Shown one piece after another: positions 1-64,000 of a stretch of 64,000 nucleotides of DNA. The notes beneath the pieces are model-generated. The model did not search any database, was not told the origin of the DNA, and saw nothing but the letters and a program-made list of their open reading frames with translations. Made by a program: the position numbers and the translations under genes. This stretch comes from Candidatus Bathyarchaeum tardum (GTDB lineage Archaea > Thermoproteota > Bathyarchaeia > Bathyarchaeales > Bathyarchaeaceae). Within the stretch, counting starts at the first letter, position 1. Every line of letters begins with the position of its first letter. The stretch spans positions 768,001 through 832,000 of the forward strand of contig CP122380.1 in NCBI GenBank assembly GCA_024650005.2. The letters run 5' to 3'.

Positions 1-2178
1 TTTGGGATATGGACTAATTACCAAATGTGCGTGGGGTTCAACTTTTTTGAAGACTTTTTCTATGTCAATTACGATTCGTGCATCAAGGGCAATAACATCA
101 TTTTCGTTAACAAATAATGGGTTGATGTCAACTTCTTTTATCTGTGGAAAGTCAATGAGCATTTGAGAGAATCGAACAATAGTTTCTTCCAAAAGCTTAA
201 GGTTTGCAGGGGGCATGTTTCGGAAACCTTTGAGCATATTGTAGACCTTAGTTTCTTCTATCATTCTACTTGCCAAGTTTTGGTTCAATGGTGGAAGCCC
301 AATGGTAACATCTTTGAAGATTTCAACTCCAACTCCGCCCATTCCAAACAAGACTACTGGACCAAACAAAGAATCAGTTTGCGCGCCAAGAATAACTTCG
401 TAGCCTATTCTACTAATCATTGGTTGAACAGTGACACCTTGAATTTCTGCGTTTGGAACTTTTTCTTTTGCCCTTTGCATTAGTTTACGGTAAGAATCAA
501 CAAGTTCCTCTTTGGAATTGATGTCCAGTATTACGCCTTCAATGTCTGACTTGTGAACAATTTGTGGCGAAAGAATCTTCATAACAACTGGATACCCAAT
601 GCTTGATGCTGCATTAACTGCATCATTTTCGTTTTTGGCGATAACTGTTTTCACGATGGGTATGCGATAATTTTCGAGTAACTGTTTTGCTTCTGTTTCT
701 GTAAGAATTTCTCTTTTCTGGTTTGCTGCTTCTTTAATAATCACATTAATTGGACGTTTTGGTGGAACACTGTCTACGGGCAATTCTTCAGGTGTTTGGT
801 ACAGCATCTCAAGGTTGCGACTGTATTGGTGCATGTACATGTAAGTTTTAACCGCTTGTTCTGGCGTGGAATAAGTCGGAATGTTGTTTTGGTTAAGAAT
901 CTTGTTTGCTTCTTCTACCTCTTCATGGCCCATAAATGAAGTCAAAACAGGTTTGTTAATACCTTTTTTCTTTACAATTAGCGCAATGTTCTTGGCGATT
1001 TTCACAGGATCGGCTACCCCCTGAGGCGTGTAAATTATTAACATTCCGTCAATATTTTCGTCTTTTATACACGCTTTAAGAACTGCCTCGTACCTGTCTG
1101 TTTGGGCATCCCCTAAAATGTCAATTGGGTTGCCCCTGCTCCAGAAGGGAGGCAAAACTTGGTTAAGTTCATCAATAGTTTTCTGGTCTAATTTTGCTAA
1201 TTTTCCACCTTCTTGTATGACTGAGTCGGCAGTCATAACTCCTGGACCTCCAGCGTTAGTAATTATTGCCAGTCGTGGTCCTTGGGGTAAGGGTTGAACA
1301 CCTAAAACTTCTGCACAATTGAATAGGTCTCCTATGTCTTCAACTCGAACTATTCCCGCACGCCTAAGTGCTGCGTCATAGGTCATGTCTGAGCCTGTCA
1401 ATGCGCCGGTATGTGAGGCTACAGCTTTTGCGCTTTCACTGAATTTTCCTGCTTTAACTACAATTATAGGTTTTGTACGGGCAAAGTGCCTTGCAGCGCT
1501 CATGAATTTTCTGGCTTGGGTGATGCCTTCAATGTACATGAGTATGCTTTTGGTTTTGGGGTCATTTCCAAAATAATCAATTAGGTCACCAAAGTCTACG
1601 TCTAACATGGATCCAATTGAAACGAAGTTACTAAATCCAATGTTTTCATTAATTGCCCAATCTAACATTGCTGACCCTAAGGCTCCACTTTGGGAAATAA
1701 CTGCAATGTTTCCGGGTTTGGGGATTTTGTTTGAAAAAGTAGCGTTAAGTTTGTTGCTTGGGCGAATAATTCCAAGACAGTTCGGACCAATTATTCGAAG
1801 ACCATATTTTTTCTTGATTTCGGCAATCTGATTTTCTAGCTCTTTGCCTTTGGGTCCGATTTCTTTGAACCCTGCTGAAACTATTATTAGTCCAATAATT
1901 CCTGCTTTGCCACATTCTTCTACTATTGAAGGAACAGTTTTAGCGGGGGTTGCAATAATTGCTAAGTCAACTTTTTCGGGGATTTCTCCCACGTTTTTGT
2001 ATGCTTTAACTCCAAGAATTTCGTCTTTTTTAATGTTGATTGGATATACTTTGCCATCATACCCTTTTTGAGTAAGGTTAATCATCAAAGAATAGCCTAC
2101 GGAGCCCTTCTTGTCGCTAGCTCCTACTACGGCGATACTTTCGGGGTTAAAGATATTGTCGAGGTTCATCGTAACCAT
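1..2178 (-). CDS. Acetate--CoA ligase (ADP-forming)-like / GNAT acetyltransferase fusion (Pat/YfiQ type), 3' end runs off the window
   Basis: Not in the ORF track because it is truncated. The minus strand from ATG at 2178 reads MVTMNLDNIFNPESIAVVGASDKKGSVG..., with TNAGGPG and NPIDILGDA motifs, and reaches ...HAHLVISPYPK at the window edge, the linker that precedes the GNAT domain in Pat-type proteins. The GNAT domain itself is not visible. Confidence 0.85.
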   Translation of the reverse strand, partial: MVTMNLDNIFNPESIAVVGASDKKGSVGYSLMINLTQKGYDGKVYPINIKKDEILGVKAYKNVGEIPEKVDLAIIATPAKTVPSIVEECGKAGIIGLIIVSAGFKEIGPKGKELENQIAEIKKKYGLRIIGPNCLGIIRPSNKLNATFSNKIPKPGNIAVISQSGALGSAMLDWAINENIGFSNFVSIGSMLDVDFGDLIDYFGNDPKTKSILMYIEGITQARKFMSAARHFARTKPIIVVKAGKFSESAKAVASHTGALTGSDMTYDAALRRAGIVRVEDIGDLFNCAEVLGVQPLPQGPRLAIITNAGGPGVMTADSVIQEGGKLAKLDQKTIDELNQVLPPFWSRGNPIDILGDAQTDRYEAVLKACIKDENIDGMLIIYTPQGVADPVKIAKNIALIVKKKGINKPVLTSFMGHEEVEEANKILNQNNIPTYSTPEQAVKTYMYMHQYSRNLEMLYQTPEELPVDSVPPKRPINVIIKEAANQKREILTETEAKQLLENYRIPIVKTVIAKNENDAVNAASSIGYPVVMKILSPQIVHKSDIEGVILDINSKEELVDSYRKLMQRAKEKVPNAEIQGVTVQPMISRIGYEVILGAQTDSLFGPVVLFGMGGVGVEIFKDVTIGLPPLNQNLASRMIEETKVYNMLKGFRNMPPANLKLLEETIVRFSQMLIDFPQIKEVDINPLFVNENDVIALDARIVIDIEKVFKKVEPHAHLVISPYPK

Positions 2179-2383
2179 CGTTAACACCTTTATTGATATT
2201 TTGAGTTTTTGTTAACTGAGAAACTTCATGATGTGCTCATACTTAACTATAACTTATTTCTAATTCGGTTTTAAGGGGAAAAAAACGAATTAAATCTGAA
2301 AAGAAGTATGTTAACAGTCTAAAACTTAATGAAAAACTTAAATACGTCTTTAAATAAAAAAGACGCTACAAAGGGGTATTAAA

Positions 2384-2605
2384 ATGAAACATCCTGAATT
2401 ATCTGTGGCTCCAATGCACAGAATCTGCAAAAAAGCGGGCGCTAGCCGAGTAAGTGAAGCAGCAGCAAAAGCGTTGGCAAAACAATTAGACGATATTGGC
2501 GTTAAAATCGCTAAAGAAGCAATCGATTATGCAATGCATGCTGGACGAAAAACCGTCAAAGAAGAAGACATTGAAATAGCTGCAAAAAAAGTTTTAGAAA
2601 AATAA
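2384..2605 (+). CDS. Archaeal histone (HMf-like)
   Basis: 73 aa; [12 protein letters not shown]...[12 protein letters not shown] histone-fold signature. Confidence 0.95.
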
Positions 2606-2662
2606 CCATTTTTCTCTTCTTTTTCTAAAAGAGGCACAACTGACGCCTCTCTCTTTGTCTAG

Positions 2663-2677
2663 TGAAAAACTTTATAT
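2663..2677 (+). promoter_or_regulatory. BRE/TATA promoter of the thermosome gene
   Basis: tgaaaaac-tttatat about 55 nt upstream of the ATG at 2731. Confidence 0.55.
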
Positions 2678-2730
2678 CCCAGTTGAAAGTGCAGTAGCTA
2701 GAATTTATCTAACAAATAGGAGGATTTGTA

Positions 2731-4365
<1,635 letters not shown>

Positions 4366-4379
4366 AAGGTCTAATTGAC

Positions 4380-4403
4380 CTCTCTTTCCTTTTTTTGTTT
4401 TTC
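4380..4403 (+). terminator. Oligo-T archaeal terminator
   Basis: Pyrimidine/T run just after the thermosome stop. Confidence 0.5.
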
Positions 4404-4470
4404 TAAACTAATAGCATACATAGAAGATGTTTTAGCTTCTTTGTGCTAGATTGTAATTATGTGAGAATCA

Positions 4471-5448
4471 ATGGTACAAAAGGTTACTAAACCTCTTACA
4501 TTGGGCGTTGACCTTGGAGGCACCAAAGCTAATATTGCATTGGTAGATGCTGTTGGTAAAGTATTGTTTTCTCGCAAGTTTTTGATTCCTGTCTCAAAAG
4601 AACCTGATGATGTACTCAAACACCTTGTAACCGAAATGGATAATTGCTTTAGTCAAACAGGTTACAAAGCTACTGCGTTTGGTATTGGAGTAGCTGCACA
4701 AGTTGATTCTGATGGTTTCATTTTTGGTTCTCCTAATTTGGGTTGGCAAAATTTTTCGTTGAAGCATAAACTGGAAAAACTGATTGATTTACCTGTGTTT
4801 ATAACTAATGATGTGCGTGCGGCTACTTGGGCTGAATGGCGTTATGGCTTTAGAAAAAATGTTAACGATTTGGCTGTTATTTTTGTTGGGACCGGTATTG
4901 GTGGGGGTGCGATATCTGGAGGGAAACTTTTGTTTGGTTGCAATAACAGTGGAGGTGAACTTGGGCACGTAACTCTTGTCTATAATGGGCGAAAATGTCG
5001 TTGTCCTAATCGGGGTTGTTTAGAAGCTTATGCAGGTGGTTGGGCAATTGCCGACCGCGCCCAAGAAGCTGTGAGAGAAAACCGTGAAAAAGGACGTTTT
5101 TTGGTGTCTTTAGCTGGAACTATAAAAAACATTACTGCTGCTACTGTTGCCCAAGCGTATCATGAAGGTGACCCCTTAGCTGAATTGTTGGTGGAACAAA
5201 CTGGCAAATATTTAGCAGCGGGAGCAGTTAGTGTTGTTAACGCTTTCAATCCTTGTTGCCTTGTTTTTGGTGGGGGCATTATCGAAGGAATCCCTGACCT
5301 AGTAGAAATCGTCAAAAAGGTTCTTCCAAGCATGGCATTAAAATCTGCTGTAACAAACTTAAAAATTGAAAAATCAAAACTAGGAAACAATGCAGGAGCA
5401 ATCGGCGCAGCTGTTTTGGCACAACAACTGGTACCCAAAATGCAATGA
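4471..5448 (+). CDS. ROK family sugar kinase (glucokinase-like)
   Basis: GVDLGGT, NDVRAA, GTGIGGG, GELGH, CRCPNRGCLEAYA. Confidence 0.93.
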   Translation: MVQKVTKPLTLGVDLGGTKANIALVDAVGKVLFSRKFLIPVSKEPDDVLKHLVTEMDNCFSQTGYKATAFGIGVAAQVDSDGFIFGSPNLGWQNFSLKHKLEKLIDLPVFITNDVRAATWAEWRYGFRKNVNDLAVIFVGTGIGGGAISGGKLLFGCNNSGGELGHVTLVYNGRKCRCPNRGCLEAYAGGWAIADRAQEAVRENREKGRFLVSLAGTIKNITAATVAQAYHEGDPLAELLVEQTGKYLAAGAVSVVNAFNPCCLVFGGGIIEGIPDLVEIVKKVLPSMALKSAVTNLKIEKSKLGNNAGAIGAAVLAQQLVPKMQ

Positions 5449-5533
5449 ATTAGTTTTTTGGTGTTTTGTAAGTTTTGTTATGCAAAAGGTTAATGTTGTT
5501 GAATGTTGCCTTTGTGTTAGGCAGGGAATTCAG

Positions 5534-5785
5534 ATGGCAGTCTTAGCATATGTATTAGTTACGCTGAATCCAGGCAGCGAAAAAAACATACTCGAAAAAG
5601 TTGCAGATTTTGAAGAAGTTACACAAGTAAACATGACCTATGGAGAATATGACGCTCTTGTTTTGGTCACAGCTGACACTTTAAGTCAATTGAACGATTT
5701 TCTAACAGAAAAACTTCGAGTATTACCCGACATATTCCAAACAGCTACGTTAATAGTAGCAAAAACTCATCGAAGCAAAAAATAG
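5534..5785 (+). CDS. Stand-alone Lrp/AsnC ligand-binding (RAM) domain protein
   Basis: MAVLAYVLV...TYGEYDALV...; start reassigned to ATG 5534. Confidence 0.85.
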   Translation: MAVLAYVLVTLNPGSEKNILEKVADFEEVTQVNMTYGEYDALVLVTADTLSQLNDFLTEKLRVLPDIFQTATLIVAKTHRSKK

Positions 5786-5958
5786 AAAACGCCATTAACT
5801 AAAACAGTGCTGGCTTTTCTTTAATTGACTTATTAGTCGTTAATATCCGTGCAATCTCAAAAACTATATTTTCACTCCTTAACCAACATGTCATGCGTTT
5901 TTAGTCAAAGTTTCTTGACAAGAATCCTTTTCATCTCTTTAATTAATTTAGGAAAGCA

Positions 5959-6822
5959 ATGATATTAAAAAAACAATTAACAACTAGTTACATGTCAATG
6001 CTTACTCTTTTGTTCACAGCAGTTTGACTAAAATTTCCAGTTACTTTTGCATCTGAATTAACGTCTCAGGCTCAAACTGGGGCATTCATACAAAATGCGC
6101 TTCCGGTGGACCTGTCACAATACAATGTGACGCTTAAAAATCACTCACAACTTGGAACAAAAGACATGATCAGGTACACATTAGAGTCAGATGAAAGCAG
6201 TCTCCGCCTTTTTTTTGAACTTGAAAATAACGTTCTGCATTATTGTAATATAAACACAGAAAAAGGGCAAGTCATCAGTGACACAAAACACGATAACCTA
6301 ATTGATGCCGTAAAAAGTTTTCTTGAAAAATACCAAACATGCACCAAAATGGACTCAACCAACCTGATAGAGATGCTAGATGAAATTGACGTAACAAAGA
6401 ACTCAACAATAACAAAAGGAGATATCAAGTTCACAATATCCAGCATCAACGACATTGGAACTAAAAAAACGGTATTCAAATGGTTTCACATGGTAAATGG
6501 TGCAGAATATGATTCATTGAAAGTTGGTTTTCAAACAAAAACCATGGTCTTTGATTCCTTAGTAGACACCCGTGCTCTTTATTCAGTTGGCGACACAACA
6601 GTAAATGGCTCCAGTGAACAGACAATTGACATTGCAATGAAGTATAGTGAGGTTTACTCGTATGCTATTCCTGATGGCTCAAAAGTTTCTGGCTTTAACC
6701 TAACAAAAGACAAAACCACAACAGAACTACTCACTACCCCTCTAAACACTACTGAACTTAGACCTGCTGGATGGTCAGATTGACATTCATTCAGTTTAAT
6801 TAAGAAATCTTGAGTTGCTCAA
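5959..6822 (+). pseudogene. Disrupted paralog of the N-terminal domain of 7338..9338
   Basis: ATG 5959 is in frame with ORF 6106 but has TGA at 6025-6027 inside the signal peptide. An apparent frameshift near 6765 continues as CWMVRLTF, matching PIWNVKLYF of the neighbour. SEQTIDIAMKYS matches SEEQAIDIAMDAS. Confidence 0.7.
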
Positions 6823-7337
6823 ATTATGATTCGTTTCTGTAGTCCGGAAGGCGGGTGTTTATCAGTACTCATTTTTGGAACAAAAAATTTTGAATTATTT
6901 ATTCAGAAAATATCGCTTCTGAATGTTGCGTTAGTGTCTTTGTTGAATTGACAAACGTTGCAAAAATTTTAATATTTATCAATTATTCATTAAATTTTAG
7001 TTAAACAATTGTTTAGTACTTTTGTTATTTTTTGTTCATCTATAAATCTTTTTTACAAAAAATTTATATCAAAGTTTTGGAATAAAAAATTTGGGGAAAA
7101 AGACTATGTTGCCCCGTATGGTATTGTTTGCACTTTGGAATCAAAGTTTTCCTGCAAAATTAATTGATGTTTCTTCTCAGACAGTGTTAACTGATTTTCC
7201 CTTCTTGAAGCGAGACAAATGTTTCGGGGGTGCCTCACCGCCCTAAGCCCAACTGAAGGGCAAAAGAGATCGCACGGAGAACAAAGCCGTGCAGAAAAAC
7301 AAAGGAGGAAAACAAAACGATTCGATTAGCTAAAAAA

Positions 7338-9338
7338 TTGTTCACGTATTCATTTTTCCTGTGCGCTCTATTGGCGATGGTTACGATAAACGCCTCTTTA
7401 GTTTGTAATGCAACTACTCAAGAAGAATCAACTGCCCCCGAAAAAGCGTTAAATCTATTAGAAAAGGTAGTCGGTCTTGATATGGAAGCATACGATACTA
7501 CGTTTGATTTGCATACTCAAGACTTGTACTTAGATTCTCTGCCTCAAGAAAGCATACAATACACCATCGATTCGGCTGATAGCAAAGTTGAGGTCATCTG
7601 TAATTTTGTTAATGAGAAATTACAGTTAATGAGTTTACATCCAATAAATGGTTTGGCACTAATGGTACAACAACATGCAAACGTTGTGAGTTCAGCCAAA
7701 GCCTTTCTTGTCAACTATCAAGCTGATTCTGGAGTATCATACCTTGAACCGATGACAAATATGTTAGATCTTGTCGATGGCAACGAAAATAGTACCCAAG
7801 TAGTCGAAGATGTAAAACTTGAAGTAATTGTAACTCAAGATTCTACAACTTTTCGGTGGTCGCCTGCGGCTAACGGTGTTGAAGTCATGTATAAATGGGT
7901 AATAGTAAGCTTTGAAAACGGATCATTAGCATTATTCATGGACAATTGGGAACTCTACAATATCGACAGTTATGACCTAACCCTATCTGAAGAACAAGCC
8001 ATAGACATAGCCATGGATGCAAGTAAAAATTATTCATGGACCGTGTATATGGGAGAAGATAAGCCTTCTGTGGAAGTAACTGAATTTACTGTAGAAGGCG
8101 TAAGCGAAACAAAACTAACGTTTAGCAACTATCCTTCAAAAAACGACTCTCGTAATGAAGACCCCTCAACCTTGTATCCCATCTGGAACGTTAAACTGTA
8201 CTTTGATAATTTTTATCGCGGCAATGTTTACGGACTCAACATTGCAATCTGGGCGGACACAGGAAAAGTTCATGAAGTACGTCCTATGATTTGGATGGAT
8301 GACTTGTCATCAGACAAGACCATCACTGACAACGAAATAACTAGTGAGTTAAGCTTAAATGAAGATAGTAATGAAACAAGCTCAAATCTATCATCGGTCC
8401 CGTGGATAGCACTTCCAATTACAGCCGTATTTGGAGTAACGATAGTTTATTCTAAAAGAAAAAACAGTCCAAACAAACTACTTAAGATAACAAAAGCAGC
8501 AGTTTCAAAACTAAGCAGATTACTTTTGTGCCTTTTAATGGTAGTTAGTATAGTTCCAATGGCAACGCAAACAGTGAAGGCAGATGATTGGGGCATAACC
8601 CTTTGGGCCGTTGAATATGAATTAGCCGACGGAGAATTTGACGCCGCGAACAATGTTATCAGCACCATGATGACCTATTTTGGCAACAGAGGCTATACTT
8701 GTTATGACTACAGCGGTCAAGATACACAAAGAGATAGCATATTATCCAACGCTTCGTACATGGAATCAAATTTTGATTATGTGGCCCTGTTTCACTATGG
8801 CCATGGAGGCATGAACGGTGTACACCGAGACTACTTTGATAACGACTATAATTATTCTTATCATTATTGGCAACCTGATAATGAGATCTGGGACTACGAT
8901 GTGTATCAACAAACCAGTTCTAGCAAGCATTTCTTTGTGATGCTATGGGCGTGCCGGCAAGGAGACCATGTGGGCGGTTTGGGTGGCCCTAATGGTGCTT
9001 ATGGAATGCCGTTTGCTTGGCATCATACAACTCCGACTTCTTATGGTCCTGATTGTTTCATAGGATTCGAAAATGCTTCAATGCCTTTAACTCAGACTTC
9101 AAGTCACAACCCTTCAATAGATTACGAATTCTACATCAGACGTTTCTATGTTTTAGCGTTACATAATGGCTATTCAGTATATAATTCACTAAACATCGCC
9201 TCATGGAATTGGTTTGGATGCAGCTACTCAAATAGTGAACTAAACACAGGATACACTGCACAATGGGGCGAAGACCCTGACGATTGGGATGGCGGCAAAA
9301 TGAAAATCTATGGAAACGACGACATATACTTGTACTAA
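7338..9338 (+). CDS. Exported two-part protein: N-terminal domain, TM anchor, internal signal-like segment, C-terminal putative caspase/CHAT-fold (DUF6345-like) peptidase domain
   Basis: N-terminal hydrophobic signal; TM WIALPITAVFGVTIVY; second hydrophobic segment ending TQTVKA; FHYGHGG and MLWACRQG motifs. Confidence 0.6.
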   Translation: MFTYSFFLCALLAMVTINASLVCNATTQEESTAPEKALNLLEKVVGLDMEAYDTTFDLHTQDLYLDSLPQESIQYTIDSADSKVEVICNFVNEKLQLMSLHPINGLALMVQQHANVVSSAKAFLVNYQADSGVSYLEPMTNMLDLVDGNENSTQVVEDVKLEVIVTQDSTTFRWSPAANGVEVMYKWVIVSFENGSLALFMDNWELYNIDSYDLTLSEEQAIDIAMDASKNYSWTVYMGEDKPSVEVTEFTVEGVSETKLTFSNYPSKNDSRNEDPSTLYPIWNVKLYFDNFYRGNVYGLNIAIWADTGKVHEVRPMIWMDDLSSDKTITDNEITSELSLNEDSNETSSNLSSVPWIALPITAVFGVTIVYSKRKNSPNKLLKITKAAVSKLSRLLLCLLMVVSIVPMATQTVKADDWGITLWAVEYELADGEFDAANNVISTMMTYFGNRGYTCYDYSGQDTQRDSILSNASYMESNFDYVALFHYGHGGMNGVHRDYFDNDYNYSYHYWQPDNEIWDYDVYQQTSSSKHFFVMLWACRQGDHVGGLGGPNGAYGMPFAWHHTTPTSYGPDCFIGFENASMPLTQTSSHNPSIDYEFYIRRFYVLALHNGYSVYNSLNIASWNWFGCSYSNSELNTGYTAQWGEDPDDWDGGKMKIYGNDDIYLY

Positions 9339-9534
9339 ATGATCAAAAAATAGTTTGATACAACAAACGCGAACAGTAAAGTTAAACACATAAATTTCCC
9401 TCTTTTTTTTAAAAAAAAATTTCCAAAGGCATATTTGTTCTAAAAATGAGTGTGCCCTATTGGTAAACATATGATGTAACATTCGCATAAAAAATAAAAG
9501 ACTGAAAAAAATTAGTATAATATTGGGGTTTTAT

Positions 9535-10923
9535 ATGAACAGATTTACACTATCAATATATGTGCTATTGTTGGTTCTTGCTGTTTTGTCTTTACCTCTA
9601 CTGGGTTCTGTTGCTTATGCTGCTGACGATTCTTGGGTGACCTTGGAACCGATGCCTACCGCCAGAAACGGGTTTGGTGTTGCTGTTGTTAATGGAAAAA
9701 TCTATGCTATCGGAGGATACAACCGAGCTAGCGGCAGTTATCTTGCATCTAATGAAATGTATGACCCTGCTACAAACACGTGGACCACAAAAGCGTCGAT
9801 GCCAACTCCACGAAGCAATTTTGGAATAGCCGTTGTCGACAACAAAATATATGCTATAGGTGGAGGTGCAATAAATGAAGTTTATGATCCTAAAACAAAC
9901 ACATGGGAAACGCTGACAGCAATGCCTACTCCAAGAAGGGGATTATCCGTAAGTACAGTGAATGGAAAAATATGGTGTATCGGAGGACATGTTGGGGAAT
10001 CCCCATATGCAAGAATTTCAGCAATTGAATTCTACGACCCAGCAACTGACACATGGAGCACTGCCAAAGAGATGCCCGTTGCTGTTACGGGTCACGCTTC
10101 TGCAGTAGTTGACAACAAAATCTACATACTCGGTGGTGCAGTTGGTTTGTCTTTTAATCAAATTTATGATACTGAAACCGACACATGGAGCAACGGAACC
10201 GAATTGCCCACAGGAGTGGATCCTGCCGCTGCAGCAGTGATTGTAGTTGAAGGAACACAGAAAATTTGTGTCATCGGTGGAAAAAAGAATCTGGATGCTG
10301 TTAATTTGAACCAAATCTATGACCCAGAAACCGACACTTGGAGCACAGGTGCATCAATGCCAACCTCAAGATATAGTTTAGAAGTTGCAGTAGTAGACAA
10401 CCTAGTGTACGCAATTGGAGGCGTAACAGGATGGCTTATTTATCCATCTGTTGGAGTAAATGAACAGTATACTCCAGCAGGGCATGTCCCAGAGTTTTAT
10501 TCTCAGGTTTTTGATGCTGGTACCTGGGAGGATACTCAATACACCGTTTTTGTGGTCAGCAATTCCACGGTTTCAGATTTTAGTTTCAATCCTGAGGGCG
10601 CTCAAGTAAGTTTTAAGATTGAAGGCGAACTGGGAACCATGGGCTTTTGCAACGTGACCATCCCAAAAAACCTGCTTTATGCCAAAAACGCTTGGACGGT
10701 CCTCGTAGACGGAATCTCAGTCACGCCTACAGTCAACCAGAAAGAAAACTACACCACACTCCACTTTACATACAGCCACGATGCCCAAACAATACAAATA
10801 ATCGGAACCGACGCAATCCCAGAGTTTCCCTCTTGGGCTATTTTGTCCCTAGTTATTACTGCAATGTTAGTGACAATAATCTACAAACATAGGCTGAAAC
10901 GGCTTCCTCTAAGGGGCGTGTGA
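9535..10923 (+). CDS. Secreted kelch-repeat protein with C-terminal PEF-CTERM-like anchor
   Basis: Six kelch repeats (KIYAIGG...YDP.T.TW...MPT.R); IPEFPSWAILSLVITAMLVTIIYKHR tail. Confidence 0.88.
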   Translation: MNRFTLSIYVLLLVLAVLSLPLLGSVAYAADDSWVTLEPMPTARNGFGVAVVNGKIYAIGGYNRASGSYLASNEMYDPATNTWTTKASMPTPRSNFGIAVVDNKIYAIGGGAINEVYDPKTNTWETLTAMPTPRRGLSVSTVNGKIWCIGGHVGESPYARISAIEFYDPATDTWSTAKEMPVAVTGHASAVVDNKIYILGGAVGLSFNQIYDTETDTWSNGTELPTGVDPAAAAVIVVEGTQKICVIGGKKNLDAVNLNQIYDPETDTWSTGASMPTSRYSLEVAVVDNLVYAIGGVTGWLIYPSVGVNEQYTPAGHVPEFYSQVFDAGTWEDTQYTVFVVSNSTVSDFSFNPEGAQVSFKIEGELGTMGFCNVTIPKNLLYAKNAWTVLVDGISVTPTVNQKENYTTLHFTYSHDAQTIQIIGTDAIPEFPSWAILSLVITAMLVTIIYKHRLKRLPLRGV

Positions 10924-10924
10924 T

Positions 10925-11992
10925 GTGAATAGGTTCAAGTCAATCATTGTTTTGTTTTTGGTTTTTCCTTTCTTGTTATCGCCTTTTTTGGTTTGTATTG
11001 TTTGTGCTGCTGAAGATTCTTGGGTGACCTTGGAGCCGATGCCTACTGCCCGAAGTGGGTTTGGAGTTGCCGTCGTAGACGAAAAAATATATGCTATTGG
11101 CGGTCAAAATTACCTTACTTATTTTGGTACCAATGAAATGTATGACCCAGATACCAACGCATGGGCTATCAAGGCATCCGTGCCAACGGCCAGAAGTAAT
11201 TTTGGAATAGCTGTTGTTGATAATAAGATATATGTAATTGGTGGAGGGGAAACCACAATAAATGAAGTATATGATCCCGAGACAGATACTTGGGAAACCA
11301 AAGCATCAATGAATATTGGGAGATCGGGGTTGTCTGCAAGTGTTGTGGATGGAAAAATCTACGTTATATGCGGACACCGAGGCAATCCCAGTTATGGGGT
11401 TTCTGCAATTGAAGTTTACGACCCCGCAACTGATACATGGAGCGTTGCCAAACAAATACCAATTGCTGTTACTGCTCACGCTTCTGCAGTAGTTGACAAC
11501 AAAATCTACATAATCGGCGGTTCCTTGGAATTAACTCACAACCAAATATTTGACCCAAAAACCAACACTTGGAGTACGGGAGCTTCTTTGCCAGTGGGTG
11601 TGGACTCTGCAGCAGCAGGCGTGATAACTGATTCGTCAGGGAAACAAAAGATTTGTGTTATCGGTGGAAAAAAGGACCTTGACGCGGTTGATTTTAATCA
11701 GATTTACGACCCAGAATCAGATACGTGGAGCATAGGCGCATCAATGCCAACTGCTCGTCTTAGTCTAGGAATTGCTGTCATCAATAACAATTTGTATGTG
11801 ATAGGGGGCGTTCTTGGATTCACTCCTGAGCCGGTTATCGCAACAAATGAAATGTATTCACTATCTGATAATTCCTTGGATGCATTACCTTGGATGCCAA
11901 TTGCAATCACAATTATTGTGGGAACTGCTATAACCATAACAGGGGCAATATTTTACAAAAAGAAACTAACAAAACATCAGATTAGAAACTAA
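10925..11992 (+). CDS. Secreted kelch-repeat protein, tandem paralog, C-terminal TM anchor
   Basis: Kelch repeats highly similar to the upstream gene (DSWVTLEPMPTAR..., KICVIGGKK.LDAV). Confidence 0.88.
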   Translation: MNRFKSIIVLFLVFPFLLSPFLVCIVCAAEDSWVTLEPMPTARSGFGVAVVDEKIYAIGGQNYLTYFGTNEMYDPDTNAWAIKASVPTARSNFGIAVVDNKIYVIGGGETTINEVYDPETDTWETKASMNIGRSGLSASVVDGKIYVICGHRGNPSYGVSAIEVYDPATDTWSVAKQIPIAVTAHASAVVDNKIYIIGGSLELTHNQIFDPKTNTWSTGASLPVGVDSAAAGVITDSSGKQKICVIGGKKDLDAVDFNQIYDPESDTWSIGASMPTARLSLGIAVINNNLYVIGGVLGFTPEPVIATNEMYSLSDNSLDALPWMPIAITIIVGTAITITGAIFYKKKLTKHQIRN

Positions 11993-12135
11993 TAGTCGAC
12001 ATTTGCGGAAAACAACCTTTCAATCTGACAAAAACCAGATGTTATTTTTTGATTAATATTGTTATTTTTTTCTAGAAAATTTAAGCACATGATGAAAAAA
12101 ATTACATAAAAAAATTGTTTCGTAGCAGATACAAT

Positions 12136-12182
12136 TGTTCTATCAAATAGAACACTATGTTCCAAAACATGGTGTTAAATAC
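12136..12182 (+). promoter_or_regulatory. Operator/promoter motif TGTTCTA-N5-TAGAACA-N2-ATGTTCCA..CATGG plus TATA-like box
   Basis: Same arrangement recurs at 18910-18951 (+) and, more degenerately, at 37884-37949 (-). Confidence 0.55.
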
Positions 12183-12202
12183 ACGTTATTTTCATATCCC
12201 CT

Positions 12203-12664
12203 ATGTGTAGAAAAATGATTAAAATTAAACGACATATAAAAATTGTTGCAGTGGCTTGTTTCATTGTCATTTTTTCCATATCAGCTCTAATGTTAAGCCA
12301 AAAAAATTCTTTGAGCGAAAAAGATTTTCCTTTGGAGTTAGATTTTGATAAAACCGTTTTTAATGTGGGTGAAAAAATATCTTTTAACGCAACAATAATT
12401 AATAAAAGCGGTAAAGACGTCGATATGTTTTCCAACGGCGAACAGCCTGGGGTAATTTTTCGCAATGTCAATGATAACCGTACTTACGGTGAAACATGCC
12501 AAGGAGTCAAACAAATTTTCCAAGCGGAAGAAAAAATAACACGATTTTTTGAATACGAAGCCAGTGAAATAGGAACATACATCGTGGATGCATGTTACCG
12601 TATTACGGTCGATAACATTTGGATTCATAATAAAATAGACGACATTATCATTGAAGTAAGATAG
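12203..12664 (+). CDS. Hypothetical exported protein (Ig-like)
   Basis: N-terminal hydrophobic segment; DKTVFNVGEKISFNATIINKS beta-sandwich-like motif. Confidence 0.65.
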   Translation: MCRKMIKIKRHIKIVAVACFIVIFSISALMLSQKNSLSEKDFPLELDFDKTVFNVGEKISFNATIINKSGKDVDMFSNGEQPGVIFRNVNDNRTYGETCQGVKQIFQAEEKITRFFEYEASEIGTYIVDACYRITVDNIWIHNKIDDIIIEVR

Positions 12665-12763
12665 AGAGAGTCAATTGTGTTTTTTATTAGTTGTTTAAAT
12701 TTACATTAGCGGGTATAAAACAAAAGTTCTGTTTTTATCCGACAAAACAACCTTTTTCAGAAA

Positions 12764-13156
12764 TTACTTTTTTGCAACTTTGAAGTGTGAGTTTCTTCCT
12801 GCGCTGACGTATTCTCCCCCGATTTCTCGTACAACAGATGCAATTTTGGCAAAATTGTCTGATCCAAGGAATCTTCTTGGTTTTACAATTATGTATTTTC
12901 CGCTTTGTTCGAACAGTAACATTCCTGCTAGTTCTGGAGAAAAGGCTTGTTTGACTTCGTTGATGTCTTTTTTTTCTCCTAAACTAGGCGCTCCAGTAGT
13001 TGGACTGGTTTGGGGGGTTGGTGTTGATTTTGTTCCAGTTGCTGATTTTAAGGATTTTGAAACATCAGAGAGGTCTTTTGCTATGACGTTTAGAACATTA
13101 AGTAGTTCGTCAACTTTTTGGGCTAAATCTTGAAGGTTAACTTTTTCTTCTCCCAT
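12764..13156 (-). CDS. Hypothetical protein (coiled coil, P/T linker, small C-terminal domain)
   Basis: 130-aa ORF with ATG start and a plausible domain ending GGEYVSAGRNSHF. Confidence 0.75.
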   Translation of the reverse strand: MGEEKVNLQDLAQKVDELLNVLNVIAKDLSDVSKSLKSATGTKSTPTPQTSPTTGAPSLGEKKDINEVKQAFSPELAGMLLFEQSGKYIIVKPRRFLGSDNFAKIASVVREIGGEYVSAGRNSHFKVAKK

Positions 13157-13288
13157 AACCAGCAGCTTCCATACTACAGGTTACAGTTACGTTACTTTTT
13201 TGTTTTTCCCATTCTAATTTTAATTTTTTATATTTTTAATTAGTTAATTGCTAAAACAGAATAACGTCTTTTCAGAGTAAACTCAAAC

Positions 13289-13594
13289 CTAGAACCCAAG
13301 CATTGATGAAACTAACTTGAAGTATTCCCGTAAACGAAGCTGATTAGTTTTGGAATAATCTTGGTTCATGAACTCGTTACAGATACACCCTAAATCTGTT
13401 TCTCGTTTAACCGTACCAAGTTTTTGGTAACAACAATCAAAGTTTTTGCATCCCAAACAAAATTCTTGGTACATCTCAACATTAAGTGCATTTCTTATTA
13501 TATTTGCTGCCCAATTAGGATGCGTAATAATGTATTCGTTGACTTCTGCACTCGACATTTTTGGTTTGCTCTGAAGTCTTTTCAGATCATCCAT
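13289..13594 (-). CDS. Hypothetical Cys-rich protein
   Basis: Likely start MDDLKRLQ at 13594; CLGCKNFDCC...CICNEF. Confidence 0.6.
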   Translation of the reverse strand: MDDLKRLQSKPKMSSAEVNEYIITHPNWAANIIRNALNVEMYQEFCLGCKNFDCCYQKLGTVKRETDLGCICNEFMNQDYSKTNQLRLREYFKLVSSMLGF

Positions 13595-13733
13595 CCAACT
13601 CAAACCAATTCCCCCGTAACATATTATCCAGCATAAACAGAAAAACTTTGCTATCCTTAATTTTTGCAATAATGTCTGCACAGAAAAATCCGTTGAAGTT
13701 TCAACATTAAATAACGGAACTGACACAATAAAC

Positions 13734-14777
13734 ATGACAAAAATGCTGGAAATAGATGGCAGCCAAAAAAGCGGCAGCGGAACAATTCTACGATTATCTG
13801 TTGCATTATCGGCTATCAATCAAGAACCTTTGCACATTTACAATATTCGTCATAACCGTAAACAACCTGGACTGCGACCACAACATCTTGAATCAATTAT
13901 TGCAGCAACAAAACTCTGTAACGCTGAAACAAAAGGTGTAGAACTTGATTCCCATGAATTATGGTTCAAACCAGACACTATCACGGGCGGTGAAGTAACC
14001 GCAAAAATTGGAACTGCTGGAAGCATTCCCATGCTCCTGTTAACTGTTTTACCGATTTGTGCATACGCAAGACAACCATGTAAGGTTCACGTGATGAATG
14101 GCGGAACCGATGTCCGGTACGCTCCAACAATTAATTACATCAAACATGTGATGTTGCCTGTCCTTGAAGAAATGGGACTAAAGGCTTCAATAACTGTCAA
14201 AAAATATGGTTATTACCCTAAAGGAATGGGCGAAATTGTCTTAAACGTTAATCCTGTTTCCTCTTTGCAGCCAATCAATTTAACAGAATTTGGCGCCATA
14301 ACTGAAATTGAAGGCATATCTGTTTGTACATTTCTAGAAAAACAAAAAGTTGCCCAACGTCAAGCACAAAAAGCTGCTAATTCTCTTGAAAACTGTGGCT
14401 ACAAAACAAACATTCACGTCCTTAATGACTATTCAAATCGTTTTCAGAAAGGCAGTTCCATCACTTTATGGGCAAAAACCAGTAAAGGTGCATTGATTGG
14501 AGCTGACGCTATTGGAGAAAAAAGAAAAACCAGCGAGGCTGTAGGTCAAGAAGCTGCTGAGAACCTTTTGAAAGAAATTCAAGCAAACGCATCGGTTGAC
14601 GTTCATCTGGCTGACATGCTTGTACCTTATGTTGGTCTAGCTAATGGACAATCGGCGTATTTTGTCCGCAAAATTACTGACCATATACAAACAAACATTT
14701 GGTTGATGGAAAAAATTTTAGGCATAAAAATTCAAGTTGAACCGTTAGACGCTGGTTTTCTAGTTCGAAAACTTTGA
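13734..14777 (+). CDS. rtcA: RNA 3'-terminal phosphate cyclase
   Basis: IDGSQKSGSGTILRLS, PGLRPQHL, GGTDV, GYYPKGMG, VDVHLADML. Confidence 0.95.
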   Translation: MTKMLEIDGSQKSGSGTILRLSVALSAINQEPLHIYNIRHNRKQPGLRPQHLESIIAATKLCNAETKGVELDSHELWFKPDTITGGEVTAKIGTAGSIPMLLLTVLPICAYARQPCKVHVMNGGTDVRYAPTINYIKHVMLPVLEEMGLKASITVKKYGYYPKGMGEIVLNVNPVSSLQPINLTEFGAITEIEGISVCTFLEKQKVAQRQAQKAANSLENCGYKTNIHVLNDYSNRFQKGSSITLWAKTSKGALIGADAIGEKRKTSEAVGQEAAENLLKEIQANASVDVHLADMLVPYVGLANGQSAYFVRKITDHIQTNIWLMEKILGIKIQVEPLDAGFLVRKL

Positions 14778-14826
14778 AAAAAGTTAATAAGCAACTGACA
14801 GTTTTCAACAATATTGGGTTTATTTA

Positions 14827-15795
14827 GTGAATTTATGGAAACTTAGGCTGTCCTTAATTGGAACTGTGGCTGTTATAATAGGGTTGTCTACGCTTTTTTT
14901 CACTGTTATTTTGTCGTTAGCTGGCGTTAGTATCCTGTTATTGCCCTTCATCGTTGTTGTTTTCAATATCGTCCAATGGCTCATTGCTCCTTATCTTATT
15001 AGTGCAATGTACCGGGCAAAAGAAGTTAACAAAGCAGAAGACCCCGCTCTGTATAATATGGTGGAGCGGTTAAGTCAAAAAAGCAAAATGAAAACCCCTA
15101 AATTAATGAAAGCAAAAATGGCTATTCCTAACGCTTTTGCTTATGGCTCACCACTTACAGGAAGCAGGGTTGCAGTAACAACGGGATTGCTAGAAACACT
15201 TAATGAAGATGAAGTAGAAGCCGTAATCGGACATGAACTGGGACACCTAAAGCATCGTGACGTTCAAGTAATGATGTTTGTTTCCATATTGCCTGCAATC
15301 TTTTACTTTATTGGTTACTCAATGCTTCTTTCGTCACTGTTCGGTCGACGAGACAGCCGAGATAACGGAGGCACTGCAATAATTGGACTTGCAAGCATCT
15401 TGCTGTATTGGGTTCTTACTTTGTTCACCCTTTATTTGAGCAGAATACGTGAATACTATGCTGATCGGCACAGTGTGTCAATAGTTGAAAATGGAGCAAA
15501 TAAGCTGTCACAGGGACTGGCAAAAATTGTTAACTCTACAAGCAACATGAAACAAAGAGGTAAAAAGTCAGGCGCTGGAGATTCTAATTCCTTTAAAGCG
15601 TTGTTCATTTCCGATCCAGACCGTTCTGAAATCGATTCCGCGGCATTGCGCCAGATGAGCGGAGGTGTGGGCGATAGAAAACTTGTCGAAGAAGTTCTGC
15701 GGCGAAAAATTAGTACCTTTGACAAGATTATGGAAGTGTTTTCTACTCATCCAAACATAGTAAAACGATTACGGGCGTTACAGCAACTAGACTAG
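14827..15795 (+). CDS. htpX: M48 zinc metalloprotease HtpX
   Basis: PNAFAYG, HELGH, SRIREYYAD, FSTHP. Confidence 0.92.
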   Translation: MNLWKLRLSLIGTVAVIIGLSTLFFTVILSLAGVSILLLPFIVVVFNIVQWLIAPYLISAMYRAKEVNKAEDPALYNMVERLSQKSKMKTPKLMKAKMAIPNAFAYGSPLTGSRVAVTTGLLETLNEDEVEAVIGHELGHLKHRDVQVMMFVSILPAIFYFIGYSMLLSSLFGRRDSRDNGGTAIIGLASILLYWVLTLFTLYLSRIREYYADRHSVSIVENGANKLSQGLAKIVNSTSNMKQRGKKSGAGDSNSFKALFISDPDRSEIDSAALRQMSGGVGDRKLVEEVLRRKISTFDKIMEVFSTHPNIVKRLRALQQLD

Positions 15796-15865
15796 AATTA
15801 CTATATTTGTAATTCTACCTTTTTTCTTTCTTTAAAATAGGTCAAGTTAAAATTGTGTTGCCCAA

Positions 15866-16048
15866 CTAAAGGGTTTCAAGCAATTTTTTTAGGGCTTCTG
15901 CCTCTTCTCGAAGCACAGCAACTTCACATTCTAAAGCGATGGCTTTTCCTTCTGCTGTTTGCCTGAGCAATTTTATTTCTTTTGACAGCTCTGCTTTTTC
16001 TTGTTCAAGTCTTTGGATTTTTTCTCGCATTTCAGTTAGTGACAACAC
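15866..16048 (-). CDS. Small coiled-coil protein
   Basis: 60 aa with heptad pattern, fills the gap between genes. Confidence 0.65.
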   Translation of the reverse strand: MLSLTEMREKIQRLEQEKAELSKEIKLLRQTAEGKAIALECEVAVLREEAEALKKLLETL

Positions 16049-16242
16049 TTAGTGAACCCCTTTGTTTTGTAAAATCGCTGCAGAATTGATATATCGCTTA
16101 TTGCAAAGGAAAATATACATCCGAAATTGACATATCTGCAACCAAAAAATCGTAAAAACATAAACATAACCCTGAACATATTGCGCCTTGATAATAAAAC
16201 TTGATAAAGTTAACAACTGATCAAACCTTTGAGCAAAAAACC

Positions 16243-16851
16243 ATGAAAGAATCAAATAATAGCCTCGAACTGGATTTGCAACTTGAAGTTGTTTCTTGGA
16301 GTCAAGTTTACAGGTCCCTTGTTGACATAGCTAAAGCAGTCCAAAGAAGCAGTTTTGTACCCGATGTGATAGTTGCTGTTTCTAGGGGCGGTTTGGTTCC
16401 TGCTCGAATACTATCTGACTTGTTAGAAAACTCAAATTTAGATACAGTTACAACACAATTTTATGTTGGAGTTAACGAAACAAAAAATAAGCCAACTATT
16501 ACAAAAGAAATATCGGGTTCAGTAGCTGGCAAAAAAGTTCTTTTGGTAGACGATTTGACAGATTCAGGTGAAAGCCTCAAACTTGTAATTTCCTATCTGA
16601 GCAGTAAAGGTGCTTCTATGGTAAAAACTGCAATGTTGCATCGCAAACCTTGGAGTGTTATTGAACCTGATTACTTCAGGTACGAAACTGCAAGTTGGGT
16701 TGTTTTTCCTTGGGACCAAAAAGAAAATGTTAAAAGATTATTTGAAAAACTTCAAGCCCTAGGAAACACTGTTAAAGACATTAAAGAAAAACTGATTAAC
16801 CTCGGGTTAAACAAGGAAGTTGTTAACCAAATTTCCGAGGAAAAAAATTGA
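16243..16851 (+). CDS. Purine phosphoribosyltransferase family protein
   Basis: VAVSRGGLVPAR, VLLVDDLTDSGES, WVVFPW; start probably ATG 16243. Confidence 0.9.
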   Translation: MKESNNSLELDLQLEVVSWSQVYRSLVDIAKAVQRSSFVPDVIVAVSRGGLVPARILSDLLENSNLDTVTTQFYVGVNETKNKPTITKEISGSVAGKKVLLVDDLTDSGESLKLVISYLSSKGASMVKTAMLHRKPWSVIEPDYFRYETASWVVFPWDQKENVKRLFEKLQALGNTVKDIKEKLINLGLNKEVVNQISEEKN

Positions 16852-17411
16852 CCCCCAATGCGTTAGAAAACGAAAAAATTGCCATACTGGGTTTTCGTGA
16901 CGTCAAAATTGACAATATTCCTGCTTTTCTTGAACAGTTAAAAACACAAAACAGTGAGGTTACTTTTCAACTGTTTGATGCAAAAAACATAGCAGGTCCC
17001 CAGCATCTGTATTTTGCAGCTGTTAATGCGTTGAATACCTTTGCCAAAAAAACAAACATTTCAAACAATCTGCAAGTTGAAGCCTTGCTTTTTGCTTCTG
17101 CTCAACGGCAAATAACAAAGGCAGTAGAAATGTTGGGAATAAAAAAGGGCACCTCAGAGATAGCAGCCCTAATTTTTGTAGAAAACGAAAACCAAAAAAC
17201 TGATGCCATTCAAAGCTTTACTAAATTAATTTCTGGAAAAAGGGATGACTCTATAATATCCTTGACTAACGAAAAGACAGAAACCATCAAAAAACTGTTT
17301 GAAATTTCTGAACTTGAATTTAATGCTTGCCTCAAAAAAGAAAGCACTGAAAAAGAAACATTAGTTGACCTTGTTATTGAGCGCATGGCCTTACTGGTCA
17401 CTAAGGGCTAA
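16848..17411 (+). CDS. cgi121: KEOPS complex subunit Cgi121
   Basis: QLFDAKNIAGPQHLYFAA...EALLFASAQRQITKAVEMLGIK...LVIERMALL. Confidence 0.88.
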   Translation: MTPNALENEKIAILGFRDVKIDNIPAFLEQLKTQNSEVTFQLFDAKNIAGPQHLYFAAVNALNTFAKKTNISNNLQVEALLFASAQRQITKAVEMLGIKKGTSEIAALIFVENENQKTDAIQSFTKLISGKRDDSIISLTNEKTETIKKLFEISELEFNACLKKESTEKETLVDLVIERMALLVTKG

Positions 17412-18011
17412 TGTAACAAATATTTGTTTAAGGCTTATTGGACCTGCTCGAAGGATTTTTGGTTTACCTAAAGTTAAATCTACAACTGTAGAAGGCGTTC
17501 CCTCAAGGGCAACTCCCCCATCAAGAACCATATCCACCTTTGCTATTAATTGTTCAGACATATCTTGAATAGACTTTGGAGGGTTTTCTCCTGATAAGTT
17601 GGCGCTCGAACCAATCAACAGACCACCAGACAACTGAATCAAACTCAAAGCAACGTTATTGTTTGGTATACGTAACCCCACTGAACCTAATCCTAAAGTA
17701 ACAACATCAGAAAGAGCACTTTTTTTTTGAAAAACCATAGTAAGGGGTCCTGGCCAGAACTTGGAAGCTAATTTTTTTCCACTTGCAGACATAAAAGCGA
17801 TTTTATCTACATCAGTTAAAGTTGCAGCTAAAACTGGAAAAGGTTTAGTTCTATTTCCTTTTATCTCTAAAACTCGTTTTACTGCTTCTGAGTTAAGGGG
17901 GTCACATCCCAGTCCGTATACTGTTTCTGTTGGATATGCTACTATTCCGCCTTGTTTCACTGTTTGAGCTGCTTTCAAAATGTTAATTTTTGTTGCTTTC
18001 AGAACTGTCAT
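17391..18011 (-). CDS. tsaC: L-threonylcarbamoyladenylate synthase (single-domain TsaC/YrdC type)
   Basis: YPTETVYGLGC, KGNR..KP, FWPGPLT, SSANLSG, PSTVVD; no C-terminal SUA5 domain. Confidence 0.9.
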   Translation of the reverse strand: MTVLKATKINILKAAQTVKQGGIVAYPTETVYGLGCDPLNSEAVKRVLEIKGNRTKPFPVLAATLTDVDKIAFMSASGKKLASKFWPGPLTMVFQKKSALSDVVTLGLGSVGLRIPNNNVALSLIQLSGGLLIGSSANLSGENPPKSIQDMSEQLIAKVDMVLDGGVALEGTPSTVVDLTLGKPKILRAGPISLKQIFVTLALSDQ

Positions 18012-18106
18012 GTTCTCGTCGAATTGAATATTGTATTAGCCTGAATTAAATCTCTACCTATTTTTTTGTAAAAAAGAGAAAAAAAGAAAACTGTTGTTTA
18101 ACTTTT

Positions 18107-18802
18107 TTATCTTGACCTTGATTTTACTCGGGGTCCAAGAAGGGTCCAAAGCCATTCCACGAATTCTTGTAGGTTTTTGGTTTGTATGTAAACGTCGCCG
18201 GGACCTTGAATTTCTGTTACTAGTCCTTCACCACCTAATATGGTTGATTTCAAGCCTCCAAACTTTCGAACTTTGTAGTCACAGGTGTCACTGAAGGCAA
18301 CCAAATGGAAGTTGTCTACAATCAGGGTTTTTCCTGCTTCTAAAGTGTGTTTGTCGATGGCTCCGAAAGTGTTTATGAAAAGTTTTCCTTCTCCTTTGGC
18401 TTTGATCATGAATAAGCCTTGGCCGAACAAGCCCTTGGTGAATCCTTGCCATTTCATGTCTAAGTCTACACTTTGGGTTGATGCAATGTACGATGCAGAT
18501 TGTATGATGTACCCTTGGTTTGGTTTCACATCTAACGTTTCAATGTCCCCTACTGGCGCTGCAACAAAAGCAGCTTCACCGGGACTGTTTTGGGCAGTGT
18601 AGTCGTTTACAAAAAATGATTGGCGCCCTAAAATGGACAATCCTAAGCTACCTAGAATACTTTTTTCGCGTTTACGAGTGTTCACTTGTATGTTAGGGTC
18701 CATGTAGGTCATGGCACCTGCTTCAGCTGTTACTGTTTCGTTTGGGTCCAATTTCACGACAAGCATCGAATATGATGGTTTATACTTAATTTCATACTTC
18801 AA
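18107..18802 (-). CDS. TIGR00266/AIM24 family protein
   Basis: AEAGAM, GLFGQGLF, VDNFHLVAF, GGEGLV...GPG.VYIQT. Confidence 0.9.
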   Translation of the reverse strand: MKYEIKYKPSYSMLVVKLDPNETVTAEAGAMTYMDPNIQVNTRKREKSILGSLGLSILGRQSFFVNDYTAQNSPGEAAFVAAPVGDIETLDVKPNQGYIIQSASYIASTQSVDLDMKWQGFTKGLFGQGLFMIKAKGEGKLFINTFGAIDKHTLEAGKTLIVDNFHLVAFSDTCDYKVRKFGGLKSTILGGEGLVTEIQGPGDVYIQTKNLQEFVEWLWTLLGPRVKSRSR

Positions 18803-18985
18803 TTATGTTCACCCTTTTTTGATTCAATCAACTAATTTTTTACAAACTAGATACATACATCGTTAGTGCCTGTTGATTTAAAATTATCTTTCAAAGCTTT
18901 TCAAAACTAGTTCTAAAGTTTAGAACACCATGTTCTAAACCGTGGAATTATATCGAATAAAACCCAAATAAACCAACATAAACCG

Positions 18986-19207
18986 TTGATGGTGCCAAAA
19001 ATGAAAAAATCAACAATCCTTTTCACAGTTTTAGCAGTAACCGCTTTTTTGGTTGCTACTGCTCTTGGATTACAAAACCCCAATGTCCCTGAAAGTCAAA
19101 TCGAATTACCTGAATCTCCCGAATCTTCCCAAGAAACCATAATTTCGTATACTTTACCTGAAAATAATGAACTAAACTTTGTTGTTCATCCTTTGTTAGA
19201 AACGTAA
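18986..19207 (+). CDS. Small exported protein
   Basis: MKKSTILFTVLAVTAFLVATALG signal peptide; preceded by the conserved operator motif. Confidence 0.6.
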   Translation: MMVPKMKKSTILFTVLAVTAFLVATALGLQNPNVPESQIELPESPESSQETIISYTLPENNELNFVVHPLLET

Positions 19208-19332
19208 ATCTGCTAATCTCTTTTACGTTATAATTTATCGTGGGATTCATCATAATACTTTTAAACAATGGCTTTTGAAGCATCACATTATTATTTCTCA
19301 ATTTTTATGTTTACGTTACAAACAGGTATTGA

Positions 19333-21135
19333 TTGAAGATGGTTCGAATAGCGGTCCTTGACGAAGAAAGATGCGAATCCAAACGCTGCGGTAGACCATG
19401 TTTCCGTTTTTGTCCACCAGTAAGAAACAAAATTGAAGCAATCGTATTCGAAGGCGAAACTCCTCAAATCATAGAAAGCCTGTGTGTAGGATGCGGCATC
19501 TGCGTTAGAAAATGCCCATTTAAAGCCATTTCAATAGTTAACTTGGCTGACGAACTTGAAGAAGACTGCAGCCACCGTTTTGGACCAAACACTTTCAAGC
19601 TGTTTCGTCTTCCAACACCTTCAGCAGGTGTTGTCTTGGGTCTTTTAGGGCAAAACGGCATTGGGAAAACAACTGCACTGCACGTTCTATCAGGAGAACT
19701 CAAACCAAACTTGGGACGATTTGATGATCCCCCATCTTGGACTGATTTAATTCAGCATTTTCGTGGCTCAACCTTGCAGGATTATTTCCAGAAAGTAAGT
19801 GAAGGCAATTTGAAGGTTGTTTACAAACCTCAGTACGTAGATAAGATATCTCGAGTAGTTTCAGGAAAAGTCGGCGACCTGTTAGAAAAAGTTGACGAAC
19901 GAGGCAAGCTGGCTCAACTCAAAGAACAACTGCAACTTGAAACAATATGGAACAGAAACCTCAAAGTCTTAAGTGGAGGAGAACTGCAAAGAGTTGCTGT
20001 TGCTGCGTCGATTTGTCGAGAAGCCGACGTTTACCTTTTTGATGAACCTACCAGTTATCTTGACGTTAAACAACGTTTGAACGCTGCCAAGGCTATTCGA
20101 TCCTTGAAAGATGATGAAAAAACAGTTATTGTTGCCGAGCACGATCTTGCAATTCTTGATTATCTTTCTGACCAAATTTGCATTTTTTATGGTGACCCAG
20201 GAGTTTACGGTATTGTTTCTCATGTTCATGGAGTACGTGTTGGAATCAATATTTACCTTCAAGGTTACATTCCTGACGAAAACGTCAGATTTAGACCCGA
20301 ACCAATAACCTTCAATGTTAGACCCCCCGCTGCTGGGTTAACTGCCGCTGAAACCCTTCTGAAATGGACTGAAATAACCAAATCTTTTGGGGATTTTGAA
20401 TTTACGTCAATGCCCGGGGAAGTAAAACGAGGTGAAGTAGTAGGAATTTTTGGACCCAACGGAATCGGAAAAACAACTTTTGTAAAAATGCTTGCTGGAA
20501 TAGAAAAAGCCGATTCGGGGGAAACTTCTGCTGAAGATGAGATGAAAATAAGTTATAAACCACAATATATTACGCCCCAATATGGCGGAACAGTTGAAGA
20601 CCTTCTCAAAGAAACCGCTGACAAAGCCTTTGGAACAAGTTTTTATCATACTCAAATTCTGCAGCCACTTAAAGTGCCGGTTCTTCTTGAACGAGAGTTA
20701 ACCGAACTCAGTGGCGGAGAACTACAACGTGTTGCAATCGCTGCTTGCTTATCCCGGGAAGCAGACCTTTATCTTCTGGACGAACCCAGCGCTTACTTGG
20801 ATGTTGAAGACCGGCTTTCTGCTGCCCGTACAATTCGGCGAGTGATTGAAAACAAAAAAGTCACTGCATTGGTTGTCGAACATGATGTTGTGGCACAAGA
20901 CTTCATTGCTGACCGGCTTATGATTTTTGCTGGAGAACCCGGTGTTCGCGGATTTGCGAATCCACCAACTGATCTGCGTAATGGCATGAACAGTTTTCTT
21001 GAGGACATGGCTATTACCTTCAGGCGTGACCCCCAAACAAAACGTCCTAGGGTAAACAAAGAAGGCTCTCGGCTCGACCGTGAACAAAAAGACCTTGGCG
21101 AATACTATTACATGAGCACAACTGAAGAAGAATAG
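19333..21135 (+). CDS. rli: Ribosome recycling ATPase ABCE1/RLI
   Basis: N-terminal Fe-S cysteines (C..C..FCP, CVGCGICVRKCP); two ABC domains (GQNGIGKT, GPNGIGKT, LSGGELQR). Confidence 0.97.
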   Translation: MKMVRIAVLDEERCESKRCGRPCFRFCPPVRNKIEAIVFEGETPQIIESLCVGCGICVRKCPFKAISIVNLADELEEDCSHRFGPNTFKLFRLPTPSAGVVLGLLGQNGIGKTTALHVLSGELKPNLGRFDDPPSWTDLIQHFRGSTLQDYFQKVSEGNLKVVYKPQYVDKISRVVSGKVGDLLEKVDERGKLAQLKEQLQLETIWNRNLKVLSGGELQRVAVAASICREADVYLFDEPTSYLDVKQRLNAAKAIRSLKDDEKTVIVAEHDLAILDYLSDQICIFYGDPGVYGIVSHVHGVRVGINIYLQGYIPDENVRFRPEPITFNVRPPAAGLTAAETLLKWTEITKSFGDFEFTSMPGEVKRGEVVGIFGPNGIGKTTFVKMLAGIEKADSGETSAEDEMKISYKPQYITPQYGGTVEDLLKETADKAFGTSFYHTQILQPLKVPVLLERELTELSGGELQRVAIAACLSREADLYLLDEPSAYLDVEDRLSAARTIRRVIENKKVTALVVEHDVVAQDFIADRLMIFAGEPGVRGFANPPTDLRNGMNSFLEDMAITFRRDPQTKRPRVNKEGSRLDREQKDLGEYYYMSTTEEE

Positions 21136-21152
21136 GTTCCTTTGCAGTTTGT

Positions 21153-21401
21153 TTAGGGTATTGTTTGGTCTATTGTCTCGATGTAGGTTTGATTTAGCGA
21201 TTCAATTTGATTGATTAAGGTATCAGTTTGGTTCAGAAGCTTATTTTCTAGAGCTCGTATTCGTTCAAATTGCGGTAGACTTTCTGTGTCTAGAGTTTGT
21301 TCGCATGCGACTACTGCATAGTCAACAACAACACATGCGAGTATCACTGCGGACGTAACGAAAAGTAAAGTTGCTACTGTTGTCTGCATTCCCACCCACA
21401 A
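21153..21401 (-). CDS. Small membrane-anchored hypothetical protein
   Basis: N-terminal TM helix followed by a coiled coil. Confidence 0.6.
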   Translation of the reverse strand: MWVGMQTTVATLLFVTSAVILACVVVDYAVVACEQTLDTESLPQFERIRALENKLLNQTDTLINQIESLNQTYIETIDQTIP

Positions 21402-21576
21402 TTTACAAAGACTGTTTTTTGATATAATATCGGTTATTTCGGTTCCAGATTTGTTGTTGTGTTCAACAATGAATCTAATAATGAAACATGACTAGAATTG
21501 ATTATGGTTAACAAGTAATGCGAAACTATAATATTACAAGCAAGGGACATAATCAGAAATAATAGGCGGTTCTGTT

Positions 21577-22209
21577 ATGGACGAAAAAACTTTTGAATGT
21601 CTTGTGATGGACTGGGACATGTTTTATAGGTTAGCTAAAAAAGTAGCAGACAAAATTAACAAATCAGGTTATCAACCAGAAGTAATTGTTGGTTTGGCTC
21701 GAGGGGGATGGGTATTAGCTAGGGTTCTTTGTGATTTTGTTGGAGTAAAAGATCTTGTCAGCCTCAAAGTTGAACACTGGGGGGTAACTGCAACTCCCGA
21801 CGGAACGGCTAAAATAAGAAATGAAATACGTGCTGACCTGAAAGGAAAAAATGTGTTAATTGTAGATGACCTCACAGACACTGGTGAAAGCATGCGTGTG
21901 GCTGTTGATTACATTAAATCGTTAGAACCTGCCGAAATCCGAACTGCCAGCTTGCAACATCTAACCTGTGCAAAATTCAAATCAGATTACGTTGGAGAAG
22001 AACTGCCTTGGGTGTGGGTTATCTTTCCATGGAACTTCACTGAAGACCTGTGCACAATTATTCCAAAAGTTTGCCGACGCATGAAAGCAACTCCTGAAGA
22101 AGCAGATGTTACCCAAATAAAAGACGAACTCAAACAATCCTATTGTATCGACACAACTGAAGAAACAATAAACGAAATTCTGCAAGAAATCAAAAGAAGA
22201 AAAAATTAA
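21577..22209 (+). CDS. Purine phosphoribosyltransferase family protein
   Basis: VGLARGGW, VLIVDDLTDTGES, WVIFPW. Confidence 0.9.
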   Translation: MDEKTFECLVMDWDMFYRLAKKVADKINKSGYQPEVIVGLARGGWVLARVLCDFVGVKDLVSLKVEHWGVTATPDGTAKIRNEIRADLKGKNVLIVDDLTDTGESMRVAVDYIKSLEPAEIRTASLQHLTCAKFKSDYVGEELPWVWVIFPWNFTEDLCTIIPKVCRRMKATPEEADVTQIKDELKQSYCIDTTEETINEILQEIKRRKN

Positions 22210-22262
22210 ATGGAAAAGAGTTAATCTTGAATTTCAAAATTCAAGCCTTTTACCTTTCATTT

Positions 22263-23075
22263 TTAGAACATAGCGTCTTTTAATGCTGAACCGCAAGTGC
22301 ACTCTCGTTTTTTAGGCACTTGTGGAATGGCTTCTAGAATCAGTTTTTTGAGTTTTTCGTTGCTTTCTTGGGCTTTTTCGATCACTTCTTTTGTAGAAAC
22401 TGGGCTGTCTGCCCAAACATCGTAATCAGTAACCATGCAAATGGAAACGTAACACATTTCTGCTTCTCGGGCTAAAACACATTCAGGGTACACGGTCATT
22501 CCTACTATGTCGGCGTTCCATGTTTGGAACAATCTGGATTCTGCACGGGTTGAAAATCGTGGACCTTCGACACAAACGTAAGTTCCAGTTTTTTTTGCAT
22601 CTATTCCGATGGCTTGAGCTTTTTGGATGAAATATTGTCTGAGTTGTTCACAGAATGGATCTGCCGAGGAAATGTGGCAGACTTGTCCGCCTTCATAAAA
22701 GGTATCTAACCGTTTTTTTGTTCGGTCAATGAACTGGTCGGGAACTACGAAGGTTCCTGGTCCATAATCTTCTCGTAGGCTGCCTACTGCTGCAGAAGCA
22801 ATTATTCTTTGAACTCCTAACTGTTTTAGTGCCCAAACATTAGCCCGATAGTTAACTCGATGAGGCGGAATCGTGTGGTTTTTGCTATGTCTTGCAATAA
22901 ATGCTACTTTAGTGTTTTTGTAATTACCAATGGAAACAAGATCAGATGTTTCACCAAAAGGAGTAAAAATCTTTACTTCTTTTATGTCTTCAAAACTTTC
23001 TTGATCATACACACCCGTTCCGCCAATTATTCCAATTTCTACAGTTTCTGTTACCGCCAAACTGTTCACTTCCAA
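22263..23075 (-). CDS. mtnP: S-methyl-5'-thioadenosine phosphorylase
   Basis: GIIGGTG, RH...H.IPPH.VNYRAN, EGPRFSTRAES, VGMT, VTDYD. Confidence 0.93.
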   Translation of the reverse strand: MEVNSLAVTETVEIGIIGGTGVYDQESFEDIKEVKIFTPFGETSDLVSIGNYKNTKVAFIARHSKNHTIPPHRVNYRANVWALKQLGVQRIIASAAVGSLREDYGPGTFVVPDQFIDRTKKRLDTFYEGGQVCHISSADPFCEQLRQYFIQKAQAIGIDAKKTGTYVCVEGPRFSTRAESRLFQTWNADIVGMTVYPECVLAREAEMCYVSICMVTDYDVWADSPVSTKEVIEKAQESNEKLKKLILEAIPQVPKKRECTCGSALKDAMF

Positions 23076-23413
23076 TCTTTAACGTATTACGGTTAGATTT
23101 AATTTAAAAGTAATTCTAAATGCATTTAATCGTTCACAAATCACATTTTTGGAATTCTTAGTTCTCTCAATTTAATCGCCATTCGCTTTAACTGCTATTA
23201 TGGGGTTTTAGATTTATTGCAATTAACAGTATTCAATAGTTTCAATAGATGTTATATATCCATCTTAATGAAATAAATAGATTTGATTCAATAAATTAAA
23301 TCTACATGAGTTATAAACGGCAGGATACGGATTACAATTCAACTCCGTGAAACAGAAAAAGCAACACGTTTTTTTATTTAATTATTAATGTATACTTGAG
23401 GTGAAAACTGAAT

Positions 23414-24373
23414 ATGGTATATGAAGCACCACGATATAATCCAAATCCTAAAGTTGTAATTGCTTTAGTCGCAGTTATTGTAGCTGCAGTCGTTTTCGTA
23501 TCTGTCTTTGTATTGACTATGTGGGTTAACGTGCCTGTAGGCAGTGCAGTCGTAATGGTTGACCCCTTAAGTGGACAAATTAGCGACCCAATTATGGGTC
23601 CTGCATGGGCGACCAAAGCTCCATGGGTTGATGCAGTAGAAATAACGGTTGCTGTGGACACTCTGGGAATGTGGGGTGACGGATACGACCGCACCGCAGA
23701 TTTTCCAACTGTAAAAAGTTTTTCTAGAGACCAGCTGGAAATGGAAATTGACATAACGATTCGTTGGAGACTTGACCCCTCGAAAATTAAACAATTGTAT
23801 GAGAATCTGCCTCAAAAGAACTGGAAAGAAGATATAATATCTTCCATTGCGCGAGAACAAGTCCGAATCGTTACAAAAGATTTCAACACAATTCAAACAA
23901 TCGAACAAAGGGACTACGTAGCACAAACAATTCGAGATGCAATATGGAACAAAATTAGTTTATCTGCACCTCTTGCTGGAGCAATAACAGACTTCGAATT
24001 TGAACTCAGAAACATAGGATACCCCGCCACTTATACGACGGCAATTGAAGCAAAACTGGTCGCAGAACAACAAAAGATTCAAGCAGACTTTGAACGCCAA
24101 ATAGTAGTTATTGAAGCTACAGCAACTGCAGAAAAAATAACAATTGAAGCCGCTGCAAACGCAAACGCAACAGTTATTGAAGCAAATGCGACAAAAGAAG
24201 CTATACAACTTGTTCTTGAAGCTGCAGGAGCAGATCCAAACAATAGCACCCGACTTGCAGAACTTTATCTTACTGTGCAGACACTTCAACAAATCGCTCC
24301 AGACATTGACATGCTGATAATGGCACCTGATGGAACACCAATACTGCTTCCTTCCACAAACACGAGAGATTAG
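23414..24373 (+). CDS. SPFH/band 7 (prohibitin-like) membrane protein
   Basis: N-terminal TM, SPFH core, AIEAKLVAEQQ coiled coil. Confidence 0.85.
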   Translation: MVYEAPRYNPNPKVVIALVAVIVAAVVFVSVFVLTMWVNVPVGSAVVMVDPLSGQISDPIMGPAWATKAPWVDAVEITVAVDTLGMWGDGYDRTADFPTVKSFSRDQLEMEIDITIRWRLDPSKIKQLYENLPQKNWKEDIISSIAREQVRIVTKDFNTIQTIEQRDYVAQTIRDAIWNKISLSAPLAGAITDFEFELRNIGYPATYTTAIEAKLVAEQQKIQADFERQIVVIEATATAEKITIEAAANANATVIEANATKEAIQLVLEAAGADPNNSTRLAELYLTVQTLQQIAPDIDMLIMAPDGTPILLPSTNTRD

Positions 24374-24483
24374 CAATAGCTTTCCCTTTTTTCTTTTTTT
24401 CTTTGTTTGTTTTGAGGAACAAACATAAATTATGAAGTAACATCTTAGTTTTCAAGACAACCTCAAATCGGAGATAGGCACAT

Positions 24484-25050
24484 TTGGGCTTCTTTAAAAT
24501 GTTCAAAAAACCAAAAACTGAAGTCAAACTTGAGCTTAAAAAAACTTCAATGCCTTTGGGCTCAAAAACAGTTGCAACTATCACAGTATCGTCAAAAGAA
24601 GAATTTGATGCAACCGAAATACGGGCAGAGCTCCGATGTATCGAAAAAGTTCGACGAGAACGATGGTTATACAATGAAAGACTAAGGCGTAACGTACGAC
24701 ATGTGTATTGGGATTCAGCAACTTTAGTTTGTGAAGACCTGAAAGCTAACGGTTCAATACACATTGTTCCGGGATTCAAAAAGAAGTTTGAAATCAAGGT
24801 TCACATCTCTACAAGCGGACGTGAAACATTCGATGGAATCGACAGGAACGTTTCATGGTTAATAAAAGGCGTAGTAGCAGTAAACGGTCGTCCTGACGCA
24901 GTAAGTGAAACAACTAAGCTACAAATATTCCGACCTTCAGGCACAGCAAATAAGGAAGAAATAGAAATGGTGCCATGTGAATACTGCCGAGCATTAATAC
25001 CAGTAACCTCTAGTGCATGCCCAATATGTGGAGCACCCCGAAAAAGCTAA
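24484..25050 (+). CDS. Arrestin/SpoOM-like protein with C-terminal zinc ribbon
   Basis: Beta-rich body; CEYC...CPICG at the C-terminus. Confidence 0.6.
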   Translation: MGFFKMFKKPKTEVKLELKKTSMPLGSKTVATITVSSKEEFDATEIRAELRCIEKVRRERWLYNERLRRNVRHVYWDSATLVCEDLKANGSIHIVPGFKKKFEIKVHISTSGRETFDGIDRNVSWLIKGVVAVNGRPDAVSETTKLQIFRPSGTANKEEIEMVPCEYCRALIPVTSSACPICGAPRKS

Positions 25051-25146
25051 ATTCGGAATATGTGGATTTTCTGGCAAAGTTTCCAAAAGGTGATTGATGA
25101 TTATTAGTTAGATACTAAGCATATGATTCACTGAAAGCGGTAGTCT

Positions 25147-25608
25147 CTAGGTAAACAGGTCAAATTTTGGTGGAAGCAAAGAGTGTTCATTATTGGAAAG
25201 GGCAAAAGAAATTTTTTGAATGCTAGGATATTTTTTAATTGCAGTGATTTTTTCAGAAAGGTCGTTAAAACTTTTGAACATTAACTCGGCGTAAGCTTCA
25301 AAATCACCTAACGAACTCGAAACCAGGTAAACCCCCCGAGTTTGTCTTAGCAGGTTAACAGTTTCAGAAACTCTTGTTCCCGAAGAAGTTTTTATGAACA
25401 AATACGCAACTCCCACGTACCCGAGTTTTTTCGTATCAACCCGAATTGAAGCGTAGATTATCTGCTTTTTCTTCATCGAATGATATCGTCTAATTACAGT
25501 TTGAGTAGCCACACCTATTTTCTTTGCAATTTTACTGAAGGGTTGCCGAGCATCCTTTGACAATTCAGACAAAATTAAAACATCAATTTGATCCATGATT
25601 ATCACCAT
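25147..25608 (-). CDS. Lrp/AsnC family transcriptional regulator
   Basis: DQIDVLILSELSKDARQPFSKIAKKIG HTH; LGDFE. Confidence 0.9.
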   Translation of the reverse strand: MVIIMDQIDVLILSELSKDARQPFSKIAKKIGVATQTVIRRYHSMKKKQIIYASIRVDTKKLGYVGVAYLFIKTSSGTRVSETVNLLRQTRGVYLVSSSLGDFEAYAELMFKSFNDLSEKITAIKKYPSIQKISFALSNNEHSLLPPKFDLFT

Positions 25609-25611
25609 TGC

Positions 25612-26073
25612 TTAAATAATGTTTTCAACAAACAAAAAATTCTTATCAAGATTCGTTGAAATTTTGATTTTTTCTACCCCAGGAATTTTTTTTATTCGGT
25701 CTTGAATTCCTTTGATTTCATCAATATTACGGGTGTAAGCTACAGCGAAAATGTCGTAATTTCCAATTACTGGAATGCATTCCATGATGGTTTTTATTTT
25801 TTTGATTTTTTCTGTCACCTCTTTTTCGTAAGATTGATTGATCAAGTCAATTGTTATTGCAAGCGCAAACATTTTTTCATTTTCTGACAAATCAAGAACA
25901 AGAGTTGTCCCTGCAATAACGCCCATTTTCTTTAATTTATTGAACCGCTTCACCACGGCGACAACTGAAACATCCAGTTCTTTAGCAATATCCGAAAAAC
26001 TAGTTCGAACATCAACAAGCAACTTTTTCAGCATTATTTTATCTATATCATCTAACAAATCCTGCACGTCCAA
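25612..26073 (-). CDS. Lrp/AsnC family transcriptional regulator
   Basis: DDIDKIMLKKLLVDVRTSFSDIAKEL HTH; IGNYDI. Confidence 0.9.
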   Translation of the reverse strand: MDVQDLLDDIDKIMLKKLLVDVRTSFSDIAKELDVSVVAVVKRFNKLKKMGVIAGTTLVLDLSENEKMFALAITIDLINQSYEKEVTEKIKKIKTIMECIPVIGNYDIFAVAYTRNIDEIKGIQDRIKKIPGVEKIKISTNLDKNFLFVENII

Positions 26074-26280
26074 TATTTTTTAATGTTCAAGTGTCATCAG
26101 CTGAATATAATAAATTCAAAATATAATAAACCATATTTAGCTTTTATGGTTTAATATTTTTATTTTTTTATTGCTAAAGGTAAATATTATATACATTTTA
26201 ATTCGATAGATGTCTTTTATGAACGTGAAAAAATGAAAATAACCAAAATTTTCTCCCCTTCTTTTTTTGCTGTAGTATTT

Positions 26281-26410
26281 AAAAAAAATCAAGGGCTGAA
26301 AAGGCTCAAGCACAAAAAATGAAAAACTAAACAAAGTGATAGTAGCAAAGTTTTTTCATTTTAACACCTTTGGATGGTGCAAGATCCTCAGCTAACCCTG
26401 TTTCTTTTCA
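26281..26410 (+). repeat. BHB-forming ~125-nt element, copy 1 (slightly degenerate)
   Basis: About 100 nt nearly identical to the reverse complement of 29255-29379; folds gg/GCUG/AAA/AGGCUC ... GAUCCU/CAGC/UAA/cc. Confidence 0.85.
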
Positions 26411-26487
26411 GAATGAAAACAAAGTTTAGGAGTATCCAAAGACGACCAAAAAACAGTTGATTAACCATTGAAACAAATATTATTTAA

Positions 26488-27603
26488 TTAAAATTTTAGT
26501 TTGAATCCAATTTTTCGAAATGTTCGATTGCTAGTTATGATATGGAATATTCGGGATAAAAATGGGTTTACATCCACAATAACACGTGTTCTGGGTTCAC
26601 ATTTAGCGTTCCAAGTTTGAACGAGTGGAAGATTTGTGATGAAATCTATCTTTTTAACAGATTTATTTTTGTAAGTTTCACGAATTACAGAATTCATCAA
26701 AAATTTGCCTGCACCAAATTTTCGAAAAAGCCAATTAAAGGAAGTTTTCAGAAAAATCGATACGTCATTATGAAGAAAAACAATTTGATAAGCTATCGCT
26801 TTTCCGTTAACCTCTAAAAACCAAACTTCTGATGCATAAGGAGTGTTGGTTCCTTCAAAACTTTGAGAAGACTCTAAAAATATTCTAAGCATAAAGTCTT
26901 CTTTTATGTCGTTTTTCTCTCTCCAAGTTTCCTTCCAACTTTTTTGTTCAATTTTAAAAACAGTTTTAATAGATTCAGCATTAATTGGAACACAAACAAT
27001 TTTCCAAGAACCAAAATCATCAAGACGCCTCTTATTTCTTTGAAATTCTTTTCGTACTTCATTTTTTAATGAAGAATAAAAAAGATTATAACTCCCCTCC
27101 AACGGAATTACAGCTCGACCTAGATCTTGTTTTTTGTTGATTTTTAGTTTCTTTTTTAAACATTCCTCTTCAAATCGTTTCAAATTGGGAGAACGGGAAT
27201 CAAAAGTAACAGATGCAAACCTACATCTCAATTGGGTAAATATTGCATCTACTAATAGAGCCATACATTGCTTGCGATATTTTTTTAAAAAAACAAAGTC
27301 AGAATATAGATCCTCTCTGAGACTAGAAATTTGGTTTGAATAAAAACTTCTTTTCATCTTTAAAGGTGCAATTCCAATAAGTTGGTTATTGCACCAAAAA
27401 GTGAAAATCAAAGGAGTCCAACCATTTTGTTCACAGTATTGCATGAAACTAACAAGTATTTTACTGTACAACAGTGGATTTTCTGTACGCGATACGAAAC
27501 TATTCCAAACAGTTTCTTTATCAATCACATCTTGCAAGTTAGTAATTATTTTTACATTAATTATGAATTTTTTGCCATTTTTTAACTCATATTTTGTTAT
27601 CAA
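26488..27603 (-). CDS. GNAT family protein (CelD/BcsL, Acetyltransf_6-like)
   Basis: W..F......LIGIAPL; SWK; FLEVNGKAIAY; F...FRKFGAGKFL. Confidence 0.75.
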   Translation of the reverse strand: MITKYELKNGKKFIINVKIITNLQDVIDKETVWNSFVSRTENPLLYSKILVSFMQYCEQNGWTPLIFTFWCNNQLIGIAPLKMKRSFYSNQISSLREDLYSDFVFLKKYRKQCMALLVDAIFTQLRCRFASVTFDSRSPNLKRFEEECLKKKLKINKKQDLGRAVIPLEGSYNLFYSSLKNEVRKEFQRNKRRLDDFGSWKIVCVPINAESIKTVFKIEQKSWKETWREKNDIKEDFMLRIFLESSQSFEGTNTPYASEVWFLEVNGKAIAYQIVFLHNDVSIFLKTSFNWLFRKFGAGKFLMNSVIRETYKNKSVKKIDFITNLPLVQTWNAKCEPRTRVIVDVNPFLSRIFHIITSNRTFRKIGFKLKF

Positions 27604-27953
27604 GGCGCTTCAACTAATCACATTCAAAATTTTATTCTTGCTTTGAATTATTATTGATTTCATGGAAGCCAAACAGCCCAATTTTTAATTAACTTTATGT
27701 TTTTACAGGTTAAACCAAAAATTTGACTCAAGATTTTTTTAACTAACCCAACAGGAATTCACAACACTGCGTACTAATCCCTAAAATTTTATTGGAGGCT
27801 CAACATTTTGTTAACTGTGGGTTTTTCGTGGAAACCATAATTTATGTCAAATGGTTATCTAACAGCAAATTTATTAAAAGGTTCATTATTTTATCAAATC
27901 ATCCGAAAAATTCTACAAAACCGTAAGCACAAAAACGAAAGATTGAACTAATT

Positions 27954-28661
27954 ATGGTTAGTTTTATTGAAATTGATGGGAAACTTCTGAAAGGTCATTT
28001 TGTTGAGAGGCTGAACCGTTTTTTGGCTCAAGTTGAAGTAAATGGAACAGTTGAGTCATGTTTTTTGCCAAACCCTGGGCGAATGCGTGAACTTTTGGTT
28101 CCTGGGGTTGAAGTGCTTGTTAGAGATGCAGAAAAAAAGAACAGAAAAACCAAGTTTGATTTGATTGGTGTCATGCATGAAGGGGAGCTTGTTTCTTTAG
28201 ATACGATGGTTCCCAATAAATTGGTTTTTGAGGCATTGAAAAACAAAGCTATTGAAGAGTTTAGCAGGTATAATTTTGTTAAGCCAGAGCAGGCATATGG
28301 GCATTCTAGGTTTGATTTCTTTTTGGCTAATGATGATGAAAAGTGCTTGTTGGAAATTAAGTCATGCTCCTTGGTGGAGGATGGGGTGGCGTTGTTTCCT
28401 GATGCCCCAACAACTAGGGGTAGAAGGCATTTGTTAGAGTTGATTGAAGCAAAAAAAGAAGGCTATCGGGCTTGTGTGTTGTTTGTTATTCAACGGGTTA
28501 ATGCACATGTTTTTGGTCCGAATGATAAAACAGACCCTGATTTTGGAGAAGCTTTTAGATTGGCTCTAAAGAATGGGGTTGAATCTTATGCATATTTTTC
28601 TGAGTTTGTTGGGAATAGGGTTTTTCTTAGGAATAAGGTTGTGGTAAAGCCGTCGGTTTAG
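27954..28661 (+). CDS. sfsA: DNA/RNA nuclease SfsA
   Basis: RLNRF, PNPGRMRELL, SRFDF, EIKSC, FPDAPTTRGRRHL. Confidence 0.95.
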   Translation: MVSFIEIDGKLLKGHFVERLNRFLAQVEVNGTVESCFLPNPGRMRELLVPGVEVLVRDAEKKNRKTKFDLIGVMHEGELVSLDTMVPNKLVFEALKNKAIEEFSRYNFVKPEQAYGHSRFDFFLANDDEKCLLEIKSCSLVEDGVALFPDAPTTRGRRHLLELIEAKKEGYRACVLFVIQRVNAHVFGPNDKTDPDFGEAFRLALKNGVESYAYFSEFVGNRVFLRNKVVVKPSV

Positions 28662-28920
28662 GGGGTTTGTTGCTAGTTTTGGGTATACCCATTCATCATT
28701 TATTGATTTTAAAATATGTTTGTTCAGTATAACACAATATTTATATATGAATATTTAATATTTACTTTAATTAGTGAATAAATGTGGGGTGTTGATGGAT
28801 GCAAAGAAAAATAGTAAAACCAAAACGTCCAACCAAAATCAGTGAAATTTGCAGGAAACAGTTTTCTGAACCTTGGTATTTCATTCACTACTAAAGCACA
28901 AGGATAGGAGATAATAAAAA

Positions 28921-29145
28921 ATGGAAACAATGTGTGATTTAAAGCCCGAAACAAAGGCAAACACCGCTGAACAACAAAGCATTGAATGTTTTGTCTGCAA
29001 GGGGAATGCCTTCAAAGTAACCAGGGTAACTCCAGAACTGGTTATGCTGAAATGTAAAAACTGTTCAGAAATACACATGATGTCAACCCAAACAAACAGC
29101 AAAATCATAATGTTTTGGGACGCAGAACAATTACCATACTACTAG
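28921..29145 (+). CDS. Small zinc-finger protein
   Basis: CFVC...CKNC. Confidence 0.6.
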   Translation: METMCDLKPETKANTAEQQSIECFVCKGNAFKVTRVTPELVMLKCKNCSEIHMMSTQTNSKIIMFWDAEQLPYY

Positions 29146-29254
29146 CTTACTTTTCTTGACTTTCATTTTCTATTTTCTTTTAAATAAAATCAATTTTTTG
29201 TTTTTAATTTTCTAAAAATGACTAGTAAACATTTGCTTAAATTTTTTACATCGT

Positions 29255-29379
29255 GAAAGAAATGGGTTTGCTGAGGATCTTGCACCATCCAAAGGTGTTA
29301 AAATGAAAAAACTTTGCTACTATCACTTTGTTTAGTTTTTCATTTTTTGTGCTTGATCCTTTTCAGCCCCATTTCTTTC
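29255..29379 (-). ncRNA. Candidate structured RNA with a canonical bulge-helix-bulge, copy 2
   Basis: Minus strand: 12-bp outer stem GAAAGAAAUGGG/CCCAUUUCUUUC, 4-bp central helix GCUG/CAGC, two AAA bulges each 3' of the helix, 6-bp inner stem AGGAUC/GAUCCU. Lies just downstream of the 29420 stop and its oligo-U tract. Confidence 0.55.
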
Positions 29380-29419
29380 GATTTTTCCCAAAAAAAGAGG
29401 AAAATGAGGAATTTTTAGT

Positions 29420-31990
29420 TTATTTGCGTTTTAACATCCAGTATGCAGCTACACCAATTACTGCGACCACGGTAACAGCGATGACGATTGCAATTTCAGT
29501 TGTGATCAACGGTGCTTCTGGTTCGGTTGGTTCAATAGGTGCTTCTGGGGTTTCAGGTTCTTCCGGTTCAATAGGTATTGCAGGTGTAGGTGCTTGGTCT
29601 ACAGCGAAGTATGTTGTAGATGTTGAGCCATAGTATGACGCGGAGCCTTCGAAAGTAGTTATGATCATGTATTTGCCTTCAATTTGAGGCTTGAATGAAT
29701 AACCGTAGTTGCCGTAAACATCAGTTGTTGCTGTTCCAATCCATTCGTAATGACCATTAGGGTCAACGATTTCTATTTTTACTGGAACCCCAGTTGCGTC
29801 TGCTGGGGGTGCAAATTGGTCATAAACATACATCATCCAATCGCTCATGTCTTGATCAGATATTGCAGGTACTCCATTTGGGAATCGTAGTTTGACGGCT
29901 GCACTTTCTGTTCCTGGAGAAACGTCCAGAACTGTTCCTGTAACCATAACACTGCTGCCCTGGGTTGTTATTTCTGGAGATACTCGTACGGTCATTGCTG
30001 ATGGACCTTTGCCTATTGCGTAAATTCTTTGGTCGTAATTGTCATACATTGCAATTATGCTGTCAGCAATAATTGGAGTAGATCCCCATTCACTTCCACG
30101 GATGGGCACTCTGAAAACTTGTTCACCCGTTTCTAGGTCAATACTTATGAAAGGAGCGCCACGGGGTTGAGGGTCTCGGGGGTTGTGCTCAGTGTTTTCT
30201 ATGTATAATTTTCCGCCAGCAACAAATACCGGTCGGAATCTCCAACGGTTGTTGTGCAAAACTTCTGTGTAAGGATCGGCAATATCAAAAGACCATTCTA
30301 CAGTACCAGTTTGAGCGTTGTAGCACCATACGGTTCCACCATAGTTTCCAGCAATGACTTTTCCCTCAGTGATTATGTCCCAGCTGTTACCTGATGAGTG
30401 TCCCCAATTGTCGGTGTAGTGTCGTGAAGGAGTTGGTCCCCAAATTTCTTGTCCCGTACTTAGTCTGAATCCGTAAGTTGTTCGAGTTTCTTTGGTTGAA
30501 ACGATGAACAAATCTTCTTCAACGTTCACGTCTTCAACAGAGATTAGAGCAACTCCATTAGGTATTGACCAAGTTGTATCCCACATTAGTTCTGCATCAC
30601 CATTTTGGATGTCTACACTTATGGCCCACATGTGTGCAGGGTTAGGTGCAGGTCCTCCGCGCGTGAAATCTGCTCCAAGGATTACTTCTTGGCGGTACTT
30701 GTAGGCATTTCCTGGAAGATCAGCTAATCCAGGTATCGTTATTGTCCATTCGATTCCTGCTGCAGTATCTTCTGCGTCGTAGGTTTGGCCTTGGGGTCTC
30801 CAGCTTCCTTGACTGGAAACTACTCTGCTAGAGTTCCATAGAGTTAACGTACCCGCATTTTTGTTTAAATTATAAAGGAATATCTCACCTTTTGGTCCAT
30901 AGATTTTGGTTCCACTTGGCATTCCTTCCATGCTGTATACCCATCGTCCAGTGAAAGGATCAAATGCGTGCCATGTTTGGGGTTGACCAAATCCAGGGCT
31001 TTCAGTTGCCCACAGGAAATCAAATACCCCATGGTAGTTGTATGAATCCCAGTAGAAAGTTTGACCAAAAGCAAGCCTTAGGTTTGATCCTGCTGGAGTT
31101 AACAAAGGTTTGCTCCATAACATTTCTCCGGTGTGCATATCAATGGCGTTAACCCATTGTTCTGCGTTTGTGCCGATTCCTTCAAATTGGTTGTAAAAGA
31201 GAATGCCACCAATAATTACTGGTCCGGCAGCTCCAAAGAGTCCTCCGCTTCCGAATTTTCCTTCGTAGGCGTCTCCTTGTTCAAAGCCTTGCCAAAGGCT
31301 TGTCCCTCCAGCCAGACCGCCCATGGTTAACGGTTTAGTCCATAATATGTGCGCACTTTCTGGTGCATAGTCATTATATTTTGCATTTATTGAATGGGGA
31401 TCAGGGTTTGTTGGGGGAACATATCCGAGCCAGTTTGCTGAAATGGTATACCATTCTCGGATTTGTTGGTCAATTGGACGACTCCAGTATTCATTAGGAA
31501 GAGAATGTCCAGGATAGAAAGCTATTGGGTCATCTTGAACGACAAATTCAAGTTCTTCACTGTAAGATTCTATCATTATTGTTCCAGCTGGTCCAATGTA
31601 TCCCGAAGCGGTTGTAAGGACCTGTTCAGGAAAATGGGTTCTTGCAGTATACGTTCCTAACCTGGTAGGGGTGTAAAGAACACCTGTTCCCCCTGTTGTG
31701 TCAGTTTGGATTGGCCCGAGCGTTTCGGTGTTTCCTTGAGGATCAGTTACTTCAACGGTTAATCCTGACCAGCCACCCATTTGGGTTGGTGTTGGGTACA
31801 CGCTTCCTACGTGAAACAGAAGTGGGTTGTTAACCTGTACTGGGTTTGGCATTGCGTTGATGTACGGAACAGGTTCAAATCTTAGAGGTTCTTGCCCTAC
31901 AGTAGTAGATAGGGCAATTGTTAGCAAAGATAATGATAGTATAAAAGCCATCAAAATCGTTGCTAATTTTGGTTTTCTCAGTTTTTCCAT
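29420..31990 (-). CDS. Large surface protein with PQQ-like beta-propeller repeats, Ig-like domains and C-terminal TM anchor
   Basis: Start reassigned to MEKLRKPK at 31990. Signal peptide; repeated .TG..LW/..TG.QIW motifs; PIEPEEPE linker; TM plus KRK tail. Confidence 0.85.
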   Translation of the reverse strand: MEKLRKPKLATILMAFILSLSLLTIALSTTVGQEPLRFEPVPYINAMPNPVQVNNPLLFHVGSVYPTPTQMGGWSGLTVEVTDPQGNTETLGPIQTDTTGGTGVLYTPTRLGTYTARTHFPEQVLTTASGYIGPAGTIMIESYSEELEFVVQDDPIAFYPGHSLPNEYWSRPIDQQIREWYTISANWLGYVPPTNPDPHSINAKYNDYAPESAHILWTKPLTMGGLAGGTSLWQGFEQGDAYEGKFGSGGLFGAAGPVIIGGILFYNQFEGIGTNAEQWVNAIDMHTGEMLWSKPLLTPAGSNLRLAFGQTFYWDSYNYHGVFDFLWATESPGFGQPQTWHAFDPFTGRWVYSMEGMPSGTKIYGPKGEIFLYNLNKNAGTLTLWNSSRVVSSQGSWRPQGQTYDAEDTAAGIEWTITIPGLADLPGNAYKYRQEVILGADFTRGGPAPNPAHMWAISVDIQNGDAELMWDTTWSIPNGVALISVEDVNVEEDLFIVSTKETRTTYGFRLSTGQEIWGPTPSRHYTDNWGHSSGNSWDIITEGKVIAGNYGGTVWCYNAQTGTVEWSFDIADPYTEVLHNNRWRFRPVFVAGGKLYIENTEHNPRDPQPRGAPFISIDLETGEQVFRVPIRGSEWGSTPIIADSIIAMYDNYDQRIYAIGKGPSAMTVRVSPEITTQGSSVMVTGTVLDVSPGTESAAVKLRFPNGVPAISDQDMSDWMMYVYDQFAPPADATGVPVKIEIVDPNGHYEWIGTATTDVYGNYGYSFKPQIEGKYMIITTFEGSASYYGSTSTTYFAVDQAPTPAIPIEPEEPETPEAPIEPTEPEAPLITTEIAIVIAVTVVAVIGVAAYWMLKRK

Positions 31991-32242
31991 TAAAAATTCA
32001 CCTTCAACAGTTAGTTTTGATGTAAAATGTTTATAAAATTTAGGGTCAAAACAAAAAAAATGCGAAAAACGACACCAAATGGAATAAAAAAAGTGCAAAA
32101 AATATGATAAAAACAAAAAATCAAAGGCAAATTTCACAAGAAAATAATTATCAATGGGGCAGCCTCTCAAAAAAGTTACAGATTTAAGCTTCAAATTTGA
32201 AGCAGGTATTTATTAGTTTGTTTTCCTTTCGATTTTTATATA

Positions 32243-32884
32243 ATGAATCCCGAAAATAAGCAACAAAAAATAATGGATCAGTTTAAGTGCCCAATAGGGA
32301 TTGAAGGTCAAACAGTTGCCAAGATAATGAACCGCAGCCACCGCGCTCTTACCGATTGGGGGTTAAAAAAAGTAAAAATCAGGTCTGATTATCTCATTTT
32401 GGACATAGGTTGCGGAGGTGGCAAAACAATAAGCAAACTGGCAGAGCAGGCTGTTCACGGGAAAGTTTTTGGAATCGACTATTCCGGAGATATGGTAGAT
32501 TATTCGAGACAAATAAACAAGCAACTAATCGACCAAAATCGAGTTTCTATAGTCCAATGCTCAGTTGATAAAACTGGTTTTCCTGATAGTTTTTTTGATT
32601 TAATAACCGCCATTGAAACTTATTATTTTTGGCCAAATCTTGCAGAAGCTTTTGAAGAAATAAAACGTCTTTTGAAGCCAAACGGAAAACTTGTATTGAT
32701 AAACGAGATGATAAAAGATGGAGTTTACGAAGTTGAGAACGCCGAAGTTATTGCAAAAACTGAAGTAAAACTTCTTTCTTTGCCTGATATTCAGAAGATT
32801 TTGCAGTCTACAGGATTCAAAAAAGTTGAAGTGTTCACAAAAGCCGATTCTGCATGGAACGTAGTTATTGCTCAGAAATGTTAA
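32243..32884 (+). CDS. Class I SAM-dependent methyltransferase
   Basis: ILDIGCGGG, GIDYS, FDLITAIET.YFW, RLLKPNG. Confidence 0.92.
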   Translation: MNPENKQQKIMDQFKCPIGIEGQTVAKIMNRSHRALTDWGLKKVKIRSDYLILDIGCGGGKTISKLAEQAVHGKVFGIDYSGDMVDYSRQINKQLIDQNRVSIVQCSVDKTGFPDSFFDLITAIETYYFWPNLAEAFEEIKRLLKPNGKLVLINEMIKDGVYEVENAEVIAKTEVKLLSLPDIQKILQSTGFKKVEVFTKADSAWNVVIAQKC

Positions 32885-33149
32885 CTTGTCGTTGATTTGG
32901 TCTGAGAAAACGTTGCTGTAACTATAAATTGCATGTTTTGAAAGCAATGATTTGTGTTTGAACATGATTTTGTTAAAGTTCATTGATTGCGGGGTTGTTG
33001 TTATTAAGTGAATTTTGATGTTTTTGTGTTTTGAATTAATATCCGGATAATGTTCAGAGAATTATATTTCATTTTTAGGTTGTGCCGGTTGTGTAAAAGT
33101 TGTTTTGTTTTTTGTTTTCGTTTTAAGTTTTTGTGTGGTGAAGTTTTTT

Positions 33150-33307
33150 GTTGACAACCCCCTATTGTTGTTTTGCTCTCTTTGGATGTCTGCTCTGCGC
33201 GCGTAAATCCTATAACTGTATTATCTCGATTACGAGATACCCAAAACTTGGTTTTCCCCTAGGTGTCGTGGTACAGGCACCAATGAGGGCATCCCTTCCT
33301 GTCAAAG
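33150..33307 (+). ncRNA. Candidate structured non-coding element
   Basis: GC-richer patch in an AT-rich gap. Long closing stem gctctc-t-ttgg-a-tgtctg / caggca-ccaa-t-gagggc with G-U pairs on the + strand; inner hairpins tatctcg/cgagata and ccaa/ttgg. Confidence 0.35.
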
Positions 33308-33828
33308 TTAAACTACAGTCATAATTTTGATTTAGCTGAAAATTTTTAGATTTTTTAGTTTTGTTATATTTGGGGTGTTTTGTCCGTCTTTGTCGTTTTA
33401 TATTGTTTGTTTAACTCCTCTTTTGTTGCCGCATTTAGGTGTAAGGGGGTTTCGTGTTCTAGGTTGCAGTTGTTATTTTCAGTGTTATGCCTCATTTGAA
33501 TTCATTATTTTTGTTACATGTACAGTATGAAGTTGAGAATATGAAACCATGGGCTACTTCAACTGTTTTTGGAAAGTGAAAAAAACATTTTGATTTTTGA
33601 CACAGGTAAACTTTTGTTGCTTGAATGGGATTGGTTGGTGGTTATGTTTTTACTTTTTTGCAGTAGTTCATAGGGGTTGTTGCTTGATTGAATTTTGCTT
33701 CTAATTACTATTTCTGTAATTTTTATTATTTATGAATTGTTTTTTGGTGTATTGTATTTCTGTTCTACACTTACACAATAATCTTTATTAAGAAACACGA
33801 TTTAAGATATTTATTATAGGTGAAATAC

Positions 33829-34485
33829 ATGCCCAATCCAGGACAAGAATTATCAAGCATAGATTTTGAGTCAATGATAGGTGGTCCCTTAGTAGCAGTT
33901 ATTAACGCTCAAGCCCAAGCTGCAATGTCTACAGTGAATTTCATAAAAGAGGTAGGATTTAAAAAACCAAAAACTCTAGGAATTGCAGGAGAAGACACCA
34001 GCACAGAAGAGCCAATATATGTTACTTTCAAATACCCCAAAGAGTTAAGCCCATACCAACCCGCAACCCCAGGTGACCCCGATGCTGATCCAGCAATTCC
34101 ACCAACAGATGCAGTGCCAGCAGTTTATGAAACCCAACAACTTCAAGTGCCCCTGTTGACCCTTTTGCCAATTCCATTTATCAGGGTTGAAGAAACCACA
34201 GTAGACTTTAACGCAAAAATAAATTCTATATCATATCGAAAAACAGACACTAATTTAAAAGTTGACGCTTCAACCGAGGCAAAAGCTGGTTGGCTATTTG
34301 GATCAGCCAAACTAAAAGTGTCAACGTCTTTTCAGCGCAAAACCCAACAAGGAAACACAATAAACAGAACATATTCTTTGGCGGTTCACGTTAAAGCGGT
34401 TCAAGATGAAATGCCTGCAGGAATGGAAAAGATGTTAAGCATCCTTGAAGGCGCAATAACATCAACCCCAGCAGCCACTGCCTAA
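33829..34485 (+). CDS. DUF2589-type protein
   Basis: ELSSIDFESMIGGPLVAVINAQ...FIKEVGF; VPLLTLLPIPFIRV...DFNAKI; YSLAVHVKAVQDEMPAGMEKML. Confidence 0.8.
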   Translation: MPNPGQELSSIDFESMIGGPLVAVINAQAQAAMSTVNFIKEVGFKKPKTLGIAGEDTSTEEPIYVTFKYPKELSPYQPATPGDPDADPAIPPTDAVPAVYETQQLQVPLLTLLPIPFIRVEETTVDFNAKINSISYRKTDTNLKVDASTEAKAGWLFGSAKLKVSTSFQRKTQQGNTINRTYSLAVHVKAVQDEMPAGMEKMLSILEGAITSTPAATA

Positions 34486-34523
34486 TTCGCCTCCATTTTC
34501 CTTTTTTGTTAGGAGTAAATCAA

Positions 34524-35207
34524 ATGCCAAATCTTGGAGATTATTTGGGTCATCTAATTTCTGAAATAACAATTGCAAGAATGCAAGCAGACATTGAAGC
34601 TGTTAGAGTTGCTGAATTGTATTCAAATCATCCATTGCTAAAGAATATGCCAATTCCACATTTTCGTTTGCCAAATGTCGAGTTGGATGTTCCCGTTGTG
34701 ATTAAAAATTTGGAAGCGTCAAACTCTGAAAAGGCACCCCGTGGAGCTCCATCTCTTGAAGAAAGTCGGGTTGTGTTCAATAAAGTTTTGGCTAAAACCC
34801 TTAGTGAAGAAAAAATTCGGTTAACTTCAGTGCAAAACCGAACTTTGAAGAAAGCTCTTGACGAAAATATTGTGTCTTTAACACAACCAAAAGAAGTTTC
34901 TGTGGATCTTAACAGAGTTGCCAAAGAGTTGAGCAATACTGTATCTGAAAATCTAATTTCTTCGGGAGTGGATGTTAAAACTAAAGAAAAAATTGAAAAT
35001 AAAATCAACGAGTTAGCACGGGTTGAGCTTTTAAAGCTTAGAAAAGAGCCTTCACGGTTAAAAGTTCTTGTGAACACTTCAGAGATTCGTGAGGCTGGAC
35101 CTATTGAAGCTATTACTAGATTGCATTTGAAGATTTCTGAAGAAGCTTTTGAGTGGACAAGTATTGAATCAGAGGGGAAAAAGTTAGACCGTTTAGTTAT
35201 AGAGTAG
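34524..35207 (+). CDS. Hypothetical protein, probable divergent paralog of the DUF2589 gene
   Basis: LGHLISEITIAR...MPIPHFRLPNVELDVP parallels GGPLVAVINAQ...LPIPFIRVEETTVDF. Confidence 0.65.
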   Translation: MPNLGDYLGHLISEITIARMQADIEAVRVAELYSNHPLLKNMPIPHFRLPNVELDVPVVIKNLEASNSEKAPRGAPSLEESRVVFNKVLAKTLSEEKIRLTSVQNRTLKKALDENIVSLTQPKEVSVDLNRVAKELSNTVSENLISSGVDVKTKEKIENKINELARVELLKLRKEPSRLKVLVNTSEIREAGPIEAITRLHLKISEEAFEWTSIESEGKKLDRLVIE

Positions 35208-35214
35208 ATTTTTC

Positions 35215-35790
35215 ATGTTGCGGATTGTTAACCTAGAAGAAATTCAAAATCAGCTTTTGCAGATTCCGGTTATTGTTGAACTTGGTGAGCGGGGAGATTT
35301 TGGTTTTGTTTCTTCTGTTAAGAGGTGGTTAATACAAATGGAGCAGATTTTGAAAAATAATAAATTGTGTGTTTCTGCAAATGTTGCCGGATTAAGGGCA
35401 ATGGTAATTTCTGCTGAACTGGGAACAATTCCTGTGGGAATTAATTTTAAGGGTCGGGTTACTAAAAGAAAAGTGCGGGAAGCAGTTGCCAGTCAGTCTA
35501 TTACAAGTGCAGTAGATATTGTTTCTGATAGAATTGGAAAAGATATTGAAAGAATTGAGGATGCTGAGAGAATAACCAGACAGTTGATTTCAATTGCTAA
35601 GCGTAAAGGATTGATTGCTGAATTACCTCGAGGAAATAATTTTAGTGATGCATTAAAGTCAATTTGGAAAAGCATGTCTGCTGACCCTGTTTTGGTGCAG
35701 GGCTTGACAAGTGTTGAAGGGCTTGTAGGTCCCCATGATGCTTTGATATTGTTGGATCGAGCTATTGTTGCTGATAAAGAAAAAAATTAA
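35215..35790 (+). CDS. Hypothetical helical protein, third gene of the DUF2589 operon
   Basis: 191-aa ORF starting 7 nt after the previous stop. Confidence 0.7.
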   Translation: MLRIVNLEEIQNQLLQIPVIVELGERGDFGFVSSVKRWLIQMEQILKNNKLCVSANVAGLRAMVISAELGTIPVGINFKGRVTKRKVREAVASQSITSAVDIVSDRIGKDIERIEDAERITRQLISIAKRKGLIAELPRGNNFSDALKSIWKSMSADPVLVQGLTSVEGLVGPHDALILLDRAIVADKEKN

Positions 35791-35814
35791 GGTTAGTGTT
35801 GAATTAAAATTCAA

Positions 35815-37284
35815 CTATTTTCTTTTTATGTAAACTATTACGATTCCAAGTAGAATCAAAATTGTTGCTCCAGTAAGAATGATTATTTGATGGTTTTGAT
35901 CTGTTGAATTTGTTCTGGAAGCAATAGACCATATGCGCAAGTTAGGATCACATGCTCCTGATTCGCCCATGCAACCCACCGTGATTATTTCAACTGTATT
36001 GTCGTTATCAATGTCCCCTGTTCCTAAGTTCCAGGCTACCACGCCGTCTCCAACCGTCCAGTCTTTGGATAGTTTTAGCACCAAATTATGACCATTCCAA
36101 CTCCATATTCTTAATTGGGCATGGTCTGGATTGCATTCAGTGTTATTGAAGCTTCCATAAACAGAGGTTAACCCGCTTGTAACGATTTCAACCTGATTAT
36201 CCTTGTCAACATCGCTTAGAGAAACTGATTTTATTTCAGTAATGTCTTCTGAAATCCATTCATGGCTGTTTTCTAAAGATAAACGGTCTCCATCCCAGCT
36301 CCAAATTCTGAGTTGTGCATTGAAAACTGAGCCGTCATATGTCCACCCGCCGGTGATTATTTCGGGAACTCCGTCGGAATCCACGTCCCCTACTTTAAGA
36401 TCATTAACTGCAGTGTTTCCCATGGGCTGTCCGCTAATTGTAACGCCATAAGCGTTGGGGATAGTTTGCCATTCCATGTTGGTTTGTAAAACTAGTTGGT
36501 TGCCGTTCCACCTCCAAATGCGAAGTTGTCCAGTGCTGTTGGTTAATCCGTTATCAAAACCTGCTGTTATTATTTCGATTTCATTATCGTTGTTTAGATC
36601 GGAAGCAAAAACTGAATATGCGTACGCTTCTGTGGACGAGGACCATTCTTGGCTGTCTAACAAGGTTAATTTGTTTTCTTTCCATTGGAAAATTGATAAT
36701 TGGGCTAAAGATTGGTTTTCTTTTATTGTTCTACCTGCTGTTAAGATCACTGGTTTTTGGTCATCATTTAGTTTTGTTACAAAAATTGAGTGTGCAGATA
36801 TTCCGTCATAAGTGCCTTTTTGGGCAATTTCGAATCCGTCATAGGTCCAGATGTTAATTTGAGAGATTTGATTTGAGGTATTCCTTGCTGTTCCTCCTGT
36901 GATAATTTCTGTTAATCCATCATTGTCAATATCACTTGCGTGGACTGTTCGGATTGAACCGTTCCAGGTTTGGGTGTTTTCACAAACTAGTTCTTTGCCG
37001 TTCCAATTCCAAATTTTTAGAGGTGCTTCAAAACTAATTCGGGTGTTGTTTTCCGTTTTATAGCTGAATCCTCCTGTTATCAATTCTTGTGTTCCATCGT
37101 TGTCTATGTCGCCAACAAAGAAATTGTCGGTTCCATAACAGCAAGTTCCGCCTTTGCCATAAGTGTCCCAATGTTGTTCCCACTCCAAGATTAAGTCAGA
37201 TTGGGCGATAGTTTTTGTGCATCCTAAGCTTAGGGATAAAACAAGAAAAACTACAAACATGCAATGTTTACTTTGTGTTTTCAT
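35815..37284 (-). CDS. Secreted FG-GAP/VCBS-repeat protein with C-terminal TM anchor
   Basis: Repeated GDIDNDG..EI(I/V)T.G and QLRIW.W.G units. Confidence 0.85.
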   Translation of the reverse strand: MKTQSKHCMFVVFLVLSLSLGCTKTIAQSDLILEWEQHWDTYGKGGTCCYGTDNFFVGDIDNDGTQELITGGFSYKTENNTRISFEAPLKIWNWNGKELVCENTQTWNGSIRTVHASDIDNDGLTEIITGGTARNTSNQISQINIWTYDGFEIAQKGTYDGISAHSIFVTKLNDDQKPVILTAGRTIKENQSLAQLSIFQWKENKLTLLDSQEWSSSTEAYAYSVFASDLNNDNEIEIITAGFDNGLTNSTGQLRIWRWNGNQLVLQTNMEWQTIPNAYGVTISGQPMGNTAVNDLKVGDVDSDGVPEIITGGWTYDGSVFNAQLRIWSWDGDRLSLENSHEWISEDITEIKSVSLSDVDKDNQVEIVTSGLTSVYGSFNNTECNPDHAQLRIWSWNGHNLVLKLSKDWTVGDGVVAWNLGTGDIDNDNTVEIITVGCMGESGACDPNLRIWSIASRTNSTDQNHQIIILTGATILILLGIVIVYIKRK

Positions 37285-37375
37285 GAATTGTTTTTAGTTT
37301 AAAGAGAATATATTTTTTTCTTTTATTATTCAAAAAATTGGTTTAAAAAAAAGAAAAAGGAGAGTTTTTAGGTCA

Positions 37376-37846
37376 TTATTTTGTTTTTTTGTGACCTACG
37401 ATAACGAAGGCTGATGCAATCGTTGCAAGGGCAACTAACAGAACTGCTGCGCCCATTGTCGGAGTTTCAGTTGATATTGTTTTTGGTGCAATTAGAGGTT
37501 GAGAGTTTTCTTCGTTGCCTATCTGGGTAATTCCAAGATCTGAGCCGTCTTCAGGTTTTACAAAGTCGATTTCTTGGTCATCAGTTACGGTTAAGTCGCC
37601 ATTTTCAGGCATTATTCGAACTTGTGTAATTCCAATGTCTGATCCATCTTCAGGTTTTACAAAGTCAACATCTTGGTTATCGATTCTAACAATGTCCTCG
37701 GGTAGCATAGGGTTTATTTTTGCATTGTCAATGTTTTCTGATGTTGCTTGCACCATAGAGATTGCTGTTACTTGTAAGATAGTGGCAATCATCAAGGTGC
37801 AAATTACTATTTTTGTTAGTTTTGTTTTTGAAAGATTTCCTTTCAT
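37376..37846 (-). CDS. Small exported membrane-anchored protein with an internal duplication
   Basis: Signal peptide, two copies of Q.(V/I)DFVKPEDGSD(I/L)GITQ, C-terminal TM. Confidence 0.7.
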   Translation of the reverse strand: MKGNLSKTKLTKIVICTLMIATILQVTAISMVQATSENIDNAKINPMLPEDIVRIDNQDVDFVKPEDGSDIGITQVRIMPENGDLTVTDDQEIDFVKPEDGSDLGITQIGNEENSQPLIAPKTISTETPTMGAAVLLVALATIASAFVIVGHKKTK

Positions 37847-38017
37847 TGTTTTTCACTGATCAAATCGAGAAGTCATAAATTGTTTATTATCCCACGCATT
37901 GGAACATAATGAACTAAAAGTTAGGTCAAAGCGTTCTATTTTTTGGACATTAAAAATTTTGGAAAACGTGATGAAATTTGTTTCAAGGAAGACAACACGA
38001 ACTGCAAAGTCTTTGGT

Positions 38018-38803
38018 TTAGCATCGGTTTTTTGTGTTGTTTCCATAAAGGTTGCTTTTTTGTTTTTTCAGGTTCCAGACTAACGTTGAGGCATTCCATA
38101 AATCTGTGCATGAATTTATGTTCATGTTTGAGCCCTTGATAAATTCTCCAAATGCACGTTTTTCTGTTGCGACCAGTTTTATTACATCTGTGATTTCAAT
38201 TTCGTTTCTAACCCTTGAAGCTGGGGTTCTTTGAATGTAGTCATATATGCTGTTTTGAAAAAAGTATATTCCGCAGCCCCTTATGTTTGAACAAGGCACT
38301 TTTGGTTTTTCGATAATTTCAGTTATTTGTTTATTTTTGTTTAGTTTTACGCAGCAAGTAGCTTTGATTATTTCCTTGTTTTCTTCTTTTACTACGCCTT
38401 CTAAAGCTATCGCACGTTTTTCATGAAAAGTGCTTAAAAGATTTTGAAGAGACTCAGCGATGGTACAATCATCTGCTAGCATCACCATGAACGGTTCGTT
38501 AATATGTTCTTTGGTCAACATTATTGCGTTGGCAATTCCAAGGAGTTTTTTTTGTTCAATAAATTTAAGTTCTGCATCGATTTGGTTTTCTATTAATTCA
38601 AAATATTCTTTGATTTTGTCTTTTTGATAGTTGACGATGATGTAAATAGTTTTGACTCCAAGGTCAACCATTTTTTCAACATTAGCATGAATAAACGGTT
38701 TGTCATAAATTGGGAACAAACATTTTGGCAAAATGTGGCTTAGATATCCCATTCGTGTACCTCTCCCTGCAGCCGGAATGACTCCATACTGTATTTTACT
38801 CAT
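38018..38803 (-). CDS. Sugar-phosphate nucleotidyltransferase (glucose-1-phosphate thymidylyltransferase-like)
   Basis: GVIPAAGRGTRM...PKCLFPI, Q...LGIANAI, EKP, RNEIEITD. Confidence 0.88.
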   Translation of the reverse strand: MSKIQYGVIPAAGRGTRMGYLSHILPKCLFPIYDKPFIHANVEKMVDLGVKTIYIIVNYQKDKIKEYFELIENQIDAELKFIEQKKLLGIANAIMLTKEHINEPFMVMLADDCTIAESLQNLLSTFHEKRAIALEGVVKEENKEIIKATCCVKLNKNKQITEIIEKPKVPCSNIRGCGIYFFQNSIYDYIQRTPASRVRNEIEITDVIKLVATEKRAFGEFIKGSNMNINSCTDLWNASTLVWNLKKQKSNLYGNNTKNRC

Positions 38804-39306
38804 AGTCTGTTCACCATGGACTGATATTATTTTAACAATTTATGGTTAATCAAGTTTTCAGTTTTTGGTTCATTTTTTATTCTCATTATTACTGTTTTTG
38901 AATTGCCTTTTAGTTGATGTTTTAGCTACCTGAAAACGTTGCTGTAACCGAGAACAAATTCTGGAGAATAATTAGGATTAAGGAAGTTAATGTGTTGATT
39001 TGTATCTAAGTGCAAAATGTTATCGCTTATTTTTGTTTTGTTGCTTGTTAAGAGATGCTAAAAGTCTTGCAGATCAAATAGGTGTTGTTCGGGTTTTGTT
39101 AGTTCTTCTTTTTGATCGATTTTTTGGTCACGATTGCTTAGTTTTCTTTGTTTAGGTGTCCTTGGAAGTTTTGTGCTTTGTTTTTTAAGTTATGGAATAT
39201 TTTTTGACGGCCTTATTTGGTTAGTTTACTCAATTTTTTATGAATATTCTGGTTTGTTTGTTACTTGATGTTTAATTGTATATTTTGTATCTGTTTTTTC
39301 TAAGAC

Positions 39307-40566
39307 TTATGTTCTGCTGTTGGATATTTTCATTATTATCAGGGATATCGCCAAGAAAGTTGTTGCTAATCCAAAAGTTGTTGAGTATCCAAAAATGATG
39401 GAAATTTCTCCAGATAATATTGATCCTGTTAATAAGCCGACACCTGTTGTTGCTCCGAATATTCCGAGATAGTATCCTCTTCGTTTAATGGGTAATAGTT
39501 TGAATAAAATTAGAGATGTTGATGTGCTGTATATGGAAAATGCTCCATCCATGGCGATAAAAGCAAAGATGATAACGAAAAGAAGGGCAGGGGTATTAAG
39601 ATAAACTGCAGCAATTACTGTTAAAACGGTTCCAAAGATTCGGGGCAGAAACGAAAGTAAAGTTGCTTTTTTTTCACCATATTTATCAACAAATTTAGAT
39701 GCGAAAATAAATGCTACTGCTTGGGTCAAATATAGTGTTAAGTAAATTGCAAAAATTAACGCGTCTGAGATCATGTTTTGTTTCAGAAATGGGCTTATTG
39801 CTGTGAAGTACATTCCGCTGGAAGCATAAAAAAAGAATGCTGAAAACAAAAAGAGTGGAAAGCCCTGCAAAATGCTGATTTTTAGCATTTTTATTAATGT
39901 GTCGACTTCCTTTAGGGAAGGCAGTTTGGGTAAAATTACTGGGTTTCTTCGAATCCTGTGAAACAGGCTAGAGGGCAACTTGTAAATCATGTTTCGTTCA
40001 AATTGTATTTTGGGTTCTGATATGCATGTTTGAGCTATTATGGTTCCTAAAATTCCAAAGATTAAACATGCCAAAAAATATTGTTGAAGCCCGAAAAGGG
40101 CGATCCAAAATACTCCAAATGTTACTGCAAGTATCATTCCGAAAACTGAAACAAGTTGGATTTGTGAAAACATTTTGCCCCAGTCTTTTTTGTTTGCAGT
40201 TTCTATGACTAAAAGATTTATTGCAGGTTGTGAACCTTGGCGCATAAATCCTACGAATGCGTAAAGTATAGCAACAATTACAAGGTTTGTTGTCCAGTAA
40301 AGTAGTAAAATGCCTATGACCATTCCCAAATAGGAAATAACGATTATTTGTTTTCTTTTTCCAAAGATGTCGATTAAATATCCCCAAAATAATGCAGAGA
40401 TGATTAATGCAATATTGAAAAGAGAAATAGTGAAAGCAACGTCTAAAACTGTGCCTTCTTGAAAGATTATGTACAACGGTAAAAGAGTCCCTAATCCTGT
40501 GAAGCAAGCTGTAGAAAATAATGAAGATAAAATCCAAAGGTTTTGTTTCATACGACGACAGTCCAA
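39307..40566 (-). CDS. MFS transporter
   Basis: About 12 TM helices; WGYLIDIFGKRK motif A. Confidence 0.88.
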   Translation of the reverse strand: MDCRRMKQNLWILSSLFSTACFTGLGTLLPLYIIFQEGTVLDVAFTISLFNIALIISALFWGYLIDIFGKRKQIIVISYLGMVIGILLLYWTTNLVIVAILYAFVGFMRQGSQPAINLLVIETANKKDWGKMFSQIQLVSVFGMILAVTFGVFWIALFGLQQYFLACLIFGILGTIIAQTCISEPKIQFERNMIYKLPSSLFHRIRRNPVILPKLPSLKEVDTLIKMLKISILQGFPLFLFSAFFFYASSGMYFTAISPFLKQNMISDALIFAIYLTLYLTQAVAFIFASKFVDKYGEKKATLLSFLPRIFGTVLTVIAAVYLNTPALLFVIIFAFIAMDGAFSIYSTSTSLILFKLLPIKRRGYYLGIFGATTGVGLLTGSILSGEISIIFGYSTTFGLATTFLAISLIIMKISNSRT

Positions 40567-41130
40567 TAGAATGGTTAGACAAATTTTTTGGTCATATTCT
40601 ATTATTTGGTCTTAAAACGCCAAAAATAGTTGTTGTTGGAACTTAGATAAAAGGAATTAAGAACGTTCAGATAAGATTTGTTTAATTTAATTTTTTTTAG
40701 TATATTATTTTTTGTGAACATTTTTCCATGCATTCGGTTCTAGTATTATCAATCAAAGTAATGCTGTATGTTTAGGGTTTTCAAATTTTATCGTTAATTA
40801 TTGCAGCTTGTTTGTAAAGCAAATTTAGTTCAAACTGTTGATGCTAACAAGCCATTAATTTCAGTGGATTAGATGGACTTCATTTTTTATGTATAGCTGA
40901 AAAAGTTTATAAAAATATTGATGAATAAAGGATACTAATTTTTCGTTTATTAGGTTCTTGTTTGAATTCAGTCAAAAATGATGTTTTTTGAAGGAAAAGC
41001 TGAGTTTAACCCAGAAGTTTTTGTAAATGAACCTGGCTTTTTTGTTGTTTAATTGTTGAAGAATCACCATATTTTTGATGCAAATTAAAATTAGGTACTT
41101 TTTGTATAGTAATTAATGAGGTTTTTTAAA

Positions 41131-41340
41131 ATGAGTGTCGTGAAAGTTATCGAGTTGATAGGTTGTTCGCCTAAAAATTGGGAAGAAGCAACAAAAAATG
41201 CCCTTGCAGAAGCGGCGAAGACGATAAAAAACATCAAATCAATTTACGTGAAAGCAGTTAGTGCTAACGTGGAAAACAATCAAATCGTTGAATACAAAGC
41301 AATAGTCAAAATTTCTTTTGTTGTGGATCACCAACTTTAA
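41131..41340 (+). CDS. Dodecin family protein
   Basis: MSVVKVIELIGCSPKNWEEA...EYKAIVKISF. Confidence 0.9.
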   Translation: MSVVKVIELIGCSPKNWEEATKNALAEAAKTIKNIKSIYVKAVSANVENNQIVEYKAIVKISFVVDHQL

Positions 41341-41468
41341 ATGTTAGGAATATTTTCCTAACTTTTCTTTTTTTGATTTTGTTTCCTTTTTTTTAAATGA
41401 CTTTTGACTTGGTTTCTGGTTAATTATATCGTATTTGTATTAGATGATTTTATTGGATTTTTTCTTAT

Positions 41469-41525
41469 TTTATTTGGGAACAAGTACTCTGCCTTTTTGG
41501 TCAATTTTGGCGATGTCTTCACTTA
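41469..41525 (-). pseudogene. Relic of an AbrB/MazE-type antitoxin N-terminus
   Basis: Minus strand reads SEDIAKIDQKGRVLVPK then stop. Confidence 0.5.
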
Positions 41526-41801
41526 TTGTTTTTTCCCTCTTTTTTAAGAATTCCACATGAGTAGTGGCTCGAAGATCAACAAGTGTAATTGTTGTTTCTG
41601 GTTCTGGATATGTTGTTATGCCGACAACGAGTTTAGTTTATAGTTAGTTATGCTGTTTTCTAAATCACATATAGTTTATTATTTTTTCAGATGAACTAGA
41701 TCCGTTTGAGAATCTTAGTGAAACAGGTTAAGGTTATGTTAAATGTCTTTTGAGAAATTGTTTAATAATTGTTGGTTGCTTAGAATTTGTGGTGTCATCT
41801 A

Positions 41802-42008
41802 GTGACAATAGCTGTAGACAAAGAGGAGATTCAATTAGTGCTTGACAGATTGGACACAGTTAAGCTTGAGCTTTTGCGGCTTAGGGCGTTGCTTTTGCCT
41901 GAGGAAGATGCAACTGAAGAAGACAAAAAAGAGCTACAAGAAGCAAAAAATGAAATTGCGAATGGTTCAAAAGTCAAGCTTGAAGATTTGATTGAAGAAC
42001 TGTGTTGA
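41802..42008 (+). CDS. Putative antitoxin upstream of RelE
   Basis: Acidic ~68-aa protein directly before a RelE gene; start uncertain. Confidence 0.7.
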   Translation: MTIAVDKEEIQLVLDRLDTVKLELLRLRALLLPEEDATEEDKKELQEAKNEIANGSKVKLEDLIEELC

Positions 42009-42015
42009 TTTTCTT

Positions 42016-42279
42016 TTGTTTCATGTTATTATTTCCCAAAAAGCCAGAAAAGCTTCAAAGAGATTACCTAAAAAATATAGATATCGGATAATTGAGCTTC
42101 TGCGGTTTTTTCGTGAAAATCCTGTTCCTGCCGAATGGTATGATATAAAGAAACTAAAAGGATATACAGATACGTACCGCGCAAGAATCGGTGATTTAAG
42201 AATAATCTATGAAATCGCATGGCATCAAAAAAGTGTGCACATATTAGTAATTAAAAGAAGAGAAAATGTGTACTCTTAA
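42016..42279 (+). CDS. relE: RelE/ParE family toxin
   Basis: IKKLKGYTDTYRARIGDLRIIYEI...RRENVY; start uncertain. Confidence 0.88.
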   Translation: MFHVIISQKARKASKRLPKKYRYRIIELLRFFRENPVPAEWYDIKKLKGYTDTYRARIGDLRIIYEIAWHQKSVHILVIKRRENVYS

Positions 42280-42289
42280 ACTGGAAAAA

Positions 42290-42432
42290 ATGGATGTTGT
42301 TATATTTGGTTCCTGATGTGTTTTTGTAATTACAGCAACTGTTTTGGACGAAATTAAGTAGTTGTTGTTTTTGGTACAGGAAAAATCACAACAACTATTG
42401 GTTTAAGGGTTCTATTAGAACCTGGGATTTTG
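42290..42432 (+). repeat. Modular intergenic repeat (degenerate; hairpin tagttgttg/caacaacta at 42359-42397)
   Basis: Aligns by eye with the copies at 50665, 56405, 57133, 59003 and 62428. Confidence 0.7.
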
Positions 42433-42674
42433 AAATTGCCACGGTTTACGGATGCATCTGGTTTCAGATGATCTGCATTTCAAAAAAATGAAAAATGTAG
42501 AAACAAAGTGGTATGGTGCCTCTGATTTTTTTGATTTTTGTTTTTGGCAGTTTTTTGCTAGGAAGTTTTTAGGTTCTGCATATGTTTAGGGGATAACTGT
42601 TAACTGTCAGAGCTAATTTTTTAATGCTGCTCTGTGAATGAAAATTATTTCTTGTTACGTTTTGGGGTTAATTC

Positions 42675-43310
42675 TTAGAATATGTTGACGAGGGTGGGGT
42701 AAAGAACGTAGACTATGATTAAGTATATTGTAAATAATCCTATTGTTATGATTAGGTTTTTTTGCCATTGTTTGCTGCTTGCGATTCCAAAGGGTACCCC
42801 GATTATGAATCCGATCAAGTGTCCAATGTATGATATGTTTCCTTGGGTTCCGTAATAGAATTCTATTATGTTGAAGAAAAAGTACATTATTGCAACTAAG
42901 CCTAGGGGCATTAAGAATATGAATGAAAATTTTAATGGTTTTAATAGCATGACTATCGCTGTTAAGGTGAATATGGCAGCAGAGGCTCCCAGCATTTGAA
43001 CGTTAGGCGGGTAATAAAATAGGCTGAAAAGAAATGCTCCTATTCCTCCGCAAAAGAAAGGTATGATAACCCATTTTTGTTCTAGTTCGTTTTCTATGGT
43101 GTTTCCGAATATGTAGAAAAAAATCATGTTTCCCCCCAGATGAAAAATGTCAGCGTGTAAAAATATCCCTGTAATTACGGTCCAAATCATTCCTTTTTGA
43201 AGATTTTCACCACTGAATACTAGATTGTTTAGTAACGTTTGGTCACCAATGAACCAGACTGTTAATGAACTTAAAATACAAAATAGAATTAGCACATTGG
43301 TTTTGTTCAT
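42675..43310 (-). CDS. Rhomboid family intramembrane serine protease
   Basis: FLHADIFHLGGNM, GASAA, GHLIG. Confidence 0.92.
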   Translation of the reverse strand: MNKTNVLILFCILSSLTVWFIGDQTLLNNLVFSGENLQKGMIWTVITGIFLHADIFHLGGNMIFFYIFGNTIENELEQKWVIIPFFCGGIGAFLFSLFYYPPNVQMLGASAAIFTLTAIVMLLKPLKFSFIFLMPLGLVAIMYFFFNIIEFYYGTQGNISYIGHLIGFIIGVPFGIASSKQWQKNLIITIGLFTIYLIIVYVLYPTLVNIF

Positions 43311-43502
43311 ACTCTTTTCCTCTTTTTCTTGGTTTTATTTTTTTTGTTGCAAAGGAATCCTTGTATAGTGTCGTTATGTTTAATTCCGGAAAAGATTGCT
43401 TGCTTTATGTGCAACATTTTGTATTATGGTGTTGAAGCTGTAATCTCGTCAGGATTTAAAGTTAGTATCTGTTGAATTTAGGTTTTAATATGTTGTTGTG
43501 CA

Positions 43503-43709
43503 TTGTATTATGGGGTGTTTATTTTGGGTGATGTTTACAAGCCTGAGGATTTTGTTGGTGAACGCAGAAAGCCTTCTGATTTGTCTCCTGGTTTGAATGA
43601 GGTTTTTCCTAAAACGTTGCAAGAAGTTGTTCGTGAGGTTAAGTTATTAAAAAGTGAAGTGGAAAAAATTAAGCAAGCGTTGAAAGCTAACGGAATAGTT
43701 GTTGAATAG
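43503..43709 (+). CDS. Small hypothetical protein
   Basis: C-terminal coiled coil LQEVVREVKLLKSEVEKIKQAL; start uncertain. Confidence 0.55.
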   Translation: MYYGVFILGDVYKPEDFVGERRKPSDLSPGLNEVFPKTLQEVVREVKLLKSEVEKIKQALKANGIVVE

Positions 43710-43797
43710 GGGGTAAGCTGTTTTTTAGTTAACTTTAAGGTTTTGTTGTTGTTGGGGGGAGGGGGGGTCAACAACAACATTTGTGTTTTAAGGAAAA
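43709..43797 (+). repeat. Modular repeat with G-loop hairpin (tgttgttgttg-G-rich-caacaacaaca, 43744-43779)
   Basis: Same hairpin at 47088, 50819, 57298, 59142 and 60191; 5' flank ggggtaagctg..ttagttaac.ttaagg shared with 47056. Confidence 0.9.
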
Positions 43798-43990
43798 AGT
43801 CGTTTATGCTGATTGGGTTTTGTGATAATTACGATTTATGGGGATAAAATGCAGGACAGTAAGAATTGCATGTGAATTTTTTAGTATTTTTAGAGGATTC
43901 TAAATTAGGCCTAAACAAAATTAGAGGCGTTAGTGAACACGGCGTAATGTTAAATAGGTCAAAGTAAAACCTATTTGTAGGGGACTGTAT

Positions 43991-44542
43991 TTGGTTGAAT
44001 TAATTATCGGCGGTTTGATTGCTGTAATAGTAATTGTTGTCGTTTCAGTGATTTTTTATTACTATAACAGAATAAGGATATTATTTAATAGAATTGAAGA
44101 AGCATGGGCTCAAATTGATGTTCAACTGAAAAAGCGTTTTGATTTAGTTCCAAATCTAGTTGAAACGGTAAAAGGTTACGCTAAGCATGAAAAGGATATT
44201 TTTGAAAATGTTGCCCAGGCAAGGCAGGGAATGGTTACCGGCACAAGAGAGGAAAGGATGGAATCGTCCAATCAACTTACAAGTACTTTAAAGTCTTTGT
44301 TTGCAGTTGCTGAAAATTATCCGGTTCTTAAAGCGAGTGATAACTTTAAGCTTCTTCAAGAACAGTTAGAGGGAATTGAAAACAAGATTGCTTATGCTCG
44401 GCAGTATTACAATAGTTCGGTGTTGAATTATAACAATCTTATTACAACTGTTCCTGGAAGTTGGTTTGCAGGAAACAGAAGCAAGCACGCTTTTCTTGAG
44501 ACTCCTGCTGAGGAACGAAGCCCCGTCAAAGTGAAATTCTAA
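43991..44542 (+). CDS. lemA: LemA family protein
   Basis: AWAQIDVQLKKRFDLVPNLVETVKGYAKHE; AVAENYP.LKA. Confidence 0.95.
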   Translation: MVELIIGGLIAVIVIVVVSVIFYYYNRIRILFNRIEEAWAQIDVQLKKRFDLVPNLVETVKGYAKHEKDIFENVAQARQGMVTGTREERMESSNQLTSTLKSLFAVAENYPVLKASDNFKLLQEQLEGIENKIAYARQYYNSSVLNYNNLITTVPGSWFAGNRSKHAFLETPAEERSPVKVKF

Positions 44543-45441
44543 TGGCTAAAACCAGTTTTTCCGACGAGATTGCTAAAAACAAAAGGTTTTCTGTCATCCT
44601 TGCTGTAGTTGTTTCTTTGTTTTTGTTTTTTTTGATATATTTTATTGTTTATTTTTTTATTCCAGAATTTGTTTTGGTTGTTCTTCCTGTCTCTATACTT
44701 TTTATTGTAATTTACACGTATAGTTCGTATAGATTTGGGGATAGCATAGTTTTATCTACAACAAATGCAAAACCTGCCGATCCTATAAAACATCGGTATT
44801 TGCTTGATACCGTTGAGGGCTTAAGCATTGCATCAGGGATACCCGCCCCCAAGACATATGTTATAGAAAATCAGGATCTTAATGCTTTTGCGACTGGTAG
44901 AAACCCAGAAAATGCTAGCATCGCGGTCACAACTGGTCTTATTGATACTCTGAATAGGCAAGAGCTTGAAGGCGTGGTTGCTCACGAAATTTCTCATATT
45001 AAAAACCGGGATATATTGTTCATGACTTTGATTGCTGTTCTAGTTGGTCTTGCAGCTATACTTAGTCATTTTCTAATACGATCCATGTGGTTTGGGGGTC
45101 AAAGAAATCGAAGGGATAAAGGAGGGGGCATAATTGTTATCGTTTTCCTTGTTGGCTTATTTTTAGCTGTTTTTGCTCCAATTGCTACTCGATTGGTTCA
45201 ATTTGCTGTTTCAAGAAAACGTGAATATTTAGCTGACGCTTCAGGGGTAAGCGTTACAAGATATCCTGAAGGATTAGCATCGGCTCTTGAAAAGATTGCA
45301 AACAAGAATCAGGGAAGAATGAAAGTAAGCGATGCAGTAAGCCATTTGTTTTTTGTTGATCCGCAAAAGAGTTCCCTAGATAGCCTTTTTGCGACACATC
45401 CTCCAATACGAGAAAGAATTAAAAAACTCAGACAGATGTAA
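44542..45441 (+). CDS. M48 metalloprotease (HtpX-like), coupled to lemA
   Basis: NAFATG, HEISH, SRKREYLAD, FATHPP. Confidence 0.92.
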   Translation: MAKTSFSDEIAKNKRFSVILAVVVSLFLFFLIYFIVYFFIPEFVLVVLPVSILFIVIYTYSSYRFGDSIVLSTTNAKPADPIKHRYLLDTVEGLSIASGIPAPKTYVIENQDLNAFATGRNPENASIAVTTGLIDTLNRQELEGVVAHEISHIKNRDILFMTLIAVLVGLAAILSHFLIRSMWFGGQRNRRDKGGGIIVIVFLVGLFLAVFAPIATRLVQFAVSRKREYLADASGVSVTRYPEGLASALEKIANKNQGRMKVSDAVSHLFFVDPQKSSLDSLFATHPPIRERIKKLRQM

Positions 45442-45657
45442 AATAAAACTTGACATATTTCAAAAATTTAAGCAAGGGTCGAAGTCTTGAAGGTCAAATA
45501 GGTGCTGTTGGGGTTTTGTTAGTTTAGAACTTTTTGTTTCCTTCATTGTTACAGATGAGTCAAGAAGGATAAGCATGATGGGTGTGTTTTTGATGTTTTA
45601 AAGCATTTTTTAAGAACATAAATAGCCTTCGGTGTACCATGGTTATCGGGGTTATAT

Positions 45658-46395
45658 TTGCATTATCAAGATCTTTTTATTGGTCATAAAGCGTTTTGGA
45701 AAATTGATCGTAACGCTAAGTATTACGAGCTTTATATGCGGCAACAAAAGAGTTGGGCGCATTGGCCCGATTCTGTTTCAATTACTGAAATGCAAAAGTT
45801 GTTGCGTTTTGTTCCTACTTGGGATCCAAAGTATAAAGGCAAAAATGCTGAAAGTTTAGCTGACATATTTTATGAAATTCTTCCTACTGTAAAGGAGTTA
45901 TATGCTGACAAATTGGAAAATGTAAAGTTTGATTCGGTTTATCTGCAAAAGATTAGGCATGTTTTTGATAAAGTAGCAAGGTATAAAACAAGTTATGAAT
46001 CTACTGATGCTTCTAAAATTTTGCATATGATTCTTCCAAACTTGCTTGTGATGTGGGACAAAAATATTCGTCAAGGAATTTTGGGCAAGGAAAACAAAAA
46101 AAAGGGTTCAATGTATGCTTTGGATTTTTTGCCTAAAATGCAAAATGAGTTGTTGGAAGCTGTTGATACTTGTATGGAAGAAGAAAACTTGCAAAGGGAT
46201 GAAGCAGTCAGTTTTATTCGCCGGGAATGTGGAAATGAGTATCTTCCAAAACTTGTTTATGAACTCAATTATGTTTTCTATACTCCGACCAGTGAATTCA
46301 GGGATTATCTTTTAAAAATTAAAGATGCAGGTGAAGTCTCCATTGATGTTTTCAGTCGGTTGTTTGAAAATTTGCTTCAGGTTGATGTTACTTAG
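45658..46395 (+). CDS. Hypothetical protein with ASKILH...P.L..MWD motif
   Basis: 245-aa ORF; the motif resembles helical HhH-like/DUF6308-type proteins (tentative). Confidence 0.55.
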   Translation: MHYQDLFIGHKAFWKIDRNAKYYELYMRQQKSWAHWPDSVSITEMQKLLRFVPTWDPKYKGKNAESLADIFYEILPTVKELYADKLENVKFDSVYLQKIRHVFDKVARYKTSYESTDASKILHMILPNLLVMWDKNIRQGILGKENKKKGSMYALDFLPKMQNELLEAVDTCMEEENLQRDEAVSFIRRECGNEYLPKLVYELNYVFYTPTSEFRDYLLKIKDAGEVSIDVFSRLFENLLQVDVT

Positions 46396-46423
46396 TTTTT
46401 GCTGATGCCTTATAACATTAGGT

Positions 46424-46585
46424 GATGTTGATTCAGATATGCTCACCTTGATCGTATCTGATGGTAGCAAACTGTCTTACGCTGAAGAAGCAGGCGATAT
46501 AGTAGTCCATTTTGGCGAGAACGGAAAACCGTTTTATTTCCCTCATGGTTGAAAGTCTAGCAAAAAGAAGTTTTACCAGTGTGAT
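46424..46585 (+). pseudogene. Decayed copy of the DUF2283-type gene at 56187
   Basis: aactgtcttacgctgaagaag...atagtagt.cattttg shared with 56255-56298; start lost, internal deletion. Confidence 0.8.
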
Positions 46586-46675
46586 AGAATTTTTTTGATT
46601 TAGAATTTGCTGTGGGTTTTGGATTTTGTAGGTCTGAATTAGTATTTGTTTGATTGTTATGGACAAATGCTGTTG

Positions 46676-46894
46676 CTATTCTATTAGGTTTAGAATTTCT
46701 TCTTTTGTTAAGTCTGCTTCGGATATGATTGTCAGCAGTAGTCCTGTTTTTATTTCTCTGTGTTTTGGAACTGGAACTATGGTTTCGTTTTTGATTAGAA
46801 TTAAGTGGCTTCCTTTTTGTCGGGCAACTTGAAAACCTGCTTTGGCTAGGGCTTTTACTACTTTACGCCAAGAGAGCAGTGGGAGTTTCGACAA
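46676..46894 (-). CDS. hicA: HicA family toxin (near-identical to 56659..56877)
   Basis: KALAKAGFQVARQKGSH...VPVPKH.EIKTGLL..II. Confidence 0.9.
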   Translation of the reverse strand: MSKLPLLSWRKVVKALAKAGFQVARQKGSHLILIKNETIVPVPKHREIKTGLLLTIISEADLTKEEILNLIE

Positions 46895-46994
46895 TGACCT
46901 CAGCCCGTTCTCCTTTATGGCCGTGGCTCAAAAGTTCCGCTTTTACTTCTAAGTATCCTTCTATGGCTTCTTTGATGTTTTTTAGAGCTTCTTG
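46863..46994 (-). pseudogene. hicB: 5'-truncated hicB (copy of 56846..57079)
   Basis: Matches 56846-56977, then breaks into repeat sequence; start and promoter are missing. Confidence 0.85.
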
Positions 46995-46997
46995 TTA

Positions 46998-47140
46998 TGT
47001 TTTTGTTGTTGTGCATTTGAAAATGATTGTTTGAACAACAGTATCTTTGATTGTTGGGGGTTAAGCTGGTTTTTAGTTAACGTTAAGGTTTTGTTGTTGG
47101 GGAGGGGGGTCAACAACAACATTTGTGTTTGAAGGAAAAT
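46998..47140 (+). repeat. Modular repeat with G-loop hairpin (47088-47121)
   Basis: gaaaatgattgtttgaacaaca module plus gttgttggggaggggggtcaacaacaacatttgtgttt. Confidence 0.85.
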
Positions 47141-47197
47141 TTCTAGTAAGGTAAACAGTTATTGGGGTTTGTTGATTTTTCTAAGTGGAGCACATAA

Positions 47198-48139
47198 ATG
47201 TTGTCTGTTGATGGCACAGTTTTGGTTACTGGGGGTGCAGGTTTCATAGGCAGCCATATTGTCGATCGGTTGCTTAAAGATGGGGTTAAAGTACGGGTTG
47301 TTGATGATCTTTCTACTGGGGATAAATCAAATCTTAGTCAGCATAAAAATAACCCTGATTTTGAGTTCGTCCAAGGAGATATCCGGGATTTTGGTGTTGT
47401 GCAAAAGGCTGTAAAAGGTGTTGATGCCGTAGTTCATGAAGCAGCCCTTGTAAGTGTTATTCAATCTGTTGGGGATCCGTTGTTTTCTAACAGTATTAAT
47501 GTTGTAGGTTCTCTTAATTTGCTTAAAGCCAGTGCAGAAGAAAAGGTGCATCGGTTTGTTTTTGCGTCTTCTTGTGCAGTCTATGGGGCTTGTGAAGATT
47601 TGCCTCTTACCGAAGAGTCTAGTGTAAAGCCTCTTTCTCCGTATGCAGTGGATAAGTTAGCTATGGAAAATTATGCTCGGGTTTTTAATGAGGTCAGTGA
47701 TTTGGAAACGGTTGGTTTGCGGTATTTCAATGTGTATGGACCACGGCAAAAATGTGGTCCGTACTGTGGCGTGATTTCTGTTTTTTTTGATAGTTTCTTG
47801 AGAAATAAGTCTCCTGTTATTTTTGGTGATGGGGAGCAGACCCGTGATTTTGTTAATGTGTCCGATGTTGTTGAAGCTAATTTGTGTGCTTTAACAAGAG
47901 TTCAAGCTGCTGGGCAGGTGTTCAATGTGTGCACTGGGAAAGCAACCACAGTGAACAAGGTTTTAGCTGCTGTTGGGGAAATTGCAGGTAAATCGGAAAT
48001 TGAAGCTGTTTATAAACAGTCTCGAGCAGGAGATATCAAACATAGTTATGGGGATAATAGTAAAGCAAAACGTGGATTAGGTTTTGAAGCGAAGGTTGAT
48101 TTAAAAACCGGTTTATCTGAGTTGTTTTCGGTAGGCTAA
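47198..48139 (+). CDS. NAD-dependent epimerase/dehydratase (extended SDR, GalE/WbpP-like)
   Basis: TGGAGFIGSH, ASSCAVYG, YAVDK, LRYFNVYGP, GDGEQTRDF. Confidence 0.93.
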   Translation: MLSVDGTVLVTGGAGFIGSHIVDRLLKDGVKVRVVDDLSTGDKSNLSQHKNNPDFEFVQGDIRDFGVVQKAVKGVDAVVHEAALVSVIQSVGDPLFSNSINVVGSLNLLKASAEEKVHRFVFASSCAVYGACEDLPLTEESSVKPLSPYAVDKLAMENYARVFNEVSDLETVGLRYFNVYGPRQKCGPYCGVISVFFDSFLRNKSPVIFGDGEQTRDFVNVSDVVEANLCALTRVQAAGQVFNVCTGKATTVNKVLAAVGEIAGKSEIEAVYKQSRAGDIKHSYGDNSKAKRGLGFEAKVDLKTGLSELFSVG

Positions 48140-48261
48140 ATTTTTTTGTAGGTTATTATGAACGGTAGAAAGGTTCTAATTGTTTTTTGTAGAATGAATG
48201 TTTTATAGCGCGTTTGTGTGGATTTTTATAGGAAACAGTTGAGTGGGGAGAACCAGGGTTT

Positions 48262-49827
48262 ATGAATAAAATTGTTGTTTTGGATACGTCTGTGATTATT
48301 GATCGGAAAGTTGTTGAAATTATCGAGGCTGAAAAGCCTGAGCAGTTGATAATACCTTATGTGGTGTTGGATGAATTGCAGTCTCAAGCTTCAAAAGGAA
48401 GGGATGAAGGCTACATCGGTTTAGAGCATCTCAAAGTGGTTCGCAAGATTTGTAAGGATCAGCAAATCGAGTTAAGTTTTCAAGGTGAACGTCCAACTTT
48501 GGATGATATAAAGTTGGCCGGCAGCGGACGGCTTGATGCTCTTATTCGGGATGTTTCCAGGAAAAATCAGGGTGTTTTGTTTACTTCGGATTATGTGCAG
48601 TCGTTAGTTGGTGAAGCAGAGGGAATTAAAACCCATTATGTGCCTAAAAAGAGAAAGAAGAGGGCAATGAGTTTTAAGCGTTTTTTCACGCCGGATACCA
48701 TGTCTATTCATTTAAAGCAAGGAGCATCTCCCCTGGCTAAACGGGGTGGTCCGGGCAGTTTTAATCTTGTTAAAATTCGGCTCAAAGCCCTTTCTGAAAA
48801 GGAGTTGAAATTGATGATCAGTCAAATAATGGACGTTGCACGGCGGGAAGAAAAAATTTTTATTGAAATTGACGAGCCTGGGGCTACAGTTATTCAAATG
48901 GGGGAATACCGTATAGCCTTGGCTAAGCCTCCTTTTTCGGATAAGTTAGAAATTACCGTGGTAAGGCCCCTAGTTAAGCTTCGGTTGCAGGATTACCGTC
49001 TTTCCAGTAAATTGATGAATCGGTTAAAGTCCCGAGCCGAAGGAGTGTTAATTGCAGGTCCTCCCGGTTCTGGGAAAACAACTTTTGTTAGTAGTTTAGC
49101 AGATTTTTATTCCAGTCAAGGAAAAATAACCAAAACGTTAGAGTCGCCCCGTGATTTGCAGGTTTGTCCCGAGATTACCCAGTATACTCCCCTGAATGGG
49201 GATTTTGCTAAAACAGCTAGCCTTTTGTTGTTAGTACGTCCTGATTATACGATTTTTGATGAGTTACGGGAAAATTCTACCTTTACTGTTTTTGCGGACA
49301 TGAGGTTAGCCGGAGTTGGCATGATCGGGGTTGTGCATGCTGCTGGGGCAGTTGATGCTGTTAAACGGTTCATATCCCGTGTGGAGTTAGGCATGATTCC
49401 TTCAGTAATAGATACCGTCATATTCATTAAATCTGGAAAAATTGAAAAAATTTATGATTTGTCTTTAACCGTGAAAGTCCCCACCGGGATGTTTGAAGCA
49501 GATTTGGCTCGTCCCCTAGTAGAGGTTAAAGATTTTGAAACTGGAAAGTTGGAATATGAGATTTATACTTTTGGCAAAGAGAATGTTGTTGTTCCAATTA
49601 AAGAAGAGGAGAAAAAAGTTTCTGCTGTTCAGGATTTGGCGTTGCAAAGAATTACTCAAAGTATACAAAAGTACGATAAAGGCGCCCAAATAGAGTTAAC
49701 CGGAAAAAACAGGGCTTTAATTAAAGTTGATAAAAAAGTTATTCCAAGAATCATCGGCAAAAATGGCAAAAACATTTCTAAAATTGAAAAAAATTTGGGT
49801 ATCCAAATTGACATAGAGCCAAAATAA
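48262..49827 (+). CDS. PINA-type ATPase (PIN + P-loop ATPase + KH)
   Basis: VLDTSVIID PIN domain; GPPGSGKTT; ESPRDL; RPDYTIFDE; IIGKNG KH. Confidence 0.9.
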   Translation: MNKIVVLDTSVIIDRKVVEIIEAEKPEQLIIPYVVLDELQSQASKGRDEGYIGLEHLKVVRKICKDQQIELSFQGERPTLDDIKLAGSGRLDALIRDVSRKNQGVLFTSDYVQSLVGEAEGIKTHYVPKKRKKRAMSFKRFFTPDTMSIHLKQGASPLAKRGGPGSFNLVKIRLKALSEKELKLMISQIMDVARREEKIFIEIDEPGATVIQMGEYRIALAKPPFSDKLEITVVRPLVKLRLQDYRLSSKLMNRLKSRAEGVLIAGPPGSGKTTFVSSLADFYSSQGKITKTLESPRDLQVCPEITQYTPLNGDFAKTASLLLLVRPDYTIFDELRENSTFTVFADMRLAGVGMIGVVHAAGAVDAVKRFISRVELGMIPSVIDTVIFIKSGKIEKIYDLSLTVKVPTGMFEADLARPLVEVKDFETGKLEYEIYTFGKENVVVPIKEEEKKVSAVQDLALQRITQSIQKYDKGAQIELTGKNRALIKVDKKVIPRIIGKNGKNISKIEKNLGIQIDIEPK

Positions 49828-49863
49828 TATTTTTTTGATTTCATATTATTGGTTTTTTGTGGA

Positions 49864-49960
49864 TTATCCATGTATCGGGTCTATAACTTGCATTGTGAGT
49901 TTGTTTGCTAGGCGCTTGAAGACGTCGTCATGGGAGATGGTTTGTTAATGTTATATGTGT
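49864..49960 (-). pseudogene. Relic of a PIN/VapC C-terminus
   Basis: Minus strand reads ...ISHDDVFKRLANKLTMQVIDPIHG*; related to the relic at 60310-60513. Confidence 0.55.
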
Positions 49961-50007
49961 AGTTTGTTTTTTGGCTGGGACCGGTGATTGTTGGTTTGGG
50001 TGTGTTT

Positions 50008-50034
50008 AAGTAATACTTGTTATAGGTATTACTT
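50008..50034. promoter_or_regulatory. Inverted repeat aagtaatac-N-gtattactt, probable TA autoregulatory operator
   Basis: Directly upstream of the AbrB start at 50044. Confidence 0.6.
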
Positions 50035-50043
50035 GTGTTAAGT

Positions 50044-50271
50044 ATGACTGAAGTTGCGGTTACGAAAAAGGGGCAAGTTACAATACCTGTGGAGCTAAGA
50101 AGGAAGTTTGGCATAGAAGAGAGTTCAAAAGTGGAAATAGTAGAGGAAGAGGGAAAAATTGTGATCAGAAAGTGTTCCAGCATTTTTGATTTAGCAGGCA
50201 GTGGTGCAGGTAAAGCTGAAGTCAAAGAGTTAAAAAGGGCTTTAGATCAGATGAGGCAAGAAGATGCCTGA
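50044..50271 (+). CDS. vapB: AbrB/MazE-type antitoxin (VapB)
   Basis: VTKKGQVTIPVELRRKFGI. Confidence 0.9.
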   Translation: MTEVAVTKKGQVTIPVELRRKFGIEESSKVEIVEEEGKIVIRKCSSIFDLAGSGAGKAEVKELKRALDQMRQEDA

Positions 50272-50662
50272 AAGTTGCTTGTATGATACTCGTTTTTTTG
50301 TTGAATATTTTTATTCAAATGACGTAGAATTTCGCAGCAAGCTCAAAAAAGATCTTAAAGACGTAAAAGAGCGTTTGGTTTCTGCTTTGGTAGTTCATGA
50401 AATTCATAAGATCAGTCTAGAAAGACAAGGGAAACAAGTTGCCTTCTTAAGGAGTAACATCATTTGCAGGGATTTTAAAGTTGTAGAGGTGGATTTTGTA
50501 ATCGCCCTAAAAAGTGCAGAATTAAGAAGCAAGCACAGGATACCCTTAGCCGATAGTGTAATTGCAGCCTCTGCCCAAGTTCACAGATGCACTCTGGTTT
50601 CAGACGATCCTCATTTCAAAAAAATAAAAAATGTAAAAACAAAATGGTATAGCATCCTCTGA
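50264..50662 (+). CDS. vapC: PIN-domain toxin VapC
   Basis: LYDT, VHE, LADSVIAASA, LVSDDPHF. Confidence 0.9.
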   Translation: MPESCLYDTRFFVEYFYSNDVEFRSKLKKDLKDVKERLVSALVVHEIHKISLERQGKQVAFLRSNIICRDFKVVEVDFVIALKSAELRSKHRIPLADSVIAASAQVHRCTLVSDDPHFKKIKNVKTKWYSIL

Positions 50663-50664
50663 TT

Positions 50665-50870
50665 GTCTAGAAACGTTGTTATAACGGCAACAACATTTTG
50701 GAAAGAGCAAAAAAGTAGTCGTCTTTTTGGTATACAGTTACTGGACGACTACTACTGCCTTAAAGAATGGGTCACAAGATGTTTTACTTGAACATGATTT
50801 TGCATAATATGCTAGTTTTGTTGTTGTTGGGGGGTAGGGGGGGTCAACAACAACATTTGTGTTTGAAGGT
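50665..50870 (+). repeat. Near-complete modular repeat (hairpins 50714-50753 and 50819-50855)
   Basis: agtagtcgtc/gacgactact plus G-loop hairpin; closely similar to 57160-57340 and 59003-59185. Confidence 0.92.
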
Positions 50871-50894
50871 ACCATAAGCAGTTTTGGGATTTGC

Positions 50895-51065
50895 CCTTAT
50901 CTGCTCAAAGCCTGTGCAGTTTCAAATGTGAAACGGTTTGTTTTTTCTTCGTGTGCAGTTTATGGGGCTTATGAAACAGTGCGTATTAACGAAGGGTCTT
51001 GTGTAAAGCCTCTTTCGCCATATGGTGGATAAGTTAATTCGTTGGAAATTATGTTCGGGTTTTTA
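50895..51065 (+). pseudogene. Internal fragment of an epimerase paralog
   Basis: cggtttgtttttt...gtgcagt.tatggggctt.tgaa...gtgtaaagcctctttc matches 47552-47640; frameshifted. Confidence 0.8.
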
Positions 51066-51134
51066 GTTTTTCAGGTTTAAATTGTGTTGCTTTTTTTGTG
51101 TATTTAAAGTGTTTATGGTTTGGATACTGTTAAG

Positions 51135-51311
51135 TTATTTGTCATGAACTTTTTGCGCGCAAGTTTTAACAATGACAAAATCGTTTTCTTGTTCAATGTG
51201 GTAAATAATAATATTGGAGTCACAGGGTTTATCACATATTCAACAATGACGCTCACGCCAAAGAAGAGCCTTGATTTTATTGGCATCTTTGAAAGGAGGT
51301 GGTTTTGTCAT
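51135..51311 (-). pseudogene. Relic of an HNH-type nuclease gene
   Basis: MTKPPPFKDANKIKALLWRERHC*ICDKPCDSNIIIYHIEQ, resembling RxCCxC...I.xHHI with an in-frame stop. Confidence 0.5.
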
Positions 51312-51407
51312 TTACGTCACAGGATTTAAGGCACATATAAATATTAATTTTTTAACAATGTTTTGATCTATTTTCTGAGTTGGATTTTGACGGTTCAATG
51401 TCCATGT

Positions 51408-51962
51408 TTAATATTTCAATGCTGTGATGTATTCAAGTTCGGGGTAAAGTTTGAGGGATCCTCGAGATATTATCTGTCCTTCTTCTGATAGGTAATATGT
51501 GAGTTTGTCATCTTTTTTTGTTTCAACCAGTTGGCCTTGTTTTACGAGTTTTTCTACTAATAATGATTTATTTAACTCTACGGCTTTTTCTGCAGAAAGT
51601 GATCCTTGTAGATATAGGTAAACTAAAATTTCTTCTTCTCTTGAAGGGGTTGGATAGTATGCTGTTTTAAGAATGAGGTTCTGTAATTCTTCTGGAAGGT
51701 TGAGTAATCCGCCTCTTTCATTTAATGTTATCACAGTAGTTTGTCCAATCTTTGTTATTTCCAGATTTTTTTCCTTTAGATTTTCCTGTGTTTCCATAAG
51801 AATGTCTAAGGTTTTCTTCACTGTTCTTCTGTTAAGGCCAGTTTGTTTTGATAAATTGCTAATTGAGTATGGACTTTTCGCACGTGATAATGTATCCAAC
51901 ACAATCTTAACTGCGTCTTGACAACTTGTTCGAACAGTATTCATATGGATGTTTGCCTCCAA
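51408..51962 (-). CDS. Protein with two winged-HTH-like domains
   Basis: SISNLSKQTGLNRRTVKKTL HTH; C-terminal EKLVKQGQL...YYLSEEG wing. Confidence 0.7.
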   Translation of the reverse strand: MEANIHMNTVRTSCQDAVKIVLDTLSRAKSPYSISNLSKQTGLNRRTVKKTLDILMETQENLKEKNLEITKIGQTTVITLNERGGLLNLPEELQNLILKTAYYPTPSREEEILVYLYLQGSLSAEKAVELNKSLLVEKLVKQGQLVETKKDDKLTYYLSEEGQIISRGSLKLYPELEYITALKY

Positions 51963-51994
51963 ACCTTACCGTTATGGGCATAACTATATTAATA

Positions 51995-52016
51995 TTTGTG
52001 TATAATTATACACAAA
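51995..52016. promoter_or_regulatory. Perfect 22-bp palindrome between divergent genes
   Basis: tttgtgtataattatacacaaa. Confidence 0.75.
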
Positions 52017-52057
52017 CCTTAAAGGTTGTTTTCCCCATAAAGCTTTTTTGAAATAAA

Positions 52058-52321
52058 ATGGTTCTTGAAGCCTACGAAGAAGAAGTTTTAGAAGCGATGT
52101 ATGACAACCATCTGATTGGAAATCAATATTCTTCCATTCAAAATGTAAGTTCAAGAATCAAATGGCAAGCCATATGCCAAAAATATGGCATAAAAAAGAA
52201 ATTTTCAAAGGTCATCAAACGATTAGCAAATAAGGGATATATTGACACCCATGGAAAATCAGGAAATGTAGCAGCTCTCACCAAGTTAGGTGTATTATAT
52301 GTCCTTGGAAAAAAATCATGA
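52058..52321 (+). CDS. Small basic winged-helix-like protein
   Basis: FSKVIKRLANKGYID...AALTKLG. Confidence 0.7.
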   Translation: MVLEAYEEEVLEAMYDNHLIGNQYSSIQNVSSRIKWQAICQKYGIKKKFSKVIKRLANKGYIDTHGKSGNVAALTKLGVLYVLGKKS

Positions 52322-52552
52322 TTTTCAGGATGATTCTCAAAAGATAATGATTCTAAAACTTCATTTATAAAAGAGAGATTGAGGCGGTTTTTTAGCAGCT
52401 TCAAATGTGAAAAGTTTGGTTTGTTTTGCAAGGGTAAATTCTATATTTTTGGTTGCTAGGGGACCTGTTAAATTTTGTTGGAATTTTGTAGTTGGATGAT
52501 TTGTTACAAAGTTAACCTGAGCATGTGTCTTATGAAAGTGTTTGATTGAATA

Positions 52553-52972
52553 TTATTTTGCGATAAATCTAGCCGTAAAAGACAACGTGATTGCTATCCA
52601 TTCAAGTAACGTGTGTCTGCTCAGGGTAGTCATCAAGTCTTGTGTTTGAAATAAGGTTAACATTAAGAAAATAAGGGATATTATTCCAAATCCCGTTCCA
52701 AGGGCTATTAACAGTTTTGCGGATCGGGTTTTGTTTTTTATAAGTAAATATCCTCCTAAGATTACGATAAATCCGCCTAGGACAGTTATTGTTATGAAAA
52801 TTAGTTCCACAAGTTGGATTATTTGAATAATGAGTTGGTTTTGGGTCATAAGGGTTAAATTTTCAATTATCAAGTCGTAAGTTCCCGTTGGGCCTTTTTG
52901 TCCTGAAATTATCAAAAGAGTGCCTGCAACAATTGCTAAAAAAGCTGCGACTTTGTTTCTTGCATTGACCAT
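52553..52972 (-). CDS. Small integral membrane protein (about 4 TM)
   Basis: Hydrophobic 139-aa ORF. Confidence 0.7.
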   Translation of the reverse strand: MVNARNKVAAFLAIVAGTLLIISGQKGPTGTYDLIIENLTLMTQNQLIIQIIQLVELIFITITVLGGFIVILGGYLLIKNKTRSAKLLIALGTGFGIISLIFLMLTLFQTQDLMTTLSRHTLLEWIAITLSFTARFIAK

Positions 52973-53116
52973 TTGTAAAAACTCTAAGGATTTGTATGTT
53001 AATAGTTTGATTAAAGGTATATTAATCCTAAACAGTTCAAAAGTGTTATTCGGTTTTGTTTGTATATTTGTTTCGATGATACTAGAATTTTAGCTTGCAT
53101 GGTCTGCCTTTTATTT

Positions 53117-53216
53117 GAATCAAAAATTCTGTTTTTGTTTTGTTGTTTGAGTTGAAAAATTGTTTGAAAAACAACATTTTGGAAAGAATATAGAAGTTGT
53201 TGTTTTTTGAGCAGCA
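53117..53216 (+). repeat. Modular repeat, truncated inside the second hairpin at the relE 3' end
   Basis: About 95 nt similar to 54865-54960. Confidence 0.8.
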
Positions 53217-53217
53217 C

Positions 53218-53499
53218 TCATGAGAGGTTTGAATACGCGTTTTTTCTGGTTTCTGCGTGGGTAACGTATATGGTTTTTTGTTTTTTATCCACTTGAAAAA
53301 TTATTCTGTAGTTACCGATTCTTATTCTAAAAGTTTTTTGCAAGCCTTTGATTTTTTTTATGTCCATGTTTTTCAAGGTTAATGGATAATTTTCGAGTTT
53401 TATAATGTGGTTAATAATTCTTTGTTTCAGGTTTTCGTTTTTTATTGTTGTTAAAAATTTCTGTACTCGGTGGTGAGCTACAACTTTGTATTTAGGCAC
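53218..53499 (-). CDS. relE: RelE/ParE family toxin
   Basis: IKKIKGLQKTFRIRIGNYRIIFQV...TRKNAY. Confidence 0.9.
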   Translation of the reverse strand: MPKYKVVAHHRVQKFLTTIKNENLKQRIINHIIKLENYPLTLKNMDIKKIKGLQKTFRIRIGNYRIIFQVDKKQKTIYVTHAETRKNAYSNLS

Positions 53500-53704
53500 T
53501 CTGGAGTTCCTCGAGTGTTACACAATTTCCTTTTTTCATCTCTTGGACTGATTGGTTTATTTCTTCAATTTTTTCTTTGCTTAGTGCTACTTCTGGAAGG
53601 CTTTTTATGATCACTTCTTCGATAACGTCTTCAATTAGCCTAAGTTGTTCATTCATTTTTTTGACTTCGTCGTAAATCATTTCAAGAGTAACATTAGCAG
53701 ACAT
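53492..53704 (-). CDS. Putative antitoxin overlapping relE
   Basis: Acidic 70 aa ending VTLEEL, 8-nt overlap with the toxin. Confidence 0.78.
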   Translation of the reverse strand: MSANVTLEMIYDEVKKMNEQLRLIEDVIEEVIIKSLPEVALSKEKIEEINQSVQEMKKGNCVTLEELQSA

Positions 53705-54192
53705 ACATTTTTCCCTGAAATAACAAAGGAATATGCCATTTATATGCTTTCATCCAAGTTTACAGTTACATAACTAAAAGATACGAGTTAGAGTTTAATT
53801 TTTTAGTAGTTTTTTTGTCCAAAACTATCTGTTTTTTGTTTTGTAAGGTTCTTCAGAGTTCCTGTTTACGATTGACAAATAGTTGTATCATGAGTATGAT
53901 ACTCTTGTTTCAACTATCTGTAGGTGACGCCATCGGATCCTAAAAAAAGGTTATTCTATCAAATGGTTGTTGCACAGAACAATGATGTTTCAGGCATGAT
54001 CTAACGTTTGTAGAATTTTTTGTTAAGAATATTCTGTCTTGTTGTTTAAGTTAAAAAATGTTTGAACAACCACATGTAGTTAGAGTTTGTAGGCGTTGTA
54101 GAGTTTTGTATCTATTTCTTTTTGGGGTGATTGATGGGTGTTGATGGCATCTTTTAAAAAGGGCTAGAGTAGTTAGTTTATTTGTGGGCAGC

Positions 54193-54486
54193 ATGAAGTC
54201 AATTGATGAAATAAAAGGTGTTTTGGTTGAACATAAAAGGGAGCTAAGAGAAAGATTTCATGTAAAAGAGATTGGTGTTTTTGGTTCTTTTGTGAGAAAA
54301 GAACAAAAAAAGGGAAGTGATGTTGATGTGTTGGTTGATTTTTTTGAGACCATAGATTTGTTTACGTTTGTTGAACTTGAGAATTATTTAAGTGAGCTTT
54401 TAGGGGTTAAAGTTGATCTAGTTATGAAGGGAGCTCTTAAGCCTCGGTTGGAGGAGAGAATTTTAAGTGAGGCTGTTTATGTGTGA
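54193..54486 (+). CDS. mntA: Minimal nucleotidyltransferase (MNT/MntA antitoxin)
   Basis: GVFGSFVRKEQKKGSDVDVLVDF; KVDLV. Confidence 0.92.
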   Translation: MKSIDEIKGVLVEHKRELRERFHVKEIGVFGSFVRKEQKKGSDVDVLVDFFETIDLFTFVELENYLSELLGVKVDLVMKGALKPRLEERILSEAVYV

Positions 54487-54824
54487 GAGATTTTCGTGTC
54501 TACCTTGAAGATATGGTTGAAGCCATTAATTGTATAGAGGAGTACACGCGGGGGATGAGTTATGAAGCATTTGTTAAGGATAGAAAAACCGTAGATGCTG
54601 TAGTTAGAAATTTTGAAATCATTGGTGAAGCAGCTAAAAACGTTCCAAATGAGGTAAGAAAAATTTACTCCAACTTGCCTTGGAAGGAAATGTCAGGAAT
54701 GAGAGATAAACTGATCCATGCATATTTTGGAGTTAAATTAGATGTTTTATGGAAAACAATTAAAGAACGCTTAATTGTGGTAAAATTATTAGTTGAAGAA
54801 GCTCTGGTCGAATTGGAACAATAA
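54483..54824 (+). CDS. hepT: DUF86/HepT-type HEPN RNase toxin
   Basis: AVVRNFEIIGEAAK; MRDKLIHAYFG (RX4HXY). Confidence 0.92.
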   Translation: MRDFRVYLEDMVEAINCIEEYTRGMSYEAFVKDRKTVDAVVRNFEIIGEAAKNVPNEVRKIYSNLPWKEMSGMRDKLIHAYFGVKLDVLWKTIKERLIVVKLLVEEALVELEQ

Positions 54825-54864
54825 AGACTGAACGGACAGTTTCTATTCGAATTCTGTTTTGTGT

Positions 54865-55013
54865 AAACAAAAATTCTGTTTTCTTTTTGTTGTCTGAGTT
54901 GAAAAATGTGTGAACAACAACATTTTGTAATTAGTGTAGAAGTTGTTGTTTTTTGCTCAGGTAATTTACAACTACTACTGGTTCAAAGAGTGTCAAACTT
55001 CAGAAAAAACATT
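54865..55013 (+). repeat. Modular repeat (first and second hairpin modules)
   Basis: gagttgaaaaatgtgtgaacaacaacattttg...gtagaagttgt/acaactactac. Confidence 0.8.
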
Positions 55014-55104
55014 CTTGTAGTTAACTAATTAATTTATGAAAGTTGGTTTTTTCTGGTTTTGATTTTTTATGGATTTTTGGTGTTAGAAATTGTGAGGCGT
55101 ATTT

Positions 55105-55512
55105 TTATTTTGTGGATTTTGTGATGTCGTTCAGTCTTAAAGCTTTGGTATTGGATGCGATCTTTTTTGTTAGTTGCAAATCTTCGGTTATAAGTGTTAG
55201 TTCTTTTGCTTTGGCATGGTAAGTGTATGAGGCGTCATAGAATGTGATTTTCAGTTTTGTTGCGGTTTCTAGTATTTCTTCTTCGGTGCAGTTTATTTGT
55301 GTGATTTCCATGAGGTTTAGTGTTTGCTTGATTATTTTTGCTAGTTTTTTAATTTCTTGATCTGTAGCGTTGGCGTGTAAGGAATAATTTTTCCATAGGA
55401 TGTTTCCCAGTTCGTACCTTGCCAGTTCTATTGTGTGGTTTCCAATTAGAAAGTCGATTTTGTTTTCTTTTATGGCGTTAAATATGGCAGATGAGTCGAA
55501 TAGGTATTTCAT
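55105..55512 (-). CDS. vapC: PIN-domain toxin VapC
   Basis: YLFDSSA, YELGN, ITFYDASY, LITED. Confidence 0.9.
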   Translation of the reverse strand: MKYLFDSSAIFNAIKENKIDFLIGNHTIELARYELGNILWKNYSLHANATDQEIKKLAKIIKQTLNLMEITQINCTEEEILETATKLKITFYDASYTYHAKAKELTLITEDLQLTKKIASNTKALRLNDITKSTK

Positions 55513-55739
55513 TTACGGTTTCTGTCCTCTCTTATGCCCTTCACTATGTTTTCTATGTTTACCCTGTTGAGTGTTGGTTTTAGTTTTTGTATGTCTTCTT
55601 TGAGTTTTTCTGCTTCTCTTCGTCTTATTTCGTCTTCTATGGCTTTTCGTAATAGTTTGGATGGTTTAATGTTTAGTTGTTTTATTTTTTCTTTGAGTTC
55701 TTGGGGAATTTTTGTGGATACGGTTACAGACTTGTTCAA
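55509..55739 (-). CDS. vapB: RHH/CcdA-like antitoxin (VapB)
   Basis: TVSTKIPQELKEKIKQLNIKPSKLLRKAIEDE...IREDR; 4-nt overlap with the toxin. Confidence 0.85.
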   Translation of the reverse strand: MNKSVTVSTKIPQELKEKIKQLNIKPSKLLRKAIEDEIRRREAEKLKEDIQKLKPTLNRVNIENIVKGIREDRNRK

Positions 55740-55974
55740 ATTCTCACCACTAGGTAATATAAATTAGAAGAATAAAAAGTTTACAATATTTTCTTACCAG
55801 CTATTACGCCTTTTTTTGTCAAAATACAATCATTAAACAAAAAACTCTTTGGCTTTGATTCTGCCCACTCCATTCCATCCCAGTTTTCATACATAGCTAA
55901 TTTTGGATGCAAATGTGGTTATGTTCTTTAAATCTAGCTTAGCTTCAAGGACCAAGTTTGTTGTCGCGTGAGGA

Positions 55975-56198
55975 ATCGACAATAATAGAGCTTTCTTTTC
56001 TCGATTTTTGTTGTTTATGAATTGATGATGTTATTGTTTGGTCAGAGTTTTATGTTTTCAGTTTGACTGCAGAGGGTTTTTTGTGAATAAGGTTTTAGAT
56101 TTCAAGCATGGTTTAAGGATAGTTTATGAGAATAGAAAAAGACTATTTACTGGTCATCACTTTTTATCCGGTGAGGCGAGACAGATATGGCATATAAA
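55975..56198 (+). pseudogene. Frameshifted DUF4258-like toxin upstream of the DUF2283 gene
   Basis: KVLDFKHGLRIVYE, then in another frame KDYLLVITFYPVRRDRYGI*, overlapping the next start; 5' limit approximate. Confidence 0.6.
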
Positions 56199-56399
56199 AT
56201 TAGGTACGATGATGAGTCAGATGTGCTCACCTTAGTCGTAGTTGACAAGGGTAAACTGTCTTACGCTGAAGAAGTAGGGGACATAGTAGTTCATTTTGAT
56301 GAAAAAGGAAACCCCTTATTCATGGACATCCTTAAAGCCAGCAAGATCGTCCCGCTAATGGTTCAAAGTTTAGCTAAAAAAGAAGTTATAACAGCATAA
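56187..56399 (+). CDS. DUF2283-type antitoxin-like protein
   Basis: IRYDDESDVLTL...DIVVHFDEKGNP..MDIL.ASK. Confidence 0.85.
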   Translation: MAYKIRYDDESDVLTLVVVDKGKLSYAEEVGDIVVHFDEKGNPLFMDILKASKIVPLMVQSLAKKEVITA

Positions 56400-56404
56400 C
56401 AGAA

Positions 56405-56595
56405 CTTTTGAATAACAACAAATGTAGTTGTAGTTGGTTCAGCAACTGTCGCTACCAGGGCAACAACTGTTTTGGAAAGAGTGTAGAAGTAGTCATCTTT
56501 TTGGTACCCAGAATGGACGACTACTACTACCTTAAGGAATGGGTCAAAACACGTTTGTTGCTTGAACCTGATTATGTAAAAAATGCTGGTTTTGG
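56405..56595 (+). repeat. Modular repeat (hairpin 56488-56525), absent from the homologous site at about 46590
   Basis: caactgttttggaaagagtgtagaagtagtcatc...gacgactactactac. Confidence 0.88.
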
Positions 56596-56658
56596 TGGGT
56601 TTTGGATTTTTTAGATCCGAATTAGCATTTGTTTAATTGTTATAGACAACTTTTTTTG

Positions 56659-56877
56659 TTATTCTATTAGGTTTAGAATTTCTTCTTTTGTTAAGTCAGC
56701 TTCGGATATTATTGCCAACAGTAGTCCTGTTTTTATTTCTCTGTGTTTTGGAACGGGAACTATGGTTTCGTTTTTGATTAGAATTAAGTGGCTTCCTTTT
56801 TGTCGGGCAACTTGAAAACCTGCTTTGGCTAGGGCTTTTACTACTTTACGCCAAGAGAGCAGTGGGAGTTTCGACAA
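56659..56877 (-). CDS. hicA: HicA family toxin
   Basis: RQKGSH, VPKH, GLL.II. Confidence 0.92.
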   Translation of the reverse strand: MSKLPLLSWRKVVKALAKAGFQVARQKGSHLILIKNETIVPVPKHREIKTGLLLAIISEADLTKEEILNLIE

Positions 56878-57079
56878 TGACCTCAGCCCGTTCTCCTTTA
56901 TGGCCGTGGCTCAAAAGTTCCGCTTTTACTTCTAAGTATCCTTCTATGGCTTCTTTGATGTTTTTTAGAGCTTCTTGCTTTGTTTCACCCTGAGTGGCTA
57001 CTGGAAGTTCGACACATTTTACCACAAAGCCGCCTTCTTCTGCAGGTTCTAACAAGACTGTGAAAGTACGGGCATCCAT
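56846..57079 (-). CDS. hicB: HicB family antitoxin (short form)
   Basis: EEGGFVVKCVELPVATQGETKQEALKNIKEAIEGYL. Confidence 0.92.
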   Translation of the reverse strand: MDARTFTVLLEPAEEGGFVVKCVELPVATQGETKQEALKNIKEAIEGYLEVKAELLSHGHKGERAEVIVETPTALLA

Positions 57080-57132
57080 TAGAATTACCTAAAAACCAAT
57101 GGTTGTGGCAACAATATGAAGTTATCTGAAAA

Positions 57133-57365
57133 TAGTTGTTGTTCGTGTTGAAAATTGTTTGAACAACAACGTTTTGGAAAGAGCATGGAAGTAGTCGTCT
57201 TTTTGGTATACAGTTACTGGATGACTACTACTCCCTTAAAGAGTGCATTAAAACCTGTTTGGACCGTTGAACACGATTTTGCATAATATGCTAGTTTTGT
57301 TGTTGTTGGGGGGTAGGGGGGGTCAACAACAACATTTTTGTTTGTTGAAAAATTGTTTGAACAAT
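57133..57365 (+). repeat. Most complete modular repeat: three tandem hairpins (57135-57170, 57190-57229, 57298-57334)
   Basis: gttgttgttc/gaacaacaac; agtagtcgtc/gatgactact; tgttgttgttg/caacaacaaca. Confidence 0.92.
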
Positions 57366-57400
57366 AATTGTGGGAGTATGAGGATGACGCGGATGTGTTT

Positions 57401-57904
57401 TTACTTAATGCTTGATTGTATATGGCAAAGATGTTTTCGGATTTCTTCGATTTGCTTTGTGGTTATATTTTCTAAGGCTTTTTCTATTTCTAATAGGAAG
57501 TTATGAGCAGATTTTACGTTTTTTGTGATTGTTGTTTGTTCAAGTTCATTAGTTACATAGTATTGGCTTTCTATTCGCATTTGTTTAGCTTTAGAAATTT
57601 CATCAATCAGGTTTTTGGCAAGTATTTTATGGTCTGCAAGTAATTTTGCCACTTTGATGCTGCAATCGTGTATTTCAGATTTGATTCCCAGTTTCATTAA
57701 TAGCGCATATAGTGCAAAATATTTAGCGTAATACGCTGTTGTTATTACCCAGTCAGTTTCGTTTATTTGTAAAGCTGCATCCATTGTATGCAAGGAGCTT
57801 TCGGCTTTTTTTACGTATACCCTGGATAGGTTTTCATTTGGTTCGATTAGTCTTATTCCCTTTTTTTGTCTAAAACACCATTCAACAGATCTACGTAGCA
57901 ACAT
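57401..57904 (-). CDS. HEPN domain protein
   Basis: WVITTAYYAKYFALYALL..LGIKSEIH.C; R...QYY. Confidence 0.85.
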   Translation of the reverse strand: MLLRRSVEWCFRQKKGIRLIEPNENLSRVYVKKAESSLHTMDAALQINETDWVITTAYYAKYFALYALLMKLGIKSEIHDCSIKVAKLLADHKILAKNLIDEISKAKQMRIESQYYVTNELEQTTITKNVKSAHNFLLEIEKALENITTKQIEEIRKHLCHIQSSIK

Positions 57905-58502
57905 AGTTCCTCCATAACAAGTTTACAAACAAGTCTGGGTTTTGTAAAATGAAGTGGTTTTTTATTATTTCTTTTACCAGGGGGTCTCCAGTTGTTAGAG
58001 CTTGATTGAAATTTTTGATAGAGGATGTTTTGACGTTTAGTTCTTTGCCGTAGATTTTGCCAATTTTTTTTATGTTTGTCATTTGGTTTTCTGAAATTTT
58101 TCCAAGATGAAAAAGGTCTATGTCACTGGTTTCGGTTGCATAATTTTTTGCGTAGCTTCCAAAGAGTGCAACGGTTCCCTGAAGGTTTACGTCCATAAGG
58201 TGTTGGGATATTTTTTTGAGTAAAAAATTTTTTTGTAGATATTTTATGGTTTCAAGTTTTTCAGATAACATAAGATATTCTTTTGTCAATATGTTGCTGA
58301 ACTCAAGGCAGTATTCTTTGTTTCTTCCCACTTTTTGTGATTGCAGTATTTTGTTCTTTTCAAGGTTTTTAAGGTAAGGCAGTAATGTAACATGACTTGT
58401 GTTGAGAAGTTTGGCGAGGGCTCTTACATGGAAGCTTTTGTTGTAATCTGTTCTGTATAATGCTAGTATTGAAAAAAGATAATTGGTAATTTTTACGACC
58501 AT
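57891..58502 (-). CDS. HTH + nucleotidyltransferase (MNT) protein paired with HEPN
   Basis: Start reassigned to MVVKIT at 58502; HVRALAKLL HTH; LFGSYAKNYATETSDIDL. Confidence 0.88.
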   Translation of the reverse strand: MVVKITNYLFSILALYRTDYNKSFHVRALAKLLNTSHVTLLPYLKNLEKNKILQSQKVGRNKEYCLEFSNILTKEYLMLSEKLETIKYLQKNFLLKKISQHLMDVNLQGTVALFGSYAKNYATETSDIDLFHLGKISENQMTNIKKIGKIYGKELNVKTSSIKNFNQALTTGDPLVKEIIKNHFILQNPDLFVNLLWRNYVAT

Positions 58503-58544
58503 ATGGTATAAAGTATTACCAGTATTATTTAAGTTTTTACTAGC

Positions 58545-58695
58545 ATGAAACAGCCCCAAGACGGACAGGTACTGCGATTCGGATTTTTCTCTCATCCATC
58601 ATGATCATGTGAGCCCTTTTGGAGGACGATTTTGAGGCCTGTTTTTTGTAGAATTTTTATGAGTTGTTTGAAGTCTAAAGGTGAAATTTTAGGCT
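58545..58695 (-). pseudogene. hicA: Frameshifted, truncated hicA
   Basis: PKISPLDFKQLIKILQKTGLKIVLQKGSH, then frameshift to IMMDERKIRIAVPV. Confidence 0.75.
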
Positions 58696-58916
58696 AGTAT
58701 CTTCACTTTTTGTATTCCAACTATTCTTTGTTGGAGAGAGTCTTGTTTTTCGTCATTGTCTAATGTTTCAAGGTACAAGTCGATGGTCTCTTTTGCATTG
58801 TCCATAAGTTCTTCTAAAGTATCTCCCTGAGTGTGGCATCCTGGCAACGCTGGAACAAGCGCCACGTATCCACCAGTTTCGTCTTCGATGATAACGATGT
58901 CAACCTCTTTCATCAT
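58689..58916 (-). CDS. hicB: HicB family antitoxin
   Basis: EDETGGYVALVPALPGCHTQGDTLEELMDNAKETIDLYL. Confidence 0.92.
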   Translation of the reverse strand: MMKEVDIVIIEDETGGYVALVPALPGCHTQGDTLEELMDNAKETIDLYLETLDNDEKQDSLQQRIVGIQKVKILA

Positions 58917-59002
58917 AATCCAATTACAATGAGCTTCAAGGGCTAATATAACAGTTTTGAAGCAACTAATTGGTTATAGTAAGGCTTAAACAAGTGAAAA
59001 GA

Positions 59003-59185
59003 TGGTTGAACAACAACATTTTGGAAAGAATACAGAAGTAGTCGTCTTTTTTTTACAGAATTCTGGACGACTACTACTTCTTTAAAGAATGCATTAAAGC
59101 AGGTTTGTTGGTTGGATAGGATTATGTAATAATGCTAGTTTTGTTGTTGTTGGGGGTAGGGGGGTCAACAACAACATTTGGTTTT
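59003..59185 (+). repeat. Near-complete modular repeat (hairpins 59037-59075 and 59142-59176)
   Basis: Similar to the 50665 and 57133 copies. Confidence 0.92.
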
Positions 59186-59232
59186 GTGGGAAAAATTCCA
59201 TAAAAAGAGCGTATTTTTTGATACAGATGAAT

Positions 59233-59583
59233 TTATCGGGTTTTTATGCAAATTTCGTCGTTTTTGAGCCATACATAAATAGGTGTTCCCTTTTCCAGCC
59301 CGAGTTGTTCTTCAATCTGCTTAGGTATGTAAACTGCAAGGTTGTTTCCACATTTTGTGACCTTCCTTTGCAACGGATTTACTTCTCCAAAAAGACCTAA
59401 AGTTTCTGCTAAATGTTGCACTTTTTCAGCGTCTTCAAATGGTATAAGTTCATATCCGCATAAGGAACATTTGTATCCCCGTATTGGGAGGCTTCCTTTA
59501 GGAAACTTAGTTTCCAGAATGTCAGCTTGCATTTCTCCGCCACATTCATAGCATTTCATTTTTTCAGATTTTTCCATTTTCAT
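59233..59583 (-). CDS. Zinc-finger (YgiT/MqsA-like) + AbrB-domain antitoxin-like protein
   Basis: CYECGG...CSLCG; RKVTKCGNNLAVYIPKQI...LGLEKG. Confidence 0.8.
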   Translation of the reverse strand: MKMEKSEKMKCYECGGEMQADILETKFPKGSLPIRGYKCSLCGYELIPFEDAEKVQHLAETLGLFGEVNPLQRKVTKCGNNLAVYIPKQIEEQLGLEKGTPIYVWLKNDEICIKTR

Positions 59584-59589
59584 CGCTCC

Positions 59590-59826
59590 TTATACTAATT
59601 TTCTTCGTGATGTGGATACGCCTCGCACTTCAATACGGTCGGCATATTCGGTTAAATACACTATGATTGTTCTTCGACTGATCCATTTGGCATATCTGCC
59701 TCCTTGGATGCCATCTGGATTTGTTATGGTCTCCCTCACGTCTGAGGTGCGGATTGGCGGGGCTTCACAATTCATTCCTTCGTAGGCGTGTTTGTTTATG
59801 TAAACCCATTTACCACGTATTATCAT
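59590..59826 (-). CDS. Putative DUF4258/BrnT-like toxin
   Basis: Start MIIRGK at 59826; INKHA...DVRETITNPD...IIVY; upstream of the Zn-AbrB gene. Confidence 0.6.
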   Translation of the reverse strand: MIIRGKWVYINKHAYEGMNCEAPPIRTSDVRETITNPDGIQGGRYAKWISRRTIIVYLTEYADRIEVRGVSTSRRKLV

Positions 59827-59849
59827 GATGGAAAACCATGAATATATAC

Positions 59850-59883
59850 TTTGTAAGTATTTATAAGTATTTATACTTACAAA
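59850..59883. promoter_or_regulatory. Inverted repeat tttgtaagtat/atacttacaaa around a TATA-like core
   Basis: About 25 nt upstream of the 59826 start. Confidence 0.6.
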
Positions 59884-60164
59884 AAAGTTGTTAGGCATGT
59901 GTACCTTTAAAACATGGACGTTATCACGCTCAGGTGACCCCGCACTCCACTTGGCACGCAGCTTGGTTACCTAACTATTAGTTAGTATCGCGAAATATTA
60001 TTTAAATCAGTATCTGGGAAATTTTCCCAGATAGTTTGAATCTTTTCGGCGTTATGTCGTAAACCGCAACTCTGAAATTCTTCGTGGAAACTCAGAAAAA
60101 ACATTTCACAGGAGATTATTTGTCTGAGGCTGATATTGTCAAAGAAACTGCAATTACCTGTGAT

Positions 60165-60305
60165 AAACGATTATGTAAATATGCTAGTTTTGTTGTTGTT
60201 GGGGGGTAGGGGGGTCAACAACAACATTTGTGTTTAAAGGAAAAATTGTTGTAAGAATATGCAGTATTGGGTTTTTTGATGTTTCTAGGTGGATCACATA
60301 AAGAT
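60165..60305 (+). repeat. Partial modular repeat with G-loop hairpin (60191-60226) followed by a copy of the epimerase leader
   Basis: 60240-60305 resembles 47135-47200. Confidence 0.85.
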
Positions 60306-60309
60306 GTTA

Positions 60310-60513
60310 GTTGGTTTGGGTAAAGTTTGGTTTGTTTGCCATGCGCTTGAAGCTGTCGTCATGGGTGCTGGTTTTGTTTATGTTTATGTTTAGTGAATGG
60401 ATTGTACCTATTATTGTTGCATCTCTGTCGCCTAAGCTGTCTGTGTATGGGTGTTGTAGTAGTTTTTCCAGGGTTTATGTCATTGTTTGCTTGTTGAAGT
60501 TTTCGATTTTCAT
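60310..60513 (-). pseudogene. Relic of a PIN/VapC gene
   Basis: ...SLGDRDATIIGTIHSL...THDDSFKRMANK, with a stop; DNA similar to 49900-49960. Confidence 0.55.
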
Positions 60514-60959
60514 GTTTCTAAGATTAATTCAGTGTCGTTGTATTTCCATTTTTTAAAGAAATACAAAAAATTCATTCCCAGCAGACTGTACGCTTGCATG
60601 CTTTGAATGGGAGTTAACGGATTTGGGTTTGGTGGCATACAATATATCATTTGTAAGCTAAAACTTGCAATTTCTTTTTTGTGGGTTAACCAACCATTTT
60701 CAACTTCAAGAAAAAGTTTTGCATCAGGCAAACAATATGGCAAGACATTACCATTTGCTGTAGTACAAGGGTGAGTTGTGTTAGTTAGGACCGAGCAATT
60801 TATTCCTAATCGGGTAACATCGCTGCTCAGTAACGTTGTTGTAGAACAGCCGGTATCCACGATGAAGTGTATTGGTTTTGGATGTGTAAACTGTTTACAA
60901 TGAATGTGCCCAAAGATATGTCCATGTCTTGAAGAATCCAAATTAGCGATTAAGCGCAA
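60510..60959 (-). CDS. Clan AA (retropepsin-like) aspartic protease
   Basis: FIVDTGCSTTTL; TANG; SLLGMNFL. Confidence 0.85.
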   Translation of the reverse strand: MRLIANLDSSRHGHIFGHIHCKQFTHPKPIHFIVDTGCSTTTLLSSDVTRLGINCSVLTNTTHPCTTANGNVLPYCLPDAKLFLEVENGWLTHKKEIASFSLQMIYCMPPNPNPLTPIQSMQAYSLLGMNFLYFFKKWKYNDTELILET

Positions 60960-60971
60960 ATTGTGAACGCC

Positions 60972-61265
60972 CTAAAATAGGAAATTAGAAGGTTTCTCAG
61001 TTATGTAATGAATTGCATAATCGAATACACGTTTGTGTGCCGAGTTTATTTGATTCATTAATTTTTCCATGGTATCATTTGCAAAAACTACTTTTTTGTT
61101 TTTTACTGCGATGTATTTGTTGCTGTATTTTTTGCGTAGTTCTTGTTCATTACCAAAAATCCAAAGAAAATCCTTTCGTAATTTATGATTCTTATTCAGG
61201 AGTTTCTTTTCGAGGGCTGGATCTATATCCCTCGTAATCTTGAGAAGTGGCATATGCCTCACCAT
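60972..61265 (-). CDS. DUF5678-type small protein
   Basis: W.....ELRKKYSNKYIAVKNKKVVFA. Confidence 0.75.
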   Translation of the reverse strand: MVRHMPLLKITRDIDPALEKKLLNKNHKLRKDFLWIFGNEQELRKKYSNKYIAVKNKKVVFANDTMEKLMNQINSAHKRVFDYAIHYITEKPSNFLF

Positions 61266-61520
61266 ATTTTATGCAAACTAGGTTATTTTAACCTAGCTAT
61301 TTATATTGCTTCTTTCAAAAATGTGTATTTAATACTTTTGATTGTTTACTATGTAAGGATGTTCTGTTTTTTATAGTTTAGACGCATTCTGTATTATTAT
61401 TTTTCGTTTGTTTTTTCTTATAGTTCGGTTTATTGGTTGGTCGATTTAAAGATCAAAACGGTTTCTGTAAACAAGTATCTGCTTTTCAGCGAAAGCCGGT
61501 TACTGTTTTATTTGTATCAA

Positions 61521-62363
61521 TCAAATTTCAAGAGCACCATTTGTCAATTCGATTAAAGTTTTATAGGCTTCAGTTTTTCCAAAAAGAACTGAGTCAGGTA
61601 TCAGTGTCCCGAATCTGGATTTTTCTTTTAACACATAAAGAAATATGATTATTTCTTTTGCGAGTCCTCTTCTGCTTGCATATCGGGTAAGGCGGTTAAA
61701 ATTGATTTTTCCATTTTTCAGAAGATTTCCAAAAATAATTCCCAATTCGTATGAGCTAAAACTAAATTTTTTTCGGGTAATAAAATAGAACAAGTCTACC
61801 CACATTCTCTCTAAAGTTGGAATAATGGGTCCTTTTGCCATAATGAGTCCGTAAAGTTCTTTTCGTTCCAAAATGAATATTGTTTTTCTGTTGTTTTCAG
61901 CGTATTCTTGAAAATCTCTTACTAGAGGTCGCAAAACAACTTTGTAAGTGTTTGATGGGATTGCATCTCGGATACTTTTTGAAAGTATTTTTGTTGTTTC
62001 AATAAATATTGCATCCTTTCCTATAGCATAATGAGAATAATCTGAAAACATACTCAAAGACCAATATACTGGATTTGCCATTGGGAAGCGATTTTTTAAC
62101 TGCGTGGTAAGATCGTAAACATCTGAGGGCAAAATTGGTATTTCAGGCGGAGTTTGACCTTTGCGATATATGCCCCTGCCCACATTCATGATTATGCCCA
62201 TTTTTGCCATTCGACTTAGGTAATTTTTTGCGGTTACACGAGATATTTTTAGATCAGACACAAGATTGTCTATTGAAACGTTGTCATGATTTGTTACGTA
62301 TTCGATTGCTTTTTTTGGGACCGAGGAAAAATCACTCATGAAAAAAAAATATACCTTTGTCAA
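61521..62363 (-). CDS. AbiEi-like (type IV TA) antitoxin with N-terminal wHTH
   Basis: YLSRMAKMGII.NVGRGIY; PTLERMWVD; INFNRLTRYASRRG. Start may be ATG 62339. No intact toxin downstream. Confidence 0.75.
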   Translation of the reverse strand: MTKVYFFFMSDFSSVPKKAIEYVTNHDNVSIDNLVSDLKISRVTAKNYLSRMAKMGIIMNVGRGIYRKGQTPPEIPILPSDVYDLTTQLKNRFPMANPVYWSLSMFSDYSHYAIGKDAIFIETTKILSKSIRDAIPSNTYKVVLRPLVRDFQEYAENNRKTIFILERKELYGLIMAKGPIIPTLERMWVDLFYFITRKKFSFSSYELGIIFGNLLKNGKINFNRLTRYASRRGLAKEIIIFLYVLKEKSRFGTLIPDSVLFGKTEAYKTLIELTNGALEI

Positions 62364-62427
62364 TATATAAGGTTTGTTGTCAAAAGTATATTTTTGGTCT
62401 TGAAATTTTTAATCACGTGATTAACTG

Positions 62428-62540
62428 AGTTAAAAAATATTTGAACAAGCGCCCCTTTGGAAAGAATACAGAAGTAGTTGTTGTTTTTTGTGCATGTAAT
62501 TCACAACAACTAGTTTAAAAAATGCATCAAATCGTTTTTG
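62428..62540 (+). repeat. Modular repeat (hairpin tagttgttgt/acaacaacta, 62475-62512)
   Basis: ttggaaagaatacagaagtag identical to the 59021-59041 copy. Confidence 0.82.
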
Positions 62541-62695
62541 GATATTTAAACATGTTTTTGGAATAAATGTTGATAAAACTCAATATAAGTTGCCACATCT
62601 TCAACACTTATTCTAACCAATCTTTTGAGGTTTTCTTTGTTTAAAGGTGACATAGTTTATCACCCATCAAGCAAGCGATCTTTTTTGTACACAAT

Positions 62696-62803
62696 TTAGA
62701 CCTTTTTTTTTCCCGCATCAGATCGTTTCTTTCTCCATGAACCGTCTTTGTTTCTTTCTCTTTCTTTTGACCATTTGCCTTTTTTTACTCGAGGTGCAGG
62801 CAT
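62696..62803 (-). CDS. 35-aa basic microprotein
   Basis: MPAPRVKKGKWSKERERNKDGSWRKKRSDAGKKKV*; below the ORF-track cutoff. Confidence 0.55.
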   Translation of the reverse strand: MPAPRVKKGKWSKERERNKDGSWRKKRSDAGKKKV

Positions 62804-62957
62804 ATTATTCCCTGAGAAACAAATTATGGTATATTTAGTATAAAAATTTAATTATGAAAACAAAATAATACTGATTGATGGATAAAAAGTCTTTTTTATA
62901 ACTAACAAGATACAAATTCAAGGGGCATAAAAAATTCCTCGAAAGAAAAAATCCATC

Positions 62958-63350
62958 TTGTCGGATGCACTTGGTTTAAATGATTTAAAGATAAAACCTG
63001 CAAAACTTCCAAAAATAAAACCAATTAGCAGTATCATTTTGAAATTTGATTCTGAAGAAAAAAGAGTTGCAATTCCAGCAAGTACTAAAAAAGAAGTTTA
63101 CTCACGCGCAAAAGGTAAATGTGAAAGTTGTGGAACAAAAATGAAAATGACAGGTGATGGAGGAGATTTTCATCACACTAGAAAACCCAGTGTTAAATCA
63201 AGGCCGTCTTCAATACAGTTTTTGTGTGCTGTTTGCCACCGTAGATATGGACATGCAAAACGTACAAAAATAGTCAAAAATGCATTTGGAACTGTTATTG
63301 AAAAGAAAGTAACCATAACCCGAAGAAAAGTTGGTAAACATAAACAATAG
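62958..63350 (+). CDS. HNH endonuclease
   Basis: RVAIPASTKKEVY...CESC...DFHH...FLCAVCH. Confidence 0.8.
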   Translation: MSDALGLNDLKIKPAKLPKIKPISSIILKFDSEEKRVAIPASTKKEVYSRAKGKCESCGTKMKMTGDGGDFHHTRKPSVKSRPSSIQFLCAVCHRRYGHAKRTKIVKNAFGTVIEKKVTITRRKVGKHKQ

Positions 63351-63639
63351 ATTAGTTTTTTGTTATAGTATTTGGTTTTGTGTGTTGTGCGAAGAGAAGT
63401 AGATAAGGGTAGCGAGTAGAGTTAAACAGGAGAAAAAATAAGGGGAAAAAGCATAAATTTTAACCAACCAGCCTTAAATTCATAATACAATCTTTTGTTA
63501 TTTCCCATTTTTTTTAATTTATGTGAGTTATCCACATATTGAATCAAGTCGTCTTTGATATTTTGGCGTATTCTTGTTTTGGGTTGGTTTTTGGGTTTGG
63601 AGAGATTTTTAGGGGTTGTTGTTTGTGTTGTGTTTGGTT

Positions 63640-64000
63640 TTAGTTTAGTTGGTAAATTGTGATTCTTTGGTAGTTTTGTATTGGTTTCCATTGGTTTGGG
63701 ATTTGTAGTTGGTGTAGGGTTTGGTTTTGGTTCCACCATATAAAGTATAAGTTGTTGTAGCCTTGGTTTTTTGTGTAGTTTGCAGCATTTTCTAAATTAA
63801 AGTCAAACAGGTATGCTTGATGGTTTGTGTTTAGGTATAGCATTGCCCAGTTGTCAAATAGGTCGTGAATTAGCACTGCTGAGTTGTTGTTCATGTTGTT
63901 GTTTAGCCAGTTGAAAGCTTGTTGGGTGCCCTTAATGTCCTGCAATGGGATTGAAGTTGTTTGCATAGTTGAAGGGACATATTTTGTAGTTCCGCCCCAG
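63640..64000 (-). CDS. C-terminal part of a membrane-associated protein entering from the right edge
   Basis: Frame is open to the window end (...GGTTKYVPSTMQTTSIPLQD...YFIWW...IYQLN*). Confidence 0.6.
   Translation of the reverse strand, partial: WGGTTKYVPSTMQTTSIPLQDIKGTQQAFNWLNNNMNNNSAVLIHDLFDNWAMLYLNTNHQAYLFDFNLENAANYTKNQGYNNLYFIWWNQNQTLHQLQIPNQWKPIQNYQRITIYQLN

Follow-up and report, generated by a model that had tools for sequence, protein, structure and literature searches.

Within the 64,000-nucleotide stretch of Candidatus Bathyarchaeum tardum DNA analysed here (the window, whose first letter is position 1), a cassette-like array begins at 42.3 kb. It was originally predicted to end at 63400 but in fact reaches 72.0 kb (window position 72,027), i.e. 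8 kb beyond the window, and holds five or six further units. Besides this extension, the prediction had missed the epimerase relics behind hairpin 3 and the occurrence of the hairpins in a viral gene, both described below. The array is flanked on the left by a conserved dodecin gene (41116..41340, +; Pfam Dodecin, 4e-23), whose DNA is 84% identical in the same-genus relative G016, and on the right by a NAD-epimerase gene, the first of a glycosylation cluster. It comprises about 20 modules of one or two genes, which are separated by a co-oriented composite repeat; 19 ORFs lie on the + strand and 25 on the - strand. As predicted, toxin-antitoxin (TA) modules lie between the repeats. At least 13 of the approximately 20 modules are TA-like according to Pfam and PADLOC, and include ParE, HicA(B), VapBC, PIN-CcdA and MNT-HepT (two each), a further HicB, HEPN-NT, AbiEi and an AbrB-type module.

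The repeat unit contains at most three hairpins, whose stems are (GTT)n/(AAC)n. At 57133..57365 (nhmmer, folding), where a full three-hairpin unit is followed by a partial hairpin 1, the hairpins were found as described before and folded separately and locally on both strands; the DNA fold had a z of -3.4, and none of 200 shuffles was equally stable. Arms of 10-12 bp enclose loops of 14-20 nt, and GTTGTTGTT...AACAACAAC form the outer arms of the unit. Units are built in modules, with the 5' arm of hairpin 1, hairpin 2 or hairpin 3 missing from many; in one subtype, another segment takes the place of hairpin 2. In hairpin 2, 98.6% of cells are paired and two pairs are changed on both sides, while hairpin 3 is much better conserved than the rest of the unit around it. 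Strong conservation also extends to the unpaired segments ATTTTGGAAAGAG, TTTAAAGAATGCAT and GTTGAACA.GATT and to the leader after hairpin 3. A promoter-like TTTAAAG box follows hairpin 2 and is itself followed by a hairpin plus T-run.

The left part of the array (units on the + strand throughout) starts with a 73-aa ORF plus a ParE-family toxin (41787..42279, +; Pfam ParE_toxin, 4.6e-06), a partial unit with a hairpin 2 of the GTTGTT class (42326..42424; nhmmer 1.8e-05, profile positions 28-128) and a unit of the subtype having hairpin 3 but not hairpin 2 (43709..43800; blastn, nhmmer). HicA toxin copy 1 (46676..46894, -; Pfam HicA_toxin, 4.2e-17) neighbours a hicB gene truncated by the next unit (46998..47142, with hairpin 1, a subtype-B segment and hairpin 3; nhmmer), which is the one exception to the claim that all copies are intergenic. 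An intact NAD-dependent epimerase gene (47198..48139, +; Pfam Epimerase, 2.4e-62) is preceded by hairpin 3 and the conserved leader (aligned by eye). Next to it lies the gene of a PINA-like PIN-ATPase-KH protein (48262..49827, +; NCBIfam PRK13764, 1.6e-217), which gave a single tblastn match in the genome and is present in one of five relatives. VapB(AbrB/MazE)-VapC(PIN) copy 1 (50035..50662, +; Pfam) adjoins a full unit (50654..50868; nhmmer 1.8e-55) and an internal relic of the epimerase gene (aa 108-149; 50901..51023, +; tblastn 67% identity, 5e-08).

Further right are a unit with hairpin 1 and a hairpin-2 variant (53118..53220; direct-repeat search, nhmmer), a ParE toxin plus 70-aa partner (53218..53704, -; Pfam), hairpin 1 alone (54039..54073; direct-repeat family D8), copy 1 of the MNT nucleotidyltransferase-HepT RNase module (54184..54824, +; Pfam), a unit with hairpins 1 and 2 (54865..54995), copy 1 of the PIN toxin-CcdA/RHH antitoxin module (55105..55739, -; Pfam), a DUF2283 gene (56187..56399, +; Pfam 3e-09), a unit devoid of hairpin 3 (56405..56617; nhmmer 3.2e-42) and HicA-HicB copy 2 (56659..57079, -; Pfam). 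The full unit at 57133..57365 is followed by a HEPN plus nucleotidyltransferase module (57401..58595, -; Pfam), a HicB-like antitoxin gene (58689..58916, -; Pfam 6.6e-12), a unit with the 3' arm of hairpin 1 and hairpins 2 and 3 (58985..59197; nhmmer 6e-56), and an AbrB/MazE-domain protein plus 102-aa ORF (59233..59898, -; Pfam). Hairpin 3 with the leader and the initial codons of an epimerase relic (60156..60333, +; nhmmer, alignment), an AbiEi-like (DUF6577) antitoxin gene (61521..62363, -; Pfam 2.8e-29; PADLOC AbiEi, 1.1e-31) and a unit with the 3' arm of hairpin 1, hairpin 2 and a spacer (62418..62571; nhmmer 1.5e-15) complete this part.

All 11 clear copies listed in the original prediction (42290, 43709, 46998, 50665, 53117, 54865, 56405, 57133, 59003, 60165 and 62428) were recovered by direct-repeat search, which yielded 19 direct-repeat families in window 40000-64000, by blastn and by nhmmer. 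The weaker copy at 54030 holds up as the solitary hairpin 1 at 54039-54073; the one at 41577 is only a small GTTGTTATGCCGACAAC hairpin missed by nhmmer. When the unit was compared with the whole genome by blastn, 15 of 25 HSPs fell in genome 811,740-840,027, every one on the + strand. With the unit profile, nhmmer found 31 matches at E<=1, of which 16 lie in genome 810,326-840,005, i.e. in 1.4% of the 2.15-Mb genome, all of them in the + orientation that had been predicted to be common to the copies. The remaining 15 matches lie outside the array on both strands (10 +, 5 -). Beyond the array there are one full unit (genome 2,099,434-2,099,633), partial units on the - strand (genome 1,182,129 and 1,747,016) and about nine solo copies of hairpin 3 on both strands.

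The off-array copies are among several observations that would fit a rather unlikely alternative, namely that the repeat itself is mobile. It would be a MITE- or BIME-like non-autonomous palindromic element, or consist of hairpin modules that move independently, and would have colonized the spacers of an existing TA island. Cassettes would then be passive and later recombination between copies incidental. The mosaic make-up of units from separable modules, the resemblance of GTTGTTGTT...AACAACAAC to terminal inverted repeats, two isolated units in unrelated contexts in G016, and a flipped hairpin-3 loop in G016 and L011 are consistent with such mobility. So is a 197-nt unit between the DUF2283 gene and hicA at 56398-56594, which has TTTTG at both edges and is missing at the paralogous site 46590-46611. 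However, neither a clean empty site nor a consistent target duplication was seen, and the confinement of 16 of 16 array copies to one strand of one locus is unlike the dispersed MITE/REP families. Genes for Y1/RAYT, TnpB or IS110 proteins, a search for which had been proposed, were not found in the genome and no transposase in the array. Finally, insertion of repeats leaves the fixed switch point of cassettes (see below) unexplained.

An integron was rejected since no attC-like site was found in the repeats, as already stated in the original prediction, and no integron integrase in the genome. Likewise, Pfam revealed no transposase or integrase among the ORFs from 39 kb to 82 kb in window coordinates, and no tyrosine recombinase match was obtained between genome positions 654,247 and 944,251, in agreement with the predicted lack of such genes nearby. 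The lack of a recombinase in or adjoining the array also counts against the interpretation of the repeats as recombination joints, which is preferred here and developed below.

Pieces of the epimerase gene 5' end recur as relics behind hairpin 3 in the array (tblastn). Their mutual identity is only 70-79%, and they are therefore not recent internal duplications. This argues against the very unlikely possibility that the units have an ordinary function in regulation or as RNA (TTTAAAG box, hairpin plus T-run, epimerase-gene leader), were copied when segments upstream of the epimerase gene were duplicated, and play no special role in recombination. Such a function would account for the conserved unpaired segments, for the position of hairpin 3 and leader before the epimerase gene or a relic in five of eight cases, and for the one palindrome of hairpin-2 type that directly precedes the epimerase gene in G016. 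Yet the units matched no Rfam family, are also located before 3' ends of minus-strand genes, and as regulatory elements would leave both the fixed switch point and the strain-level turnover of cassettes unexplained.

Five cassettes are present twice in the array with 82-98% identity and with differing neighbourhoods and order: (i) the ParE-module stretch 41738-42023 (82% identical to window 67301-67590); (ii) VapBC copy 1 (94%, 68775-69574); (iii) MNT-HepT copy 1 (98%, 67620-68530); (iv) PIN-CcdA copy 1 (93%, 69500-70675); (v) HicA-HicB copy 2 (95% identical to 46612-47002). One copy of PIN-CcdA comes after MNT-HepT and the other after VapBC; downstream of VapBC there is a canonical unit in one copy and PIN-CcdA in the other. 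In three junction pairs the partner switches within the same 10-13 nt, CAACAACAT(TTTG), of the 3' arm of hairpin 1, the switch point being the 3' foot of this hairpin (CAACAAC|AT). A three-way alignment further showed that unit 54865..54995 is a hybrid of two other units, switching at CAACAACAT. Judged by length, this homology is short for ordinary homologous recombination, although hairpin 3 offered identical runs of 36-42 nt. Against a role as joints, however, only three of approximately nine boundary pairs of duplicated cassettes lie at the hairpin-1 foot in both copies, and these three may reflect as few as two events. Two more coincide with a hairpin foot in one copy only, three are devoid of a hairpin, and one falls on the 5' edge of hairpin 1, where the alignment of the hicA copies stops (47002) and hicB is truncated. 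Boundaries away from hairpins fit imprecise recombination as well.

The interval between the dodecin and epimerase genes measures 30.7 kb here versus 5.5 kb in G016, where it contains one HEPN/NT pair and the hairpin-2-type palindrome mentioned above. The pair at 57401..58595 is of the type found upstream of the epimerase gene in G016. None of the other species-level genomes searched has such an array, which counts against the units being joints; a few isolated units were present in two of 40 relatives.

Strain variation was assessed in short Logan contigs of public metagenomes, which break at repeats and leave variants unphased; runs X1 and X2 belong to the study that probably gave the genome, and X3 to an independent one. 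Cassette-sized blocks differed 8- to 50-fold in depth, and in X2 unit-bounded blocks at a depth of about 77-600 were found beside blocks of 3000-6000. One X2 contig skips the ParE cassette 53178-54083 with the breakpoint directly after CAACAT; the joint 53177->54084 has a depth of 3425, and the bin 53339-54005 is of low depth. Joints ending in unit 53118..53220 were located at 53138/9, 53177 and 53208. Another cassette order, represented by the joint 60333->52519, was detected in X2 (depth 3903) and X3 (depth 10.4), bearing in mind that paralogous units outside the compared stretch can mimic such joints. X3 contained 0.35 of the words of 50001-60000, with shared pieces about 98-99% identical. 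No circular cassette was seen, which likewise counts against the units being joints.

The array's hairpins 2 and 3 represent variants of a covarying hairpin which proviruses of the genus carry in a gene just upstream of the large terminase gene. Copies with 100% identity to hairpin 3 over 37-42 nt, including the loop, occur in a 137-aa provirus gene that overlaps the start of the terminase large subunit gene; the provirus also encodes a tail-tube protein, an HK97-gp10-like protein and an integrase. In the homologues from five other species of the genus a hairpin is retained at the same codon positions (VVV...TTT), and the stems covary: that of G004 (GAAGTAGTCGTC/GACGACTACTTC) equals the stem of hairpin 2 in the array, and that of G003 is GAAGTTGTTGTT/ACAACAACTTC. 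In IMG/VR, five of seven matches to the hairpin-2 pattern and two of 34 to the (GTT)3 pattern lie in a 137-aa-type gene beside terL (terL 53-69% identical), and three of six metagenome matches overlap a fragment of such a gene. Together with the conservation of hairpin 3 far beyond its surroundings, these data would suit an origin of the hairpins as copies of a cis-acting site in resident tailed viruses, the simplest candidate being a packaging (pac-like) or other protein-binding site. Viral proteins might cut or package at the chromosomal copies, such that transduction spreads cassettes and breaks reshuffle them; alternatively, the copies could be decoys against the virus. We consider this unlikely. 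The 137-aa gene matched no terminase-small-subunit family and only weakly a PHROG 'transcriptional regulator', and 'pac' is thus a guess from position. Array and viral copies share hairpins but not flanks, viral contigs yielded no unit-specific sequence, one proviral remnant has the loop in inverted orientation to the gene, and (GTT)n palindromes are frequent in unrelated viruses (32 of the 34 matches).

Directly observed are the anatomy of the array, its expansion compared with the relative, the switch at one fixed point in three pairs of junctions, and the differences between strains. The locus is a strain-variable cassette array, integron-like in its working but no integron. We give about even chances to the view that the repeats are its recombination joints. 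Exchange between two co-oriented units would delete, duplicate or loop out the cassettes in between, and re-entry at another unit would result in reshuffling or in gain of new cassettes. The preferred crossover would be the 3' foot of hairpin 1 (…AACAAC|AT…), so that hairpin 1 moves with the left cassette and hairpins 2 and 3 with the right one. Growth would have proceeded upstream of the epimerase gene and left its 5' relics behind hairpin 3. The cut would be made by a hairpin-directed activity, either a putative trans-acting enzyme or fork stalling and template switching at palindromes, rather than by ordinary long-homology recombination. The originally proposed platform for gene capture or shuffling is thus partly supported, with respect to shuffling and accretion, by the synteny (5.5 versus 30.7 kb), the reordered duplicates, the fixed switch and the strain differences.

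Several known systems share features with the array. The packaging site of a helper phage lies in or next to chromosomal DNA in phage-inducible chromosomal islands and in lateral transduction. The array similarly holds chromosomal copies of sequence from the packaging-gene region of a resident virus, but it lacks capsid-remodelling, integrase and replication genes, and packaging is a putative role of its hairpin. REP/BIME clusters are mobilized by RAYT transposases, and related palindromic elements derive from IS200/IS605. They share mosaic intergenic units built from palindromes and a strand bias; unlike them, the array is in a genome devoid of Y1 transposase and TnpB, with tens rather than hundreds of copies, half of them in one locus. 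Where integrative elements accrete in tandem at a gene or tRNA end, a series of direct repeats also arises, each with a relic of the target gene (here the epimerase 5' end), whereas the array contains no integrase or fragment of one, its modules measure 0.5-3 kb and relic lengths are irregular. The pdif (XerC/XerD-site) modules of Acinetobacter plasmids are small, often TA pairs, bounded by short recombination sites, and likewise vary in order between related replicons. However, dif-type sites measure 28 bp including a 6-bp spacer, and their orientation alternates, in contrast to the longer-looped, uniformly oriented hairpins of the array. Sedentary chromosomal integrons and CALINs, e.g. the Vibrio superintegron with its VCR repeats, are also comparable. 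Differences are the lack of R''/R' boxes and of a single imperfect 57-141-nt stem, in place of which three perfect hairpins occupy about 230 nt, the genome without integron integrase, ORFs running both ways, and many imprecise boundaries with recurring relics of a flanking gene. Among the annotated archaeal cassette proteins surveyed by Ghaly et al. (2022; PMC9668308), TA systems form the largest class, and most of the archaeal integrons in that survey are reported without a nearby integrase, as CALINs; the array resembles them in both respects. It also shares with integrons a long one-orientation series of folded repeats between one- or two-gene cassettes, and a junction at a fixed point, the 3' foot of a hairpin, so that every repeat combines parts from two cassettes.

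The three hairpins claimed for the unit at window 57133-57365 are present and fold locally and independently of one another on either strand; as DNA its + strand reaches -28.9 kcal/mol (z = -3.4; none of 200 shuffled sequences was equally stable). In window 40000-64000, 19 families of direct repeats were detected, most of them pieces of this unit. The genome of Candidatus Bathyarchaeum tardum is a single contig of 2.15 Mb (38% G+C, 97.9% complete), and its genes for thermosome, RLI and RNA cyclase mark the organism as an archaeon. A blastn search with the unit gave 25 HSPs in this genome, 15 of which lie within genome positions 811,740-840,027, all on the + strand. On the genome-wide map that the original prediction had proposed, 16 of the 31 nhmmer matches (profile built from eight units, E<=1) are clustered in 810,326-840,005 and all are on the + strand, in agreement with the single orientation claimed for the array, whereas the 15 others, outside the array, use both strands (ten +, five -). 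As the matches of both searches reach that far, the array extends over window 42.3-72.0 kb, 8 kb past the window end; the predicted limits of 41460..63400 thus contain an array but miss its real end at 72.0 kb. All 11 copies previously called clear were recovered by direct-repeat search, blastn and nhmmer. Of two copies called weak, the one at 54030 has hairpin 1 but no other hairpin, and nothing more than a small related hairpin lies at 41577.

The units are mosaics. Hairpin 1 is frequently without its 5' arm, hairpin 2 or hairpin 3 is missing from some units, and two (43709 and 46998) have a different middle segment. Across the seven full units, 98.6% of the cells of hairpin 2 are paired, with two pairs altered on both sides (CG to UA); the corresponding values are 90.9% for hairpin 3, with no compensatory changes, and 51.9% for hairpin 1, which is low because its 5' arm is cassette-specific. 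The window contains no tRNA gene and no Rfam family. Rfam 15 produced no match at gathering score over the whole window and just one unrelated match (ROSE_2, E 0.69) over 56300-59300 at E<=1.

Toxin-antitoxin (TA) genes between the units comprise two ParE modules, two HicA/HicB modules and a lone HicB, two modules each of VapBC, PIN-CcdA and MNT-HepT, a HEPN-nucleotidyltransferase, AbiEi, and an AbrB/MazE-type protein. The non-TA genes code for a rhomboid protein, LemA and an M48 peptidase, an NAD-epimerase, a PINA-like PIN-ATPase-KH protein, a UDP-GlcNAc 2-epimerase and several unknowns. Nineteen ORFs of the array are on the + strand and 25 on the - strand, and 36% of the array is non-coding. 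Consistent with the absence of an integrase or transposase noted earlier for the window, Pfam detected neither domain among the ORFs of window 39-82 kb. The PINA-like gene (window 48262-49827), single-copy in this genome and of the Holliday-junction branch-migration ATPase family, was considered as an essential stabilising gene of the array; this idea was dropped because the gene was found in only one of five relatives searched, where it carries an internal stop. Within the array (window 64003-66317), an unknown ORF of 366 aa has a paralogue with 62% amino-acid identity and the UDP-GlcNAc 2-epimerase gene one with 74%; these paralogues (genome 855,649-856,746 and 737,634-738,680) are located in glycosylation clusters flanking the array on either side. 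Just left of the array, a 924-aa ORF (window 29256-32120, - strand) belongs to a large gene family present in many copies; its initial ~800 nt match at least 12 places in the genome and many contigs of three relatives (G016, G003 and G018) at 63-70% identity.

The array is also the strongest outlier of the genome in GC skew and strand composition, the affected region extending over window ~27000-64000 and on to genome position 845 kb. GC skew is 0.15-0.19 in 30-kb windows starting at 795-815 kb (genome mean 0.002, sd 0.035). In the intergenic DNA of the array the + strand is G+T-rich (GC skew 0.27, AT skew -0.16), and G exceeds C on the + strand across genes of either strand, more weakly in minus-strand genes. 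Possible sources of the skew are decayed GTT-rich repeats or one strand that is often single-stranded. A reading of the G-rich hairpin as a replication-origin (ORB-like) element was dropped, since neither the ORFs of window 39-82 kb (Pfam) nor 15 large upstream ORFs (NCBIfam) gave an orc/cdc6 domain match, and since the cumulative skew extremes of the genome are at ~520 and 1550 kb.

Five cassettes are present twice, with different neighbours in the two copies: an antitoxin-like cassette (window 41738-42023 and 67301-67590; 82% identity), HicAB (95%), VapBC (94%), MNT-HepT (98%) and PIN-CcdA (93%). In three-way alignments, VapBC, taken with its own hairpin 1, precedes a canonical unit at 50.7 kb but PIN-CcdA at 69.5 kb; MNT-HepT, likewise with its hairpin 1, precedes PIN-CcdA at 54.9 kb but a canonical unit at 68.4 kb. 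In the three junction pairs the switch of partner always lies within CAACAACAT(TTTG), i.e. the 3' arm of hairpin 1, so that hairpin 1 goes with the left cassette and hairpins 2 and 3 go with the right one. Boundaries were clean in both copies in ~3 of 9 pairs and not clean in ~6 of 9. At the unit at 46998, hicB is truncated where hairpin 1 has its 5' edge. One unit of 197 nt, at 56398-56594, is lacking from a paralogous site; TTTTG is found at both edges of this filled/empty pair, and the empty site is not clean. Furthermore, three cassette ends have no hairpin: the right end of PIN-CcdA, the left end of MNT-HepT copy 2 and that of VapBC copy 1. The truncated hicB, the 197-nt difference and the hairpin-less ends argue against a purely precise mechanism. 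A second short motif, GGTTTGTTT(T)GC, occurs at cassette edges (window 49895-49945, 52395-52425 and 60310-60375), in two cases followed by GCGCTTGAAG..GTCGTCATGGG, and also at joint endpoints of the sequencing runs (49879, 49914, 52519 and 60333).

The MFS gene to the left of the array gave no usable anchor, being conserved in 0 of 24 species of the genus, and synteny was therefore examined by searching the DNA of five relatives. In G016, another species of the genus, 5.5 kb separate the dodecin gene from the orthologous epimerase gene. Between the two lie a flippase gene, small ORFs, one HEPN/NT pair and one hairpin-2-type palindrome directly upstream of the epimerase gene. In B. tardum the locus is expanded: the same anchors, the dodecin gene (window 41116-41340) and a frameshifted epimerase gene (72089-73010), are 30.7 kb apart. 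Inside the array, an intact, divergent epimerase gene (47198-48139) is preceded by hairpin 3 and a conserved leader, and the same arrangement precedes three epimerase relics that correspond to aa 108-149 (50901-51023), the first codons (~60300-60333) and aa 8-83 (67069-67296). The relics are mutually just 70-79% identical at the DNA level and look like leftovers from separate acquisitions beside the epimerase 5' end rather than like recent internal copies.

For strain variation, the contigs of four (X1 to X4) of six public metagenome runs, none recorded as RNA, were compared with window 44001-64000; these data are contigs only and unphased. Run X1 covered the stretch at an even depth of ~170-210 and without differences, and is therefore probably the source of the genome. 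Contigs of X2, a run of the same study, fell into three depth classes (~3700-3900, ~440-460 and ~77). Its low-depth bins (51338-52004, 53339-54005, 55340-56673, 57341-58007, 59342-60008 and 60676-63343) correspond to cassettes between units, and the adjoining bins have depths of 3000-6000. One X2 contig (depth 3425) skips the ParE cassette, 53177 being joined to 54084 directly after CAACAT of hairpin 1. A further joint, 60333 to 52519, was found in a 984-nt X2 contig (depth 3903) and in a contig (depth 10.4) of X3, a run of another study; position 60333 is the end of the hairpin-3 leader plus epimerase relic, and this order is absent from the genome. The proposed strain comparison thus yielded a skipped cassette with one breakpoint at the foot of hairpin 1. 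Among 15 listed joints (34 further ones aside), 12 of the 30 endpoints lie inside units, which make up ~8% of the stretch; as mapping artefacts too are drawn to repeats, this figure is weak. Of the sampled words of 50001-60000, a fraction of 0.35 is found in X3, while the pieces that it shares are ~98-99% identical, which indicates fast cassette turnover. The stretch is partly uncovered in X3 and X4, and the joint 46502 to 54393 was seen in X1 as well.

The original observation holds and is extended. We favour, at about an even chance, the reading that the locus is a repeat-jointed, strain-variable cassette array, integron-like in its working but outside the integrons by attC and integrase searches, and operated by a putative enzyme. 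That the repeats serve purely regulatory functions is very improbable.

Outside B. tardum the unit was found in two of 40 related genomes, with three matches in G016 and one weak match in G010. The hairpin-2 pattern has seven sites in B. tardum and one or two in each of three of the 24 other species of the genus. Scans of public genome and metagenome contigs revealed no second array. In public genome contigs the exact hairpin-3 form had no locus, and the hairpin-2 pattern occurred in just two contigs (L010 and L011, 2.6 kb each) of a 'Clostridiales' MAG. They match dispersed B. tardum units and flanks, L010 with identities of up to 96% and 90% and L011 with 82% (to the 2.099-Mb unit); they are therefore probably misbinned archaeal contigs, and they add no array. 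The metagenome scan gave six short contigs with one hairpin each and no array.

Solo copies of hairpin 3 (~9) occur elsewhere in the B. tardum genome on both strands, four of them sharing 37-42 nt with the copy of unit 57133 at 100% identity. Five share a repeated context of ~500 bp which, where intact, is a 137-aa ORF (genome 645,813-646,223; L008:5813-6226, in the provirus terminase region) that reads hairpin 3 in frame (…GLNVVVGGVGGSTTT…). Other sites of this viral-gene type are at 619,147, 350,259, 1,548,382 and 1,896,869. The ORF overlaps the start of the terminase large-subunit gene in a provirus that has tail-tube, HK97-gp10-like and integrase genes; it has homologues in seven of the 24 other species of the genus and matched no terminase-small-subunit family. 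In five aligned homologues the hairpin lies at the same codons (VVV...TTT), with different but mutually compensating stems, and in other species and IMG/VR contigs this covariation persists even at the cost of amino-acid changes. The stem in G004, GAAGTAGTCGTC/GACGACTACTTC, is that of array hairpin 2, the (GTT)n-type stem is that of array hairpins 1 and 3, and further versions occur in G003 (GAAGTTGTTGTT/ACAACAACTTC), G007, G014 and G002. In IMG/VR, five of seven hairpin-2 matches and two of 34 (GTT)3 matches fall in the family of the 137-aa gene, beside terL genes 53-69% identical; three of the six metagenome matches overlap a fragment of the viral gene. In a flipped form, with a C-rich instead of a G-rich loop, hairpin 3 is found at L004:2536-2583 (G016), at the end of L011 and at genome 1,548,382; stems and flanks keep their orientation, which amounts to a spacer flip between inverted repeats.

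The array joints are thus built from variants of a conserved cis element of the virus family, and its position suggests that the viral hairpin may be a packaging site. The unit profile has the hairpins, but not the flanks, in common with the viral genes, and for this reason a reading of the whole unit as a decayed remnant of that gene was rejected; the unit-specific spacer motif had no locus in viral contigs. A virus-driven mechanism acting through the shared hairpin is quite unlikely. In an explicit version, which we consider distinctly improbable, the array would be a virus-coupled gene-exchange platform, an integrase-free functional analogue of the integron with a viral cis site as its 'attC'. 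The joints would carry up to three variants of the hairpin that tailed viruses of the genus keep, with compensatory changes, in the terminase-adjacent gene; viral or co-opted host proteins would recognize it and cut or start packaging at chromosomal copies; and the TA and defence cassettes, once excised, would be transduced and inserted again at the foot of the hairpin.

On the favoured reading of a cassette array, a closed archaeal genome would show integron-like population behaviour (TA-rich cassettes, folded joints in one orientation, a fixed junction point and fast strain turnover) while lacking attC, IntI and every known hairpin-specific transposase. Should an enzyme be at work here, it would represent a hairpin-directed recombination activity of a new kind; should replication or repair by the host at palindromes be enough, this would be a route to cassette arrays without a dedicated integrase. 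Joint hairpins identical to a covarying hairpin of a viral packaging region would tie the turnover of TA and defence islands to resident viruses, which is testable in the cultured or enriched organism.

Archaeal integrons described so far have canonical attCs that overlap bacterial diversity and were found in MAGs only (PMC9668308). No such repeat came up in our search of the literature on integron-like arrays and on archaeal TA islands. Genome-wide, the proposed search for mobile-element enzymes gave no match to the Y1 (HUH) transposase (PF01797) or the IS110 DEDD transposase (PF02371) in this 97.9%-complete genome, nor any to TnpB (PF07282). REP/BIME sequences with RAYT and IS200/IS605 elements need a cognate Y1 or TnpB, and IS110/bridge-RNA elements need a DEDD transposase, none of which had a match here. 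A mobile repeat of MITE or BIME type is unlikely. MITEs have terminal inverted repeats, target-site duplications, dispersed copies and a related autonomous element; in the unit studied here the outer arms are inverted repeats, half of its copies lie in one locus, and no autonomous element was found among the Y1, TnpB and IS110 families. Xer/dif sites are 28 bp long, consist of two 11-bp arms around a 6-8-bp spacer and alternate in orientation; the array hairpins, as read from the sequence, have 10-12-bp arms, 14-20-nt loops and a single orientation. Tyrosine recombinases, sought next to the copies, were absent within 100 kb of the array among the ten PF00589 matches of the genome (nearest at 653.8 and 944.3 kb). 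Among the six of these with full ORFs (four short or broken ones left out), the best score was 75 bits for the integron integrase TIGR02249 (cut-off 265) and 96 bits for XerA (cut-off 220). Xer-like recombinases with scores short of the family cut-offs are present in the genome.

To our knowledge, integrons are the sole well-understood cassette-array platform, and archaeal ones have been recognized solely by canonical attC/IntI signatures in MAGs. In attC sites, R'' (RYYYAAC) and R' (GTTRRRY) boxes pair at the base of one imperfect stem of 57-141 nt. A crude scan of our own over window 41400-72100 on both strands gave two motif pairs per strand, none with R and L complementarity, and this result together with the fold of the unit, three hairpins instead of one stem, upholds the original view that the repeats are not attC sites. 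The array differs from integrons in that neither an attC-like site nor IntI was found, and in its ORFs, 19 on + and 25 on -, while integron cassette ORFs are mostly co-oriented and promoterless. Integron sites are co-oriented, with the cassette boundary at one fixed position; in the array the sites are co-oriented (16/16) and a fixed switch was seen in three junction pairs and one strain deletion, but ~6 of 9 boundary pairs are unclean. Its unit is a hybrid of left and right cassette, like the hybrid attC sites of integrons. Finally, the array resembles pseudo-pac or PICI-like systems in that its hairpin 3 is identical to sequence in the packaging-gene region of a resident virus.
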